Shown here: piece by piece, positions 1 through 64,000 of the stretch | Layout: every line of letters begins with the position of its first letter | Position numbering within the stretch: the first letter of the stretch is position 1 | Source of the DNA: Eledone cirrhosa | Lineage: Eukaryota | Direction: 5' to 3' | DNA: 64,000 bases | Assembly: GCA_964016885.1 (NCBI GenBank) | Contig: OZ024740.1 | Location: forward strand, 386,384,001 to 386,448,000 | Translations under genes and position numbers: made by a program | Notes under the pieces: generated by a model | What the model was told of the DNA's origin: nothing | Database searches by the model: none | Seen by the model: only the letters and a program-made list of their open reading frames with translations

Positions 1-23
1 TGGACATCAGCAATGATGAATGC

Positions 24-894
24 TCATCTATATTCTTGTGAGCCTATGTAGAGGGAGAATGTGGCATCCATACACTTTGATTGTAGAACCATTGATGGCT
101 GCCAAAGGTTGACCTCACTCTCCACAACGGCAGTCCTTTGAGATTCCGGGGTGACGCTGACTTCTGCTCCTGTGTTGATTAGGAATCTTTGTCTGGAGAT
201 CCAATCATGGACATACGACAGCAGTTGATCATGTTTGCTGGCCACTAGGGTGTGTTTAACAGTGGCCAACCTTGGAGTCGATGATGAGTAGTTCTTCAAG
301 TTGTATGGTTGTTTACATCTGGCAACTGTTGCTCTAAACTTCTTGTGATAAAAACATATTATCCTGTGTGACCTCACCATGTCTTGTGGCCAACTTCGTG
401 GTATTGATCATAATACTTATCAACAAAAAAATGTTTGTCTGCTGATCTAGCAAACTCTCATAACTCATTGATCTCGGTCTGCATTATGAGAGGTGGGTGG
501 GCATTTTACATAGGAATATCTCCCTAAATAGAAATCAAGTGTTTCATCAAGGGGCACTAATGCCAGCACTCTGTCAATCAGCTCTGAAGGCTTGGAATTA
601 CCTATCCCATTGGTATCCAATATTCTGGTTGCCTCCTCCTGATTAGTCAACCAGAATGTTTTAATGAGTCTGTTTTTTTAATGTTTTGTATTTCTAAGCA
701 GCTGGTAGTTTGATTAAAGTATCTAACACCCTTGTTGCTGTGTCTTCGTCTAGCACTGCTGTCACATGAGTATTTCATTAAATCCATAGTGATGTTTTTA
801 ATAGTAAACTGTGCCTCAGCTTTGCAAGCAATACTTTGGCTCTTTTTGACCAGAACTGGGGAAGTTTCAATGCAATGGCATTTTCACTTGTCAT
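24..894 (-). mobile_element. Degraded Ty3/Gypsy LTR retrotransposon gag-protease region
   Basis: Minus strand from ATG 894 reads MTSENAIALKLPQFW...AEAQF (Gypsy Gag N-terminus). ORF 24-380 has CFYHKKF...C (Gag Cys/His box) and FLINTGAEVSV (degenerate aspartic protease FLxDTGA). Broken by stops and frameshifts. Confidence 0.8.
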
Positions 895-929
895 GATTAC
901 GTGCTATTTTTCTTCTCGGCATCACCATT

Positions 930-1130
930 TATAGCTTTAGTTAAACTATAATGTTGATGACAAACTGTGACTTGTTGGATTATTATTTAATGAGTAATGA
1001 GCTTTGACAAATGTAAGAATGAAAAGTCTACTTCTGCTGTCCAGCTCTAATTCCAGGAAAGCTGGGAATATTTAGTGCTGCTCCAGTTCAACACCAGGTT
1101 CACAATAAATGAACACAGTCATCCTCTACA
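930..1130 (-). mobile_element. Putative 5' LTR of the Gypsy element, with adjacent primer-binding site
   Basis: Minus strand begins TGTAGAGGAT at 1130 and ends CTATA (decayed CTACA), followed by TGGTGATGCCGAG (PBS-like) just upstream of gag. The second LTR is not in the window. Confidence 0.5.
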
Positions 1131-1239
1131 AGCTTGCAGGTAATGCTTTACACACCATACAATTATGAATCAAAAATCAAAAATGATAGAGGGATGAAAA
1201 AAAAAAGAAAGGGGACAAGAGAATGCAAAATAAGTTTAA

Positions 1240-1459
1240 CCCTTTAGCATTTAAACCGGCTGTATCCGACCAGAATTCTCTCACCTCTTTCTGTTGAAAC
1301 CGGCCATAACTGGCCATTCATACTGACGTTAAGGTATTGTTCTCAAAATAAATAATATCAAAATCTCATAGATTCTATATTATGTGAGATAATATGTGAG
1401 ATAAAGCCTTTACTGTGGAAATATAATAGTAAATATGGAATAATATAAATGCTAAAGGG
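1240..1459. mobile_element. piggyBac-type MITE (220 bp)
   Basis: Perfect 14-bp TIRs CCCTTTAGCATTTA (1240-1253) and TAAATGCTAAAGGG (1446-1459), flanked by TTAA at 1236-1239 and 1460-1463. Confidence 0.9.
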
Positions 1460-1463
1460 TTAA

Positions 1464-2030
1464 ATAAGAAAAACAGGTGAAAAACAAGGAGAGCAATAAA
1501 GCAGATAAAGTTTCTGTTGAATTACTTCGGGGCCACCATTTACTGAAAGATCTTGTTAATGGTTGGTAGAGTTTGGGGTTAATTGATATAGTGAGGGATA
1601 TTGGAAGAGAGTTCCATGTAGTAGATATAGAGAGCAGGAGAGTTTGGTGTTAATTGATATAGAGGGGGGATTGGGATAGAGTGTTGTATGCATTTCGGGG
1701 CCACCATCTACTGAAAGATATTGTTAATGGTTGCCCATCAAATCTTGGTAGGTTTTTAAAGACAAGCTTCAAGATTTTGTCTTTCTCAGACTGGTAGTCT
1801 TTACATTAGAATAAATAGTGCTATAGAGTTTCTGGGTAGTCTCCACAAGAACACAGAGGTGATTCTATACAGATGTTGAGGAAAATATACATCAATAAGT
1901 CAATTCTATATGTTGTATACAATGTCAGGCGGATAATGTATTTAGAAATCATTCTGTCAAGGCTAAAGATCAAGGTTATCGTTTTGCTAGGAGAGAGAAT
2001 TTGTGCCAAATAAACAGCTTACCATAGGTG
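1464..2030 (-). mobile_element. 3' fragment of an I-group-like LINE (paralog of the LINE split by the hAT/satellite)
   Basis: Minus strand SPLCSCGDYPETL*HYLF*C (C-terminal CCHC knuckle). Aligns by eye to 16418-16487 plus 48333-48505. Contains local duplications (1526 vs 1694; 1568 vs 1640). Confidence 0.75.
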
Positions 2031-2392
2031 TCAATGACCAGTATAGAAGCTGCTAAATAGAACTTTCACTTCTGTTTAAATAGGCAAAGAATGGTTTAAT
2101 ATATTACTAATTTCTGATTGGTTAAAATAACATGCATGGGAACAGTATAACCAATATTTAGCAGTTGAAACATCTATGTATGTGTGTGTGTGTGTATATA
2201 TATATATATGTGTGTGTGTGTATATATATATATGTATGTGTGTGTGTGTGGTAAAAGGTAAACAGAAATAACAAAACGAACGGTACAGTATATGGAAGGA
2301 ATATATATTAGTTTAATGCTTGAAATAGAAGGCAGAGGGTTATCATCATCATCACTGTTAAACATCCAATTTTCCACACTAGTATGGGTTGT

Positions 2393-2510
2393 GAAGGTGC
2401 ATGGCTTAGTGGTTAAAGAATTGGATTCACAACTGTGAGGTTGCGAGTTCGATTCCCAGGCTGGGCAATGCGTTATGTTCTTGAGCAAGACACTTTATTT
2501 CCTATTGCTT
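2393..2510 (+). mobile_element. tRNA-derived SINE head plus CORE-like segment
   Basis: A box TGGCTTAGTGG, B box GAGTTCGATTCC, then TTCTTGAGCAAGACACTTTATTTC shared with 59311-59626. Confidence 0.8.
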
Positions 2511-2899
2511 CTTCTGCCAGGAATTGTGACTGGTGGATAGTATCAACAATGGAAACATTGTTTCCTTGGTCCAATTTAACAAGCTCCCTTCTCTCAGTAA
2601 GTGAATGAGGTCAATCAATTTTTTCATTCGTTTTTCATATATATTTGGATTCTACCAATGTTGTATTTACAGGAATGCAATATGAGTTGAACAGCCTAAC
2701 CAATATTCAATGACACACAAAATGAATCCATTGTTTCAGAGTGACAACCAATTAATTATCTGATTTTGAAGGGGCTTTGAGCAGAAGACAATGTGTGAAA
2801 CTCATACAACAGAAGGGCAATTGCCCAGGAATAAATATATATAAAAAGAGGGTAATGGCTAAATACACCCTCCACCTCACCTCATCGTTCATGAAGCCG

Positions 2900-3154
2900 A
2901 GTAAGGTGTTTTTGTGGCAGACTAGTAGTTGCCATGCATGACAGTCTCCGCTCTCCATGCCGCCAATGTTATTCAAGCGAAAGGGCATTAAATATACACC
3001 ACAGTGATGTCATAACTCATGTTTTCCAGTTGAGTGAACAGGGGTGACATGAAAGTATCTTGTTGAAAGACAATGCACTGGTTGTTTCAGGAATCAAACT
3101 CATAACCTTACAATTTTAAGCCCAATGTTCTACCCATTAAGTCATATGCCTTCA
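2900..3154 (-). mobile_element. Degenerate tRNA/CORE-type SINE
   Basis: Reverse complement gives a decayed tRNA head (ATGACTTAATGG...GAGTTTGATTCC). The body is similar to 51203-51425. Confidence 0.65.
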
Positions 3155-3158
3155 CACA

Positions 3159-3227
<69 letters not shown>

Positions 3228-4600
3228 TGTCAGGTCACTTTTGAGTGCTACTAGTAACATGTAACTCAGTACAACCTGTCACATGGATGGGTCATCAGTG
3301 ACTAAATCACCAACCTCACCAAGCTTACTGGGTGAGGAGTTTCATTTTTTGGATATCCTACGAGACAAAAAATAAATTCCATTAAAATGGGTGAAGGAAC
3401 TCTTGAGAGTCAATGGCCTTCCAATATCTTATGTATGTTGTTCACTGGGTTCATGGAAAACTTTTGCACCAATCCTTTGTTATCAACATTTCCCAAAGCC
3501 TTCACCACTATAAACAATTCAATTGTGTGATAGCTCAACAGTTCTACCTAATTTTGTCTATTTGATATCCTGTCATTAACAAAAAGCCCACTGGCAAGAG
3601 AGAAAAGTCAATGGGAACAAGTAAAGGGTATTACAGGAACTCCTTTGCTGGAGCTCTTCACAGTGGTAACCATCAGGTGATGGCCACTTATACACAAAAT
3701 ATGAGCAGTTTGTGATGTTCGTGTCCTCTGATGGTGACAAAGCAGACCTATTTAGACATAGCACTGCTTTCTTTACACAGCGAGGAGGCACTAAAAGGAG
3801 ACCTACACAAATGTTTGCTTAATCTTTTATGTTGGCTATCAACTGCAGATCTCTGGTTATATGTGGTTGAAATAAAACAAAACGTTCAACTTTTGGCTCC
3901 TGGAATGTTCAAATCCGGGTGAAGATCAGCCCTCATCTGCAATGCACTCTATAGATATATCAATATCTGTGCCATAAATAATACCCTACTCCCTGGCACA
4001 TCCCAAATGGAAGAAGTAGCAGAAGGTGGATGTGGGTGTTTTGAGATCTACTAATGAGAGGCTGAAACTTTCTGCAAAACTTGACTCATCCCTTAACTCA
4101 GTCCAGATTTCTGATGACATTGAAGCTTCCTGGAAAGTACTCAAAGATGCCACCTATGCAGACTCTGTAGAAATCTTAGGATTTCCTTTGAGAAAACACC
4201 AGAACTGGTTTGGTGGAAGCAACTCTGATATCCAGAATCTTATCAGCATGATATATAACCTATACAGGCTTTGGATTGGAGATAAAAACTCAACAACTAC
4301 AAAGAAAGTCTTTAAAGGATTGTAAGCAGCAGGTACAGTCTTAACTCAGAAAGATGAAGGATTCTTGGTGGGCAGCTACTGCTACAAAGCACTCAAGAGA
4401 TTTTATAATGCTCTGAAGGCGGTGTATGGTCCAAACACTTTGAAAAGATTCTAAATGCTGAGTTAATCGTAGATTACGATATATCATCTATTCTATAAAG
4501 GTCAGAGTTACCTGAATTAATATTCAATCCAAGTCTGAATGAAGTACAAGCTGCTATCAAGCAACTGTCATCGAATAAAGCTTCTGGTAAAGATGGCATC
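3228..4600 (+). mobile_element. Degraded, internally deleted RTE-clade LINE (5' region, EN start, linker)
   Basis: TFGSWNV at about 3890 (EN start), LRKHQNWF in ORF 4026-4325, PSLNEVQAAIKQLSSNKASGKDGI at about 4528-4598 (pre-RT motif). Confidence 0.7.
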
Positions 4601-5019
4601 ATATATATATTTGTCTGTGTGTGTGTGAGGTGCATGTGTAGCATCATATTCAACAAGTAGTAAGAGAGCTCTGTATCCATTGAAGAGCTTTAAAGTTACT
4701 TTATAGTGATATTATATGAGATTTGTTTGGGTTACTCTTGGTTTCTTATGATAACCATGCATCAAAAAAGGCATTACATACACACCACAGCTGAAAACAC
4801 ATTTCTTCAGATCCATAATCCTTTATAATATGGCTGCACAATAACCAACATTAGATCAGGAGAACTAGAATGTATCTGTAAGAGAAAAAGAGAGGGAGAG
4901 AGTGAAAATGTAGAGGTGACAATCATACCATTTTATACTGGTGAGTTGTTTTCCTATAAAGTACAAAGTAGATATTTTGTGAATGTATGGCTGAAGTGTA
5001 TATTTTAGAAATATGTATG

Positions 5020-5800
5020 ATATGTACACAATGCAGATCTTGGGTACACAAGAGATGTAGTGGGATAGCAGGCAAACTAACAGGTAGGGAAAACTATGTA
5101 TGCAGTAGATGTACAGGGAAATTTGACAGTAGAAGTCGCAGTGATAGACACATTTTTCAAATGCAGGTGGGTTCTATAGAAATGGTTGATAGCTTCCGGT
5201 GCCTAGGTGATCAGATTAGCATGGGAGGAGGGGTGTTCCGAGGCCATAGTATCTAGAATAAGGATGGGTTGGAAGAAGTTTAGGGAGCTGCTTCCTCTGT
5301 TGACAAAGAGGGGTTTCTCCTTGTGTACGAAAGGCTGGTTATATGATGCCTGTGTGAGATGCGCGATGCTGCATGGTAGTCAGACATGGGCGGCAACTGC
5401 AGAGGATATGCGATGGCTGGAGAGAAATGAAGCAAGCATGCTCCATTTGATGTGCAATGTCAATGTACGTGAACGACCAAGCATAGATGAGTTAAGAGAG
5501 AAACTGTGTATAAGAGGGATAAGTTGTAGTGTGCAGAAGAGAAGACTGCGATGGTATGGACATGTGATGCACATGGAGGATAACCACTGGGTAAAGAAGT
5601 GCCAAGAAATGCCAGTAGAAGGATGATGTAGTAGAGGAAGACCACGAAAAATATGGGCAGAGGTGGTAAGAGCAGACTTTAGATCACTGAAGCTCACGGA
5701 GGAGATGACGAAGGACTGTGACAAGTGGAGAGATGCTGTGCTGAATAGGACCAGTCCTACCCTTGCAAGCAAGGAAAAGCGAACGTAAAATAATGATGAT
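5020..5800 (+). mobile_element. 5'-truncated RTE LINE 3' end (PHD-finger family), frameshifted
   Basis: CTQCRSWVHKRC...CSRC, MLHGSQTW, RRLRWYGHV, RGRPRK; ends in the GCAAGCAAGGAAAAGCGAACGTAAAA(TGA)n tail. Confidence 0.9.
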
Positions 5801-6039
5801 TTCATACACAAAATTTATATAAGCTGCAGTTTATTTTTGCCTCAGTGAAGATGGATAAAAATCTTGAAATACTAGTGTCTTGGATTCTCATATTGATACT
5901 AAAGTAGCTGTGACATCATCACAGATTAAAATACTCATAATGAGACTGATGTATGTTTGTTATACACATATTGTATACACATTCATATGTACACATTATT
6001 TGATGACCATTGACTCTCCTGAGTTCCTCTGCTCTTTAA

Positions 6040-6171
6040 CAGGTCTTATTTTTATCCTGCAGTGTGTCCCAAACTCACCCACCTCACTAAACTTGGTGAG
6101 GTAGCCAGTTTAGTCAGCAATGACCCAACCATGTGACAGGTTGTTACCAGTAACGCTCAAGAGCAACCTCA
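6040..6171 (-). mobile_element. Second, inverted copy of the repeat at 3232-3345 (probable RTE 5' UTR)
   Basis: Reverse complement matches CAACCTGTCACATGG.TGGGTCAT...TGACTAAA...ACCTCACCAAG at about 3272-3325. Confidence 0.6.
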
Positions 6172-6244
6172 CATAACATAATATACATACATATGTGTAT
6201 ATATATATATATATATGTGTATAATGGGTGGATTTAGCTCTATA

Positions 6245-6350
6245 ATGGTAACCATTAGCAGAGTATAGGCATCTTTAGTTTATATATTAATGACTTCTAC
6301 AGGACTAGAACAGTTTCATTTGTGTGAAATTATCAGGACTTTCCTGATTA
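6245..6350 (-). mobile_element. Decayed copy of the hammerhead-bearing short repeat seen at 51936-52110
   Basis: CTTCTACAGGACTAGAACAGTTTCATTTGTGTGAAATTATCAGGA closely matches 51947-51991 and also ends in a short foldback (ATCAGGACTTTCCTGAT). Confidence 0.7.
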
Positions 6351-6453
6351 TATATAATACCCTTGCAAGCAGGGAAAAGCGGACGTAAAATGAAATGATG
6401 AAATGGGATCAAAGTATCATATTTAGTATCATATACATATTTTAATCACATGA

Positions 6454-6814
6454 TACTCTCAGGTCTCAAATAATAGGGGGCTGGGATGGAATAAGCGGGG
6501 GAGTTGGGGGAATCACTAATTTTTGTAGGTTGTCTCTGTTGATTTTTTAAAAAACTAGAATTAGTCGTTTAGTTTACATATTGAGACCCCAACCCATCCT
6601 ATTTATTTTATAATGTATGGGATTTCTAGTAATGTAGTTTTTTTGTAATGTATAATGTTTTAATGTTTTTTTAATGTATAGAGAAATTTATTGTTGTAGG
6701 AATGCTACCGCTTAATTTAAAATGTTGCTTTAGACAGATTAGAAAAATTTAATAAGCAACGGGGGTGGTCTGAAAAATTAATAAGCTTGGGGGTGATTAT
6801 TCATCAGACTTGGG

Positions 6815-6816
<2 letters not shown>
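6454..6816. mobile_element. Possible non-autonomous DNA transposon with degenerate TIRs
   Basis: TACTCTCAGGTCTCAAATAAT ... ATTATTCATCAGACTTGGGTA show loose inverted similarity with TA ends and repeated AATAAGC motifs. Superfamily not assignable. Confidence 0.35.
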
Positions 6817-6844
<28 letters not shown>

Positions 6845-6845
<1 letters not shown>

Positions 6846-8205
6846 AGGAAAGAAAATAAGGCGGCGGTCCCATCGGGGAAATGGCCATGCTCAGTGTGTA
6901 GGAAAGGCGTAGGTAGAAACTCCATTTTATGTCCCAAATGCAAAGTATGGGTGCATAAAAGATGTAGTGGGATCACAGGTAAGCTAACTAAGAACATAGA
7001 TTTTACATGTGGCCGGTGCTCTGGTGCAATAAGTAGCAGCAAGTGCCCACAAAATACTAGCTCCTTCAACTGCGCAGAGGGTTCTATAGAAATAGTGGAC
7101 AGCTTCCGTTATCTGGGTGACAAAATCAGCAGTGGGGGAGGGTGCTCTGAAAGTACAGTAGCTAGAGTCAGAACTGGATGGAAAAAGTTCAGAGAGCTTA
7201 TACCACTATTAGCCGCTAGAGGGTTCTCCCTAAAAATGAAAGGCAGGTTATATGATGCCTGCATACGAACAGCAATGCTGCATGGCAGTGAGACCTGGGC
7301 ATTGTGTGCAGAGGATATACGCAGACTAGAGAGGAACGAAGCTTGCATGCTCCGCTGGATGTGCAATAGTAATATACGTGAACGGCAAAGCATAAATGAA
7401 CTAAGGAAAAAATTAGAAATAAGAGGGATCAGATGTTGTTTACTCGAGAGAAGGCTACGTTGGTACGGTCACGTGATGCGCATGAAAGACGACAGCTGTA
7501 TAACAAAGTGCAGGGCAATAAAGATAGACGGTAGCCACGGAGTAGGCAGACCCAGAAAAACATGGGACAAGCTGATAAATTCCGACCTCACACGCTTACA
7601 CCTCTCCAAGACAATGTCACTGGACCGAGACCTTTGGCGGTACTCAGTAATAGAGAAGACCCGCCTTACCTAAATACAAAGTAAAAACCTACTACAGTCA
7701 GTAGGCATCTCTATCAAAACACACCCCCGTCCCACCACCTCCACCCCACCCACACCGCCCCTTTCAATGTAAAGTTATGTTGGTCCCACATGTAAAGTTA
7801 TGTTGGTCCCACAACATCCAGGCCGAAACAAATGAGATCGTGTAGGTGTCACGACAAAAAACACACAGTCCACGCTGTAAATGTGGCCGTGTAGGCAACA
7901 CGGTAAAAACCTCCCAGCCCCACACTGTAAATGTGGTTGGTGTTAGGAAGGGCATCCAGCTGTAGAAAACCCGCCAGACAGTCCACGCTGTAATGTGGCC
8001 GTGTAGGCAACACGGTAAAAACCTCCCAGCCCCACACTGTAAATGTGGTTGGTGTTAGGAAGGGCATCCAACTGTAGAAAACCCGCCAGACAGTCCTATG
8101 CGAGCAAGACAACCACTCTTGCCTCAAGTGGGAAAACCCCCGTCCAAACCCATGCAAGCGTGGAACACGGACGCTAAACCTGATGATGATGATGGTGATG
8201 ATGAT
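6845..8205 (+). mobile_element. 5'-truncated RTE LINE: open ORF C-terminus (to 7673) with PHD finger, repetitive 3' UTR and (GAT)n tail
   Basis: CSVC-X10-CPKC-X4-H-X2-C-X14-CGRC, FRYLGD, MLHGSETW, RRLRWYGHVMRM, GRPRKTW. The annotated ORF start (6810) is only (TA)n read-through. Confidence 0.92.
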
Positions 8206-8909
8206 ATATGACTAGAATCAGCAAAAGATAAAAGAAAGTAAAAGAATACACACACACTCACACATAATGGTCTTTCGTCTAAAGAAAAAAATTCAAGATA
8301 AACAGAACTATATACAAATGTGTATTAAAGTAACACTGTAGGGAAAGGAAAATGATAGCCGTTCACACATGGTCCTTGAATGGAATTAAGATCAGAGAGT
8401 GGAGTGAGAGAGAAAAGGTGAAATGATCTGTTGTGTAGCTAGGCTGGGAAAGAAAGAGGATGGTGAAAGTTGAGTGGAGCAAGAGAAGCTAGGATTGTAT
8501 TCAGAGCAGGCGTGAATTGGGAATTCAAGAGAGTGAGAGAGAGAGTAATGTAGACAAGAGGATGAAGAAAAAGGAATATAAAGGGACAGAGAAAGACAAG
8601 AACACTCTCACTTCATTAATTTTTTCAGACTTTTCCCACCTCTTTTCTTTTATTTGCTATTTTTTTTGTCCCAGGGGCAGGAGCAAGTCAGAATTGTTTC
8701 GTTCATGTAATATTCTGGGATTGGCCTGGAAACTTTGTGCCACATTTTGTGATGATTCATTGAGAAATTAGGAGGTTGTTTCATGACAATCAGACAAATG
8801 TCCATGCTTATTATAGGGTTAATAAAAATAAATCACTCAATAATACAGGTAATACATATATATGAATGTATATATTACATGTACAGAGAAATGTATATAT
8901 ATATATCAA

Positions 8910-9830
8910 AGTAAGATGCTGTCTCCAAGGTTATAAACACAAAGAAAAATGAATATGAAAACAACTTTACAATAATCAATATAAATAGATGCAGAGGTAT
9001 AGATGTAATAAACATGTAAAAATGGATTCACAATGAGACACATGCAAGCTTATAGTGATTCTGTTTGATTTCTAGATGAAAGGGTAGATACGATGCAGCA
9101 AAGATATGATATATGGATATGTTTGTACTAGAGATGGGATATAAGTGGTAAGGTTAAGTATTTTAAAAAGTTAATAAGTTTGAAATATTTTAGCCTTTGG
9201 TGAGCCCAGTGTCTGCAAATTATGATTGGCTGTGAGTATTAATTAAGCTGTTATCAATTGGAAAAAAGGGATTTCAAATGGTTCCAAGGCACAAAGTTAG
9301 TCTTTTCTTTTAAATTCTTTTGCTTGATAGCTTCGTTTACAAAGAGCAGGTGTTGGAATTATGTTTTTAATTTAGCTAGATGAGATATAACCATAATTTG
9401 GATGACGTTACTGGTGGTAAAACAGAATAATTTAATATTGCTTTGGTTTATGATTCTGTGATATCCATGACAGGCAAAAAGTGATTGTGTATGAATTTAA
9501 AGAACTCTTTGGCACTAGAAGTTTGGCATTATATGTTGTAATTATATGTTCAAATCCCGCCGAGGTTAACTTTGCCTTTCATCCTTACGGGGTCGATAAA
9601 ATAAAGTACCAGTAATGCACTGGATAATTGCTGGCCTTGTGCCTAAAGTAGAAACAATTATATGTTGTAAGGAGGGATTATGCCAATCTGTGTATTTTCC
9701 TATTTTTGACAAGGTAAATTTGTTCTTTTGGGACATGTTTAAATTGTTTGGTAAATACACTTTTTTCTGGGAGGGGCTATTTGTTGTAATATTCAACCTT
9801 CTCTTTGAAAACTTCTTCATCAGAAAATAA
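8910..9830 (-). mobile_element. Possible Penelope-like retroelement remnant, interrupted by a SINE
   Basis: KIGKYTDWHN resembles the TGxYxxWxS motif downstream of Penelope RT. Otherwise heavily decayed. Confidence 0.3.
9548..9660 (+). mobile_element. 5'-truncated SINE (Deu/Nin-like domain family)
   Basis: GTTCAAATCCCGCCGAGGTTAACTTTGCCTTTCATCCTTACGGGGTCGATAAAATAAAGTACC, near-identical to 48888 and 49608. TSD ATTATATGTTGTAA at 9528-9541 and 9657-9670. Confidence 0.88.
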
Positions 9831-9904
9831 TAAGTAATGCTCTAATGATATGTTCTTACAAGAATACACAGTTAGTTTTTTTTTTTTTAGAGAGAGAATA
9901 TATT

Positions 9905-10690
9905 GTTGGAGTAAGGATTAAAAATCTACAGGCAGTCAAATATTTGTGGACTTCTCATTGACTCTGTCCACCAAAGAAAAATGGAACAATTTTTTCTTAC
10001 ATATTGGATTCCACAAAAAACAGTAGCAGCAGTTATGATGATCTACAAACATACAAAATCTAAAGTCTGATCACCTGACAGACACAAATTTCTTTGATAT
10101 CAATACAGGTGTCTTGCAAAACAATACACATACACCATTTTTACTAGAGTAAGTGCATTTCAATTGACAAAATTAAAGAACTTAGCTTTAGTTTAAGAGA
10201 CTCTGTCTTCCTTTGTTACCCAGCCACAACAACAATAGATATGGATTATGCTGATGATATTACTCTTTTCATAGACATAACATTAAAAGCTACCACACTT
10301 CTACATAACCTTGAAAAAAATGACAGAAGAATTGATCATCATTTATCAATGTATCAAAGACTAAATATATCTTCAATAAGGAGGGCTCAAAGCGCATTGT
10401 CAAACAAAACCCTAAAAAATGTGGGGACTCTTTCAGATACTTAAAAAACAACATCACACTCAGAAAAACGATGTAAAAATTTGGCTCACAAAAGCATAAG
10501 CTATTCTTGATGGCTTCAGTGTCCTAGGAAAGTTATCATTATTATGTGATCTAAAGAGAAGTTATGTCTGTTTTGTTACAGAATCAGTGCTATTATATTG
10601 GTCCACTGCTTAGACATTCACAAAACATATGATAGTTTTTGTGCTTGCATATTATGGGTCATTCTGAATATCTCCTGGAAGGAGCATCTA
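9905..10690 (+). mobile_element. Decayed RTE-like reverse transcriptase fragment
   Basis: TGVLQ at about 10105, DYADDITL (10244), ESVLLY at about 10580; many stops. Confidence 0.7.
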
Positions 10691-10693
10691 ACA

Positions 10694-10790
10694 CAGTGGT
10701 TCTCAACCAGGGTCCATATAAACATTTTTGAGGTTCACACAAAATATAGGGGTCCACAGTAGAATTTCAGGGGTCCATGAAAAAGTTTTG
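10694..10790 (+). mobile_element. One end of a hAT (Charlie-like) MITE
   Basis: CAGTGGTTCTCAACC terminus with repeated GGGTCCA subterminal motifs. The opposite TIR was not found. Confidence 0.55.
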
Positions 10791-11016
10791 GTTTCCAAGA
10801 AAATATTTTAAGCCTTAGAGAAAGAAAAAAAACAGTTAACTAAAAGTAGTTGGTCAAAAAGTTCCTTAGGGAATTAATAGAAATCAAAAGAAATTATATT
10901 GGAGAAAAACAAAAGTGGCAACAATCAGAATCAGTGATGATAAAGTGTAAATAAATTTATGTACATATACAGACACACTTATATATATATATTGTTTTTA
11001 TGAATGCTTTATGTTG

Positions 11017-11311
11017 TGACACTTTATTTCACATTGCTCCAGTTTACTCAGCTGTAGAAATGAGATGATAGGACTGGGGTCCCTATCATTCCACTGCAAA
11101 GTGGTCGTGGAGTTGCCACGCAAAAAAAGCACCCAGCCCACACTATAAAGTGGACGTGTAGGTGCCACAGAAAAAAAGCACCAGCACTCACTGTAAATGA
11201 GGTTGGTGTTAGGAAGGGCATCCAGCTGTAGAAATCAAGCCAGAATCAGTTCCAGTCCCACTCTTGCAAGCAGGGAAAAGCGGACGTAAAATGATGATGA
11301 TGATGATGATG
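11017..11311 (+). mobile_element. Headless CORE-type SINE with RTE-derived 3' tail
   Basis: Near-identical to the reverse complement of 59311-59560; ends GCAAGCAGGGAAAAGCGGACGTAAAA(TGA)n. Confidence 0.85.
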
Positions 11312-11479
11312 ATATATAAATATGTATATATCATGATAATGGTATACATATATATATATATACTTGCATGCATATACATATACCATACATATATATATAC
11401 CACATATATATACATATATACATACATATATCATACATATACATACATACATCATATATATACACACATATATATATAT

Positions 11480-12235
11480 CATCATCCTCGTCATTTAACA
11501 TCCAACTTCATGGGTAGACTTAGGGAGAAAACAGGTCAGAAGACCATGTTTAGTGCACCCTGGCCAGATTTTAGCTTGGTTTCTACAGCTGAGTGCCCTT
11601 TTTACCGTCAACAATATTTAATGAGTGTGCTGGATGTTTTTTGTCGTGTCACCTACATGATCACATTACAGTGTGGACTGGGCACTTTTTGTTGTGACAC
11701 CTACACAACCACTTTACAGTGTGGACTGGGCACTTTTTGCTGTGAGAGCGACACAACCACATTAGAGTGGGGACTGGGCACTTTTGTCTTGGAATTAGGG
11801 AGGAGCAGGTAGCTTGAGGAAATTGCGGACATAGGTAATAGGGAAGCGATGATTACCACAAAGGGAGGTGAATGTGAGGGGACAATGTTGAGGAAGGTGC
11901 TGCCTACTAGGTATAAGCCTCAGCCAGAGAATAATACTGCATAGAGGTCGCAGTCCTGAGTCATTGCTTTAGAGAGGTGTAATTGTGCAAGGTCAACTTT
12001 TATTACTTCATCCCAAGTCTTCCTTGGCCTGCCCACTCCATGGCTACCATGAACTTTGAGCACTCTGCACCTTTTTATACAGCTGTCATCCTTCATATGC
12101 ATCACATGTTGATACCAACTCAATCACCTCTCATGCACGTAAACACTGATCCCTCTTATGCCTAATTTCTCGTGCAGTACATTTATTCTTTGTTGTTCAC
12201 ATATATTACTATTGCACATCCAGTGAAGCATGGAG
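11480..12235 (-). mobile_element. RTE LINE 3' end (same family as 6845-8205)
   Basis: WYQHVMHMKDDSCIKRC...GRPRKTWDEVIK in ORF 11920-12123, followed by about 47-bp 3' UTR repeats (11630-11790) and a (GAT)n tail. Confidence 0.85.
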
Positions 12236-12259
12236 GCAGTTTGTTGGATTTCTGTAGTT

Positions 12260-13760
12260 GCAGTCAATATAGGATGTATGTGTTGTGTATGTGTCCATCG
12301 GAATGGTTAAACTCCAGGTCAGATGAATTAAATTGGGCCTGTTACTAAGTCCTATGCTATTTCTTTCTAGGGCTGTAAAGTTATCTGCAGATTAAGTTTT
12401 GATTTTGTTTCTGTTCTAATTTGCTGTTAGTAATTTTAGCTATGTTTGGCAATAGGTTTTTTTTTGTGGTAAAGTAAAATAGCTTAATGGCATAAGTGTT
12501 AAAATTCTGCTGTATTTATGGGATATAGGAAAACATTTGTTGAGTGTGCTAAAGAAAAGCTGGGTTATACCATAAGATATTGCATGAGTGGGTTTTGTTG
12601 TGTTGCTGTCGTATGTCATTATGTGTTATCTTACTAGTGGATGGGTGGGTGGGGTCATTATGGTGTGCAAATGCTCTAGATGCTGTGTTTAATCTTGTGT
12701 TGCAACTAGTGGTAGTGGGGTTATTGCAGCCAGAAATTACTATGTCTAGACTTGAACCTGCATTTAGACTAGAGGCAATGGGGTCTTTGTATTTGGAAAT
12801 TGTTGTGCTAGTGCTGTCTGCACTGTGTTTGCGTGTGTTGTCCAGGGATGTATTTCCTAGTGGTGTGTCTATGCTAGTGGCTGGTCCTTGATCTACCCTA
12901 ACAACAGTGTTCATGTTTGAATGTGTGGTTGGTGCACTGTATGCTCTGGGTCTGGGCCTTTATTGGTATGTGTAGTCTATTTTGGTTATCTGGGTTTTGT
13001 CCCTAGGTTTTTTTGCTTTCCAGGAGGGTTACCATGTTCCTATTTTTATTCTTCCTATTGTTAGAGAGGCAGATTTTATTACTGTCATTATACTCTATCC
13101 TACTAACTCCCTATATGTCAAGAGGTTCAATATTGTTGCTACATGGATTGTTGGTACCTATGTCTATGTCATCTGTGGTATTTTTGTTTGTGTTAGGAGC
13201 TGGTGGTTGATGTGTGCAGTGTTTGTCAGTTATAGAGTAGTTCACTTAGCCATTACCTTAGTACCTATACATATGCATAGGTTCTATATCACAAGCAGGG
13301 GGATTTTCTACATGTTGGTGTGGATCTTATTTTCTCCCTATATCCTGCTCTAACTAGTGTGTCATTATAGTAGTTTGCCTTGATTTCGAAAATATCACTA
13401 TTTGAGGACAGCATAGAAATTTTCAAAGATACACTGTTAACTATAGTTAAAGTTACTGCCATAGGTTGGTTAGAGTTATAGTTAACATAATTAAGATTTT
13501 CATTTAATTTATGGTATGGGTAGAAAATGCCAGAGTTGAGGTTGAAGGTGATATCAAGGAAGTTTACAATTTTTCTGTTATTTCTGATTTCTATTTTTAA
13601 GGAATTTGATTGTCATTCTTTTTTCCTATCAAGGGCACTGTTATCTTGTTTTATGAAGGTCCAAAATGCATCAACACAGTACAAACCACCACCCAGTTCC
13701 AGGATCCTGCACTTAATTTAGTGGAGAATGTATAAGCCAATGGGGTCTGTTGCCTTGGCT
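12260..13760 (-). mobile_element. Probable decayed LINE 5' region (ORF1-like, low complexity)
   Basis: A/C-rich minus strand with Thr/Ser/Asn-rich reading (12549-12914); composition resembles 52640-53760. No firm motif. Confidence 0.35.
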
Positions 13761-13764
13761 GATA

Positions 13765-13814
<50 letters not shown>

Positions 13815-14419
13815 ACAAAGGTGAGAAAAAGTACTCAATACTGTAGTAGAGTTTAAATATTAATTTAATAACTTAGAGGAGAGTCTTGTTACTGTGCACT
13901 TGCAGGATCATCAGCCATATTGATTTTCCTCCCTTGAGTTGAGTTCAAACTGAATAAAAGAAAAATAAGAGTTTTTAAACACCAGGTGGCTATAGGGCTC
14001 CACCAGAGTAAAATAGGAATGAAAATGGTACATATGTAAAAAAAAGGTTGAGAACTACAGGTCTAATCAAAGCAAGACTGAAAAGCAGTCATTTTCCAAT
14101 TACTATTGATATTAGGGGGAGATATTCATGCTTTTCAGGGCATTGCTGGAGGGCTAAGCAAGAACTCATTATGGAAACCAAGACATGGATATACATGGGT
14201 TGGCCATCCAGCAAAATTGTTGTTGATCAATTCTGTATGGACAGAATATGTTACCCTTCTGACCTCTGGAGCACTATCGGGATCAAGTCAAACAAATCCA
14301 AGCAGGCTTGACCAAATGATGATATTGGTTAAATTAAGAGTATCATCCAGGAAGTTAATTATTTTAAAGATAGTTATGTCTAATATGTAATCACTTATAT
14401 AACTATATATTAATTTATA

Positions 14420-14575
14420 ATTCAGTATTTGACTGGCACTTTATTTTATTGAACCTGGAAGGATGAAAGGCAATGTTGACCTCAGTAAGATTTGAACTTA
14501 GAATGTAAAGAGTCAGAACAAATACTACAATGACATTTTATCCAACACTCTACTGATTCTGCCAATCCTCTACCC
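14420..14575 (-). mobile_element. Old copy of the Deu/Nin-like SINE
   Basis: CTTTATTTTATTGAACCTGGAAGGATGAAAGGCAATGTTGACCTCAGTAAGATTTGAAC is the reverse complement of the family core. Confidence 0.75.
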
Positions 14576-15055
14576 TTTACATAACTATATATTACAAATC
14601 AAATGAGTCAGAATAATATAAATTTAAAAACAGACTTTACCTACTTTCCCCACAATCAGCCATCTCCTACTGCTATTGTTCACAATGATCTCATAAAAAC
14701 AACTTAATGACTGACCTTGCAGCTCAAGTAATAGTATAGAACATACCATACATTTTCTTTCGCACCCATGACTTCAACACAACACATTTGATTTGTCCTT
14801 TTCATATCTGCTTGCTATACAGAGAATTTTCTCCTTTTAACCTAGGTATTCCCTAATATATCGCATCTAACTTTCTTTTTGTTTTTCTCACTATTCTATA
14901 TTTAACTTTTATATTTCCCGAAGTTACCTTTTGTGTTTCGAGAAATAACACAAAGAAGGAAATGTCATTCAATACTTTTGTTAGTTACAAGAAAATTATT
15001 TATAACTTCAGAAATGGGTGTGTCCAGCCACAAGTTCCTCATTGTTTAACACATA

Positions 15056-15680
15056 CAAGGTTTGTCCCAAAAGTAAGTGTACTGATGTTTTATGTAAATG
15101 TATATTAGGTGTACATGAAATTACAAGTTATTTCCTTCAAAATAGGACCCCTGGGAAGTCACACAGTGGTTCCACTATTTTTTCCATTGATCATTACCGT
15201 GTCCATTACAATTTTATAATGTTTTCCACAGTCCCAAAACGGTGAGTCTTCAAGTTCAATTTCAACTTAGGGAAGAAATAGAAATCACTCGAAGATAGAT
15301 GTGGGCTGTAGCGATGATGTGAAAGAGTAGGAATGTTTTACTTCACCAGAAATTCTTTAATTGAAAGTGCTGTGTGAGCAGGTACGTTACTGTGGTGCAG
15401 TACCTAATCTCCTCCAATCTCCTTTCAGACTTGCTGGACCCGTTTTCGAAGTCATTCCAAGATATCTTTGTTGAAGGTGAAATTAACTGTCAGTCCTGAA
15501 GGTAAAAATTCTTTGTGAAAAATACTATGGTTGTCGAAAAAAAGGATAATCATCATTTTCACCTTGAATGAGCTTTCTTGAGACAAGGAGAATATTTCAT
15601 GTGACACTCCTCACTGCCATTTTGTCTCTGGATCATACTTGAACACCCATGATTCATCTCCTGTTATTACTTTTACCGAG
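15056..15680 (-). mobile_element. Mariner transposase pseudogene fragment with one TIR
   Basis: TA+CAAGGTTTGTCCCAAAAGTAAG terminus; minus-strand VITGDESWVFKYDPETK (about 15620-15670) and C-terminal QWKK*WNHCVTSQGSYFEG (about 15135-15190). Confidence 0.85.
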
Positions 15681-15685
15681 AAATA

Positions 15686-16013
15686 TGTTTTGAAGAATGA
15701 AAATAAAACAAAAGGCGAAGATTGGTGCTTTATTAGTTCATTGTTTTAAGATCGTTTCAGAATGTTGATTGTTCATGATAAATCGATACATTGACTAATC
15801 GATAGTGGTTATGTCATCACATATTACTAGTCTTGATATTCTAGATCCATCTCACCGTCTTCCTCAGAAACAATGAATGTGGTGACATAACCACTATGAA
15901 TAAGTCAATATATTGATTTACCATCATCAATCAACCTTTTGAAACGATCGTAAAACAATGAACTGATTAAGCTCCAATGTTTGCTTTTTGTTTCATTTTC
16001 ATTGTTCAAAACA
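15686..16013. repeat. Foldback element: about 140-bp imperfect inverted arms with about 50-bp spacer
   Basis: TGTTTTGAAGAATGAAAAT...ATAGTGGTTATGTCATCACAT pairs with ATGTGGTGACATAACCACTAT...ATTTTCATTGTTCAAAACA. Confidence 0.85.
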
Positions 16014-16329
16014 CACACACACACACACACATATGACTCTGTAGCTTGTTTAGAACATACAAAGGAATATTATATGATGAAGCCTACTACAATAACAATA
16101 ACGTTCATCACCTGATCTCATTGGAATTATTTCTTCAAGACTACATGGAGTTCTAACAACATTATAGGCCTCACCATAAACAAGTTGATATTAGTACAAA
16201 CATATATATATATATATTAAAAGAAGAAATGTCTGTGTAGTTATTTATTTATTCATTTATTTATTTAATCAATTTAAACATCTGTATAGAGTTGGTAAGC
16301 CATGAGAGACTGGGAAAGGTATTTAATGC

Positions 16330-16487
16330 TTCTTATTAAACAAAAGTGAGAGAAGGGGGGAGGGGAGAATAGAATGAAAATTAAAGGAGGCAAAAAACAA
16401 AAGAAGCAAGGTAAGAAAAGGGTGAAAAACAAGGACAGCTGTATAGCAACTAAAAGTTTCTGTTTTCATACTCTCCATGTACTAGAA
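16330..16487 (-). mobile_element. 3' extremity of the I-group LINE, separated from its body by the hAT/satellite insertion
   Basis: GGTGAAAAACAAGGACAGC...AAAGTTTCTGTT...CCATGTACTAGAA aligns with the uninterrupted copy at 1476-1548. Confidence 0.75.
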
Positions 16488-19400
16488 CAGGGGTTGGCAA
16501 CCTTTTGAAGTGTGTGGGCCACATAGCTATGGAGTGTCTCGTCAGTGGGCCACATTGCTATGGAGTGTCTTCTCAGTGGGCCACATAGCTATGGAGTGTC
16601 TTGTCAGTGGGCCACATTGCTATGGAGTGTCTTGTCAGTGGGCCACATTGCTATGGAGTGTCTTGTCAGTGGGCCACATTGCTACGGAGTGTCTCGTCAG
16701 TGGGCCACATTGCTATGGAGTGTCTTGTCAGTGGGCCACATTGCTATGGAGTGTCTTGTCAGTGGGCCACATTGCTATGGAGTGCCTCGTCAGTGGGCCA
16801 CATAGCTTTGGAGTGTCTTGTCAGTGGGCCACATTGCTAAGGAGTGTCTTGTCAGTGGGCCACATTGCTATGGAGTGTCTCGTCAGTGGGCCACATAGCA
16901 ATGGAGTGTCTTGTCAGTGGGCCACATTGCTATGGAGTGTCTTGTCAGTGGGCCACATTGCTATGTAGTGTCTTGTCAGTGGGCCACATTGCTATGGAGT
17001 GTCTTGTCAGTGGGCCACATAGCTATGGAGTGTCTTGTCAGTGGGCCACATAGCTATGGAGTGTCTTGTCAGTGGGCCACGTAGCTATGGAGTGTCTCGT
17101 CAGTGAGCCACATTGCTATGGAGTGTCTTGTCAGTGGGCCACATTGCTATGGAGTGTCTTGTCAGTGGGCCACATTGCTATGGAGTGTCTTGTCAGTGGG
17201 CCACATTGCTATGGAGTGTCTTGTCAGTGGGCCACATTGCCGTGGAGTGTCTTGTCAGTGGGCCACATTGCTGTGGAGTGTCTTGTCAGTGGGCCACATA
17301 GCTATGGAGTGTCTTGTCAGTGGGCCACATTGCTATGGAGTGTCTCGTCAGTGGGCCACATTGCTATGGAGTGTCTTGTCAGTGGGCCACATTGCTATGT
17401 AGTGTCTTGTCAGTGGGCCACATTGCTATGGAGTGTCTTGTCAGTGGGCCACATTGCTATGGAGTGTCTTGTCAGTGGGCCACATTGCTATGGAGTGTCT
17501 CGTCAGTGGGCCACATAGCAATGGAGTGTCTTGTCAGTGGGCCACATTGCTATGGAGTGTCTTGTCAGTGGGCCACATTGCTATGTAGTGTCTTGTCAGT
17601 GGGCCACATTGCTATGGAGTGTCTTGTCAGTGGGCCACATAGCTATGGAGTGTCTTGTCAGTGGGCCACATTGCTATGGAGTGTCTTGTCAGTGGGCCAC
17701 ATAGCAATGGAGTGTCTCGTTAGTGGGCCACATAGCAATGGAGTGTCTTGTCAGTGGGCCACATTGCTATGGAGTGTCTCGTCAGTGGGCCACATTGCTG
17801 TGGAGTGTCTTGTCAGTGGGCCACATTGCTATGGAGTGTCTTGTCAGTGGGCCACATAGCTATGGAGTGTCTTGTCAGTGGGCCACATTGCTATGGAGTG
17901 TCTTGTCAGTGGGCCACATTGCTATGGAGTGTCTTGTCAGTGGGCCACATTGCTATGGAGTGTCTTGTCAGTGGGCCACATTGCTATGGAGTGTCTCGTC
18001 AGTGGGCCACATAGCAATGGAGTGTCTTGTCAGTGGGCCACATTGCTATGGAGTGTCTTGTCAGTGGGCCACATTGCTATGTAGTGTCTTGTCAGTGGGC
18101 CACATTGCTATGGAGTGTCTTGTCAGTGGGCCACATAGCTATGGAGTGTCTTGTCAGTGGGCCACATTGCTATGGAGTGTCTTGTCAGTGGGCCACATAG
18201 CAATGGAGTGTCTCGTTAGTGGGCCACATAGCAATGGAGTGTCTTGTCAGTGGGCCACATTGCTATGGAGTGTCTCGTCAGTGGGCCACATTGCTGTGGA
18301 GTGTCTTGTCAGTGGGCCACATTGCTATGGAGTGTCTTGTCAGTGGGCCACATAGCTATGGAGTGTCTTGTCAGTGGGCCACATTGCTATGGAGTGTCTT
18401 GTCAGTGGGCCACATTGCTATGGAGTGTCTTGTCAGTGGGCCACATTGCTGTGGAGTGTCTTGTCAGTGGGCCACATTGCTATGGAGTGTCTTGTCAGTG
18501 GGCCACATTGCTGTGGAGTGTCTTGTCAGTGGGCCACATTGCTATGGAGTGTCTTGTCAGTGGGCCACATTGCTATGGAGTGTCTTGTCAGTGGGCCACA
18601 TTGCTGTGGAGTGTCTTGTCAGTGGGACACATTGCTATGGAGTGTCTTGTCAGTGGGCCACATTGCTGTGGAGTGTCTTGTCAGTGGGCCACATTGCTAT
18701 GGAGTGTCTTGTCAGTGGGCCACATTGCTGTGGAGTGTCTTGTCATTGGGCCACATTGCTGTGGAGTGTCTTGTCAGTGGTCCACATTGCTATGGAGTGT
18801 CTTGTCAGTGGGCTACATAGCTATGGAGTGTCTTGTCAGTGGGCCACATTGCCATGGAGTGTCTTGTCAGTGGGTCACATTGCTATGGAGTGTCTTGTCA
18901 GTCGGCCACATTGCTATGGAGTGTCTTGTCAGTGGGTCACATTGCTATGGAGTGTCTTGTCAGTGGGCCACATAGCAATGGAGCGTCTTGTCAGTGGGCC
19001 ACATAGCAATGGAGTGTCTTGTCATTGGGCCACATAGCTATGGAGTGTCTTGTCAGTGGGCCACATTGCTATGGAGTGTCTTGTCAGTGGGCCACATTGC
19101 TGTGGAGTGTCTTGTCAGTGGGCCACATTGCTATGGAGTGTCTTGTCAGTGGGCCACATAGCAATGGAGTGTCTTGTCAGTGGGCCACATTGCTATGGAG
19201 TGTCTTGTCAGTGGGCCACATAGCAATGGAGCGTCTTGTCAGTGGGCCACATTGCTATGGAGTGTCTTGTCAGTGGGCCACATTGGTATGGAGTGTCTTG
19301 TCAGTGGGCCACATTGCTATGGAGTGTCTTGTCAGTGGGCCACATTGCTATGCAGTGTCTTGTCAGTGGGCGACATAGCTATGGAGTGTCTTGTCAGTGG

Positions 19401-22400
19401 TCCACATAGCTATGGAGTGTCTTGTCAGTGGGCCACATTGCTATGGAGTGTCTTGTCAGTGGGCCACATTGCTGTGGAGTGTCTTGTCAGTGGGCCACAT
19501 TGCTTATGGAGTGTCTTGTCAGTGGGCCACATAGCTATGGAGTGTCTTGTCAGTGGGCCACATTGCTATGGAGTGTCTTGTCAGTGGGCCACATTGCTAT
19601 GGAGTGTCTTGTCAGTGGGCCACATTGCTATGTAGTTTCTTGTCAGTGGTCCACATAGCAATGGAGTGTCTTGTCAGTGGGCCACATAGCAATGGAGCGT
19701 CTTGTCATTGGGCCACATAGCTATGGAGTGTCTTGTCAGTGGGCCACATTGGTATGGAGTGTCTCGTCAGTGGGCCACATAGCTGTGGAGTGTCTTGTCA
19801 GTGGGCCACATTGCTATGGAGTGTCTTGTCAGTGGGCCACATTGGTATGGAGTGTCTTGTCAGTGGGTCACATTGCTATGGAGTGTCTTGTCAGTGGGCC
19901 ACATTGCTATGCAGTGTCTTGTCAGTGGGCGACATAGCTATGGAGTGTCTTGTCAGTGGGCCACATAGCTATGGAGTGTCTCGTCAGTGGGCCACATTGC
20001 TATGGAGTGTCTTGTCAGCGGGCCACATTGCTATGGAGTGTCTTGTCAGTGGGCCACATTGCTATGGAGTGTCTCGTTAGTGGGCCACATAGCAATGGAG
20101 TGTCTTGTCAGTGGGCCACATTGCTATGGAGTGTCTCGTCAGTGGGCCACATTGCTGTGGAGTGTCTTGTCAGTGGGCCACATTGCTATGTAGTGTCTTG
20201 TCAGTGGGCCACATTGCTATGGAGTGTCTTGTCAGTGGGCCACATAGCTATGGAGTGTCTTGTCAGTGGGCCACATTGCTATGGAGTGTCTTGTCAGTGG
20301 GCCACATTGCTATGGAGTGTCTTGTCAGTGGGCCACATTGCTATGGAGTGTCTTGTCAGTGGGCCACATTGCTGTGGAGTGTCTTGTCAGTGGGCCACAT
20401 TGCTATGGAGTGTCTTGTCAGTGGGCCACATTGCTGTGGAGTGTCTTGTCAGTGGGCCACATTGCTATGGAGTGTCTTGTCAGTGGGCCACATTGCTATG
20501 GAGTGTCTTGTCAGTGGGCCACATTGCTGTGGAGTGTCTTGTCAGTGAGCCACATTGCTATGGAGTGTCTTGTCAGTGGGCCACATTGCTGTGGAGTGTC
20601 TTGTCAGTGGGCCACAGTGCTATGGAGTGTCTTGTCAGTGGGCCACATTGCTATGGAGTGTCTTGTCAGTGGGCCACATTGCTGTGGAGTGTCTTGTCAG
20701 TGGGCCACATTGCTATGGAGTGTCTTGTCAGTGGGCTACATAGCTATGGAGTGTCTTCTCAGTGGGCCACATTGCCATGGAGTGTCTTGTCAGTGGGTCA
20801 CATTGCTATGGAGTGTCTTGTCAGTGGGCCACATTGCTATGGAGTGTCTTGTCAGTGGGTCACATTGCTATGGAGTGTCTTGTCAGTGGGCCACATAGCT
20901 ATGGAGTGTCTTGTCAGTGGGCCACATTGCTGTGGAGTGTCTTGTCAGTGGGCCACATTGCTATGGAGTGTCTTGTCAGTGGGCTACATAGCTATGGAGT
21001 GTCTTCTCAGTGGGCCACATTGCCATGGAGTGTCTTGTCAGTGGGTCACATTGCTATGGAGTGTCTTGTCAGTGGGCCACATTGCTATGGAGTGTCTTGT
21101 CAGTGGGTCACATTGCTATGGAGTGTCTTGTCAGTGGGCCACATAGCAATGGAGCGTCTTGTCAGTGGGCCACATAGCAATGGAGTGTCTTGTCATTGGG
21201 CCACATAGCTATGGAGTGTCTTGTCAGAGGGCCACGTTGCTATGGAGTGTCTTGTCAGTGGGCCACATTGCTGTGGAGTGTCTTGTCAGTGGGCCACATT
21301 GCTGTGGAGTGTCTTGTCAGTGGGCCACATTGGTATGGAGTGTCTTGTCAGTGGGCCACATTGCTATGGAGTGTCTTGTCAGTGGGCCACATAGCAATGG
21401 AGTGTCTTGTCAGTGGGCCACATTGCTATGTAGTTTCTTGTCAGTGGGCCACATAGCAATGGAGCGTCTTGTCAGTGGGCCACATTGCTATGGAGTGTCT
21501 TGTCAGTGGGCCACATTGGTATGGAGTGTCTTGTCAGTGGGCCACATTGCTATGGAGTGTCTTGTCATTGGGCCACATTGCTATGCAGTGTCTTGTCAGT
21601 GGGCGACATAGCTATGGAGTGTCTTGTCAGTGGTCCACATAGCTATGGAGTGTCTTGTCAGTGGGTCACATTGCTATGGAGTGTCTCGTCAGTGGGCCAC
21701 ATTGCTGTGGAGTGTCTTGTCAGGGGGCCACATAGCTATGGAGTGTCTTGTCAGTGGGCCACATTGCTGTGGAGTGTCTTGTCAGTGGGCCACATTGCTT
21801 ATGGAGTGTCTTGTCAGTGGGCCACATAGCTATGGAGTGTCTTGTCAGTGGGCCACATTGCTATTGAGTGTCTTGTCAGTGGGCCACATTGCTATGGAGT
21901 GTCTTGTCAGTGGGCCACATTGCTATGGAGTGTCTTGTCAGTGGGCCACATTGCTATGTAGTTTCTTGTCAGTGGTCCACATAGCAATGGAGTGTCTTGT
22001 CAGTGGGCCACATAGCAATGGAGCGTCTTGTCAGTGGGCCACATAGCTATGGAGTGTCTTGTCAGTGGGCCACATTGGTATGGAGTGTCTCGTCAGTGGG
22101 CCACATTGCTATGGAGTGTCTTGTCAGTGGGCCATATTGCTATGGAGTGTCTTGTCAGTGGGCCACATTGCTATGGAGTGTCTTGTCAGTGGGCCACATA
22201 GCTATGGAGTGTCTTGTCAGTGGGCCACATAGCTATGGAGTGTCTTGTCAGTGGGCCACATTGCTATGGAGTGTCTTGTCAGTGGGCCACATTGCTATGG
22301 AGTGTCTTGTCAGTGGGCCACATTGCTATGGAGTGTCGTGTCAGTGGGCCACATTGCTATGGAGTGTCTTGTCAGTGGGCCACATTGCTATGAAGTGTCT

Positions 22401-25400
22401 CGTCAGTGGGCCACATTGCTATGGAGTGTCTTGTCAGTGGGCCACATAGCTATGGAGTGTCTTGTCAGTGGGCCACATTGCTATGGAGTGTCTCATCAGT
22501 GGGCCACATTGCTATGGAGTGTCTTGTCAGTGGGCCACATAGCTATGGAGTGTCTTGTCAGTGGGCCACATAGCTATGGAGTGTCTTGTCAGTGGGCCAC
22601 ATTGCTATGGAGTGTCTTGTCAGTGGGCCACATTGCTATGGAGTGTCTTGTCAGTGGGCCACATTGCTATGGAGTGTCTTGTTAGTGGGCCACATTGCTA
22701 TGGAGTGTCTTGTCAGTGGGCCACATTGCTATGGAGTGTCTTGTCAGTGGGCCACATTGCTATGGAGTGTCTTGTCAGTGGGCCACATTGCTATGGAGTG
22801 TCTTGTCAGTGGGCCACATAGCTATGGAGTGTCTTGTCAGTGGGCCACATTGCTATGGAGTGTCTTGTCAGTGGGCCACATAGCTATGGAGTGTCATGTC
22901 AGTGGGCCACATTGCTATGCAGTGTCTTGTCAGTGGGCCACATTGATATGGAGTGTCTTGTCAGTGGGCCACATAGCTATGGAGTGTCTCGTCAGTGGGC
23001 CACATTGCTATGGAGTGTCTTGTCAGTGGGCCACATAGCAATGGAGCGTCTTGTCAGTGGGCCACATAGCAATGGAGTGTCTTGTCAGTGGGCCACATAG
23101 CTATGGAGTGTCTTGTCAGTGGGCCACATTGCTATGGAGTGTCTTGTCAGTGGGCCACATTGCTATGGAGTGTCTTGTCAGTGGGCCACGTAGCTATGCA
23201 GTGTCTTGTCAGTGGGTCACATTGCTATGGAGTGTCTTGTCAGTGGGCCACATTGCTATGGAGTGTCTTGTCAGTGGGCCACATTGCTGTGGAGTGTCTT
23301 GAGAGTGGGCCACATAGCTATGGAGTGTCTTGTCAGTGGGCCACATTGCTATGGAGTGTCTTGTCAGTGGGTCACATTGCTATGGAGTGTCTTGTCAGTG
23401 GGCCACATTGCTATGGAGTGTCTTGTCAGTGGGCCACATTGCTATGGAGTGTCTTGTCAGTGGGCCACATTGCTGTGGAGTGTCTTGTCTTTGGGCCACA
23501 TTGCTATGGAGTGTCTTGTCAGTGGGCCACATTGCTATGGAGTGTCTTGTCAGTGGGCCACATTGCTATGGAGTGTCATGTCAGTGGGCCACATTGCTAT
23601 GGAGTGTCTTGTCAGTGGGCCACATTGCTATGGAGTGTCTTGTCAGTGGGCCACATTGCTATGGAGTGTCTTGTCAGTGGGCCACATTGCCGTGGAGTGT
23701 CTTGTCAGTGGGCCACATTGCTGTGGAGTGTCTTGTCAGTGGGCCACATAGCTATGGAGTGTCTTGTCAGTGGGCCACATTGCTATGGAGTGTCTCGTCA
23801 GTGGGCCACATTGCTATGGAGTGTCTCGTCAGTGGGCCACATTGCTATGGAGTGTCTTTTCAGTGGGCCACATAGCTATGGAGTGTCTTGTCAGTGGGCC
23901 ACATTGCTATGGAGTGTCTTGTCAGTGGGCCACATTGCTGTGGAGTGTCTTGTCAGTGGGCCACATTGCTATGGAGTGTCTTGTCAGTGGGCCACATTGC
24001 TGTGGAGTGTCTTGTCAGTGGGCCACATTGCTATGGAGTGTCTTGTCAGTGGGCCACATAGCAATGGAGTGTCTTGTCAGTGGGCCACATAGCTATGGAG
24101 TGTCTTGTCAGTGGGCCACATTGCTATGGAGTGTCTTGTCAGTGGGCCACATTGCTGTGGAGTGTCTTGTCAGTGGGCCACATTGCTATGGAGTGTCTTG
24201 TCAGTGGGCCACATTGCTATGGAGTGTCTTGTCAGTGGGCCACATTGCTATGGAGTGTCTTGTCAGTGGGCCACATTGCTATGGAGTGTCTTGTCAGTGG
24301 GCCACATTGCTGTGGAGTGTCTTGTCAGTGGGCCACATTGCTGTGGAGTGTCTTGTCAGTGGGCCACATTGCTATGGAGTGTCTTGTCAGTGGGCCACAT
24401 TGCTGTGGAGTGTCTTGTCAGTGGGCCACATTGCTATGGAGTGTCTTGTCAGTGGGCTACATAGCTATGGAGTGTCTTGTCAGTGGGCCACATTGCTATG
24501 GAGTGTCTTGTCAGTGGGTCACATTGCTATGGAGTGTCTTGTCAGTGGGCCACATTCTTATGGAGTGTCTTGTCAGTGGGTCACATTGCTATGGAGTGTC
24601 TTGTCAGTGGGTCACATTGCTATGGAGTGTCTAGTCAGTGGGCCACATTGCTATGGAGTGTCTTGTCAGTGGGCCACATTGCTACGGAGTGTCTTGTCAG
24701 TGGGCCACATTGCTATGGAGTGTCTTGTCAGTGGGCCACATTGCTGTGGAGTGTCCTGTCAGTGGGCCACATAGCTATGGAGTGTCTTGTCAGTGGGCCA
24801 CATGGCTGTGGAGTGTCTTGTCAGTGGGCCACATAGCTATGGAGTGTCTTGTCAGTGGGCCACATTGCTGTGGAGTGTCTTGTCAGTGGGCCACATTGCT
24901 ATGGAGTGTCTTGTCAGTGGGCCACATTGCTATGGAGTGTCTTGTCAGTGGGCCACATAGCAATGGAGCGTCTTGTCAGTGGGCCACATAGCAATGGAGT
25001 GTCTTGTCATTGGGCCACATAGCTATGGAGTGTCTTGTCAGTGGGCCACATTGCTATGGAGTGTCTTGTCAGTGGGCCACATTGCTGTGGAGTGTCTTGT
25101 CAGTGGGCCACATTGCTATGGAGTGTCTTGTCAGTGGGCCACATAGCAATGGAGTGTCTTGTCAGTGGGCCACATTGCTATATAGTTTCTTGTCAGTGGG
25201 CCACATAGCAATGGAGCGTCTTGTCAGTGGGCCACATTGCTATGGAGTGTCTTGTCAGTGGGCCACATTGGTATGGAGTGTCTTGTCAGTGGGCCACATT
25301 GCTATGGAGTGTCTTGTCAGTGGGCCACATTGCTATGTAGTGTCTTGTCAGTGGGCGACATAGCTATGGAGTGTCTTGTCAGTGGTCCACATAGCTATGG

Positions 25401-28400
25401 AGTGTCTTGTCAGTGGGCCACATTGCTATGGAGTGTCTCGTCAGTGTGCCACATTGCTGTGGAGTGTCTTGTCAGTGGGCCACATAGCTATGGAGTGTCT
25501 TGTCAGTGGGCCACATTGCTGTGGAGTGTCTTGTCAGTGGGCCACATTGCTTATGGAGTGTCTTGTCAGTGGGCCACATAGCTATAGAGTGTCTTGTCAG
25601 TGGGCCACATTGCTATGGAGTGTCTTGTCAGTGGGCCACATTGCTATGGAGTGTCTTGTCAGTGGGCCACATTGCTATGTAGTTTCTTGTCAGTGGTCCA
25701 CATAGCAATGGAGTGTCTTGTCAGTGGGCCACATAGCAATGGAGCGTCTTGTCAGTGGGCCACATTGCTATGGAGTGTCTTGTCAGTGGGCCACATTGGT
25801 ATGGAGTGTCTCGTCAGTGGGCCACATTGCTGTGGAGTGCCTTGTCAGTGGGCCACATTGCTATGGAGTGTCTTGTCAGTGGGCCACATTGGTATGGAGT
25901 GTCTTGTCAGTGGGCCACATAGCTATAGAGTGTCTTGTCAGTGGGCCACATTGCTATGGAGTGTCTTGTCAGTGGGCCACATTGGTATGGAGTGTCTTGT
26001 CAGTGGGCCACATATCTATAGAGTGTCTCGTCAGTGGGCCACATTGCTGTGGAGTGTCTTGTCAGTGGGCCACATTGCTATGGAGTGTCTTGTCAGTGGG
26101 CCACATTGGTATGGAGTGTCTTGTCAGTGGGCCACATTGCTATGGAGTGTCTTGTCAGTGGGCCACATTGCTATGGAGTGTCTCGTCAGTGGGCCACATT
26201 GCTATGGAGTGTCTTGTCAGTGGGCCACATTGCTATGGAGTGTCTTGTCAGTGGGCCACATAGCTATGGAGTGTCTTGTCAGTGGGCCACATAGCTATGG
26301 AGTGTCTTGTCAGTGGGCCACATTGCTATGGAGTGTCTTGTCAGTGGGCCACATTGCTATGGAGTGTCTTGTCAGTGGGCCACATTGCTATGTAGTGTCT
26401 TGTCGGTGGGCCACATTGCTATGGAGTGTCTTGTCAGTGGGCCACATTGCTATGGAGTGTCTCGTCAGTGGGCCACATTGCTATGGAGTGTCTTGTCAGT
26501 GGGCCACATAGCTATGGAGTGTCTTGTCAGTGGGCCACATTGCTATGGAGTGTCTCGTCAGTGGGCCACATTGCTATGGAGTGTCTTGTCAGTGGGCCAC
26601 ATAGCTATGGAGTGTCTTGTCAGTGGGCCACATAGCTATGGAGTGTCTTGTCAGTGGGCCACATTGCTATGGAGTGTCTTGTCAGTGGGCCACATTGCTA
26701 TGGAGTGTCTTGTCAGTGGGCCACATTGCTATGGAGTGTCTTGTCAGTGGGCCACATAGCTATGGAGTGTCTTGTCAGTGGGCCACATTGCTATGGAGTG
26801 TCTTGTCAGTGGGCCACATAGCTATGGAGTGTCTTGTCAGTGGGCCACATTGCTATGGAGTGTCTTGTCAGTGGGCCACATTGATATGGAGTGTCTTGTC
26901 AGTGGGCCACATAGCTATGGAGTGTCTCGTCAGTGGGCCACATTGCTATGGAGTGTCTTGTCAGTGGGCCACATAGCAATGGAGCGTCTTGTCAGTGGGC
27001 CACATAGCAATGGAGTGTCTTGTCAGTGGGCCACATAGCTATGGAGTGTCTTGTCAGTGGGCCACATTGCTATGGAGTGTCTTGTCAGTGGGCCACATTG
27101 CTATGGAGTGTCTTGTCAGTGGGCCACGTAGCTATGGAGTGTCTTGTCAGTGGGTCACATTGCTATGGAGTGTCTTGTCAGTGGGCCACATTGCTATGGA
27201 GTGTCTTGTCAGTGGGCCACATTGCTATGGAGTGACTTGTCAGTGGGCCACATTGCTGTGGAGTGTCTTGTCAGTGGGCCACATAGCTATGGAGTGTCTT
27301 GTCAGTGGGCCACATTGCTATGGAGTGTCTTGTCAGTGGGTCACATTGCTATGGAGTGTCTTGTCAGTGGGCCACATTGCTATGGAGTGTCTTGTCAGTG
27401 GGCCACATTGCTATGGAGTGTCTTGTCAGTGGGCCACATTGCTATGGAGTGTCTTGTCAGTGGGTCACATTGCTGTGGAGTGTCTTGTCAGTGGGCCACA
27501 TTGCTATGGAGTGTCTTGTCAGTGGGCCACATAAATATGGAGTGTCTTGTCAGTGGGCCACATAGCTACGGAGTGTCTTGTCAGTGGGCCACATAGCTAT
27601 GGAGTGTCTTGTCAGTGGGCCACATTGCTATGGAGTTTCTTGTCAGTGGGCCACATAGCTATGGAGTGTCTTGTCAGTGGGCCACATTGCTATGGAGTGT
27701 CTCGTCAGTGGGCCACATTGCTATGGAGTGTCTTGTCAGTGGGCCACATAGCTATGGAGTGTCTTGTCAGTGGGCCACATAGCTATGGAGTGTCTTGTCA
27801 GTGGGCCACATAGCTATGGAGTGTCTTGTCAGTGGGCCACATAGCTATGGAGTGTCTTGTCAGTGGGCCACATAGCTATGGAGTGTCTTGTCAGTGGGCC
27901 ACATTGCTGTGGAGTGTCTTGTCAGTGGGCCACATTGCTATGGAGTGTCTTGTCAGTGGGCTACATAGCTATGGAGTGTCTTCTCAGTGGGCCACATTGC
28001 CATGGAGTGTCTTGTCAGTGGGTCACATTGCTATGGAGTGTCTTGTCAGTGGGCCACATTGCTATGGAGTGTCTTGTCAGTGGGTCACATTGCTATGGAG
28101 TGTCTTGTCAGTGGGCCACATAGCAATGGAGCGTCTTGTCAGTGGGCCACATAGCAATGGAGTGTCTTGTCATTGGGCCACATAGCTATGGAGTGTCTTG
28201 TCAGAGGGCCACGTTGCTATGGAGTGTCTTGTCAGTGGGCCACATTGCTGTGGAGTGTCTTGTCAGTGGGCCACATTGCTGTGGAGTGTCTTGTCAGTGG
28301 GCCACATTGGTATGGAGTGTCTTGTCAGTGGGCCACATTGCTATGGAGTGTCTTGTCAGTGGGCCACATAGCAATGGAGTGTCTTGTCAGTGGGCCACAT

Positions 28401-31400
28401 TGCTATGTAGTTTCTTGTCAGTGGGCCACATAGCAATGGAGCGTCTTGTCAGTGGGCCACATTGCTATGGAGTGTCTTGTCAGTGGGCCACATTGGTATG
28501 GAGTGTCTTGTCAGTGGGCCACATTGCTATGGAGTGTCTTGTCATTGGGCCACATTGCTATGCAGTGTCTTGTCAGTGGGCGACATAGCTATGGAGTGTC
28601 TTGTCAGTGGTCCACATAGCTATGGAGTGTCTTGTCAGTGGGTCACATTGCTATGGAGTGTCTCGTCAGTGGGCCACATTGCTGTGGAGTGTCTTGTCAG
28701 GGGGCCACATAGCTATGGAGTGTCTTGTCAGTGGGCCACATTGCTGTGGAGTGTCTTGTCAGTGGGCCACATTGCTTATGGAGTGTCTTGTCAGTGGGCC
28801 ACATAGCTATGGAGTGTCTTGTCAGTGGGCCACATTGCTATTGAGTGTCTTGTCAGTGGGCCACATTGCTATGGAGTGTCTTGTCAGTGGGCCACATTGC
28901 TATGGAGTGTCTTGTCAGTGGGCCACATTGCTATGTAGTTTCTTGTCAGTGGTCCACATAGCAATGGAGTGTCTTGTCAGTGGGCCACATAGCAATGGAG
29001 CGTCTTGTCAGTGGGCCACATAGCTATGGAGTGTCTTGTCAGTGGGCCACATTGGTATGGAGTGTCTCGTCAGTGGGCCACATTGCTATGGAGTGTCTTG
29101 TCAGTGGGCCATATTGCTATGGAGTGTCTTGTCAGTGGGCCACATTGCTATGGAGTGTCTTGTCAGTGGGCCACATAGCTATGGAGTGTCTTGTCAGTGG
29201 GCCACATAGCTATGGAGTGTCTTGTCAGTGGGCCACATTGCTATGGAGTGTCTTGTCAGTGGGCCACATTGCTATGGAGTGTCTTGTCAGTGGGCCACAT
29301 TGCTATGGAGTGTCGTGTCAGTGGGCCACATTGCTATGGAGTGTCTTGTCAGTGGGCCACATTGCTATGAAGTGTCTCGTCAGTGGGCCACATTGCTATG
29401 GAGTGTCTTGTCAGTGGGCCACATAGCTATGGAGTGTCTTGTCAGTGGGCCACATTGCTATGGAGTGTCTCATCAGTGGGCCACATTGCTATGGAGTGTC
29501 TTGTCAGTGGGCCACATAGCTATGGAGTGTCTTGTCAGTGGGCCACATAGCTATGGAGTGTCTTGTCAGTGGGCCACATTGCTATGGAGTGTCTTGTCAG
29601 TGGGCCACATTGCTATGGAGTGTCTTGTCAGTGGGCCACATTGCTATGGAGTGTCTTGTTAGTGGGCCACATTGCTATGGAGTGTCTTGTCAGTGGGCCA
29701 CATTGCTATGGAGTGTCTTGTCAGTGGGCCACATTGCTATGGAGTGTCTTGTCAGTGGGCCACATTGCTATGGAGTGTCTTGTCAGTGGGCCACATAGCT
29801 ATGGAGTGTCTTGTCAGTGGGCCACATTGCTATGGAGTGTCTTGTCAGTGGGCCACATAGCTATGGAGTGTCATGTCAGTGGGCCACATTGCTATGCAGT
29901 GTCTTGTCAGTGGGCCACATTGATATGGAGTGTCTTGTCAGTGGGCCACATAGCTATGGAGTGTCTCGTCAGTGGGCCACATTGCTATGGAGTGTCTTGT
30001 CAGTGGGCCACATAGCAATGGAGCGTCTTGTCAGTGGGCCACATAGCAATGGAGTGTCTTGTCAGTGGGCCACATAGCTATGGAGTGTCTTGTCAGTGGG
30101 CCACATTGCTATGGAGTGTCTTGTCAGTGGGCCACATTGCTATGGAGTGTCTTGTCAGTGGGCCACGTAGCTATGGAGTGTCTTGTCAGTGGGTCACATT
30201 GCTATGGAGTGTCTTGTCAGTGGGCCACATTGCTATGGAGTGTCTTGTCAGTGGGCCACATTGCTGTGGAGTGTCTTGTCAGTGGGCCACATTGCTATGG
30301 AGTGTCTTGTCAGTGGGCCACATTGCTATGGAGTGTCTTGTCAGTGGGCCACATTGCCGTGGAGTGTCTTGTCAGTGGGCCACATTGCTGTGGAGTGTCT
30401 TGTCAGTGGGCCACATAGCTATGGAGTGTCTTGTCAGTGGGCCACATTGCTATGGAGTGTCTCGTCAGTGGGCCACATTGCTATGGAGTGTCTCGTCAGT
30501 GGGCCACATTGCTATGGAGTGTCTCGTCAGTGGGCCACATTGCTATGGAGTGTCTTTTCAGTGGGCCACATTGCTATGGAGTGTCTTGTCAGTGGGCCAC
30601 ATTGCTGTGGAGTGTCTTGTCAGTGGGCCACATTGCTATGGAGTGTCTTGTCAGTGGGCCACATTGCTGTGGAGTGTCTTGTCAGTGGGCCACATTGCTA
30701 TGGAGTGTCTTGTCAGTGGGCCACATAGCAATGGAGTGTCTTGTCAGTGGGCCACATAGCTATGGAGTGTCTTGTCAGTGGGCCACATTGCTATGGAGTG
30801 TCTTGTCAGTGGGCCACATTGCTGTGGAGTGTCTTGTCAGTGGGCCACATTGCTATGGAGTGTCTTGTCAGTGGGCCACATTGCTATGGAGTGTCTTGTC
30901 AGTGGGCCACATTGCTATGGAGTGTCTTGTCAGTGGGCCACATTGCTATGGAGTGTCTTGTCAGTGGGCCACATTGCTGTGGAGTGTCTTGTCAGTGGGC
31001 CACATTGCTGTGGAGTGTCTTGTCAGTGGGCCACATTGCTATGGAGTGTCTTGTCAGTGGGCCACATTGCTGTGGAGTGTCTTGTCAGTGGGCCACATTG
31101 CTATGGAGTGTCTTGTCAGTGGGCTACATAGCTATGGAGTGTCTTGTCAGTGGGCCACATTGCTATGGAGTGTCTTGTCAGTGGGTCACATTGCTATGGA
31201 GTGTCTTGTCAGTGGGCCACATTCTTATGGAGTGTCTTGTCAGTGGGTCACATTGCTATGGAGTGTCTTGTCAGTGGGTCACATTGCTATGGAGTGTCTA
31301 GTCAGTGGGCCACATTGCTATGGAGTGTCTTGTCAGTGGGCCACATTGCTACGGAGTGTCTTGTCAGTGGGCCACATTGCTATGGAGTGTCTTGTCAGTG

Positions 31401-34400
31401 GGCCACATTGCTGTGGAGTGTCCTGTCAGTGGGCCACATAGCTATGGAGTGTCTTGTCAGTGGGCCACATGGCTGTGGAGTGTCTTGTCAGTGGGCCACA
31501 TAGCTATGGAGTGTCTTGTCAGTGGGCCACATTGCTGTGGAGTGTCTTGTCAGTGGGCCACATTGCTATGGAGTGTCTTGTCAGTGGGCCACATTGCTAT
31601 GGAGTGTCTTGTCAGTGGGCCACATAGCAATGGAGCGTCTTGTCAGTGGGCCACATAGCAATGGAGTGTCTTGTCATTGGGCCACATAGCTATGGAGTGT
31701 CTTGTCAGTGGGCCACATTGCTATGGAGTGTCTTGTCAGTGGGCCACATTGCTGTGGAGTGTCTTGTCAGTGGGCCACATTGCTATGGAGTGTCTTGTCA
31801 GTGGGCCACATAGCAATGGAGTGTCTTGTCAGTGGGCCACATTGCTATATAGTTTCTTGTCAGTGGGCCACATAGCAATGGAGCGTCTTGTCAGTGGGCC
31901 ACATTGCTATGGAGTGTCTTGTCAGTGGGCCACATTGGTATGGAGTGTCTTGTCAGTGGGCCACATTGCTATGGAGTGTCTTGTCAGTGGGCCACATTGC
32001 TATGTAGTGTCTTGTCAGTGGGCGACATAGCTATGGAGTGTCTTGTCAGTGGTCCACATAGCTATGGAGTGTCTTGTCAGTGGGCCACATTGCTATGGAG
32101 TGTCTCGTCAGTGTGCCACATTGCTGTGGAGTGTCTTGTCAGTGGGCCACATAGCTATGGAGTGTCTTGTCAGTGGGCCACATTGCTGTGGAGTGTCTTG
32201 TCAGTGGGCCACATTGCTTATGGAGTGTCTTGTCAGTGGGCCACATAGCTATAGAGTGTCTTGTCAGTGGGCCACATTGCTATGGAGTGTCTTGTCAGTG
32301 GGCCACATTGCTATGGAGTGTCTTGTCAGTGGGCCACATTGCTATGTAGTTTCTTGTCAGTGGTCCACATAGCAATGGAGTGTCTTGTCAGTGGGCCACA
32401 TAGCAATGGAGCGTCTTGTCAGTGGGCCACATTGCTATGGAGTGTCTTGTCAGTGGGCCACATTGGTATGGAGTGTCTCGTCAGTGGGCCACATTGCTGT
32501 GGAGTGCCTTGTCAGTGGGCCACATTGCTATGGAGTGTCTTGTCAGTGGGCCACATTGGTATGGAGTGTCTTGTCAGTGGGCCACATAGCTATAGAGTGT
32601 CTTGTCAGTGGGCCACATTGCTATGGAGTGTCTTGTCAGTGGGCCACATTGGTATGGAGTGTCTTGTCAGTGGGCCACATATCTATAGAGTGTCTCGTCA
32701 GTGGGCCACATTGCTGTGGAGTGTCTTGTCAGTGGGCCACATTGCTATGGAGTGTCTTGTCAGTGGGCCACATTGGTATGGAGTGTCTTGTCAGTGGGCC
32801 ACATTGCTATGGAGTGTCTTGTCAGTGGGCCACATTGCTATGGAGTGTCTCGTCAGTGGGCCACATTGCTATGGAGTGTCTTGTCAGTGGGCCACATTGC
32901 TATGGAGTGTCTTGTCAGTGGGCCACATAGCTATGGAGTGTCTTGTCAGTGGGCCACATAGCTATGGAGTGTCTTGTCAGTGGGCCACATTGCTATGGAG
33001 TGTCTTGTCAGTGGGCCACATTGCTATGGAGTGTCTTGTCAGTGGGCCACATTGCTATGTAGTGTCTTGTCGGTGGGCCACATTGCTATGGAGTGTCTTG
33101 TCAGTGGGCCACATTGCTATGGAGTGTCTCGTCAGTGGGCCACATTGCTATGGAGTGTCTTGTCAGTGGGCCACATTGCTATGGAGTGTCTCGTCAGTGG
33201 GCCACATTGCTATGGAGTGTCTTGTCAGTGGGCCACATAGCTATGGAGTGTCTTGTCAGTGGGCCACATAGCTATGGAGTGTCTTGTCAGTGGGCCACAT
33301 TGCTATGGAGTGTCTTGTCAGTGGGCCACATTGCTATGGAGTGTCTTGTCAGTGGGCCACATTGCTATGGAGTGTCTTGTCAGTGGGCCACATAGCTATG
33401 GAGTGTCTTGTCAGTGGGCCACATTGCTATGGAGTGTCTTGTCAGTGGGCCACATAGCTATGGAGTGTCTTGTCAGTGGGCCACATTGCTATGGAGTGTC
33501 TTGTCAGTGGGCCACATTGATATGGAGTGTCTTGTCAGTGGGCCACATAGCTATGGAGTGTCTCGTCAGTGGGCCACATTGCTATGGAGTGTCTTGTCAG
33601 TGGGCCACATAGCAATGGAGCGTCTTGTCAGTGGGCCACATAGCAATGGAGTGTCTTGTCAGTGGGCCACATAGCTATGGAGTGTCTTGTCAGTGGGCCA
33701 CATTGCTATGGAGTGTCTTGTCAGTGGGCCACATTGCTATGGAGTGTCTTGTCAGTGGGCCACGTAGCTATGGAGTGTCTTGTCAGTGGGTCACATTGCT
33801 ATGGAGTGTCTTGTCAGTGGGCCACATTGCTATGGAGTGTCTTGTCAGTGGGCCACATTGCTATGGAGTGACTTGTCAGTGGGCCACATTGCTGTGGAGT
33901 GTCTTGTCAGTGGGCCACATAGCTATGGAGTGTCTTGTCAGTGGGCCACATTGCTATGGAGTGTCTTGTCAGTGGGTCACATTGCTATGGAGTGTCTTGT
34001 CAGTGGGCCACATTGCTATGGAGTGTCTTGTCAGTGGGCCACATTGCTATGGAGTGTCTTGTCAGTGGGCCACATTGCTATGGAGTGTCTTGTCAGTGGG
34101 TCACATTGCTGTGGAGTGTCTTGTCAGTGGGCCACATTGCTATGGAGTGTCTTGTCAGTGGGCCACATTGCTATGGAGTGTCTTGTCAGTGGGTCACATT
34201 GCTATGGAGTGTCTTGTCAGTGGGCCACATTGCTATGGAGTGTCTTGTCAGTGGGCCACATTGCTATGGAGTGTCTTGTCAGTGGGTCACATAGCTATGG
34301 AGTGTCTTGTCAGTGTGCCACATAGCTATGGAGTGTCTTGTCAGTGGGTCACATTGCTATGGAGTGTCTTGTCAGTGGGCCACATTGCTATGGAGTGTCT

Positions 34401-37400
34401 TGTCAGTGGGCCACATTGCTATGGAGTGTCTTGTCAGTGGGTCACATTGCTATGGAGTGTCTTGTCAGTGGGCCACATTGCTATGGAGTGTCTTGTCAGT
34501 GGGTCACATTGCTATGGAGTGTCTTGTCAGTGGGCCACATTTCTATGGAGTGTCTTGTCAGTGGGCCACATTGCTATGGAGTGTCTTGTCAGTGGGCCAC
34601 ATTGCTATGTAGTGTTTTGTCAGTGGGCCACATTGCTATGGAGTGTCTTGTCAGTGGGCCACATAGCTATGGAGTGTCTTGTCAGTGGGCCACATAGCTA
34701 TGGAGTGTCTTGTCAGTGGGCCACATTGCTATGGAGTGTCTTATCAGTGGGCCACATTGCTATGGAGTGTCTTGTCAGTGGGCCACATAAATATGGAGTG
34801 TCTTGTCAGTGGGCCACATAGCTACGGAGTGTCTTGTCAGTGGGCCACATAGCTATGGAGTGTCTTGTCAGTGGGCCACATTGCTATGGAGTTTCTTGTC
34901 AGTGGGCCACATAGCTATGGAGTGTCTTGTCAGTGGGCCACATTGCTATGGAGTGTCTCGTCAGTGGGCCACATTGCTATGGAGTGTCTTGTCAGTGGGC
35001 CACATAGCTATGGAGTGTCTTGTCAGTGGGCCACATAGCTATGGAGTGTCTTGTCAGTGGGCCACATAGCTATGGAGTGTCTTGTCAGTGGGCCACATAG
35101 CTATGGAGTGTCTTGTCAGTGGGCCACATAGCTATGGAGTGTCTTGTCAGTGGGCCACATTGCTATGGAGTGTCTTGTCAGTGGGCGACATTGCTATGGA
35201 GTGTCTTGTCAGTGGGTCACATTGCTATGGAGTGTCTTGTCAGTGGGCCACATTGCTGTGGAGTGTCTTGTCAGTGGGCCACATTGCTGTGGAGTGTCTT
35301 GTCAGTGGGCCACATTGCTATGGAGTGTCTTGTCAGTGGGCCACATTGCTGTGGAGTGTCTTGTCAGTGGGCCACATTGCTGTGGAGTGTCTTGTCAGTG
35401 GGCCACATTGCTATGGAGTGTCTCGTCAGTGGGCCACATTGCTATGGAGTGTCTTGTCAGTGGGTCACATTGCTATGGAGTGTCTTGTCAGTGGGCCACA
35501 TTGCTATGGAGTGTCTTGTCAGTGGGCCACATAGCTATGGAGTATCTTGTCAGTGGGCCACATAGCAATGGAGCGTCTTGTCAGTGGGCCACATAGCAAT
35601 GGAGTGTCTTGTCATTGGGCCACATAGCTATGGAGTGTCTTGTCAGTGGGCCACATTGCTATGGAGTGTCTTGTCAGTGGGCCACATTGCTGTGGAGTGT
35701 CTTGTCAGTGGGCCACATTGCTATGGAGTATCTTGTCATTGGGCCACATTGCTATGGAGTGTCTTGTCAGTGGTCCACATAGCTATGGAGTGTCTTGTCA
35801 GTGGGTCACATTGCTATGGAATGTCTCGTCAGTGGGCCACATTGCTATGTAGTTTCTTGTCAGTGGTCCACATAGCAATGATAGCTATGGAGTGTCTTGT
35901 CAGTGGGCCACATTGCTATGGAATGTCTCGTCAGTGGGCCACATTGCTGTGGAGTGTCTTGTCAGTGGGCCACATAGCTATGGAGTGTCTTGTCAGTGGG
36001 CCAGATTGCTGTGGAGTGTCTTGTCAGTGGGCCACATTGCTATGGAGTGTCTTGTCAGTGGGCCACATAGCTATGGAGTGTCTTGTCAGTGGGCCACATT
36101 GCTATGGAGTGTCTTGTCAGTGGGCCACATTGCTATGGAGTGTCTTGTCAGTGGGCCACATTGCTATGTAGTTTCTTGTCAGTGGTCCACATAGCAATGG
36201 AGTGTCTTGTCAGTGGGCCACATAGCAATGGAGTGTCTTGTCAGTGGGCCACATAGCAATGGAGCGTCTTGTCAGTGGGCCACATAGCTATGGAGTGTCT
36301 TGTCAGTTTGGCCACATTGGTGTGGAGTGTCTTGTCAGTGGGCCACATTGCTATGGAGTGTCTTGTCAGTGGGCCACATTGCTATGCAGTGTCTTGTCAG
36401 TGGGCGACATAGCTATGGAGTGTCTTGTCAGTGGGCCACATAGCTATGGAGTGTCTCGTCAGTGGGCCACATTGCTATGGAGTGTCTTGTCAGTGGGCCA
36501 CATTGCTATGGAGTGTCTTGTCAGTGGGCCACATTGCTATGGAGTGTCTCGTCAGTGGGCCACATTGCTATGGAGTGTCTTGTCAGTGGGCCACATAGCA
36601 ATGGAGCGTCTTGTCAGTGGGCCACATAGCTATGGAGTGTCTTGTCAGTGGGCCACATTGCTATGGAGTGTCTCGTCAGTGGGCCACATTGCTATGGAGT
36701 GTCTTGTCAGTGGGCCACATAGCTATGGAGTGTCTTGTCAGTGGGCCACATAGCTATGGAGTGTCTTGTCAGTGGGCCACATTGCTATGGAGTGTCTTGT
36801 CAGTGGGCCACATTGCTATGGAGTGTCTTGTCAGTGGCCACATTGCTATGGAGTGTCTTATCAGTGGGCCACATTGCTATGGAGTGTCTTGTCAGTGGGC
36901 CACATTGCTATGGAGTGTCTTGTCAGTGGGCCACATTGCTATGGGGTGTCTTGTCAGTGGGCCACATTGCTATGGAGTGTCTTGTCAGTGGGCCACATTG
37001 CTATGGAGTGTCTTGTCAGTGGGCCACATAGCTATGGAGTGTCTTGTCAGTGGGCCACATTGCTATGGAGTGTCTTGTCAGTGGGCCACATAGCTATGGA
37101 GTGTCTTGTCAGTGGGCCACATTGCTATGGAGTGTCTTGTCAGTGGGCCACATTGCTATGGAGTGTCTTGTCAGTGGGCCACATTGCTATGCAGTGTCTT
37201 GTCAGTGGGCGACATAGCTATGGAGTGTCTTGTCAGTGGTCCACATAGCTATGGCGTGTCTTGTCAGTGGGCCACATTGCTATGGAATGTCTCGTCAGTG
37301 GGCCACATTGCTGTGGAGTGTCTTGTCAGTGGGCCACATAGCTATGGAGTGTCTTGTCAGTGGGCCACATTGCTGTGGAGTGTCTTGTCAGTGGGCCACA

Positions 37401-40400
37401 TTGCTATGGAGTGTCTTGTCAGTGGGCCACATAGCTATGGAGTGTCTTGTCAGTGGGCCACATTGCTATGGAGTGTCTTGTCAGTGGGCCACATTGCTAT
37501 GGAGTGTCTTGTCAGTGGGCCACATAGCTATGGAGTATCTTGTCAGTGGGCCACATAGCAATGGAGCGTCTTGTCAGTGGGCCACATAGCAATGGAGTGT
37601 CTTGTCATTGGGCCACATAGCTATGGAGTGTCTTGTCAGTGGGCCACATTGCTATGGAGTGTCTTGTCAGTGGGCCACATTGCTGTGGAGTGTCTTGTCA
37701 GTGGGCCACATTGCTATGGAGTATCTTGTCATTGGGCCACATAGCAATGGAGTGTCTTGTCAGTGGGCCACATTGCTATGTAGTTTCTTGTCAGTGGGCC
37801 ACATAGCAATGGAGCGTCTTGTCAGTGGGCCACATTGCTATGGAGTGTCTTGTCAGTGGGCCACATTGGTATGGAGTGTCTTGTCAGTGGGCCACATTGC
37901 TATGGAGTGTCTTGTCAGTGGGCCACATTGCTATGCAGTGTCTTGTCAGTGGGCGACATAGCTATGGAGTGTCTTGTCAGTGGTCCACATAGCTATGGCG
38001 TGTCTTGTCAGTGGGCCACATTGCTATGGAATGTCTCGTCAGTGGGCCACATTGCTGTGGAGTGTCTTGTCAGTGGGCCACATAGCTATGGAGTGTCTTG
38101 TCAGTGGGCCACATTTCTGTGGAGTGTCTTGTCAGTGGGCCACATTGCTATGGAGTGTCTTGTCAGTGGGCCACATTGCTATGGAGTGTCTTGTCAGTGG
38201 GCCACATTGCTATGGAGTGTCTTGTCAGTGGGTCACATTGCTGTGGAGTGTCTTGTCAGTGGGCCACATAGCTATGGAGTGTCTTGTCAGTGGGCCACAT
38301 TGCTATGGAGTGTCTTGTCAGTGGGTCACATTGCTATGGAGTGTCTTGTCAGTGGGCCACATTGCTATGCAGTGTCTTGTCAGTGGGCGACATAGCTATG
38401 GAGTGTCTTGTCAGTGGTCCACATAGCTATGGAGTGTCTTGTCAGTGGGCCACATTACTATGGAATGTCTCGTCAGTGGGCCACATTGCTATGTAGTTTC
38501 TTGTCAGTGGTCCACATAGCAATGATAGCTATGGAGTGTCTTGTCAGTGGGCCACATTGCTATGGAATGTCTCGTCAGTGGGCCACATTGCTGTGGAGTG
38601 TCTTGTCAGTGGGCCACATAGCTATGGAGTGTCTTGTCAGTGGGCCAGATTGCTGTGGAGTGTCTTGTCAGTGGGCCACATTGCTATGGAGTGTCTTGTC
38701 AGTGGGCCACATAGCTATGGAGTGTCTTGTCAGTGGGCCACATTGCTATGGAGTGTCTTGTCAGTGGGCCACATTGCTATGGAGTGTCTTGTCAGTGGGC
38801 CACATTACTATGTAGTTTCTTGTCAGTGGTCCACATAGCAATGGAGTGTCTTGTCAGTGGGCCACATAGCAATGGAGTGTCTTGTCAGTGGGCCACATAG
38901 CAATGGAGCGTCTTGTCAGTGGGCCACATAGCTATGGAGTGTCTTGTCAGTTTGGCCACATTGGTGTGGAGTGTCTTGTCAGTGGGCCACATTGCTATGG
39001 AGTGTCTTGTCAGTGGGCCACATTGCTATGCAGTGTCTTGTCAGTGGGCGACATAGCTATGGAGTGTCTTGTCAGTGGGCCACATAGCTATGGAGTGTCT
39101 CGTCAGTGGGCCACATTGCTATGGAGTGTCTTGTCAGTGGGCCACATTGCTATGGAGTGTCTTGTCAGTGGGCCACATTGCTATGGAGTGTCTCGTCAGT
39201 GGGCCACATTGCTATGGAGTGTCTTGTCAGTGGGCCACATAGCAATGGAGCGTCTTGTCAGTGGGCCACATAGCTATGGAGTGTCTTGTCAGTGGGCCAC
39301 ATTGCTATGGAGTGTCTCGTCAGTGGGCCACATTGCTATGGAGTGTCTTGTCAGTGGGCCACATAGCTATGGAGTGTCTTGTCAGTGGGCCACATAGCTA
39401 TGGAGTGTCTTGTCAGTGGGCCACATTGCTATGGAGTGTCTTGTCAGTGGGCCACATTGCTATGGAGTGTCTTGTCAGTGGCCACATTGCTATGGAGTGT
39501 CTTGTCAGTGGGCCACATTGCTATGGAGTGTCTTGTCAGTGGGCCACATTGCTATGGAGTGTCTTGTCAGTGGGCCACATTGCTATGGAGTGTCTTGTCA
39601 GTGGGCCACATTGCTATGGAGTGTCTTGTCAGTGGGCCACATTGCTATGGAGTGTCTTGTCAGTGGGCCACATAGCTATGGAGTGTCTTGTCAGTGGGCC
39701 ACATTGCTATGGAGTGTCTTGTCAGTGGGCCACATAGCTATGGAGTGTCTTGTCAGTGGGCCACATTGCTATGGAGTGTCTTGTCAGTGGGCCACATTGA
39801 TATGGAGTTTCTTGTCAATGGGCCACATAGCTATGGAGTATCTCGTCAGTGGGCCACATTGCTATGGAGTGTCTTGTCAGTGGGCCACATTGCTATGGAG
39901 TGTCTTGTCAGTGGGCCACATTGCTATGCAGTGTCTTGTCAGTGGGCGACATAGCTATGGAGTGTCTTGTCAGTGGTCCACATAGCTATGGCGTGTCTTG
40001 TCAGTGGGCCACATTGCTATGGAATGTCTCGTCAGTGGGCCACATTGCTGTGGAGTGTCTTGTCAGTGGGCCACATAGCTATGGAGTGTCTTGTCAGTGG
40101 GCCACATTGCTGTGGAGTGTCTTGTCAGTGGGCCACATTGCTATGGAGTGTCTTGTCAGTGGGCCACATAGCTATGGAGTGTCTTGTCAGTGGGCCACAT
40201 TGCTATGGAGTGTCTTGTCAGTGGGCCACATTGCTATGGAGTGTCTTGTCAGTGGGCCACATTGCTATGTAGTTTCTTGTCAGTGGTCCACATAGCAATG
40301 GAGTGTCTTGTCAGTGGGCCACGTTGGTATGGAGTGTCTCGTCAGTGGACCACATTGCTGTGGAGTGTCTTGTCAGTGGGCCACATTGCTATGGAGTGTC

Positions 40401-43400
40401 TTGTCAGTGGGCCACATTGGTATGGAGTGTCTTGTCAGTTTGGCCACATTGGTATGGAGTGTCTTGTCAGTGGGCCACATTGCTATGGAGTGTCTTGTCA
40501 GTGGGCCACATTGCTATGGAGTGTCTTGTCAGTGGGCCACATTGCTATGGAGTGTCTTGTCAGTGGGTCACATTGCTGTGGAGTGTCTTGTCAGTGGGCC
40601 ACATAGCTATGGAGTGTCTTGTCAGTGGGCCACATTGCTATGGAGTGTCTTGTCAGTGGGTCACATTGCTATGGAGTGTCTTGTCAGTGGGCCACATTGC
40701 TATGCAGTGTCTTGTCAGTGGGCGACATAGCTATGGAGTGTCTTGTCAGTGGTCCACATAGCTATGGAGTGTCTTGTCAGTGGGCCACATTGCTATGGAA
40801 TGTCTCGTCAGTGGGCCACATTGCTATGTAGTTTCTTGTCAGTGGTCCACATAGCAATGATAGCTATGGAGTGTCTTGTCAGTGGGCCACATTGCTATGG
40901 AATGTCTCGTCAGTGGGCCACATTGCTGTGGAGTGTCTTGTCAGTGGGCCACATAGCTATGGAGTGTCTTGTCAGTGGGCCACATTGCTATGGAGTGTCT
41001 TGTCAGTGGGCCACATTGCTATGCAGTGTCTTGTCAGTGGGCGACATAGCTATGGAGTGTCTTGTCAGTGGTCCACATAGCTATGGCGTGTCTTGTCAGT
41101 GGGCCACATTGCTATGGAATGTCTCGTCAGTGGGCCACATTGCTGTGGAGTGTCTTGTCAGTGGGCCACATAGCTATGGAGTGTCTTGTCAGTGGGCCAC
41201 ATTGCTATGGAGTGTCTTGTCAGTGGGCCACATAGCTATGGAGTGTCTTGTCAGTGGGCCACATTGCTATGGAGTGTCTTGTCAGTGGGCCACATAGCTA
41301 TGGAGTGTCTTGTCAGTGGGCCACATTGCTATGGAGTGTCTTGTCAGTGGGCCACATTGCTATGGAGTGTCTTGTCAGTGGGCCACATTGCTATGCAGTG
41401 TCTTGTCAGTGGGCGACATAGCTATGGAGTGTCTTGTCAGTGGTCCACATAGCTATGGCGTGTCTTGTCAGTGGGCCACATTGCTATGGAATGTCTCGTC
41501 AGTGGGCCACATTGCTGTGGAGTGTCTTGTCAGTGGGCCACATAGCTATGGAGTGTCTTGTCAGTGGGCCACATTGCTGTGGAGTGTCTTGTCAGTGGGC
41601 CACATTGCTATGGAGTGTCTTGTCAGTGGGCCACATAGCTATGGAGTGTCTTGTCAGTGGGCCACATTGCTATGGAGTGTCTTGTCAGTGGGCCACATTG
41701 CTATGGAGTGTCTTGTCAGTGGGCCACATAGCTATGGAGTATCTTGTCAGTGGGCCACATAGCAATGGAGCGTCTTGTCAGTGGGCCACATAGCAATGGA
41801 GTGTCTTGTCATTGGGCCACATAGCTATGGAGTGTCTTGTCAGTGGGCCACATTGCTATGGAGTGTCTTGTCAGTGGGCCACATTGCTGTGGAGTGTCTT
41901 GTCAGTGGGCCACATTGCTATGGAGTATCTTGTCATTGGGCCACATAGCAATGGAGTGTCTTGTCAGTGGGCCACATTGCTATGTAGTTTCTTGTCAGTG
42001 GGCCACATAGCAATGGAGCGTCTTGTCAGTGGGCCACATTGCTATGGAGTGTCTTGTCAGTGGGCCACATTGGTATGGAGTGTCTTGTCAGTGGGCCACA
42101 TTGCTATGGAGTGTCTTGTCAGTGGGCCACATTGCTATGCAGTGTCTTGTCAGTGGGCGACATAGCTATGGAGTGTCTTGTCAGTGGTCCACATAGCTAT
42201 GGCGTGTCTTGTCAGTGGGCCACATTGCTATGGAATGTCTCGTCAGTGGGCCACATTGCTGTGGAGTGTCTTGTCAGTGGGCCACATAGCTATGGAGTGT
42301 CTTGTCAGTGGGCCACATTTCTGTGGAGTGTCTTGTCAGTGGGCCACATTGCTATGGAGTGTCTTGTCAGTGGGCCACATTGCTATGGAGTGTCTTGTCA
42401 GTGGGCCACATTGCTATGGAGTGTCTTGTCAGTGGGTCACATTGCTGTGGAGTGTCTTGTCAGTGGGCCACATAGCTATGGAGTGTCTTGTCAGTGGGCC
42501 ACATTGCTATGGAGTGTCTTGTCAGTGGGTCACATTGATATGGAGTGTCTTGTCAGTGGGCCACATTGCTATGCAGTGTCTTGTCAGTGGGCGACATAGC
42601 TATGGAGTGTCTTGTCAGTGGTCCACATAGCTATGGAGTGTCTTGTCAGTGGGCCACATTGCTATGGAATGTCTCGTCAGTGGGCCACATTGCTATGTAG
42701 TTTCTTGTCAGTGGTCCACATAGCAATGATAGCTATGGAGTGTCTTGTCAGTGGGCCACATTGCTATGGAATGTCTCGTCAGTGGGCCACATTGCTGTGG
42801 AGTGTCTTGTCAGTGGGCCACATAGCTATGGAGTGTCTTGTCAGTGGGCCAGATTGCTGTGGAGTGTCTTGTCAGTGGGCCACATTGCTATGGAGTGTCT
42901 TGTCAGTGGGCCACATAGCTATGGAGTGTCTTGTCAGTGGGCCACATTGCTATGGAGTGTCTTGTCAGTGGGCCACATTGCTATGGAGTGTCTTGTCAGT
43001 GGGCCACATTGCTATGTAGTTTCTTGTCAGTGGTCCACATAGCAATGGAGTGTCTTGTCAGTGGGCCACATAGCAATGGAGTGTCTTGTCAGTGGGCCAC
43101 ATAGCAATGGAGCGTCTTGTCAGTGGGCCACATAGCTATGGAGTGTCTTGTCAGTTTGGCCACATTGGTGTGGAGTGTCTTGTCAGTGGGCCACATTGCT
43201 ATGGAGTGTCTTGTCAGTGGGCCACATTGCTATGCAGTGTCTTGTCAGTGGGCGACATAGCTATGGAGTGTCTTGTCAGTGGGCCACATAGCTATGGAGT
43301 GTCTCGTCAGTGGGCCACATTGCTATGGAGTGTCTTGTCAGTGGGCCACATTGCTATGGAGTGTCTTGTCAGTGGGCCACATTGCTATGGAGTGTCTTGT

Positions 43401-46400
43401 CAGTGGGCCACATAGCAATGGAGCGTCTTGTCAGTGGGCCACATAGCTATGGAGTGTCTTGTCAGTGGGCCACATTGCTATGGAGTGTCTCGTCAGTGGG
43501 CCACATTGCTATGGAGTGTCTTGTCAGTGGGCCACATAGCTATGGAGTGTCTTGTCAGTGGGCCACATAGCTATGGAGTGTCTTGTCAGTGGGCCACATT
43601 GCTATGGAGTGTCTTGTCAGTGGGCCACATTGCTATGGAGTGTCTTGTCAGTGGCCACATTGCTATGGAGTGTCTTGTCAGTGGGCCACATTGCTATGGA
43701 GTGTCTTGTCAGTGGGCCACATTGCTATGGAGTGTCTTGTCAGTGGGCCACATTGCTATGGAGTGTCTTGTCAGTGGGCCACATTGCTATGGAGTGTCTT
43801 GTCAGTGGGCCACATTGCTATGGAGTGTCTTGTCAGTGGGCCACATAGCTATGGAGTGTCTTGTCAGTGGGCCACATTGTTATGGAGTGTCTTGTCAGTG
43901 GGCCACATAGCTATGGAGTGTCTTGTCAGTGGGCCACATTGCTATGGAGTGTCTTGTCAGTGGGCCACATTGATATGGAGTGTCTTGTCAATGGGCCACA
44001 TAGCTATGGAGTATCTCGTCAGTGGGCCACATTGCTATGGAGTGTCTTGTCAGTGGGCCACATTGCTATGGAGTGTCTTGTCAGTGGGCCACATTGCTAT
44101 GCAGTGTCTTGTCAGTGGGCGACATAGCTATGGAGTGTCTTGTCAGTGGTCCACATAGCTATGGCGTGTCTTGTCAGTGGGCCACATTGCTATGGAATGT
44201 CTCGTCAGTGGGCCACATTGCTGTGGAGTGTCTTGTCAGTGGGCCACATAGCTATGGAGTGTCTTGTCAGTGGGCCACATTGCTGTGGAGTGTCTTGTCA
44301 GTGGGCCACATTGCTATGGAGTGTCTTGTCAGTGGGCCACATAGCTATGGAGTGTCTTGTCAGTGGGCCACATTGCTATGGAGTGTCTTGTCAGTGGGCC
44401 ACATTGCTATGGAGTGTCTTGTCAGTGGGCCACATTGCTATGTAGTTTCTTGTCAGTGGTCCACATAGCAATGGAGTGTCTTGTCAGTGGGCCACGTTGG
44501 TATGGAGTGTCTCGTCAGTGGACCACATTGCTGTGGAGTGTCTTGTCAGTGGGCCACATTGCTATGGAGTGTCTTGTCAGTGGGCCACATTGGTATGGAG
44601 TGTCTTGTCAGTTTGGCCACATTGGTATGGAGTGTCTTGTCAGTGGGCCACATTGCTATGGAGTGTCTTGTCAGTGGGCCACATTGCTATGGAGTGTCTT
44701 GTCAGTGGGCCACATTGCTATGGAGTGTCTTGTCAGTGGGTCACATTGCTGTGGAGTGTCTTGTCAGTGGGCCACATAGCTATGGAGTGTCTTGTCAGTG
44801 GGCCACATTGCTATGGAGTGTCTTGTCAGTGGGTCACATTGCTATGGAGTGTCTTGTCAGTGGGCCACATTGCTATGCAGTGTCTTGTCAGTGGGCGACA
44901 TAGCTATGGAGTGTCTTGTCAGTGGTCCACATAGCTATGGAGTGTCTTGTCAGTGGGCCACATTGCTATGGAATGTCTCGTCAGTGGGCCACATTGCTAT
45001 GTAGTTTCTTGTCAGTGGTCCACATAGCAATGATAGCTATGGAGTGTCTTGTCAGTGGGCCACATTGCTATGGAATGTCTCGTCAGTGGGCCACATTGCT
45101 GTGGAGTGTCTTGTCAGTGGGCCACATAGCTATGGAGTGTCTTGTCAGTGGGCCACATTGCTGTGGAGTGTCTTGTCAGTGGGCCACATTGCTATGGAGT
45201 GTCTTGTCAGTGGGCCACATAGCTATGGAGTGTCTTGTCAGTGGGCCACATTGCTATGGAGTGTCTTGTCAGTGGGCCACATTGCTATGGAGTGTCTTGT
45301 CAGTGGGCCACATTGCTATGTAGTTTCTTGTCAGTGGTCCACATAGCAATGGAGTGTCTTGTCAGTGGGCCACATAGCAATGGAGTGTCTTGTCAGTGGG
45401 CCACATAGCAATGGAGCGTCTTGTCAGTGGGCCACATAGCTATGGAGTGTCTTGTCAGTTTGGCCACATTGGTATGGAGTGTCTTGTCAGTGGACCACAT
45501 TGCTATGGAGTGTCTCGTCAGTGGGCCACATTGCTATGGAGTGTCTTGTCAGTGGGCCACATAGCAATGGAGCGTCTTGTCAGTGGGCCACATAGCTATG
45601 GAGTGTCTTTTCAGTGGGCCACATTGCTATGGAGTGTCTCGTCAGTGGGCCACATTGCTATGGAGTGTCTTGTCAGTGGGCCACATAGCTATGGAGTGTC
45701 TTGTCAGTGGGCCACATAGCTATGGAGTGTCTTGTCAGTGGGCCACATTGCTATGGAGTGTCTTGTCAGTGGGCCACATTGCTATGGAGTGTCTTGTCAG
45801 TGGCCACATTGCTATGGAGTGTCTTGTCAGTGGGCCACATTGCTATGGAGTGTCTTGTCAGTGGGCCACATTGCTATGGAGTGTCTTGTCAGTGGGCCAC
45901 ATTGCTATGGAGTGTCTTGTCAGTGGGCCACATTGCTATGGAGTGTCTTGTCAGTGGGCCACATTGCTATGGAGTGTCTTGTCAGTGGGCCACATAGCTA
46001 TGGAGTGTCTTGTCAGTGGGCCACATTGCTATGGAGTGTCTTGTCAGTGGGCCACATAGCTATGGAGTGTCTTGTCAGTGGGCCACATTGCTATGGAGTG
46101 TCTTGTCAGTGGGCCACATTGATATGGAGTGTCTTGTCAGTGGGCCACATAGCTATGGTGTATCTCGTCAGTGGGCCACATTGCTATGGAGTGTCTTGTC
46201 AGTGGGCCACATTGCTATGGAGTGTCTTGTCAGTGGGCCACATTGCTATGGAGTGTCTTGTCAGTGGGCCACATAGCAATGGAGCATCTTGTCAGTGGGC
46301 GACATAGCAATGGAGTGTCATGTCAGTGGGCCACATAGCTATGGAGTGTCTTGTCAGTGGGCCACATTGCTATGGAGTGTCTTGTCAGTGGGCCACATTG

Positions 46401-48324
46401 CTATGGAGTGTCTTGTCAGTGGGCCACATAGCTGTAGAGTGTCTTGTCAGTGGGTCACATTGCTATGGAGTGTCTTGTCAGTGGGCCACATTGCTATGGA
46501 GTGTCTTGTCAGTGGGCCACATTGCTATGGAGTGTCTTGTCAGTGGGCCACCTTGCTGTGGAGTGTCTTGTCAGTGGGCCACATAGCTATGGAGTGTCTT
46601 GTCAGTGGGCCACATTGCTATGGAGTGTCTTGTCAGTGGGTCACATTGGTATGGAGTGTCTTGTCAGTGGGCCACATTGCTATGGAGTGTCTTGTCAGTG
46701 GGTCACATTGCTATGGAGTGTCTTGTCAGTGGGCCACATTGCTATGGAGTGTCTTGTCAGTGGACCACATTGCTGTGGAGTGTCTTGTCTTTGGGCCACA
46801 TTGCTATGGAGTGTCTTCTCAGTGGGCCACATTACTATGGAGTGTCTTGTCAGTGGGCCACATAGCAATGGAGTGTCTTGTCAGTGTGCCACATAGCTAT
46901 GGAGTGTCTTGTCTGTGGGTCACATTGCTATGGAGTGTCTTGTCAGTGGGCCACATTGCTATGGAGTGTCTTGTCAGTGGGCCACATTGCTATGGAGTGT
47001 CTTGTCAGTGGGCCACATTGCTATGGAGTGTCTTGTCAGTGGGTCACATTGCTGTGGAGTGTCTTGTCAGTGGGCCACATAGCTATGGAGTGTCTTGTCA
47101 GTGGGCCACATTGCTATGAAGTGTCTTGTCAGTGGGTCACATAAATATGGAGTGTCTTGTCAGTGGGCCACATTGCTATGGAGTGTCTTGTCAGTGGGTC
47201 ACATTGCTATGGAGTGTCTTGTCAGTGGGCCACATTTCTATGGAGTGTCTTGTCAGTGGGCCACATTGCTATGGAGTGTCTTGTCAGTGGGCCACATAGC
47301 TATGTAGTGTTTTATCAGTGGGCCACATTGCTATGGAGTGTCTTGTCAGTGGGCCACATTGCTATGGAGTGTCATGTCAGTGGGCCACATTGCTGTGGAG
47401 TGTCTTGTCAGTGGGCCACATACCTATGGAGTGTCTTGTCAGTGGGCCACATTGCTATGGAGTGTCTTGTCAGTGGGCCACATTGCTATGGAGTGTCTTG
47501 TTTAGAGGGCCACATAGCAATGTAGTTTCTTGTCAGTGCGCCACATTGCTATGCAGTGTCTTGTTTAGAGGGCCACATAGCAATGTAGTGTCTTGTCAGT
47601 GGGCCACATTGGTATGGAGTGTCTTGTCAGTGGGCCACATTGCTATGCAGTGTCTTGTTTAGAGGGCCACATAGCAATGTAGTGTCTTGTCAGTGGGCCA
47701 TGATATCAAATAAGTAATAAGAACATATGTAAAAACAAATACAGTAATATGATAAAATACTATGACATTTTTAATAAACTGTGACAAAACTACAATACCT
47801 GGCAGTGTATTTAGATCAGGGTTGCCATTTGTTTCATAATTTACTTCTAATAATGCTGAACACTTTTAATATAGAAAAATAAATAAATATTGATTATTAT
47901 TGAATACAGACACTCACAGATGTTTTACTACCAGACAGCAAATTCAAATAAAACATTTTGAGGATGAAATGAAATAACTGTTTGCCAGACACACTGACTT
48001 GTTTTAGGTAAGTCTGGGTTATTCCACATCCCTGCCATACACATACTATGATGTACGTATATACATGGATAAACACACAGATAGTCTCCTTGACTTCGAT
48101 GTCTGATTATTCTATCTGTCTGAGTTTCATTGTTTGTAACTGTGACACAAAATATTACATTCAGCTAAGTGGGTCATGCGTTCTCTAGTCGGTATTCTAA
48201 TCCAAAATAATTCAGATCATTTTTTCAGGGATCGCTTAGCCTAAGATTGAAACCTGTTGGCAGGCCGGACAAAAATCCTTCATGGGCCACATCCAGCCCG
48301 TAGGCCAGGTGTTGTCGACCCCTC
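16488..48324. mobile_element. Non-autonomous hAT (Charlie/Buster-type) transposon, 31,837 bp, enclosing the satellite
   Basis: Left TIR CAGGGGTTGGCAAC (16488-16501); right TIR GTTGTCGACCCCTC (48311-48324; 11/14 to the reverse complement). 8-bp TSD TACTAGAA (16480-16487) / TACTTGAA (48325-48332). Subterminal GGCCGGAC..TGGGCCACATCCAGCCCGTAGGCC. No transposase. Confidence 0.88.
16514..47700. repeat. 31-bp tandem satellite, about 1,000 copies, consensus GGAGTGTCTTGTCAGTGGGCCACATTGCTAT
   Basis: Direct reading: head-to-tail, single orientation, mostly 0-2 substitutions per unit, no spacers, no TE insertions seen. 31,187 bp / 31 is about 1,006. Confidence 0.99.
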
Positions 48325-48865
48325 TACTTGAAGATCATGTTTATGGTTAGTAGATCCTTGACAATACATTGTATTTGTAATTTTAGTATTTTTTTAAAGA
48401 CCAACTTCAAAATATTCGCTCTCTTAGACTGGTAGTTTTTACATTAGAACAAATAGTGCCATAAAGTTTCTGAATAGTCTCCACAAGAACAGAAGTGATT
48501 CTATTTGACCTGTTCTTGATAAAATATAGTTTATGGATATATGGCTGATTCAAAGCCAACATAGCCCTTGTTTATTAACCTTATTCAGTGCCTGATACAT
48601 TTTAGATATTGACAAATCTAGCTGAGATAACAGCGGATTGGAATTTGATAGCTTATCTCTAGATTCCTTCCCTAAATTTTGCCACCCTTAACTAATTATA
48701 TTTTTGTTTAATAATTTGATTTGCTATAGATTTAGAATGTACTCTATATCTATTATTTTCCTTTGTACTCCCTCTTTTGCTAAGTTATCTGCTTTCCTGT
48801 ATCCCTTAATATCTATAATATATGGCCAGGTATCCAATAATCGTTACTTGTTTATTATTTTCTGA

Positions 48866-49000
48866 GTTACGTTCCTTTACAGTCTGAGTTCAAATCCCGC
48901 CGAGGTTAACTTTGCCTTTCATCCTTACGGGGTCGATAAAATAAAGTACCAGTAATGTACTGGGTAATTGCTGGCCTTGTGCCTAAAGTAGAAACAATTA
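48866..49000 (+). mobile_element. 5'-truncated Deu/Nin-like SINE
   Basis: Family core present; TSD ATTATTTTCTGA at 48854-48865 and 48997-49008. Confidence 0.9.
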
Positions 49001-49106
49001 TTTTCTGATAGATAGTTATCTATCTTTAGCAGGAGATTCCTAATATCTCTAACCAGACCTCTTTCTCTTGATTGAAATGGTTCTAGGTTTGATAAACTAT
49101 TTAGTT

Positions 49107-49434
49107 CAGAGCTTCTCAAAGTGGGCGCTACCCCCACCTCCAGGGCATTGAGAAGGTCCAGGGGGGGGGGGAGCCTAGGGGGGGGGGTAGAGATGATATA
49201 AATAATATATTATCAAATGATACTTATATATAAATATAGTAAAATAAAAAATATATAATATTTATTTATACATAGTATATATTATATTATTTATTGTATA
49301 TAAATTAACAATTTTATTTATTATATATTATTTATAATTTTCATGTAGACAGGTCTCTCTGGAAATAGGGTTGGGGGCACTGAGGGTATTACCTGGCCAT
49401 GGGGAGGATGATGGCCCCAAAAGTTTGACCTCTG
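49107..49434. mobile_element. hAT MITE (328 bp)
   Basis: CAGAGCTTCTCAAA ... TTTGACCTCTG with perfect 8-bp TSD ATTTAGTT (49099-49106, 49435-49442). Confidence 0.85.
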
Positions 49435-49530
49435 ATTTAGTTGAATCTATGGATGATATTATGACCCACTACTCTACATCCAATATTGTAAAGTCCTGAG
49501 ACTTATAATTGTATTTATTATTCTGAAAAG

Positions 49531-49720
49531 GGTGGTGGATTGGCAGTATCAGTAGAGAGTCGGACACCATGCTTTGCAGCATAGAGTTATGGCCTTTTAC
49601 GGTCTGAGTTCAAATCTCGCCGAGGTTAACTTTGCCTTTCATCCTTACGGGGTCGATAAAATAAAGTACCAGTAATGTACTGGGTTATTGCTGGCCTTGT
49701 GCCAAAAGTAGAAACAATTA
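49531..49720 (+). mobile_element. Full-length tRNA-derived SINE with Deu/Nin-like domain
   Basis: A box TGGCAGTATCAG, B box GAGTTCAAATC, core GCCTTTCATCCTTACGGGGTCGATAAA; 16-bp TSD TTATTATTCTGAAAAG (49515-49530, 49718-49733). Confidence 0.9.
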
Positions 49721-50097
49721 TTATTCTGAAAAGACCAAATAGCTCCTCATGTTACTTCAATGTCTGAATATTACTCATCTGTATAACTAACTTATTTTTT
49801 TAAAGAAGTTTGATTGTATAATGTTGTTATGACATTCTTTTGCTTCCTCTCTAAAAGAATTTTAATTATTCTGTCAATGGATAGAACATTAAAATCATGC
49901 TGTTTTCTCTTCTGTTGAATCTAAGCAATTAGAAATTTATACTTCTATCAACAAATGAAATATACCTATTTTGGGAGATCTTAGACAATTCAATATAGTT
50001 TTCCTTATTTAAGTGCAACATGTTTTGATAGCTTGAAGATAACTAATGTTCATATCTCCCAATATAAAAATTGATTGTTGATAACTCCCTTATTATA

Positions 50098-50260
50098 TAA
50101 TTGTTTCTACATTTGGCACAAGGCCAGCAATTATCCCAGTGCATTACTGCTGCTTTATTTTATCGACCCCGTAAGGATGAAAGACAAAGTTAACCTCGGT
50201 GGGATTTGAACTCAGATCGTAAAAGGCAGTAACTCTATGTTGTAAAGCATAGAGTTACTT
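50098..50260 (-). mobile_element. Deu/Nin-like SINE, 5'-truncated with a snap-back end
   Basis: Reverse complement of the family; TSD TTATTATATAAT (about 50090 and 50261). Confidence 0.85.
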
Positions 50261-51202
50261 TTATTATATAATATCAAGAGTTTATATTTAAACAATGGTA
50301 TTTCTTTGATATAATTTTGGGGTTATTTTTTTTTTTTAATGAATGCTTGAGACGAGTTTCCCAATTTAAATCAGATTGTAACCACTTTATGGATTTTTGC
50401 AGTGTTAATAGCTGGTTCATTAAATATATATCATCACACTGATAAGTGAAAGGTTGTGGGTTGTGGAAATGCATCAATTATTGTTATAGAGGGATCAAAT
50501 TGTTGACCATTTTCATTTACCCATTTAGTAGCAGTCAATGGAGTTGTACATAATTTAGTTTTATTGTTATTGATGATACTAGATGAAGTTGATATTATCT
50601 GCAATACCTGACATTTCCATAATTTCATTTAGAGATTTAAAGATTTAAACAAATTTGTTGTGTAGAATTTTAAAAAAAATGGGTGAGACTGGAGATCCCT
50701 GTGAGAGACTCTGAAGAAGGTATATAATTTGGCTTTTGTCATTACCAACAATCAGTATTATTATATTATGATTGGTGAGAAAGCTGTCAAGAGTAGAAAT
50801 CTTTTGGGTTTGTTATATTTGCTTTTTTAACTTTTTCTGTAATTCTTTATGCATTTCATGATTAGAATCTATTGGATGGTATTTCCATTTATTAATTATT
50901 TAGTCATCTCTTTTCTTAGTTGTTTTAATTCTTCGTTCCATCATACTTATTGTTATCTTATAGTTGTTATTGTTTTAGTTCTTCATTCGACCATATTTTA
51001 TCATAGTTGTTATCTTTATAATTATTATTTATATTTGGATTGATATAAGTAATTGGTACTTTCGCACTAACTGTATATTGTATTTTATTGAGAAATATTT
51101 GTAGACTTATTTTTAGCTGTTCAACTGATTGGATATTGTTAAATTTGTAGTGGAGTAATAGGTGTGCTTCGAGATAGTTAGTAAACTTTGTCCAGTCAGT
51201 CT

Positions 51203-51425
51203 TTAAGGCCCCCATTGGTCACTAATGATCATGGTTTTGCACCTAGAATGTTTCCCTCTGAGGTACAAGCCTGGCAAGGTTTATTTGTGGAAAACCAGCA
51301 GTTGCCCATGTATACCAGTCACCCCTCTCCACGCCACCGATGTTGTCCAAGGGAAAAGCAATGGTTGATACAGCTTGGTACCAATGACGTCATAACTCAT
51401 TTCTACAGCTGAGTGAACTGGAGCA
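51203..51425 (-). mobile_element. Headless CORE-type SINE
   Basis: Ends CTCATTTCTACAGCTGAGTGAACTGGAGCA (shared with about 59513-59541); body matches 2900-3040. Confidence 0.7.
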
Positions 51426-51935
51426 GAAGTTGATATTTTCTTTGCTCTTTGTTTTTAATCTTTGTTAGATTTGTTTGGCTATTATTAATATTCTTATTTG
51501 TATTCTTAAAGCAATTGTGGTCTTAAAAGTACTGGTGGAATGATCTGAGCCTAGATCCATCATATGGTTTAATTCTTAGGTTTTTCTGTTATTAAAGGAG
51601 AAGCTGATAGAGAAGTCCACAAATAATCTATTGTTGAGGTTCTATTTTTTAAATGTGTGTGGGTAGGGGAGTCTGGTAAAAGAAAGTTACATTTATTCAT
51701 AGCCTCTAAGAGATATTTTACATCTTTTATACTGATTTTTTCCTTTTGATGTTGGCATTCCAAAATGCATGGTGTGCATTAAAATCTCCACCAAATTAAA
51801 ATTTTGCTTTGGGTATTTGATTTTTCTGGGAAATTTTCAATTTGTTTATTGCTTCTATGCTTTTTTTAGTGGTGGTAGTGGGGAATAAATGTTTATAAAT
51901 AGATTCCTGATGTGCATATATAAATATATATATAT

Positions 51936-52051
51936 ATATAGAAGAGCTTCTACAGGACTAGAACTGTTTCATTCGTGAGAAATCATCAGGAAGCTTCCTG
52001 ATGATTTCTCACAAATGAAACAGTTCTAGTCCTGTAGAAGCTCTTCTATAT
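51936..52051. repeat. 116-bp spacerless palindrome (58-bp arms, 1 mismatch) centred on AAG|CTT
   Basis: GAAGAGCTTCTACAGGACTAGAACTGTTTCATTCGTGAGAAATCATCAGGAAG|CTTCCTGATGATTTCTCACAAATGAAACAGTTCTAGTCCTGTAGAAGCTCTTC. Confidence 0.97.
51992..52042 (+). ncRNA. Putative type I hammerhead ribozyme (mirror copy on the - strand, 51945-51995)
   Basis: Stem I AGCTTC/GAAGCT; core CTGATGA; short stem II; GAA; stem III ACAG/CTGT; cleavage triplet GTA (52034-52036). Positions 10.1/11.1 are U-U rather than a canonical pair. Confidence 0.6.
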
Positions 52052-52124
52052 TAAAACTTTTATACTCTGCTATGTATTGAGTACCTTACTTACTGTGGTT
52101 ACCTCCGATTCAACCTGGAATAAC

Positions 52125-52159
<35 letters not shown>

Positions 52160-52166
<7 letters not shown>

Positions 52167-52407
52167 ATGTGAGTAACTTGTAGTTACTAGCGGTGACGCT
52201 GGTCGAAGAACTCGATGCTGATACTGGGTCCGTCTCTCGTTGGGTTGTGCTCCAGGTTTAAGGCAGCTATAGTTTGCAGAGTGTATATATAGAGTGACAA
52301 TAGAAAATCAAATTTGGAGATTGTTATGAAACTTTATTGCATATTACAATTGTTTTGATATCGATCAGCTCGGGTTTGATCAGGCAATCGGATCCTGACT
52401 CTTAATG

Positions 52408-52411
<4 letters not shown>
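52160..52411. mobile_element. Possible solo LTR between microsatellites
   Basis: TGTT...AACA termini and CpG-richer than the flanks; any TSD is obscured by (GT)n/(AT)n. Confidence 0.3.
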
Positions 52412-52452
<41 letters not shown>

Positions 52453-54124
52453 GTATGTAAAAGATATATATATATATATAATATCTTAATTTAGGAATTA
52501 AGTCTGATTTAATCACTGTGAGATATCTTGATGCTCCATGACAGTATGCATTGGATATAAAATAAGAAAATTTTGTGTTTTCTCTTTTGTATAATTTCAA
52601 ATAATTAATAAGGGGTTCTTGAAAAGCAAACAACTTTAATTTGGCTCGTTATTGTTGTTAACTGTTTTGGTATATGCTTTCAAGCCAATTTTTGAAGCCC
52701 TCTGTTTTGAGCCATTTTATTTATTATTGTTTACATTGCTCTTATCAAATTGGCTTTCTTGTGCTGTCATAATTGTTGTATTGTTGCTTTCAGTTAAATA
52801 ATGTTTTCTTAGGTGTAGGCTCTGTTGCATTTGTGGCACTTTGTCTTAATAAGACCATTTTTTACAGAGCAATTTCTGTAATAGCATTCGGTGGTTGGAC
52901 AATAGTTGCTTTTGTTATAAACAAATTCTTCTATCCTACTACCTTTATAATCTTCATTGAGATCAACGTATTCTTGACTCATTAGTAAGTCTTGGAATTC
53001 TTTATTTATCAGCTCAATTTTCATGCTGCCATGAGTTAATTGATTGTTCATTTTAATTTTGTTAACATGGAATTTTACAGATCAGCATTTGTAGTCTTTA
53101 ATCATTGTGGCTGAGGAATGTTCATCTATATCCTTAAGGACTCTATGTATCAATACTGGGTACATATGTTGGATTATAACTAGCCCACACCCTTTTATAC
53201 TCTGATATAGCACCTTTGAAATCTTTCTCTTGCTGTTTGGAATCTATTAGTGTCAGTTTTTTCTAGTTTGTGATGTATTTTTATCAATTTTATGTCATTG
53301 ATTAGTATTCCTGTTATCTGTTTCTCTGGGGGAACTCCTCTTTATAGTGGAGCACTATCTGTCTTTATCATAACAAGCTAAAATGTAGTTGTTGTACTAG
53401 GAGAGGGTTGGACTTAAAGGAAATGTTGCTACCTATTTGTTTGTTTTTGCCTGATAGGGATGTTTAATTTAGGTTTATTTTTCTTCACTATAGGGGTTAA
53501 AATGTTTTCATTTTTTTTTTGCTGTTAATGTCTAAGGCTTGTTTCATTTCTACCAATTTGTGTTGTTTTTTTTTTATTATTTGACTGGTTGGTGTATTTA
53601 ATTAGCTTCTATAATGATACTATGTCTTTTTCTATTTCATTGAATTTGGTCATTAAATTGATTTGGTGTGTTGGTGCTGTTGGTGTTGTTGGTTGATGGC
53701 TATTCAGTGCTTCTGCTAACTATATTAATCCCTCAGGTAGGTTAGTGAAGTTTTCTTAGTCTATAGTGTGATTTAGTTTATTTCTAATTTATATCAGTCC
53801 ACACACACATCATATTAATAAAACACCATGATCATGTAACAACCACTATGTGTAACGAAGAAGTAATAAAAGAAAAGAGTGAAAAGAAACCATAAATAAA
53901 AGAGCTCTTGGCATAGTTTTCTCATGTCCCCATCACAGGTGTATCAATACAGCGATGTCCTGTGATAAGTAGTAAACATTGAATGTTTGTTTTTGTCATC
54001 AACATATATTTGTATATACATACATACCCATCTATCTGTCAGGCTGTCTGTTCGTCTATATAGCCATCTATGTACCTGCCTACGTAATACCTACCTATCT
54101 GTTTACCTATCTGTCTATCTGACT

Positions 54125-57100
54125 TAAGCAGGGGTCACCTGAGAGCTTCCTGTCCTCGGCTAACTAGCCAAAAAAAAAAGGCACTACTGCCAACACCTGC
54201 AACACCAGCACAACAATCACCACCACCACCACAACAACAACAACATAAAAAAATAGTGACAACAAAACAAACGACAAACACAGTCCCACCCAACCCCTCC
54301 CCATCTAAAACAACTCCAGAAACACCCACACACATAATAGCTTCCAAAAATGTACCCCTCCCCAACAACACGGATGGGGCCTCATCATCGTCACCCAGTG
54401 ACGATGAGAGAGAGCCTTTCCGACCAGTAAAAAGAAAAAAGAAAAGACTTAACACAAACAAAAATGCAACAAACACACAAACACCAACACAAGCGATGCA
54501 AACAGCACAAACAAAAACACCCCCTCCTGAAAACAAAACACCTACTACAAAACGTAAACACACACAAGAACCACAGACAAAAAGCAACACAACACAACAA
54601 AAATGTTACACCTACATAAATACTAACAATAAAACTTTAACAGACACCATATATAAAACCATTCGGTGGAGACCGAAGGGAAAACTTGTACACACTCGTC
54701 GGAGAATCCTAATCTTAAAATGATTAGGACCTCCATGGACACACATAAACAGTTAAAAGAAAAATTTTCTAACGACGTAGGTAACCGCTGCGTCAAACCC
54801 TACAATCGAGTCCTGTTAAAATGTTTCCCCACCCCCACCCCGCCAGAGACCACCACCCCACCATGGAAATTGTGCAGCCTGGTCCCCAGGAGACGAAGAG
54901 GTGAGTGATTTCCTTTCCTCTTCTTTTAACTTTTCAGTACCAACATGGCCAATATAAGAGTTGGATGTATGAATGTACGCGGCCTGGGGATGCCCTGGAA
55001 ACAGGGCAAACTCTTAAACGACCTCAGGTCGCACAGTATGGATGTAGTAGCCATTTGCGAGTCCAGGATCCACAGCGAGCGACAACTGGCCCCCATCTTC
55101 GACGACTTTGAGATCTACTCATCTCTCTGTCAGCCGGGAGGTGGGGGTGGGGTTTCCGTTTTACTGCGGAAACACCTGGACCTCATAACACAGACGGTAC
55201 ATTTGGACGCGGAGGGTCGACTGGTGGTCATAGACATTGACGGTAGTGAAGGTGGAGCCTTCAGGCTGGTGGCCGCATATGCCCCATCCGGGACACCACG
55301 GCTAGACTTCTTCAAACGTCTAGAGACTTTTCTGGGAACGTGTCGCTCCCTGCTGTTAGTGGGGAACTGGAATGGAATCCTAGATGCACGTTGGGACTAT
55401 GTGGGAGTATGTCCCGATAGAGGGGTGGGTGGGGGTGTAACATCCTCAAACAGTTAATCGGCCGATTTGACCTGGCCGATAGATATCGACTAGATTTTCC
55501 GACTGTGCCACTGTGGACGTGGACTAATCTTAGCGGAACATCTAGATCGTACCTAGATAGGGTTCTAATTAGAAATAAGGATAGGGACATGTTAAGCTGT
55601 CCACAAATGTTCATGGTTGCCTATTCAGATCACAAACTAGTGACCTGCATGGCCAACCTTGATAGAACCCATAGACAAGGACCCGGCTACTGGAAGCTGA
55701 ACTTGTCGTTACCGACAAGCAAAGCCTACAGTAGACGGATTAGCACTTTAGTTAAACAGCACTTGACAGGGGCCATTGTCAACAACAGATGGTGGTACTC
55801 TCTCAAGAGGGCAGTTAGATTAGACTCGTTAGTTTTTAGTAAAGAATTAGCGTTAGATAGAAATAGAACCGAGAAGGAACTGGTAGATAAAGTAGAAGAG
55901 GCAATTAGAAGTGGCAACGTAGCCAGCGTACTATCAACGAGAACGGCCTTGGCCCAGTTCTTTGACGCAAAGCATGAGGGCTGCATTGTCAGAAGCAAAA
56001 TACGTGTTCTGGGAAACGAGGGAGCCAAAGCTGTTAGCTGGGCCCGAGTGACGGAGGCAAAAAGTGGCAACAAGTCCACGATTCGGTCTTTGAAGGACCA
56101 AAACAGACGCGTGATACGTGAGCCGAAGCAGATGTGTGCGGCCTTTCAGCGGCACTTTGCTCAACTGTTCGGGCAGGGCGGCACGCCGGGAGGGGCTATG
56201 TCTTTTGGTCCATACCTCGACGGCCTACCGTGACTCTCGGACAGCGAAGCGAAGTTCTGCAAAAAGCCGATTTCGACCGCTGAGATAGGGGACGAGCTGA
56301 GCCAATGCAGCAAACGCAAACCTCCAAGTCTCAAAGGTCTACCCTACAAATTTTACGTAGCAATGCCGAACTTGTTCTCCGGTCTCCTGGAAGCGGTCTA
56401 TTGCAACTGGCAGCAGAACGGGAGAATTCCCAGTTCTGTGACCAAGGGCGTAGTCACGTTAGTCAGGAAGGACGAGAATAAGGGGGATGACATAGGCAAC
56501 TTCCGGCCCATAACTCTGCTAAACATAGTTACAGATTTTGGCGAATGTGTTAGCAAAGACGCTGGCGCTCGTTGTCGAAAACCTGGTGGGAGAAGCGCAG
56601 ATATGCGCAATCCCGAACAGGTCCATACACGACAACCTCCACCTCATGTGATACATCATAGAGAGGGTAGGGTGTAAACCCGGCTTCGATGGGGCCCTGA
56701 TCAACTTGGATCAGTCTAAGGCTTTCGATAGGGTTGACCATCGTTACCTGGATGCGGTGCTCGAGGCGGCAGGCTTCGGACCTGTGTTCAGGGGCTGGAT
56801 TGCTGCAATGCACAGCAGCAACATCTGCTCAAGGGTGAAGGTGAACGGCTACCTCTCGGAGCCATTCCATATCACGCGATCCATCCGACAGGGATGCCCT
56901 CTCTCCTTCCTTCTGTACGTACTGACTCTCGAGCCACTACTGCGGAAGTTGGTGCTATTGCAGGGCATCCCTTTGGAACCAGGACTGCGAAAAGCGGCGT
57001 CGGCCTACGCCGACGACGTGACAGTAATGGTGTCGAGCACCTCGCAAATCAGGGAGGTCGGCACCGTACTGGAGGAATACGAAAGATTCACAGGAGCGAA

Positions 57101-58612
57101 GCTGAACCAGGACATATACGTCGGTTTGCAACTCGGAACGTGGAGAGGCAAACCGACGCCTTCCGATGGCATCGTTGGACGCTGGAAGGAAGGACCGGTA
57201 AAGCTGCTCGGGGTCTGGTTTGGTCCAGACCTCCAGGTGGAGAAGAACTGGAACGAGGTGACAGCCAAGATGTTTCCGCTCACCCAGAAGTAGGCCGAGT
57301 GCAAACTATCCTTGAAAGGTCGAACGGAAGTGGCGAACACTTTTATAGCATCCGTCATCTACTACCGCTTGACCGTCGTGCCTTGTCCAGCCAAAACGCT
57401 CACCAAAATGGAGCGCGCGCTCTTCCAATTCCTTTGGAAGAAGCGGGCTCCTTTGGTGAGAAGATCCATCTGTTGCCAACACCATTCAAACAGAGGGCTG
57501 GGGATGCCATGGCTGACGATGCGCAAACACACGCTCAGGCTGTGGCACCTCCACGTATTCCTCACCGGACAACCGGTGTGGGCCCCGTTCATGAGGCGAG
57601 CCTTCCCACGACTCGTCTCGCTGACCGAACTGCAGTCCTGGGTCAAGCAAAGACCGAGGAAAATGGGCGACTAGCACATGGAATGTGCTCAGGTACTCAC
57701 AGTCCTCTGGTAAATGGACCCGGTGATCAGTGGAGATTCCACTTTGACATTCTATAGAGGGTTGGTCCGCAGCAAGTGCGACGACGCGCTCGGAGAAACT
57801 CTAGGCGTAGAGGAGGACAAACTGGCCTGTCTGTTCGGTGGGACCTTCTGCCCAGGACCAATGGACAACTTCCCAAAGTCCCTTTTCTGGCAGTGCTACC
57901 GAGGAGCTCTACCAGTTCAAGACAAGCTCTACAGACACGGGTGCCCGGGAAGGGACCCTTCGAAAAAGATCTGTCCGAGATGCGTACGTGACGAGGAAAC
58001 TGCCGCGCACGCATTTGTACACTGCCCGGGCGTTTCCGACCTGTGGGGCTATGTAGAACGACTATTGTCGCGGGTGGGACCAATCCAGTTGACCACCGAG
58101 TCCATTGTCATGATCAAACCGCCACCCTCTTTCAAAAACGAAGGAGAGGCGGTTTTCCTATGTGTTATGGCTATGGTGAAAGAGGTTATATGGTGGACGA
58201 GGTTAAAAGGGCTGAGGTCAGACATCTTTCTCTCCGGCGAGCAACTGATTCGTTTTTTCAAATATCATTTTGGAAGAAGAATCAGGATGGAGAGAGAGGT
58301 GCTGTACCCCAGCAAAGTTTATAAAAGGTGGGTGAATGTGGCAAAGATGGCCCGAGTGGTTGGGCCTTCTCTCTATATAAGCCTGTAGGTTGAGGAAAAA
58401 GAGGAAGGGAGTACTCACTCTTGGTGCTCCTGGAGATGAGGGTTGTACATTTTTTCGGGGTGTGTACAACCCCTGTGTAACGCCTCCCCCTATTGGGGAT
58501 TTCAATTGTTATTTGTTATTTTATTAATAGTTTTATTTTCATATACCTGTATGTAAACTCCCCATTTGTATTTGTCCCCTTCTTTTGTGCCCTTGTGGCT
58601 AAAAAAGAAATT
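54125..58612 (+). mobile_element. 5'-truncated L1/Tx1-clade LINE with 17-bp TSD
   Basis: TSD TATCTGTCTATCTGACT at 54108-54124 and 58613-58629. Starts mid zinc knuckle (GHLRASCP, in frame with ORF 54256-54723); A-rich 3' end. Confidence 0.92.
54945..58388 (+). pseudogene. Tx1/L1 ORF2 (AP endonuclease - RT - zinc finger), disrupted by a few stops and frameshifts
   Basis: CMNVRGL, AYAP, SYLDRV, YSDH, GYWKLN, FRPITLLN, DQSKAFDRVDH, IRQGCPLS, AYADD, CPRC...ETAAHAFVHC. Confidence 0.93.
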
Positions 58613-59310
58613 TATCTGTCTATCTGACTGTCTATCTATAGCCATCTATATATATATATTCATCAATGTATCTATCTTTGGACAGGAATAACAATAACAA
58701 CAACAAAGCATGAATCTCAATAGGAGTTGAAAGATAGATGGATAGATTGGTAAAACAATGACATCATAATTTAATGGATATAGGTTTGATAATGATTACA
58801 GAAAATATGAAAGAAAATTATTGTAATTGATTTAAATGAATGTAAAATGAAACACAGTGATGACCAGAGTGACAAGAGGAAAATCAAGGATTCAAGCATC
58901 TTTACTTAGAATGTTGTAATCAAGGAATTATTAAATAAAATATTTTTTTACTATAAACCCTATCATCTCTTACTGGCACTATGTTAGTATATATAAATAT
59001 TTTATATACTTATATTTTATAAATATATATATTTTATAAATTTTACATCTTACGTTTACCCCCCCCCCCCCCTATTACAAAATGGCCATCAATTCAAATT
59101 TTGAAAAGAGAGGAAAAGGGACAAGTGAACTATGAACTTGATACATCTCACCTCCCCCCCCCTCCGCCACCACAATAACGTCTACACTCACTTCCTACCA
59201 CCATCACCACATTTACATAAGTCATTACCCTATCTACACTAAGGTGTCTGACCTGTTGCCAAACTCCTTTCTCTGTGCTGAATGTGTGTGTGTATATATA
59301 TATATATATA

Positions 59311-59626
59311 TCATCATCATCATCAACATCATTTTACGTCCGCTTTTCCCTGCTTGCAAGGGTGGGACGGGAACTGATTCTGGCTTGATTTCTACAGCTG
59401 GATGCCCTTCCTAACACCAACCTCATTTACAGTGAGTGCTGGGTGCTTTTTTGCCGTGGCGCCTACACGACCACTTTGCAGTGGAATGATAGGGACTCCA
59501 GTCCCTATCATCTCATTTCTACAGCTGAGTAAACTGGAGCAATGTGAAATAAAGTGTCTTGCTCAAGGAAACAACACATCACCTGGTCTGAGAATTGAAC
59601 TCAAAACCACTAAGCCATGTGCCTCC
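59311..59626 (-). mobile_element. tRNA/CORE-type SINE with RTE-derived tail
   Basis: Head GGAGGCACATGGCTTAGTGGTTTTGAGTTCAATTC (internally deleted), CORE-like TCCTTGAGCAAGACACTT, tail shared with the RTE 3' UTR, (GAT)n end. Confidence 0.88.
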
Positions 59627-59971
59627 ATATATATATATAACATTGAAAGAAGGAAATAAGGAAGGATGGAAATTGACAATCTTTCAACTTATCTTATTCT
59701 ACCTCTGTCGAATCAGCCTAATGTAAAATTTTTAAGATTTTGCATATTTGTTTTGCGTTGCTAGGAACACAATTTCCTAGCCTCTGTTATATAACAATAT
59801 GACAGATATAAGTTCTTTACAACTGTTTCAACACAAATTTCATTAAATACATATCTAGAGTTAGAGAAAATGTAATCAATAAAAGCAACGATAATTATAA
59901 TAATGATTTCTGCTATTTTTCAAGTACCAGGAAAAATACTTATATTTTACACCTAGTATGTTTTAAAATAG

Positions 59972-60056
59972 GTATCTCATTGAAAGATTAAAGAATCAGT
60001 GTCAGGGAAAGATCCATGAATTGCGAGTACAGGGAGCAGAACGTTGCTTTATATAA
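59972..60056 (+). CDS. Candidate terminal coding exon of an unidentified host gene (xYLIERLKNQCQGKIHELRVQGAERCFI*)
   Basis: TTTTAAAATAG acceptor-like site, 27 open codons to TAA, GC above the flanks, non-repetitive context, AATAAA at about 60335. Protein not recognised. Confidence 0.3.
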
Positions 60057-60369
60057 GCACAAAATACTTTTCTCTAATGATATATGATGCTCAGGACACC
60101 CATTGAGAAATATTTACTGAGAAACATTTTTACCATACATATTGTATACATTATGATACTTTAAATAGTATGTGTGTGTTATTTCCGTTTAACACACAGA
60201 TGCAGAGGTTATATTTAATTTGTTGGGATTCAACAAGCTTAAACATTTTTTTTTTCTTTTTTCAATATTTATTTATAAAACAAATCTGATGAAAGCGCAC
60301 CATAATTTGCATTGGTTGCCCCTGAAATATATATAATAAAATAATAAGCAGCAAACAGCCACAGGAAAC

Positions 60370-61310
60370 AAGTACCACCAATCTCTGGGAGGGCTTTGTA
60401 GAAACAGTAGACAGCTTCTGCTACTTTGGTGACCGAATTAGCAGCGGAGGTGGGTGTTCAGAAATTACAATAACTAGGGTAAGAACGGGATGGAAGAGTT
60501 TAGGGAACTACTACCACTGCTAGCTGCAAAAGGCTTCTCCCTCAAAATGAAAGGCAGACTGTATGATGCTTGTATCCGAACAGCGATGTTGCATGGTAGT
60601 GAGACGTGGGTGCTGAGACGTGGGTGCTGAGACTTACGTAGATTAGAGAGAAACGAAGCCTGCATGCTCCGATGGATGTGTAATAGTAATATACGCGAAC
60701 GACAAAGCATAAATGAATTGAGAGAGAGACTGAGCATAAGAGGAATCAAATGATGTGTGCAGGAGAGGCGGTTGCGTTGGTATGGACATGTGATGCGTAT
60801 GAAGGATGACAGCTGCATAAAAAGGTGCAGAGCACTAGAAGTCGATGGAAACCGCGGAGTGGGGAGACCCAAGATGACCTGGGATGAGGTGATAAAAGCC
60901 GACCTTACCCAATTATATCTCTCAAAAGCGATGACACACGACCGTGACCTCTGGCGTCACGCAGTAATACAGAGTACCCGACCTCCCATGGGTACAAGCT
61001 GAAACATATAGACAATATGCCCCCACACCCCCCACCGCAAGGTGGTCGTGGAGGTGCCACGGCAAAAAAAGCACCCAGCCCACACTGTAAAGTGGACATG
61101 TAGGCGCCAGAAAAAAGCACCCAGCACTCACTGTAAATGAGGTTGGTGTTAGGAAGGGCATCCAGCTGTAGAAATCAAGCCAAATCAGTTCCTGTATGAG
61201 CAAGGCATGGTCAGCCGACCAGAGACTGCCCACAACAGGACAACCCGTCTAACCCATGCTAGCGTGGAAGAGCGGACGTAAAACGGTGATGATGATGATG
61301 ATGATGATGA
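60370..61310 (+). mobile_element. RTE LINE 3' end (PHD family), frameshifted
   Basis: MLHGSETW, RRLRWYGHVMRMKDDSCIK, GRPKMTW; 14-bp tandem duplication GAGACGTGGGTGCT at 60601; 3' UTR repeats and (GAT)n tail. Confidence 0.9.
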
Positions 61311-61444
61311 ATTATGGTTTTATAAATATAGTTTCCATTTATTAATATATTGTATATATATATATATATCACTGACCTGTTGCTAAACTCCTTTCTCTGT
61401 GTTGAATGTGTGTGTGTATATATCTATATCTCAGTCGATGCAAC

Positions 61445-61885
61445 CAGATTTCAACAGAGCAACAACAACTACAACAACAACACAACTACAACAACAACAA
61501 CTGCAACATCAACAGCAACAACATCATTGTCTGTGTTGAATGTGTGTGTATGTATATATATATATATATGTGTGTATATGTATATGTATATATCACACAC
61601 GCAAAGCGACCAAATTTCAAAATTTCAACCCAGCAACTACAACAACAGCAGCAACAACAACAGCAACAACACCATTGTCTGCAGCAGTAGCAGCATCAGA
61701 GTGAAATGAACAACAACAATGGCAGCAGCAACAACAACAACAACAACGACAACGCCAACAACAACTGCCATCACCATCACTGACACCATCCACCACCACC
61801 ACCACCACCACCACCATCACCGTTCACCACCACCACCACCACCACCACCATCACCGTTCACCACCACCACCACCACCATCACCAG
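61445..61885. repeat. (CAA)n/(CAG)n/(CAC)n low-complexity tract
   Basis: Direct reading. Confidence 0.9.
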
Positions 61886-62131
61886 CGATCAGGCCTTAGG
61901 AAGAAAACAACAATAATAATAGTAATAACTATTCTGTTCTTGGCACGGCGCAGCGATTGTCCCAGCGCATTGCTGGTGCCTTGTTTTGGGCCCGGAGCGT
62001 GGAGGGCCGTTGCTCTATGCTATAGGGCAAACAATTATTATAATAATACTGAACTGTAACACTCAGCTTCAATTATATGAGCTCCTTCTAAAGTCAACAG
62101 TGGACATGATCTTGTATCAGTACTGACGGTA

Positions 62132-62134
<3 letters not shown>

Positions 62135-62200
<66 letters not shown>

Positions 62201-62310
62201 GCGTGTATGTGTTTGTATGCATGAGTGTTGGTGTGTGAGTGAGTGTGTGAGTGGCGTGTGTGTGTTTGTATGCATGAGTGTTGGTGTGTGAGTGAGTGTG
62301 TATGTGTGCC
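62135..62310. repeat. (GT)n microsatellite and derived short tandem duplication
   Basis: Direct reading. Confidence 0.9.
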
Positions 62311-62859
62311 GTGAGTGTCAATAAGTGGTGTGGTTTTTTTTTTTTTGCGTGGGGACATAGAAATAATCGGGCTGGATACTCGATCGCGCAGTTAGACCAC
62401 TGGGAGTGAAGGACCCCTAGCCCTTGTCAGGGCATTCTTCTAGGAGAAGGCATCTCAGGAAACTAGGATAACTCCGATATAAAACCTGCAGCTCAGTAGT
62501 TACCGATGATGTTGATCTTTTCTTCTTTTCGGGTTATAGCTACTGTCGCTCAGAGAGTGGGATTGGCTCAGTGCACAGTCTTTCCTCACAGGCATTGCAC
62601 GGTTGCATTAATTAATAACTATTAATAGTGTTATTGTTATTGTTATTATTGTTATGACCATGCTGTAAAATGGAGGGGTAGAGAGGGCCCATGAGTCCAG
62701 TAAGACATCCTCTCTAGTGCTGGTGGCACAAATAAAAGCACCCAGTCCATGCTGTAAAGTGGCACTGGTGTTAGGAAGGGCATCCAACCAGTGTATCAAT
62801 GCCAAAACAATTATGAGCACAGCAACAAATATATATCGCAATAACTGCATAAACAGCAA

Positions 62860-64000
62860 TAAACAGCAATAACACTAACCTGCACACGGTAGTGGGATGG
62901 CTGGTGCGGTCATGTGCGAGAACCCCCCGACTGTCTTCAAGCAATCGCACTACAGGAAAAGGAACAACAAAAATATGAAGACGTCGCATCTCAGAGTTGC
63001 AACACTTAATGTTGGCACTCTCACAGGTAGATCTGGTGAGATAGTGGAGATGCTGGAGAGAAGGCACGTGGATGTGTGTTGCGTGCAAGAGGTGAGATGG
63101 AGAGGTGCCTCTGTGAGACTAATCGCAGGTAAACATCTTAGTTATAAGCTTTTCTGGGTTAGGGGGAGTAGGCATTTTCCAGGCTGAGAGATGGATCAAT
63201 AAAACAATAGAGGTAGTTCGAGTTAATAATCGAATAATTAAGCTTAGATTAGTTGTAGGCAGGAGACTACTGACAATCATATCTGCCTATGCTCCCCAAG
63301 CAGGCCTAGGTAAAGAAGAGAGAGACTGCTTTTATGAGCAACTTTTACAAACAGTCGCAATGACAGAGGACGGAGACATCGTTATGCTAGCAAGGGACTT
63401 CAATGGTCATGTTGGACAGCTCCAGGATGGTTACACTGGGGTACATGGTGGGCATGGTTATGGCTCAAGAAATGAAGAAGGAATGAGACTTCTTGAATTT
63501 TGTGATGCAAGTACATTGACCATTTGCAACACTAACTTCCAGAAACCTGCCAACCTCCTAATAACCTACAAATCAGGCGAGCACATAAGCCAGATTGACT
63601 TCTTACTAGTTAGGCAGTGGGACAGGCAGATGGTGTCAAATACCAAGGCATACCCCGGGGAAGAATGTACCCCACAGCATAGGTTAGTCGTTAGTGATAT
63701 CTCAGTAAGCAAGAGACGGAATGAGACATACAGGGAAGTGTGAAGAAGAAAGGTCTGGAAGCTAAAAGACCTTTCATTAAATACAAATTTAGGAAAGCCC
63801 TTCAAGATGTGTATGACGAAAAAGAAGACGTTTTAGAGTCGTATGACATAGATGATAACTGGAATTTCTTACGTGACAACTCACTGCAGGCTACTGATGA
63901 AACTTGTGGCTGGAGCAGAACTCTAACCAGAGAGAGAGTGACCTGGTGGTGGAACAGCACAGTAGATAGGGCCATTAGAGACAAAAGACTAGCATGGAAG
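62860..64000 (+). mobile_element. RTE LINE 5' part (AP endonuclease), disrupted, running off the window
   Basis: VATLNVGTLTGR, CVQEVRW, SAYAPQ, DFNGHVG, QIDFLL, PQHRLVV, TWWWN. Confidence 0.9.

Follow-up and report, generated by a model that had tools for sequence, protein, structure and literature searches.

Organization of the locus

The window – the whole 64-kb stretch of Eledone cirrhosa DNA analysed here – contains a satellite array of approximately 1,004 units of 31 bp (positions 16514..47700; this and all following features are on the + strand), framed by the two ends of a DNA transposon. TRF reports positions 16514-47700 with period 31, 1004.3 copies and 93% matches, and the units diverge on average by 3.6% from the array consensus and by 6.3% from one another. 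The array has the structural properties of a satellite, being long and head-to-tail, homogenised internally, and containing higher-order duplications. Two nested duplications, 4-7 kb long and with identity >99.8%, are evident. In the first (20867..34168), the segment 20867-27532 is repeated at 27844-34168, with offsets of 6,977, 6,667 and 6,636 bp and four mismatches across three matched blocks; in the second (36969..45162), 36969-40989 is repeated at 41173-45162, with offsets of 4,204 and 4,173 bp and five mismatches. Five 40-bp variant units are located in the half of the array that holds the second duplication. None of six folds showed an unusual DNA structure (z -1.15 to 1.14) that might cause instability. 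Inversion about a central palindrome was considered as a mechanism and is unsupported; a single change separates either unit variant from the palindromic form.

The element spans 16488..48324, an assembled length of 31,837 bp and approximately 45 times that of a one-unit copy. Its left end (16488..16513) consists of a 15-bp terminal inverted repeat (TIR) plus 11 bp, and is homologous to the 3′ end of the parent transposon, an orientation taken from related transposase copies. It is preceded by an 8-bp target-site duplication (TSD) with TA at positions 4-5 (16480..16487), and by the left half of an older dispersed host repeat (16280..16487), whose paralogues run straight into sequence like 48325-48620. 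To the right of the array is a family body of type A (47701..48324; 93% identical to the family consensus), ending in a decayed TIR (48310..48324) that differs from the family consensus at three of 15 positions, the terminal base among them. The left TIR and the reverse complement of the right TIR are identical at 11 of 15 positions; the TIR is intact in other copies. The right TSD (48325..48332) matches the left at seven of eight positions, and paralogue comparison identifies 48325..48620 as the right half of the host repeat. In the family alignment, a subterminal stretch (48287..48294) is inverted relative to most copies; the inversion is common to L003 and L115 and absent from the neighbouring copy L073.

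These positions bear out all of the coordinates in an earlier note on this DNA, which had placed the ends at 16488 and 48324. Counted from the first TIR base, the array begins after 26 bp. The note's 624-bp body (47701..48324) has the proposed length but is not unique, as it is the body of the family. The 64-kb window contains no tRNA genes, and among flanking ORFs of at least 110 aa, inspected by eye, only retroelement fragments and no host-gene exon were recognised.

A single insertion into an older repeat

The left and right flanks are adjacent at 26 of 38 host-repeat loci, many with a single 8-mer (two places were fetched twice among the 38, and the flank-adjacent loci comprise 24 distinct ones). 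Because the site is unoccupied in these paralogues, with the 8-mer present once, one insertion event accounts for both ends of the 32-kb element, as the earlier note had claimed. Unrelated family copies have TSDs matching with at most one mismatch in only 17 of 1,190 cross pairs, and the left TSD of the 32-kb element matches none of 34 other right TSDs.

The empty sites also bear on whether the 32-kb span is chimeric, joined from two copies, or was inflated by the assembly. Two blocks, of 2,332 and 1,022 bp, recur without a mismatch, the array length is that of the assembly, and a 240-kb relative has no matching TSD, all of which would fit such an artefact. However, the two flanks were formerly adjacent, the duplicated blocks differ by unit-sized indels as well as mismatches, and the short-read contigs X4 and X5, possibly from the assembled individual, join the left flank, TIR and first units at approximately 100% identity. 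We regard an artefact of this kind as very unlikely; an assembly error might change the length by some kb, but would leave the array in place. A contig from a related species (run X1, one contig) has the flank joined to the TIR up to position 16524.

Relationship to Buster-like hAT transposons

The family belongs to the hAT superfamily, with 8-bp TSDs, short TIRs and a link to a transposase. TSDs match with at most one mismatch in 17 of 35 pairs and at most two in 26 of 35, misplacements being counted as misses, and follow the pattern nnnTAnnn (T at position 4 in 33 of 35, A at position 5 in 34 of 35). This is the target consensus given for Buster and Charlie elements, e.g. TcBuster, in the accessible text of PMC3499496; together with the 8-bp TSD and short TIRs it suggests a Buster-like placement, although unlike for those elements no intact parent was found, and the likeness comes from TSD, TIRs and transposase fragments. 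The fragments belong to a related family that has the same TIR and encodes a broken transposase, and match the Spin-doc zinc finger, DUF4371 and, weakly, the hAT dimerisation domain (PF18658, E 4e-10, over the cut-off; PF14291, E 2e-5, and PF05699, E 0.004, both under it). Presumably this transposase resembles SPIN/GTF2IRD2. Its longest open frames are at most 540 aa among the best 30 matches, and a PDB search with one fragment gave no match. Searches for an intact parent by protein and DNA recovered only this broken cousin family and a more distant one, and a PF14291 scan (150 matches, 30 loci read) revealed no family ends within 1.5 kb. One match 2.3 kb from a family copy was considered as parent, but lies outside that copy.

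Stretch 47716..47953 is 67% identical to non-coding DNA upstream of the transposase in the related broken autonomous family, and type B bodies are 78% identical to that family's 3′ end. Stop codons interrupt the type A body in each of the three frames on the transposase-sense strand; members are short and, on that strand, non-coding, with TIRs and TSDs, as are MITEs. Because the bodies are varied deletion derivatives, of types A and B, the term 'non-autonomous hAT' is preferable.

A homologous single unit is present in all 25 left ends of the related autonomous family, and the unit is therefore native to the transposon. This argues against capture of a pre-existing satellite by a MITE, or its insertion into one, the route suggested for miDNA4. 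A 206-unit array (L302 with L318 and L319) has no recognisable MITE end in the 30 kb fetched, and the consensus units of the three largest arrays are similar, both of which capture would explain; however, when arrays were chosen solely by their unit, 22 of 23 proved to be in register with the end or body of a MITE, and the likeness of the large arrays lies mostly at former CpG sites. Capture is thus extremely unlikely. CpG loss correlates with the passage of arrays from tens to thousands of units.

Unit numbers and growth in place

We compared 60 sampled insertions and the 23 unit-picked loci. The sample is partial (40 of 341 first-look body candidates were scored), the exact motifs used for picking favour less decayed copies, and the number and sizes of large arrays are lower bounds. 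Among the 60 independent insertions, 38 have 0-2 units and 22 have at least four, with bodies of approximately 0.4-0.9 kb; most copies are about 0.7 kb with few units. The prediction that internal tandem amplification enlarged a roughly 0.7-kb non-autonomous hAT about 45-fold while leaving both ends in place thus stands, as does the expectation of further expanded copies. The expansion proposed as a snapshot of satellite birth is real, but is not a lone case, being one of a graded series (22 of 60 expanded). Arrays have their own consensus units, and sizes of 31 kb here and 21.5 kb and ~240 kb elsewhere. One array of 691 units carries a perfect TSD. The ~240-kb array (~7,750 units), located on the same contig at 407,167,099-407,407,656, is approximately eight times longer than that of the 32-kb element; its TSD is unmatched, and its flank is unique, so there is no paralogous empty site to compare.

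Unit number changed after insertion: L107 and L108 have a common TSD and flanks, yet contain 46 and 8 units, respectively. Another insertion has been amplified with its flanks, ten records holding 31-125 units and one more at least 141; a search of this block for rDNA and RNA genes gave only three marginal tRNA-like matches. The family tree is star-like, with copies on average 8.5% from the consensus and four of 26 inner branches starred; divergence is thus greater among family copies than among the units of the 32-kb element (3.6%) or its internal duplications (above 99.8% identity). Growth in place follows from these observations, because TSD-sharing copies differ in units, the family is an old star, and the array contains nested duplications.

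It is probable that the 31-bp subterminal unit grew to approximately 1,000 copies after one old insertion of a Buster-like non-autonomous hAT, likely from a two-unit master by slippage or unequal exchange, with neighbouring interiors likely gene-converted. At position 13 of the unit, two-unit copies have T then A in seven of ten cases, A then T in none, and are uniform in three, and 17 of 41 arrays mix both states. Extra units occur in none of 25 copies of the one-unit cousin family, a control chosen by transposase homology rather than by ends, versus 32 of 60 in this family (Fisher p 7e-7). The mobile seed was thus likely a two-unit master, although several masters are possible because single-unit copies (25) outnumber two-unit copies (10). 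In a 29-row tree the label 'expanded' is clustered (three changes versus 7.2 when shuffled), with near-copies driving the clustering, and its starred branches may be compatible with one origin of the expanded copies. After insertion, the two-unit master would seed an array at the subterminal unit, slippage and unequal exchange would extend it, and the resulting 32-kb form would be immobile.

Similarity of neighbouring copies

The type A interior of the 32-kb element is 96.5% identical to that of a copy with 8 units, which lies 61 kb away and is inverted relative to it. More generally, copies at most 4 Mb apart on one chromosome can have near-identical interiors but differing ends and TSDs, and in three near pairs the partners also have array variants in common. 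Eight same-contig pairs less than 5 Mb apart rank 1, 2, 3, 4, 5, 9, 12 and 509 in body similarity (1,231 alignable pairs among 83 copies), and of 820 array pairs, the three with the greatest similarity each lie on one chromosome, at most 2.3 Mb apart. When the 32-kb element is compared with L073, shared and differing sites stand at 30:13 in the interior, versus 2:12 over the terminal 64 bp (p 0.0004).

hAT elements are known to hop locally, and expanded copies might have transposed with their arrays, often locally, so that near pairs are local hops. In agreement with this, similarity is greatest in near pairs whose TSDs differ, and expanded copies cluster on the tree. However, a recent hop would carry the ends along, whereas here the ends are dissimilar despite interiors that are 96-100% identical. 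Internal deletions or right ends distinguish the partners of L200/L293 and L301/L308, and L200 and L293 have their arrays in common but differ in TSDs and flanks. Moreover, the terminal base has been lost from the right TIR of the 32-kb element, those copies of the related transposase that were found are broken, and a Buster element lost much of its activity when the cargo was increased from 5.1 to 8.5 kb (PMC12637253). Transposition of the arrays is thus unlikely, and no sign of giant arrays transposing was seen among the sampled copies. The earlier idea of the element as a vehicle for dispersing satellites applies to the one- or two-unit seed alone; no case of an expanded copy transposing together with its array was seen.

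Because neighbours that share array variants differ in ends and TSDs, we favour conversion over transposition, and ectopic gene conversion is the likely cause of interior identity in near pairs; neighbouring family copies would swap interiors, array variants included. Conversion is not array-specific, because the single-unit pair L134/L003 shows it; the near pair L101/L102 does not. Nor did it supply the present variants of the 32-kb element's array, because the comparison with the converted neighbour's units ranks only 706 of 820. Tentatively, dead hAT copies may serve as genome-wide docking sites, arrays spreading by conversion over distances up to megabases without transposase, and CpG-free variants giving rise to TIR-framed satellites of 20-240 kb, hundreds-fold more expanded than in a relative. 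This would represent transposase-free satellite spread, and the copies, from a single unit up to an array of possibly centromeric scale, would form a testable series.

Comparison with known systems

The origin of satellites and their arrival at new loci are usually inferred from end points. With TIR, body and TSD kept, the start state, size and neighbours can be read here in dozens of independent replicates spanning 1 to ~7,750 units, so that one genome provides a graded series of satellites being born. Three questions become testable: how an array of tens of units comes to have thousands, whether the threshold for expansion is a two-unit seed (the one-unit cousin family is unexpanded), and whether arrays reach other loci by transposition or through conversion among copies already resident there.

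Satellites born from MITEs are already known, and what this case adds is a hAT host, preservation of the ends at such a scale, and the pattern of conversion; the comparisons here draw on the accessible portions of the cited papers. In miDNA4 of Xenopus tropicalis (Scalvenzi and Pollet 2014, as described in PMC9659126, PMC12628747 and PMC12054243), an internal unit is likewise single in most copies and arrayed in others, and short direct repeats are proposed to drive copy change. However, miDNA4 is a Tc1/mariner element with a presumed captured repeat, whereas here a hAT has a unit native to its end, and long miDNA4 arrays are expected to lose their ends, whereas arrays of 22-32 kb here retain TIRs and TSDs. 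DTC84, a MITE of the clam Donax trunculus (PMC3879986), is similarly a mollusc element, whose internal array consists of palindrome-containing unit variants in a set order, but has at most five units, is pearl-type and has an AA target, versus up to thousands of units and 8-bp TSDs here. Xmix/Xstir (Xenopus), Tetris TIR-220 and DINE-TR1 (Drosophila) are also satellites from part of a non-autonomous DNA transposon, but of superfamilies other than hAT, and the accessible part of a review table of transposon-derived satellites includes no hAT case. Non-allelic conversion of transposable elements depends on distance and identity, with an excess for Alu within 10 kb (PMC6598467); the pairs here are 38 kb to 3.6 Mb apart and, unlike in the conversion reported there, the putative tract can include a tandem array.

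An array within one hAT insertion

The window corresponds to C1:386,384,001–386,448,000 of a 3.0-Gb genome. Its 31-bp array (16514–47700; 1004.3 copies, 93% matches) follows a left terminal inverted repeat (TIR) starting at 16488 and leads directly into a 624-bp body, with 8-mers at 16480–16487 and 48325–48332 that differ at one base. The left and right flanks are parts of one older dispersed repeat, and are adjacent to each other in 26 of 38 loci of this host repeat (24 distinct places), many of which have the 8-mer only once where the flanks meet. These empty sites bear out the claim of an earlier note that paired ends and an 8-bp target site duplication (TSD) bracket the array in a single element. 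Both target sites were called in 35 family copies. Their two 8-mers match with at most one mismatch in 17 of these copies, versus 17 of 1,190 cross pairs, and have T at position 4 (33/35) and A at position 5 (34/35); T-A at these positions is the reported TcBuster consensus (PMC3499496). Contigs from two short-read runs (X4 and X5) run from the left flank through the TIR to the second unit, with 0–1 differences; they possibly derive from the assembled individual and are therefore not independent support. The window observation is real and well supported.

Unit number across the family

Family copies were gathered by searches with the body (30 of 40 matches read), a junction motif (54 matches, of which 30 were taken as loci; C26, C28 and block copies were fetched by other routes), a TIR motif (18/18 matches) and the second body type (30 of 43). 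The resulting 70 records correspond to 60 insertions after merging – of ten records that stem from a single insertion, amplified together with its flanks, and of L107 and L108, two loci with common TSD and flanks – and de-duplication, in which one duplicate of L116 was removed and L260, initially lost, was restored. A count of 31-bp units per copy was suggested as a check in the earlier note. Among the 60 sampled insertions, none is recognisable in 3, with exactly one in 25, two in 10, 4–54 in 18, 31 to >140 in the amplified block (one insertion), and >600 in three. The array on contig C6 has 691 units between TIRs and an 8/8 TSD. That at C1:407 Mb extends 240,558 bp from a left TIR to a type B body (the second body type) with right TIR, and samples from both ends and from the interior (three of 10 kb, nine of 1 kb) contain units throughout on a single strand; because its TSD is unmatched, it may combine two copies.

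In an independent test using the unit only, all 23 new loci among 150 matches listed of 345 were fetched; a clear left TIR is present in 16, an adjoining body in 20, both in 14, and at least one in 22. At the sole exception, L302 (C24:20.87 Mb), an array of 206 units passes into a retroelement fragment, with neither TIR nor body across 30 kb; it is read as a free-standing satellite stage.

Several loci have further rearrangements. L305 (C26:11.10 Mb; minus strand 7567–8786) contains a second tandem repeat of ~109 bp in at least 12 copies, composed of the right TIR and flank and adjoining a 58-unit array. L295 (C28:56.18 Mb) has the left end and flank four times, with 2–40 units each and no body, and a different tandem repeat after one array, and at L312 (C6:101.37 Mb) the array continues upstream in ~22-bp deletion variants of the unit. 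The insertion amplified with its flanks is on C16, C20, C22, C23 and C27 of assembly G000 (L061–L070, L192–L196, L363–L375), recurring every ~120–130 kb on C20 and often as a tandem pair. In the sampled block, fragments that resemble EGF-repeat exons are recognisable by eye, alongside many other minisatellites, and the block is likely a gene-family expansion; these regions also contain hAT-type open frames of 882–909 aa.

Growth in place and probable exchange between neighbors

Type A bodies, including that of the window, form a star tree at a mean of 8.5% from consensus (29 rows, without those <450 aligned bases or >700 bp and most block copies). Unit number varies within single insertions, with 46 versus 8 in L107/L108 and 31–125 in the amplified block records. 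Units of the window array are 3.6% from their own consensus, and its duplications of ~6.7 and ~4.2 kb have >99.8% identity with whole-unit differences between duplicates; unequal exchange or long slippage would leave such a mark. Given the decay of its right TIR, and the drop in Buster activity with 8.5-kb cargo (PMC12637253), the 32-kb form is likely immobile.

Comparison of 83 copies gave 1,231 pairs in which the first 170 bases of the body could be aligned at 110 positions or more. In similarity, the eight pairs that are no more than 5 Mb apart on one contig rank 1, 2, 3, 4, 5, 9, 12 and 509. The body of the window copy is 96.5% identical to that of an 8-unit copy located 61 kb away in inverted orientation, but their TSDs and last 64 bp differ (shared:differing sites 30:13 in the interior versus 2:12 in the last 64 bp, p 0.0004). 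L260 and L261, 2.3 Mb apart, share ~300 identical bp and a private unit variant, with unlike ends and TSDs, and L200 and L293, 38 kb apart, share array variants, with unlike deletions and flanks; L293 was picked with L200 as query and is its best match genome-wide. A recent transposition hop could yield similar neighbors, but does not fit these pairs, because a hop would carry the ends along and the ends differ. Gene conversion, known to depend on distance among transposable element copies (PMC6598467), fits the near-pair pattern. In array similarity, the top three of 820 pairs are near pairs; the remaining near pairs rank 19 to 706, with the window pair among the worst. Separately, L197 (C23) and L284 (C28) share a left target 8-mer and have 48 and 47 units, but are only 80% alike with no flank in common, apparently a coincidence.

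Origin of the unit

A cousin family with the same TIR encodes a transposase that is broken; it matches a Spin-doc zinc finger and, weakly, DUF4371 and the hAT dimerisation domain. Because the window body matches DNA upstream of the cousin transposase gene (67% identity, 259 columns) and type B bodies contain the 3′ end of that gene, the unit is located, by homology, at the 3′ end of the transposon. Searches of the genome by transposase profile, protein and DNA found no intact parent transposon. One cousin copy, L229 (C4:190.62 Mb), has a left-type end on both strands.

Two 8-bp direct repeats at a distance of 31 bp bound the unit, and all 25 of 25 cousin left ends (from 24 of 30 loci) contain one unit homologous to it. 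The cousins have the same direct repeats, yet only one unit; two or more are found in 0/25 cousins versus 32/60 insertions, the cousins being sampled differently. Unit position 13 is T then A in 7 of 10 two-unit copies and A then T in 0, is T in 14 and A in 11 single-unit copies, and is mixed in 17/41 arrays. All three patterns would be accounted for by a two-unit master, contracting in some copies to a single unit and expanding in others, and such a master was likely the mobile seed. Larger arrays have fewer CpG sites per unit (41 arrays, not all of them independent; Spearman -0.44, p 0.004), with <0.1 of 3 sites in the three largest versus 1.6 in single units. DNA folding revealed nothing unusual.

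Age and relation to known satellites

Summed contig depth of the unit is 120,000–161,000 in X4 and X5 versus 3–5 on single-copy flank, depth not being copy number, and 1,261–2,009 versus ~18 in X1, a run labeled as another species, in which diverged units would escape. This contrast hints that the expansion is lineage-specific and that more unit DNA exists than was located (roughly 12,000 units). Because one X1 contig connects flank with TIR, the window insertion may be older than the split from that species; a follow-up on X1 did not recover the join.

Satellite birth in non-autonomous DNA transposons is already known, as in miDNA4, Xmix/Xstir, Tetris, DINE-TR1 and pearl-type elements (PMC9659126, PMC12628747, PMC12054243) and DTC84 (PMC3879986). 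In the literature covered, mostly outside subscription papers, we found no account of this hAT family, no hAT-internal satellite of comparable size with both ends kept, and no report of arrays spreading between MITE copies via conversion. The main text of an octopus repeat paper has no satellite discussion, and the family may be in its supplementary library (PMC13282606). Added here are the scale, a series of replicates that keep both ends, and the pattern of conversion, which make questions of satellite birth and spread testable.

Elsewhere in the window, a fragmented non-LTR retroelement is at 54900–58400, where frames resembling an endonuclease and a reverse transcriptase are recognised by eye, with further reverse transcriptase-like fragments at 5200–7700 and 63100–63750.

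Follow-up and report, generated by a model that had tools for sequence, protein, structure and literature searches.

The 64,000-nucleotide stretch analysed here (the window) contains a Charlie/Buster-type non-autonomous hAT element, spanning 16488-48324, with a 31-kb array inside it. The explanation that we favour, and consider probable, is a MITE-borne satellite whose unit arose as the interval between two motifs in the element's own 3' subterminus. TRF reports a single array (16514-47700) with a period of 31, 1004.3 copies and 93% matches, and its monomers differ from their consensus by a mean of 3.4%. The same 8-mer, GTGGGCCA, opens the array at 16514 and closes it at 47693-47700, in agreement with an earlier sequence-only reading that placed both array boundaries inside one motif. 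The remaining features are listed in Table 1.

Table 1. Features of the element and its array, in window coordinates.
Feature	Position	Strand	Remarks
TSD, left copy TACTAGAA	16480..16487	+	fits the NHCTAGRN / NTCTAGAN-type of Charlie-related hATs (PMC3014272, its Table 1)
TIR, 3' ('T-run') end of element	16488..16503	-	polarity deduced from the orientation of transposases in L122, L011, L074 and L059
Subterminal motif 1, core GGGCC at +29 from TIR start	16514..16524	+	first array unit
Satellite array, 1,004 full 31-bp monomers	16514..47692	+	unit is the motif-1-to-motif-2 interval
Higher-order duplication	20867..34200	+	offsets ~215-225 monomers; 5 mismatches in 6,293 aligned bases
Higher-order duplication	36969..45345	+	offset ~135 monomers; 17 mismatches in 4,173 aligned bases; 40-bp variant units
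Diverged edge monomers	47473..47692	+	63-bp dimer including a 32-bp unit
Subterminal motif 2, GTGGGCCA, the +60 motif of the unexpanded end	47693..47700	+	array end
AT-rich non-coding MITE body	47701..48259	-	multi-copy in organisms A and B
5'-end motif cluster	48260..48308	-	cores at +19, +26, +37 and +59 from TIR; side by side with L122
TIR, 5' end	48309..48324	-	terminal base G; relatives have C or T there
TSD, right copy TACTTGAA	48325..48332	+	7/8 bases identical to left copy

Both the CTAG-centred TSD and the CAGGGGT-type TIR of the Charlie/Buster group are present. The copies TACTAGAA and TACTTGAA form an 8-bp duplication of hAT type and agree at all four variable positions, while the TIRs match at 11 of 16 bases. 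The terminal YARNG of the hAT rule given in PMC3014272 is present at 16488, and the first base at 48324 is G; we read this G, together with the 11/16 pairing, as probable decay. With the extra units removed computationally, the element measures 689 bp and its longest stop-free frame has 78 codons. It is thus a short, non-coding MITE, with copies 9-16% diverged on many contigs of organisms A and B, and tblastn finds no transposase pieces in the element or the 64-kb window. The array has the properties of a MITE-derived satellite: it runs head to tail, its unit is homologous to the terminal part of the element, and the element ends are its bounds. An exact look-up of a LINE frame from the window gave no match.

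The 10-mer TGGGCCACAT occurs 849 times on the + strand of the window and never on the - strand; of 848 spacings between neighbouring sites, 727 measure exactly 31 bp, and the GGGCC core is kept in 870 of the 1,004 monomers. HaeIII (GGCC) sites number 882. The 'about 1,000 phased sites' claimed previously therefore hold for monomers, but exact sites within the array number 848. The one remaining copy, at 48283-48292, is the +37 core of the 5' end; composition predicts 0.0004 chance occurrences of the exact 10-mer in the 624-bp AT-rich body. Its exact recurrence had been correctly noted, but what was then called the right TIR is the element's 5' end, since transposase orientation in relatives makes the array the 3' subterminus and 48324 the 5' end.

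Relatives were gathered as at least 120 TIR-matched loci from metagenome contigs (L001-L120), using a query without the motif; these loci come from few host data sets, and their clusters are related to one another. Among the matches listed, 3' ends carry GGGCC-type cores at +28/29 and +59/60, 29-32 bp apart, and the window cores lie at the same places, +29 and +60. Twenty-three clusters of T-run ends are listed: 15 have a core at +27-30, 15 at +56-62 and 11 at both, with unit lengths of 29-32 in these 11, two of which are one family. Within the same listed matches, 25 of the 33 elements bounded by TSDs have their first core at +28/29, motif spacing is 39-40 in 3 of 20, and spacer identity between families is 29% versus 86% for the core. 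Likewise among listed matches, 5' ends have cores at +19, +26, +37 and +59, the same four as the window. The core variant (GGGCC, GTGCC or GAGCC) is the same at both ends in 11 of the 13 callable clusters out of 16 (permutation p=0.0005, listed loci), and so behaves as a transposase site would. Because spacing is conserved across unrelated spacers and the variants covary from end to end, the transposase very probably contacts the +29/+60 motifs, at a spacing that the transpososome constrains.

The family-wide +29/+60 pair bears out the proposal that the satellite core is the element's own subterminal motif. That proposal looked to subterminal conservation of GGGCCAC in related elements. For the GGGCC core such conservation is found (30/60 clusters versus 3/60 outer flanks, with shuffles expecting 6.1; listed loci), but for the literal heptamer it is weak (5/60 versus 0 in outer flanks, among the matches listed). 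In the 117 relative ends listed, the exact 10-mer TGGGCCACAT occurs in none, GGGCCACAT in 6 and GGGCCRCA in 19. By sequence comparison, what the family conserves is a shorter GGGCC-type core, not the exact 10-mer. A metagenome scan for the TIR plus GGGCCAC gave 0 matches, as did a first scan of genome contigs. A second genome-contig scan gave two, L122 and L123; its query held the first core, so that only the second motif and the other end of L122 are independent. L123 looked like a chance match and was dropped, as was the sole match of a viral scan (L121), a chance match within a phage capsid gene. Among the papers listed in literature searches, none describes a Charlie/Buster motif code or this satellite; Buster end sequences are given in Table S3 of PMC12637253 and may bear on the motif claim.

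L122 is a 3.5-kb relative that carries both end types and a decayed transposase with a Spin-doc zinc finger (E=1.4e-07; zf-BED at E=0.028, below cut-off), DUF4371 and FAM200/ZBED5 RNase-like features. Among the matches listed, tblastn places Buster/Charlie-type transposase pieces in L122, which has the same two-end architecture, and in five other TIR-matched loci. Pfam searches of the 100 longest of 211 stop-free frames in L001-L120 returned no hAT domain, and comparison of the L122 piece with solved structures returned nothing under E 0.1. L122 also has a 39-bp x 9 subterminal tandem that lacks the core, which indicates that arrays of this sort can form without a motif pair.

We propose the following origin. 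A non-autonomous Charlie/Buster-type hAT of ~690 bp inserted at this locus long ago, as the TIRs, the 8-bp TSD and the multi-copy family show. Its 3' end brought with it a directly repeated pair of GGGCC-type motifs, at +29 and +60, as in relatives. In the window copy the two motifs share the sequence GTGGGCCA and so make an 8-bp direct repeat; motif 2 probably reached this form by CpG decay. GC is the commonest motif 2 lead-in in relatives (17/29, among the matches listed), a C at 47694 is common in dispersed copies, and some edge monomers keep C at unit position 19, as dispersed copies do. Duplication between the 8-bp repeats, followed by unequal exchange, would then have yielded ~1,000 copies. 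Minisatellites have been described as arising from short flanking repeats (PMC6947457), and the earlier suggestion that two motifs 31 bp apart seeded the array is upheld by the family-wide pair at the 3' end, between which a duplication is the natural origin. The first four steps we regard as highly probable; that the array is a neutral heterochromatic satellite in a dead element is likely. As the unit spans from one family-conserved motif to the next, its three-turn period goes back to the transposon end; this period is a fossil of transposon-end geometry and not evidence for array function. Hairpin-driven expansion was considered and rejected, as folding of four units was no better than shuffles (z=-1.29, 22/200).

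Divergence falls in the order body (9-16%, against five sister contigs of run X1), monomers (3.4%) and duplications (0.08% and 0.4%), although homogenisation resets divergence and the first duplication may date back to the time when the element was active. Given its distance from its sisters and its broken terminal base, the host copy is old and immobile, and it carries many private changes against the family. Summed depth in organism A is 98,798 for the unit versus 4,249 for the adjacent body (~23x); in organism B, which has the MITE, it is 800 versus 681, about one unit per body. Summed contig depth was rejected as a measure of satellite copy number, being inflated by overlapping short contigs, and the low depth of the unit in RAD-seq run X5 should not be taken to mean that the unit is absent there. 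No RNA data set is listed among those that contain the sequence. We infer that unexpanded copies exist, on the grounds of depth and of contigs that continue unlike the array. Contigs of runs X1 and X2 carry the right junction without a single difference. Tandem units in these runs carry TATACAG and GCAGGC, both absent from the window, and C at unit position 19 makes up 39,186/131,593 of summed depth in X1 versus 23/1,004 monomers in the window array; these variants point to other arrays or alleles in organism A.

Several known systems resemble this one in part. In the accounts of miDNA4, a satellite within a Tc1/mariner MITE of Xenopus tropicalis (PMC12628747, PMC9659126), a monomer or array likewise lies within a MITE, the unit is flanked by short direct repeats, and arrays lengthen as the ends decay. 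The window host is instead a hAT/Charlie element, its unit is not captured but is the element's own motif interval, and both TIRs and the TSD are still readable around ~1,000 copies. Tetris TIR-220 of Drosophila virilis and Galileo also derive a tandem unit from terminal sequence, which includes transposase-binding sites in Galileo and may do so in Tetris; unequal crossing-over is invoked and big arrays are thought to immobilise the element (PMC4079207). However, these are foldback elements with 220-bp units in both long TIRs, whereas the window element has short TIRs, putative transposase sites and a 31-bp unit expanded at one end. Charlie/SPIN/Buster hAT MITEs, such as hAT-HT of Anolis (PMC3014272), share the 8-bp CTAG-centred TSD and the 14-16-bp CAGGGGT TIR, but the window element is 31.8 kb through its array, has no coding capacity and has one TIR without the terminal pyrimidine. 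Buster is also alike in that subterminal sequence beyond the TIR is needed, ends of 24-64 bp being reported as nearly inactive in AnBT (PMC12637253). The Hermes left end shares asymmetric ends and motifs at fixed TIR distances; the Hermes BED site, however, is AAGT, inside the first 35 bp, and the GC-rich repeat of Hermes is a different motif from the BED site (PMC10368747). We found no binding data in the literature on Charlie-type GGGCC cores like those for Hermes.

It had also been suggested, as speculation, that the phased array acts as a landing pad or sink for the transposase or for domesticated BED-finger proteins, or that transposase binding promotes its growth; we weighed this model with Spin-doc fingers included and with binding taken to maintain or drive the array. 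The core in relatives does behave as a protein-recognised site, the family's transposase has a zinc finger, and most monomers keep the core intact. In core-versus-spacer tests, which have low power because monomers are not independent (higher-order copies), the ten bases of the 10-mer come second in conservation among 31 ten-base windows (1.6% versus a 4.2% mean; Mann-Whitney p=0.098), a rank that may reflect weak constraint on the motif, but GGGCC ranks 20/31 among five-base windows and allele richness per site is equal (21/10 in the motif versus 44/21 outside). The claim that the motifs share one helix face stands for ~three turns per unit but fails at long range: at 10.2-10.6 bp per turn each unit adds 7-27 degrees of rotation, reaching the opposite face after 7-26 units, and 34% of all periods from 10 to 200 lie within 0.15 turn of an integer. 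Furthermore, the array lead-in is GTGGGCC 844 times and GCGGGCC once, whereas motif 2 in the listed relatives mostly has GC; the window has no transposase pieces by tblastn; and the host copy is old, while the array duplications are only 0.1-0.4% diverged. Work on Hermes found that its repeated GTGGC is distinct from the BED site and that it can do without extra internal sites (PMC10368747). With no sign of selection on the core, an old and immobile copy and the Hermes precedent, we set aside both the sink and binding-driven expansion as most doubtful. Also improbable is a wider proposal in which GGGCC would be the Charlie/Buster zinc-finger site. In it, satellites made of the 3' interval would occupy several loci with arrays of hundreds of near-three-turn sites; a Charlie-type protein, surviving or domesticated, would bind them and so titrate transposase or organise heterochromatin, and this binding would promote repeated expansion of the interval.

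Alternatively, as proposed for Tetris and Galileo (PMC4079207), a subfamily may have gained a few motif units that increased binding and mobility, so that short arrays spread, and some grew and immobilised the element. The other arrays or alleles implied in organism A would accord with this history. It is nonetheless unlikely: the window copy has many private changes and a changed terminal base, organism B has about one unit per body (with the caveat that summed depth is not copy number), TRF finds the motif interval in tandem in 0/127 relative ends among the matches listed, and Hermes requires an exact motif position relative to the TIR, so that extra distal units need not help (PMC10368747). 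For the late stage, such a history is compatible with the origin that we favour. Very improbable is an artefact in which mis-assembly inflated the array or ends of different copies were joined through the repeat. Near-identical multi-kb duplications are where assemblers err, but the TSD copies agree at 7/8 bases, including all four variable positions, the duplications are distinct (5 and 17 base differences plus unit indels), and the unit is highly amplified in X1/X2 with the right junction unchanged, although these runs may be the source sample and so not independent.

Overall, a MITE-borne satellite formed from a motif interval means that transposon end architecture can set satellite repeat length. 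Satellites of MITE origin have been recorded before, but one can seldom see how the unit came to be fixed; in this case the two ends, the TSD and the seed repeats are all preserved. Within mostly open literature, the text of three reviews on TE-derived satellites gives no hAT example, so that any claim of priority would be tentative. The positions +29/+60 and +19/+26/+37/+59, with a variant common to both ends, form a candidate end recognition code for Charlie/Buster elements. The rule predicted from this is that Charlie-type MITEs give rise to satellites with units of 29-32 bp, whose start lies at +26 to +29 of the 3' end.

A single array of period 31 (1004.3 copies) occupies window positions 16514-47700 and is enclosed by a terminal inverted repeat (TIR) starting at 16488 and another ending at 48324, of which 11/16 bases pair; TACTAGAA and TACTTGAA are the flanking sequences outside the TIRs. 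The motif TGGGCCACAT occurs 849 times in the window, on the + strand only; 848 copies belong to the array and the remaining one lies at 48283-48292, and successive sites are exactly 31 bp apart in 727 of 848 intervals. The array splits into 1,004 full monomers, which fall into 120 types and differ on average by 3.4% from their consensus, and the identical 8-mer GTGGGCCA stands at the array start and at its stop. The sequence-only reading had described a dense array of about 1,000 motif units, a recurrence of the motif beside the right TIR, and an array that begins and ends within the same motif sequence; all three descriptions are borne out. Reduced to one unit, the element has a computed length of 689 bp. 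Its body holds no frame longer than 78 codons, and its flanks are animal DNA rich in repeats, with LINE pieces, of a kind that would suit an octopus genome.

Other features of the window and variant units of the array
Feature	Window position	Remarks
LINE-like element, CpG-rich	54088-58388	pieces of endonuclease, RT and zf-RVT, spread over several frames
RTE-like LINE fragments	5021-5626, 6774-7673, 11945-12237, 60474-60956, 63123-63743	one frame with PHD finger
Two further hAT-like TIR starts	10694, 49107	no partner end with matching TSD within 1.5 kb
Long inverted repeats	15686-16013	137-nt arms, 85%; possibly another MITE
Long inverted repeats	51936-52051	58-nt arms, 98%, no loop; possibly another MITE
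Very high-copy interspersed repeat, SINE-like	48864-49002, 49584-49722, 50097-50255	run depth >1 million
40-bp variant unit, 5 copies	35863, 38507, 40842, 42711, 45015	marks right-hand higher-order repeats

Judged by its TSD, TIR and end architecture, the element is a decayed non-autonomous Charlie/Buster hAT, and its TSD and TIR match Charlie-related hATs in Table 1 of the available part of PMC3014272. Relatives were sought in metagenome contigs with the TSD core and TIR, the motif being left out of the query, and came to at least 120 loci from a few host data sets. A separate genome-contig scan yielded a full-length but decayed Charlie/SPIN-type hAT of 3,484 bp with both end types (L122:3501-6984), which adjoins a tandem array of 100-300-bp period on a contig assigned to a bacterial MAG, probably through animal contamination of that assembly. 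The decayed transposase of L122 carries a Spin-doc zinc finger (E=1.4e-07); a weak match to zf-BED (E=0.028) and one to DUF4371 both stay under cut-off, and its neighbours in the Atlas, at 0.97, are FAM200/ZBED5 RNase-like. In this element and three relatives (L011, L074, L059) the transposase frame is directed toward the T-run end, the end type in which a T-run follows the TIR, and in two more (L013, L026) it is directed away from the other type. By these directions the window element lies on the - strand, and the array occupies its 3' subterminus.

Of seven public runs listed, four contain words of 47660-48330; four of the seven were aligned to 47660-48900 at 80% likeness. X1 and X2, one sample of organism A and possibly the source of the window, both contain the right TIR junction without any difference, at depth 8-9. 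Their summed contig depth, which is not copy number, is 98,798 and 105,771 over the unit, and the next bin has 4,249 and 4,625. In the same alignment, X4 from organism B has the MITE, with no satellite of the 31-bp unit seen (summed depth 800 over the unit, 681 in the next bin). Five X1 contigs differ from the body of the element by 9-16% among the matches listed. Loose contig ends in the runs hold tandem units with words missing from the window array. At unit position 19, C makes up 30% of X1 depth versus 23/1,004 window monomers; more arrays or alleles are therefore probable in organism A.

By structural test the array is a MITE-derived satellite. Higher-order duplications (5 mismatches in 6,293 bases and 17 in 4,173) show up as exact repeats of 2,619, 2,332 and 1,365 bp that are offset by 215, 225 and 135 units, and five 32-bp units tag the left-hand ones. 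The duplications are much younger than the divergence of the body from its sister copies, which points to unequal exchange within a copy that would already have been immobile, while the first duplication could be old. Four units fold into hairpin-type structures no better than shuffles. An origin of minisatellites between short flanking repeats is described in the available text of PMC6947457, and, as far as the accessible parts of the sources go, the array behaves as do miDNA4 and Xstir in Xenopus (PMC12628747, PMC9659126), DTC84 (PMC3879986) and Tetris TIR-220/Galileo (PMC4079207). The available portions of three reviews of TE-derived satellites (PMC12628747, PMC9659126, PMC6947457) contain the word hAT 0, 2 and 0 times, the two being in references. 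No published account of this 31-bp satellite or of the motif spacing was found in the part of the literature covered.

Subterminal conservation of the motif, as the sequence-only reading had framed it, holds for a short core rather than for the literal string. Relatives yielded at least 127 ends, at least 117 of which extend 100 bases or more into the element, in at least 60 clusters at 70%. Among the matches listed, GGGCC lies within nt 16-95 in 30/60 clusters versus 3/60 in the outer flank (6.1 expected by shuffling), and literal GGGCCAC in 5/60 versus 0. The exact 10-mer TGGGCCACAT was found in 0/117 relative ends, GGGCCACAT in 6/117 and GGGCCRCA in 19/117, again among the matches listed, so the conserved part is the short core with its context, of which the window 10-mer would be a T-rich form as expected from CpG decay. 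Motif 2, the second core of the window T-run end, has C at 47694 in 120/122 X5 reads (8 starts), 6,286/51,137 of X1 depth and 229/856 of X4 among the matches listed, and the array has GTGGGCC 844 times and GCGGGCC once.

Position and spacing are also shared. Among the matches listed are 33 relatives bounded by a TSD and 180-1,253 bp long; 32 of them have one T-run end and one without, and the first core lies at +28/29 of the T-run end in 25/33. A further core hit in 20 T-run ends is spaced 30-32 in 13, 39 in 3, and 9, 16, 28 and 61 once each. Of 23 T-run clusters listed, 15 have a core at +27-30, 15 at +56-62 and 11 both, two of the latter being one family. The motif interval measures 29-32 in listed relatives, with identity between families of 29% in spacers and 86% in cores. 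The window T-run end has cores at +29 and +60; its other end has them at +19, +26, +37 and +59, the four peaks of 37 non-T-run clusters listed, and the TGGGCCACAT copy at 48283 is the +37 core. Separately, the 551-bp relative L042 carries a short 16/34-bp tandem whose units, present in both orientations, derive from the motif's 3' half.

The array might serve as a landing pad or sink for transposase or a BED-finger protein, a speculative proposal to which the resemblance of its core to a binding site in relatives lends some weight. The core is kept in 870/1,004 monomers, and among 31 windows the 10-mer comes second in conservation (1.6% vs 4.2%, p=0.098); however, the GGGCC core alone ranks 20 of 31, and alleles per site are equal within and outside the motif (2.1 each). 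Nor do the 31-bp sites keep to one helix face, as had been suggested, because at 10.2-10.6 bp per turn the opposite face is reached after 7-26 units. Within 0.15 turn of an integer fall 34% of all periods between 10 and 200. The three-turn spacing itself requires no array function, since relatives without arrays have it.

Tandem copies of the motif interval were found in 0/127 relative ends among the matches listed, a subterminal tandem just inside the 3' end of the full-length relative (L122:3603-3952, 39-bp x 9), another subterminal array of the family, lacks the GGGCC core, and no transposase piece was found anywhere in the window. In Hermes, moreover, the BED site is something other than the repeated GTGGC, distance from the TIR is critical and more internal sites are largely dispensable (available text of PMC10368747). 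The available text of PMC4079207 proposes that terminal repeats with transposase sites in Tetris TIR-220/Galileo help mobility early and block it late. We consider it very unlikely that the array is a protein-bound, repeatedly expanded site array. The feature is real and its origin well explained, and any function is speculative.

With ends of 24-64 bp, Buster elements have almost no activity (available text of PMC12637253), so subterminal sequence is important in the Charlie/Buster group. The core variant (G/T/A at the second base) is the same at both ends in 11/13 callable clusters of 16 among the matches listed, with a permutation p=0.0005 that is optimistic because clusters are related. 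With its fixed position, fixed spacing, free spacer and end-to-end covariation, the core looks like a candidate protein-contact site, and the GGGCC/GTGCC/GAGCC variant common to both ends may possibly be a specificity code of Charlie/Buster transposases.
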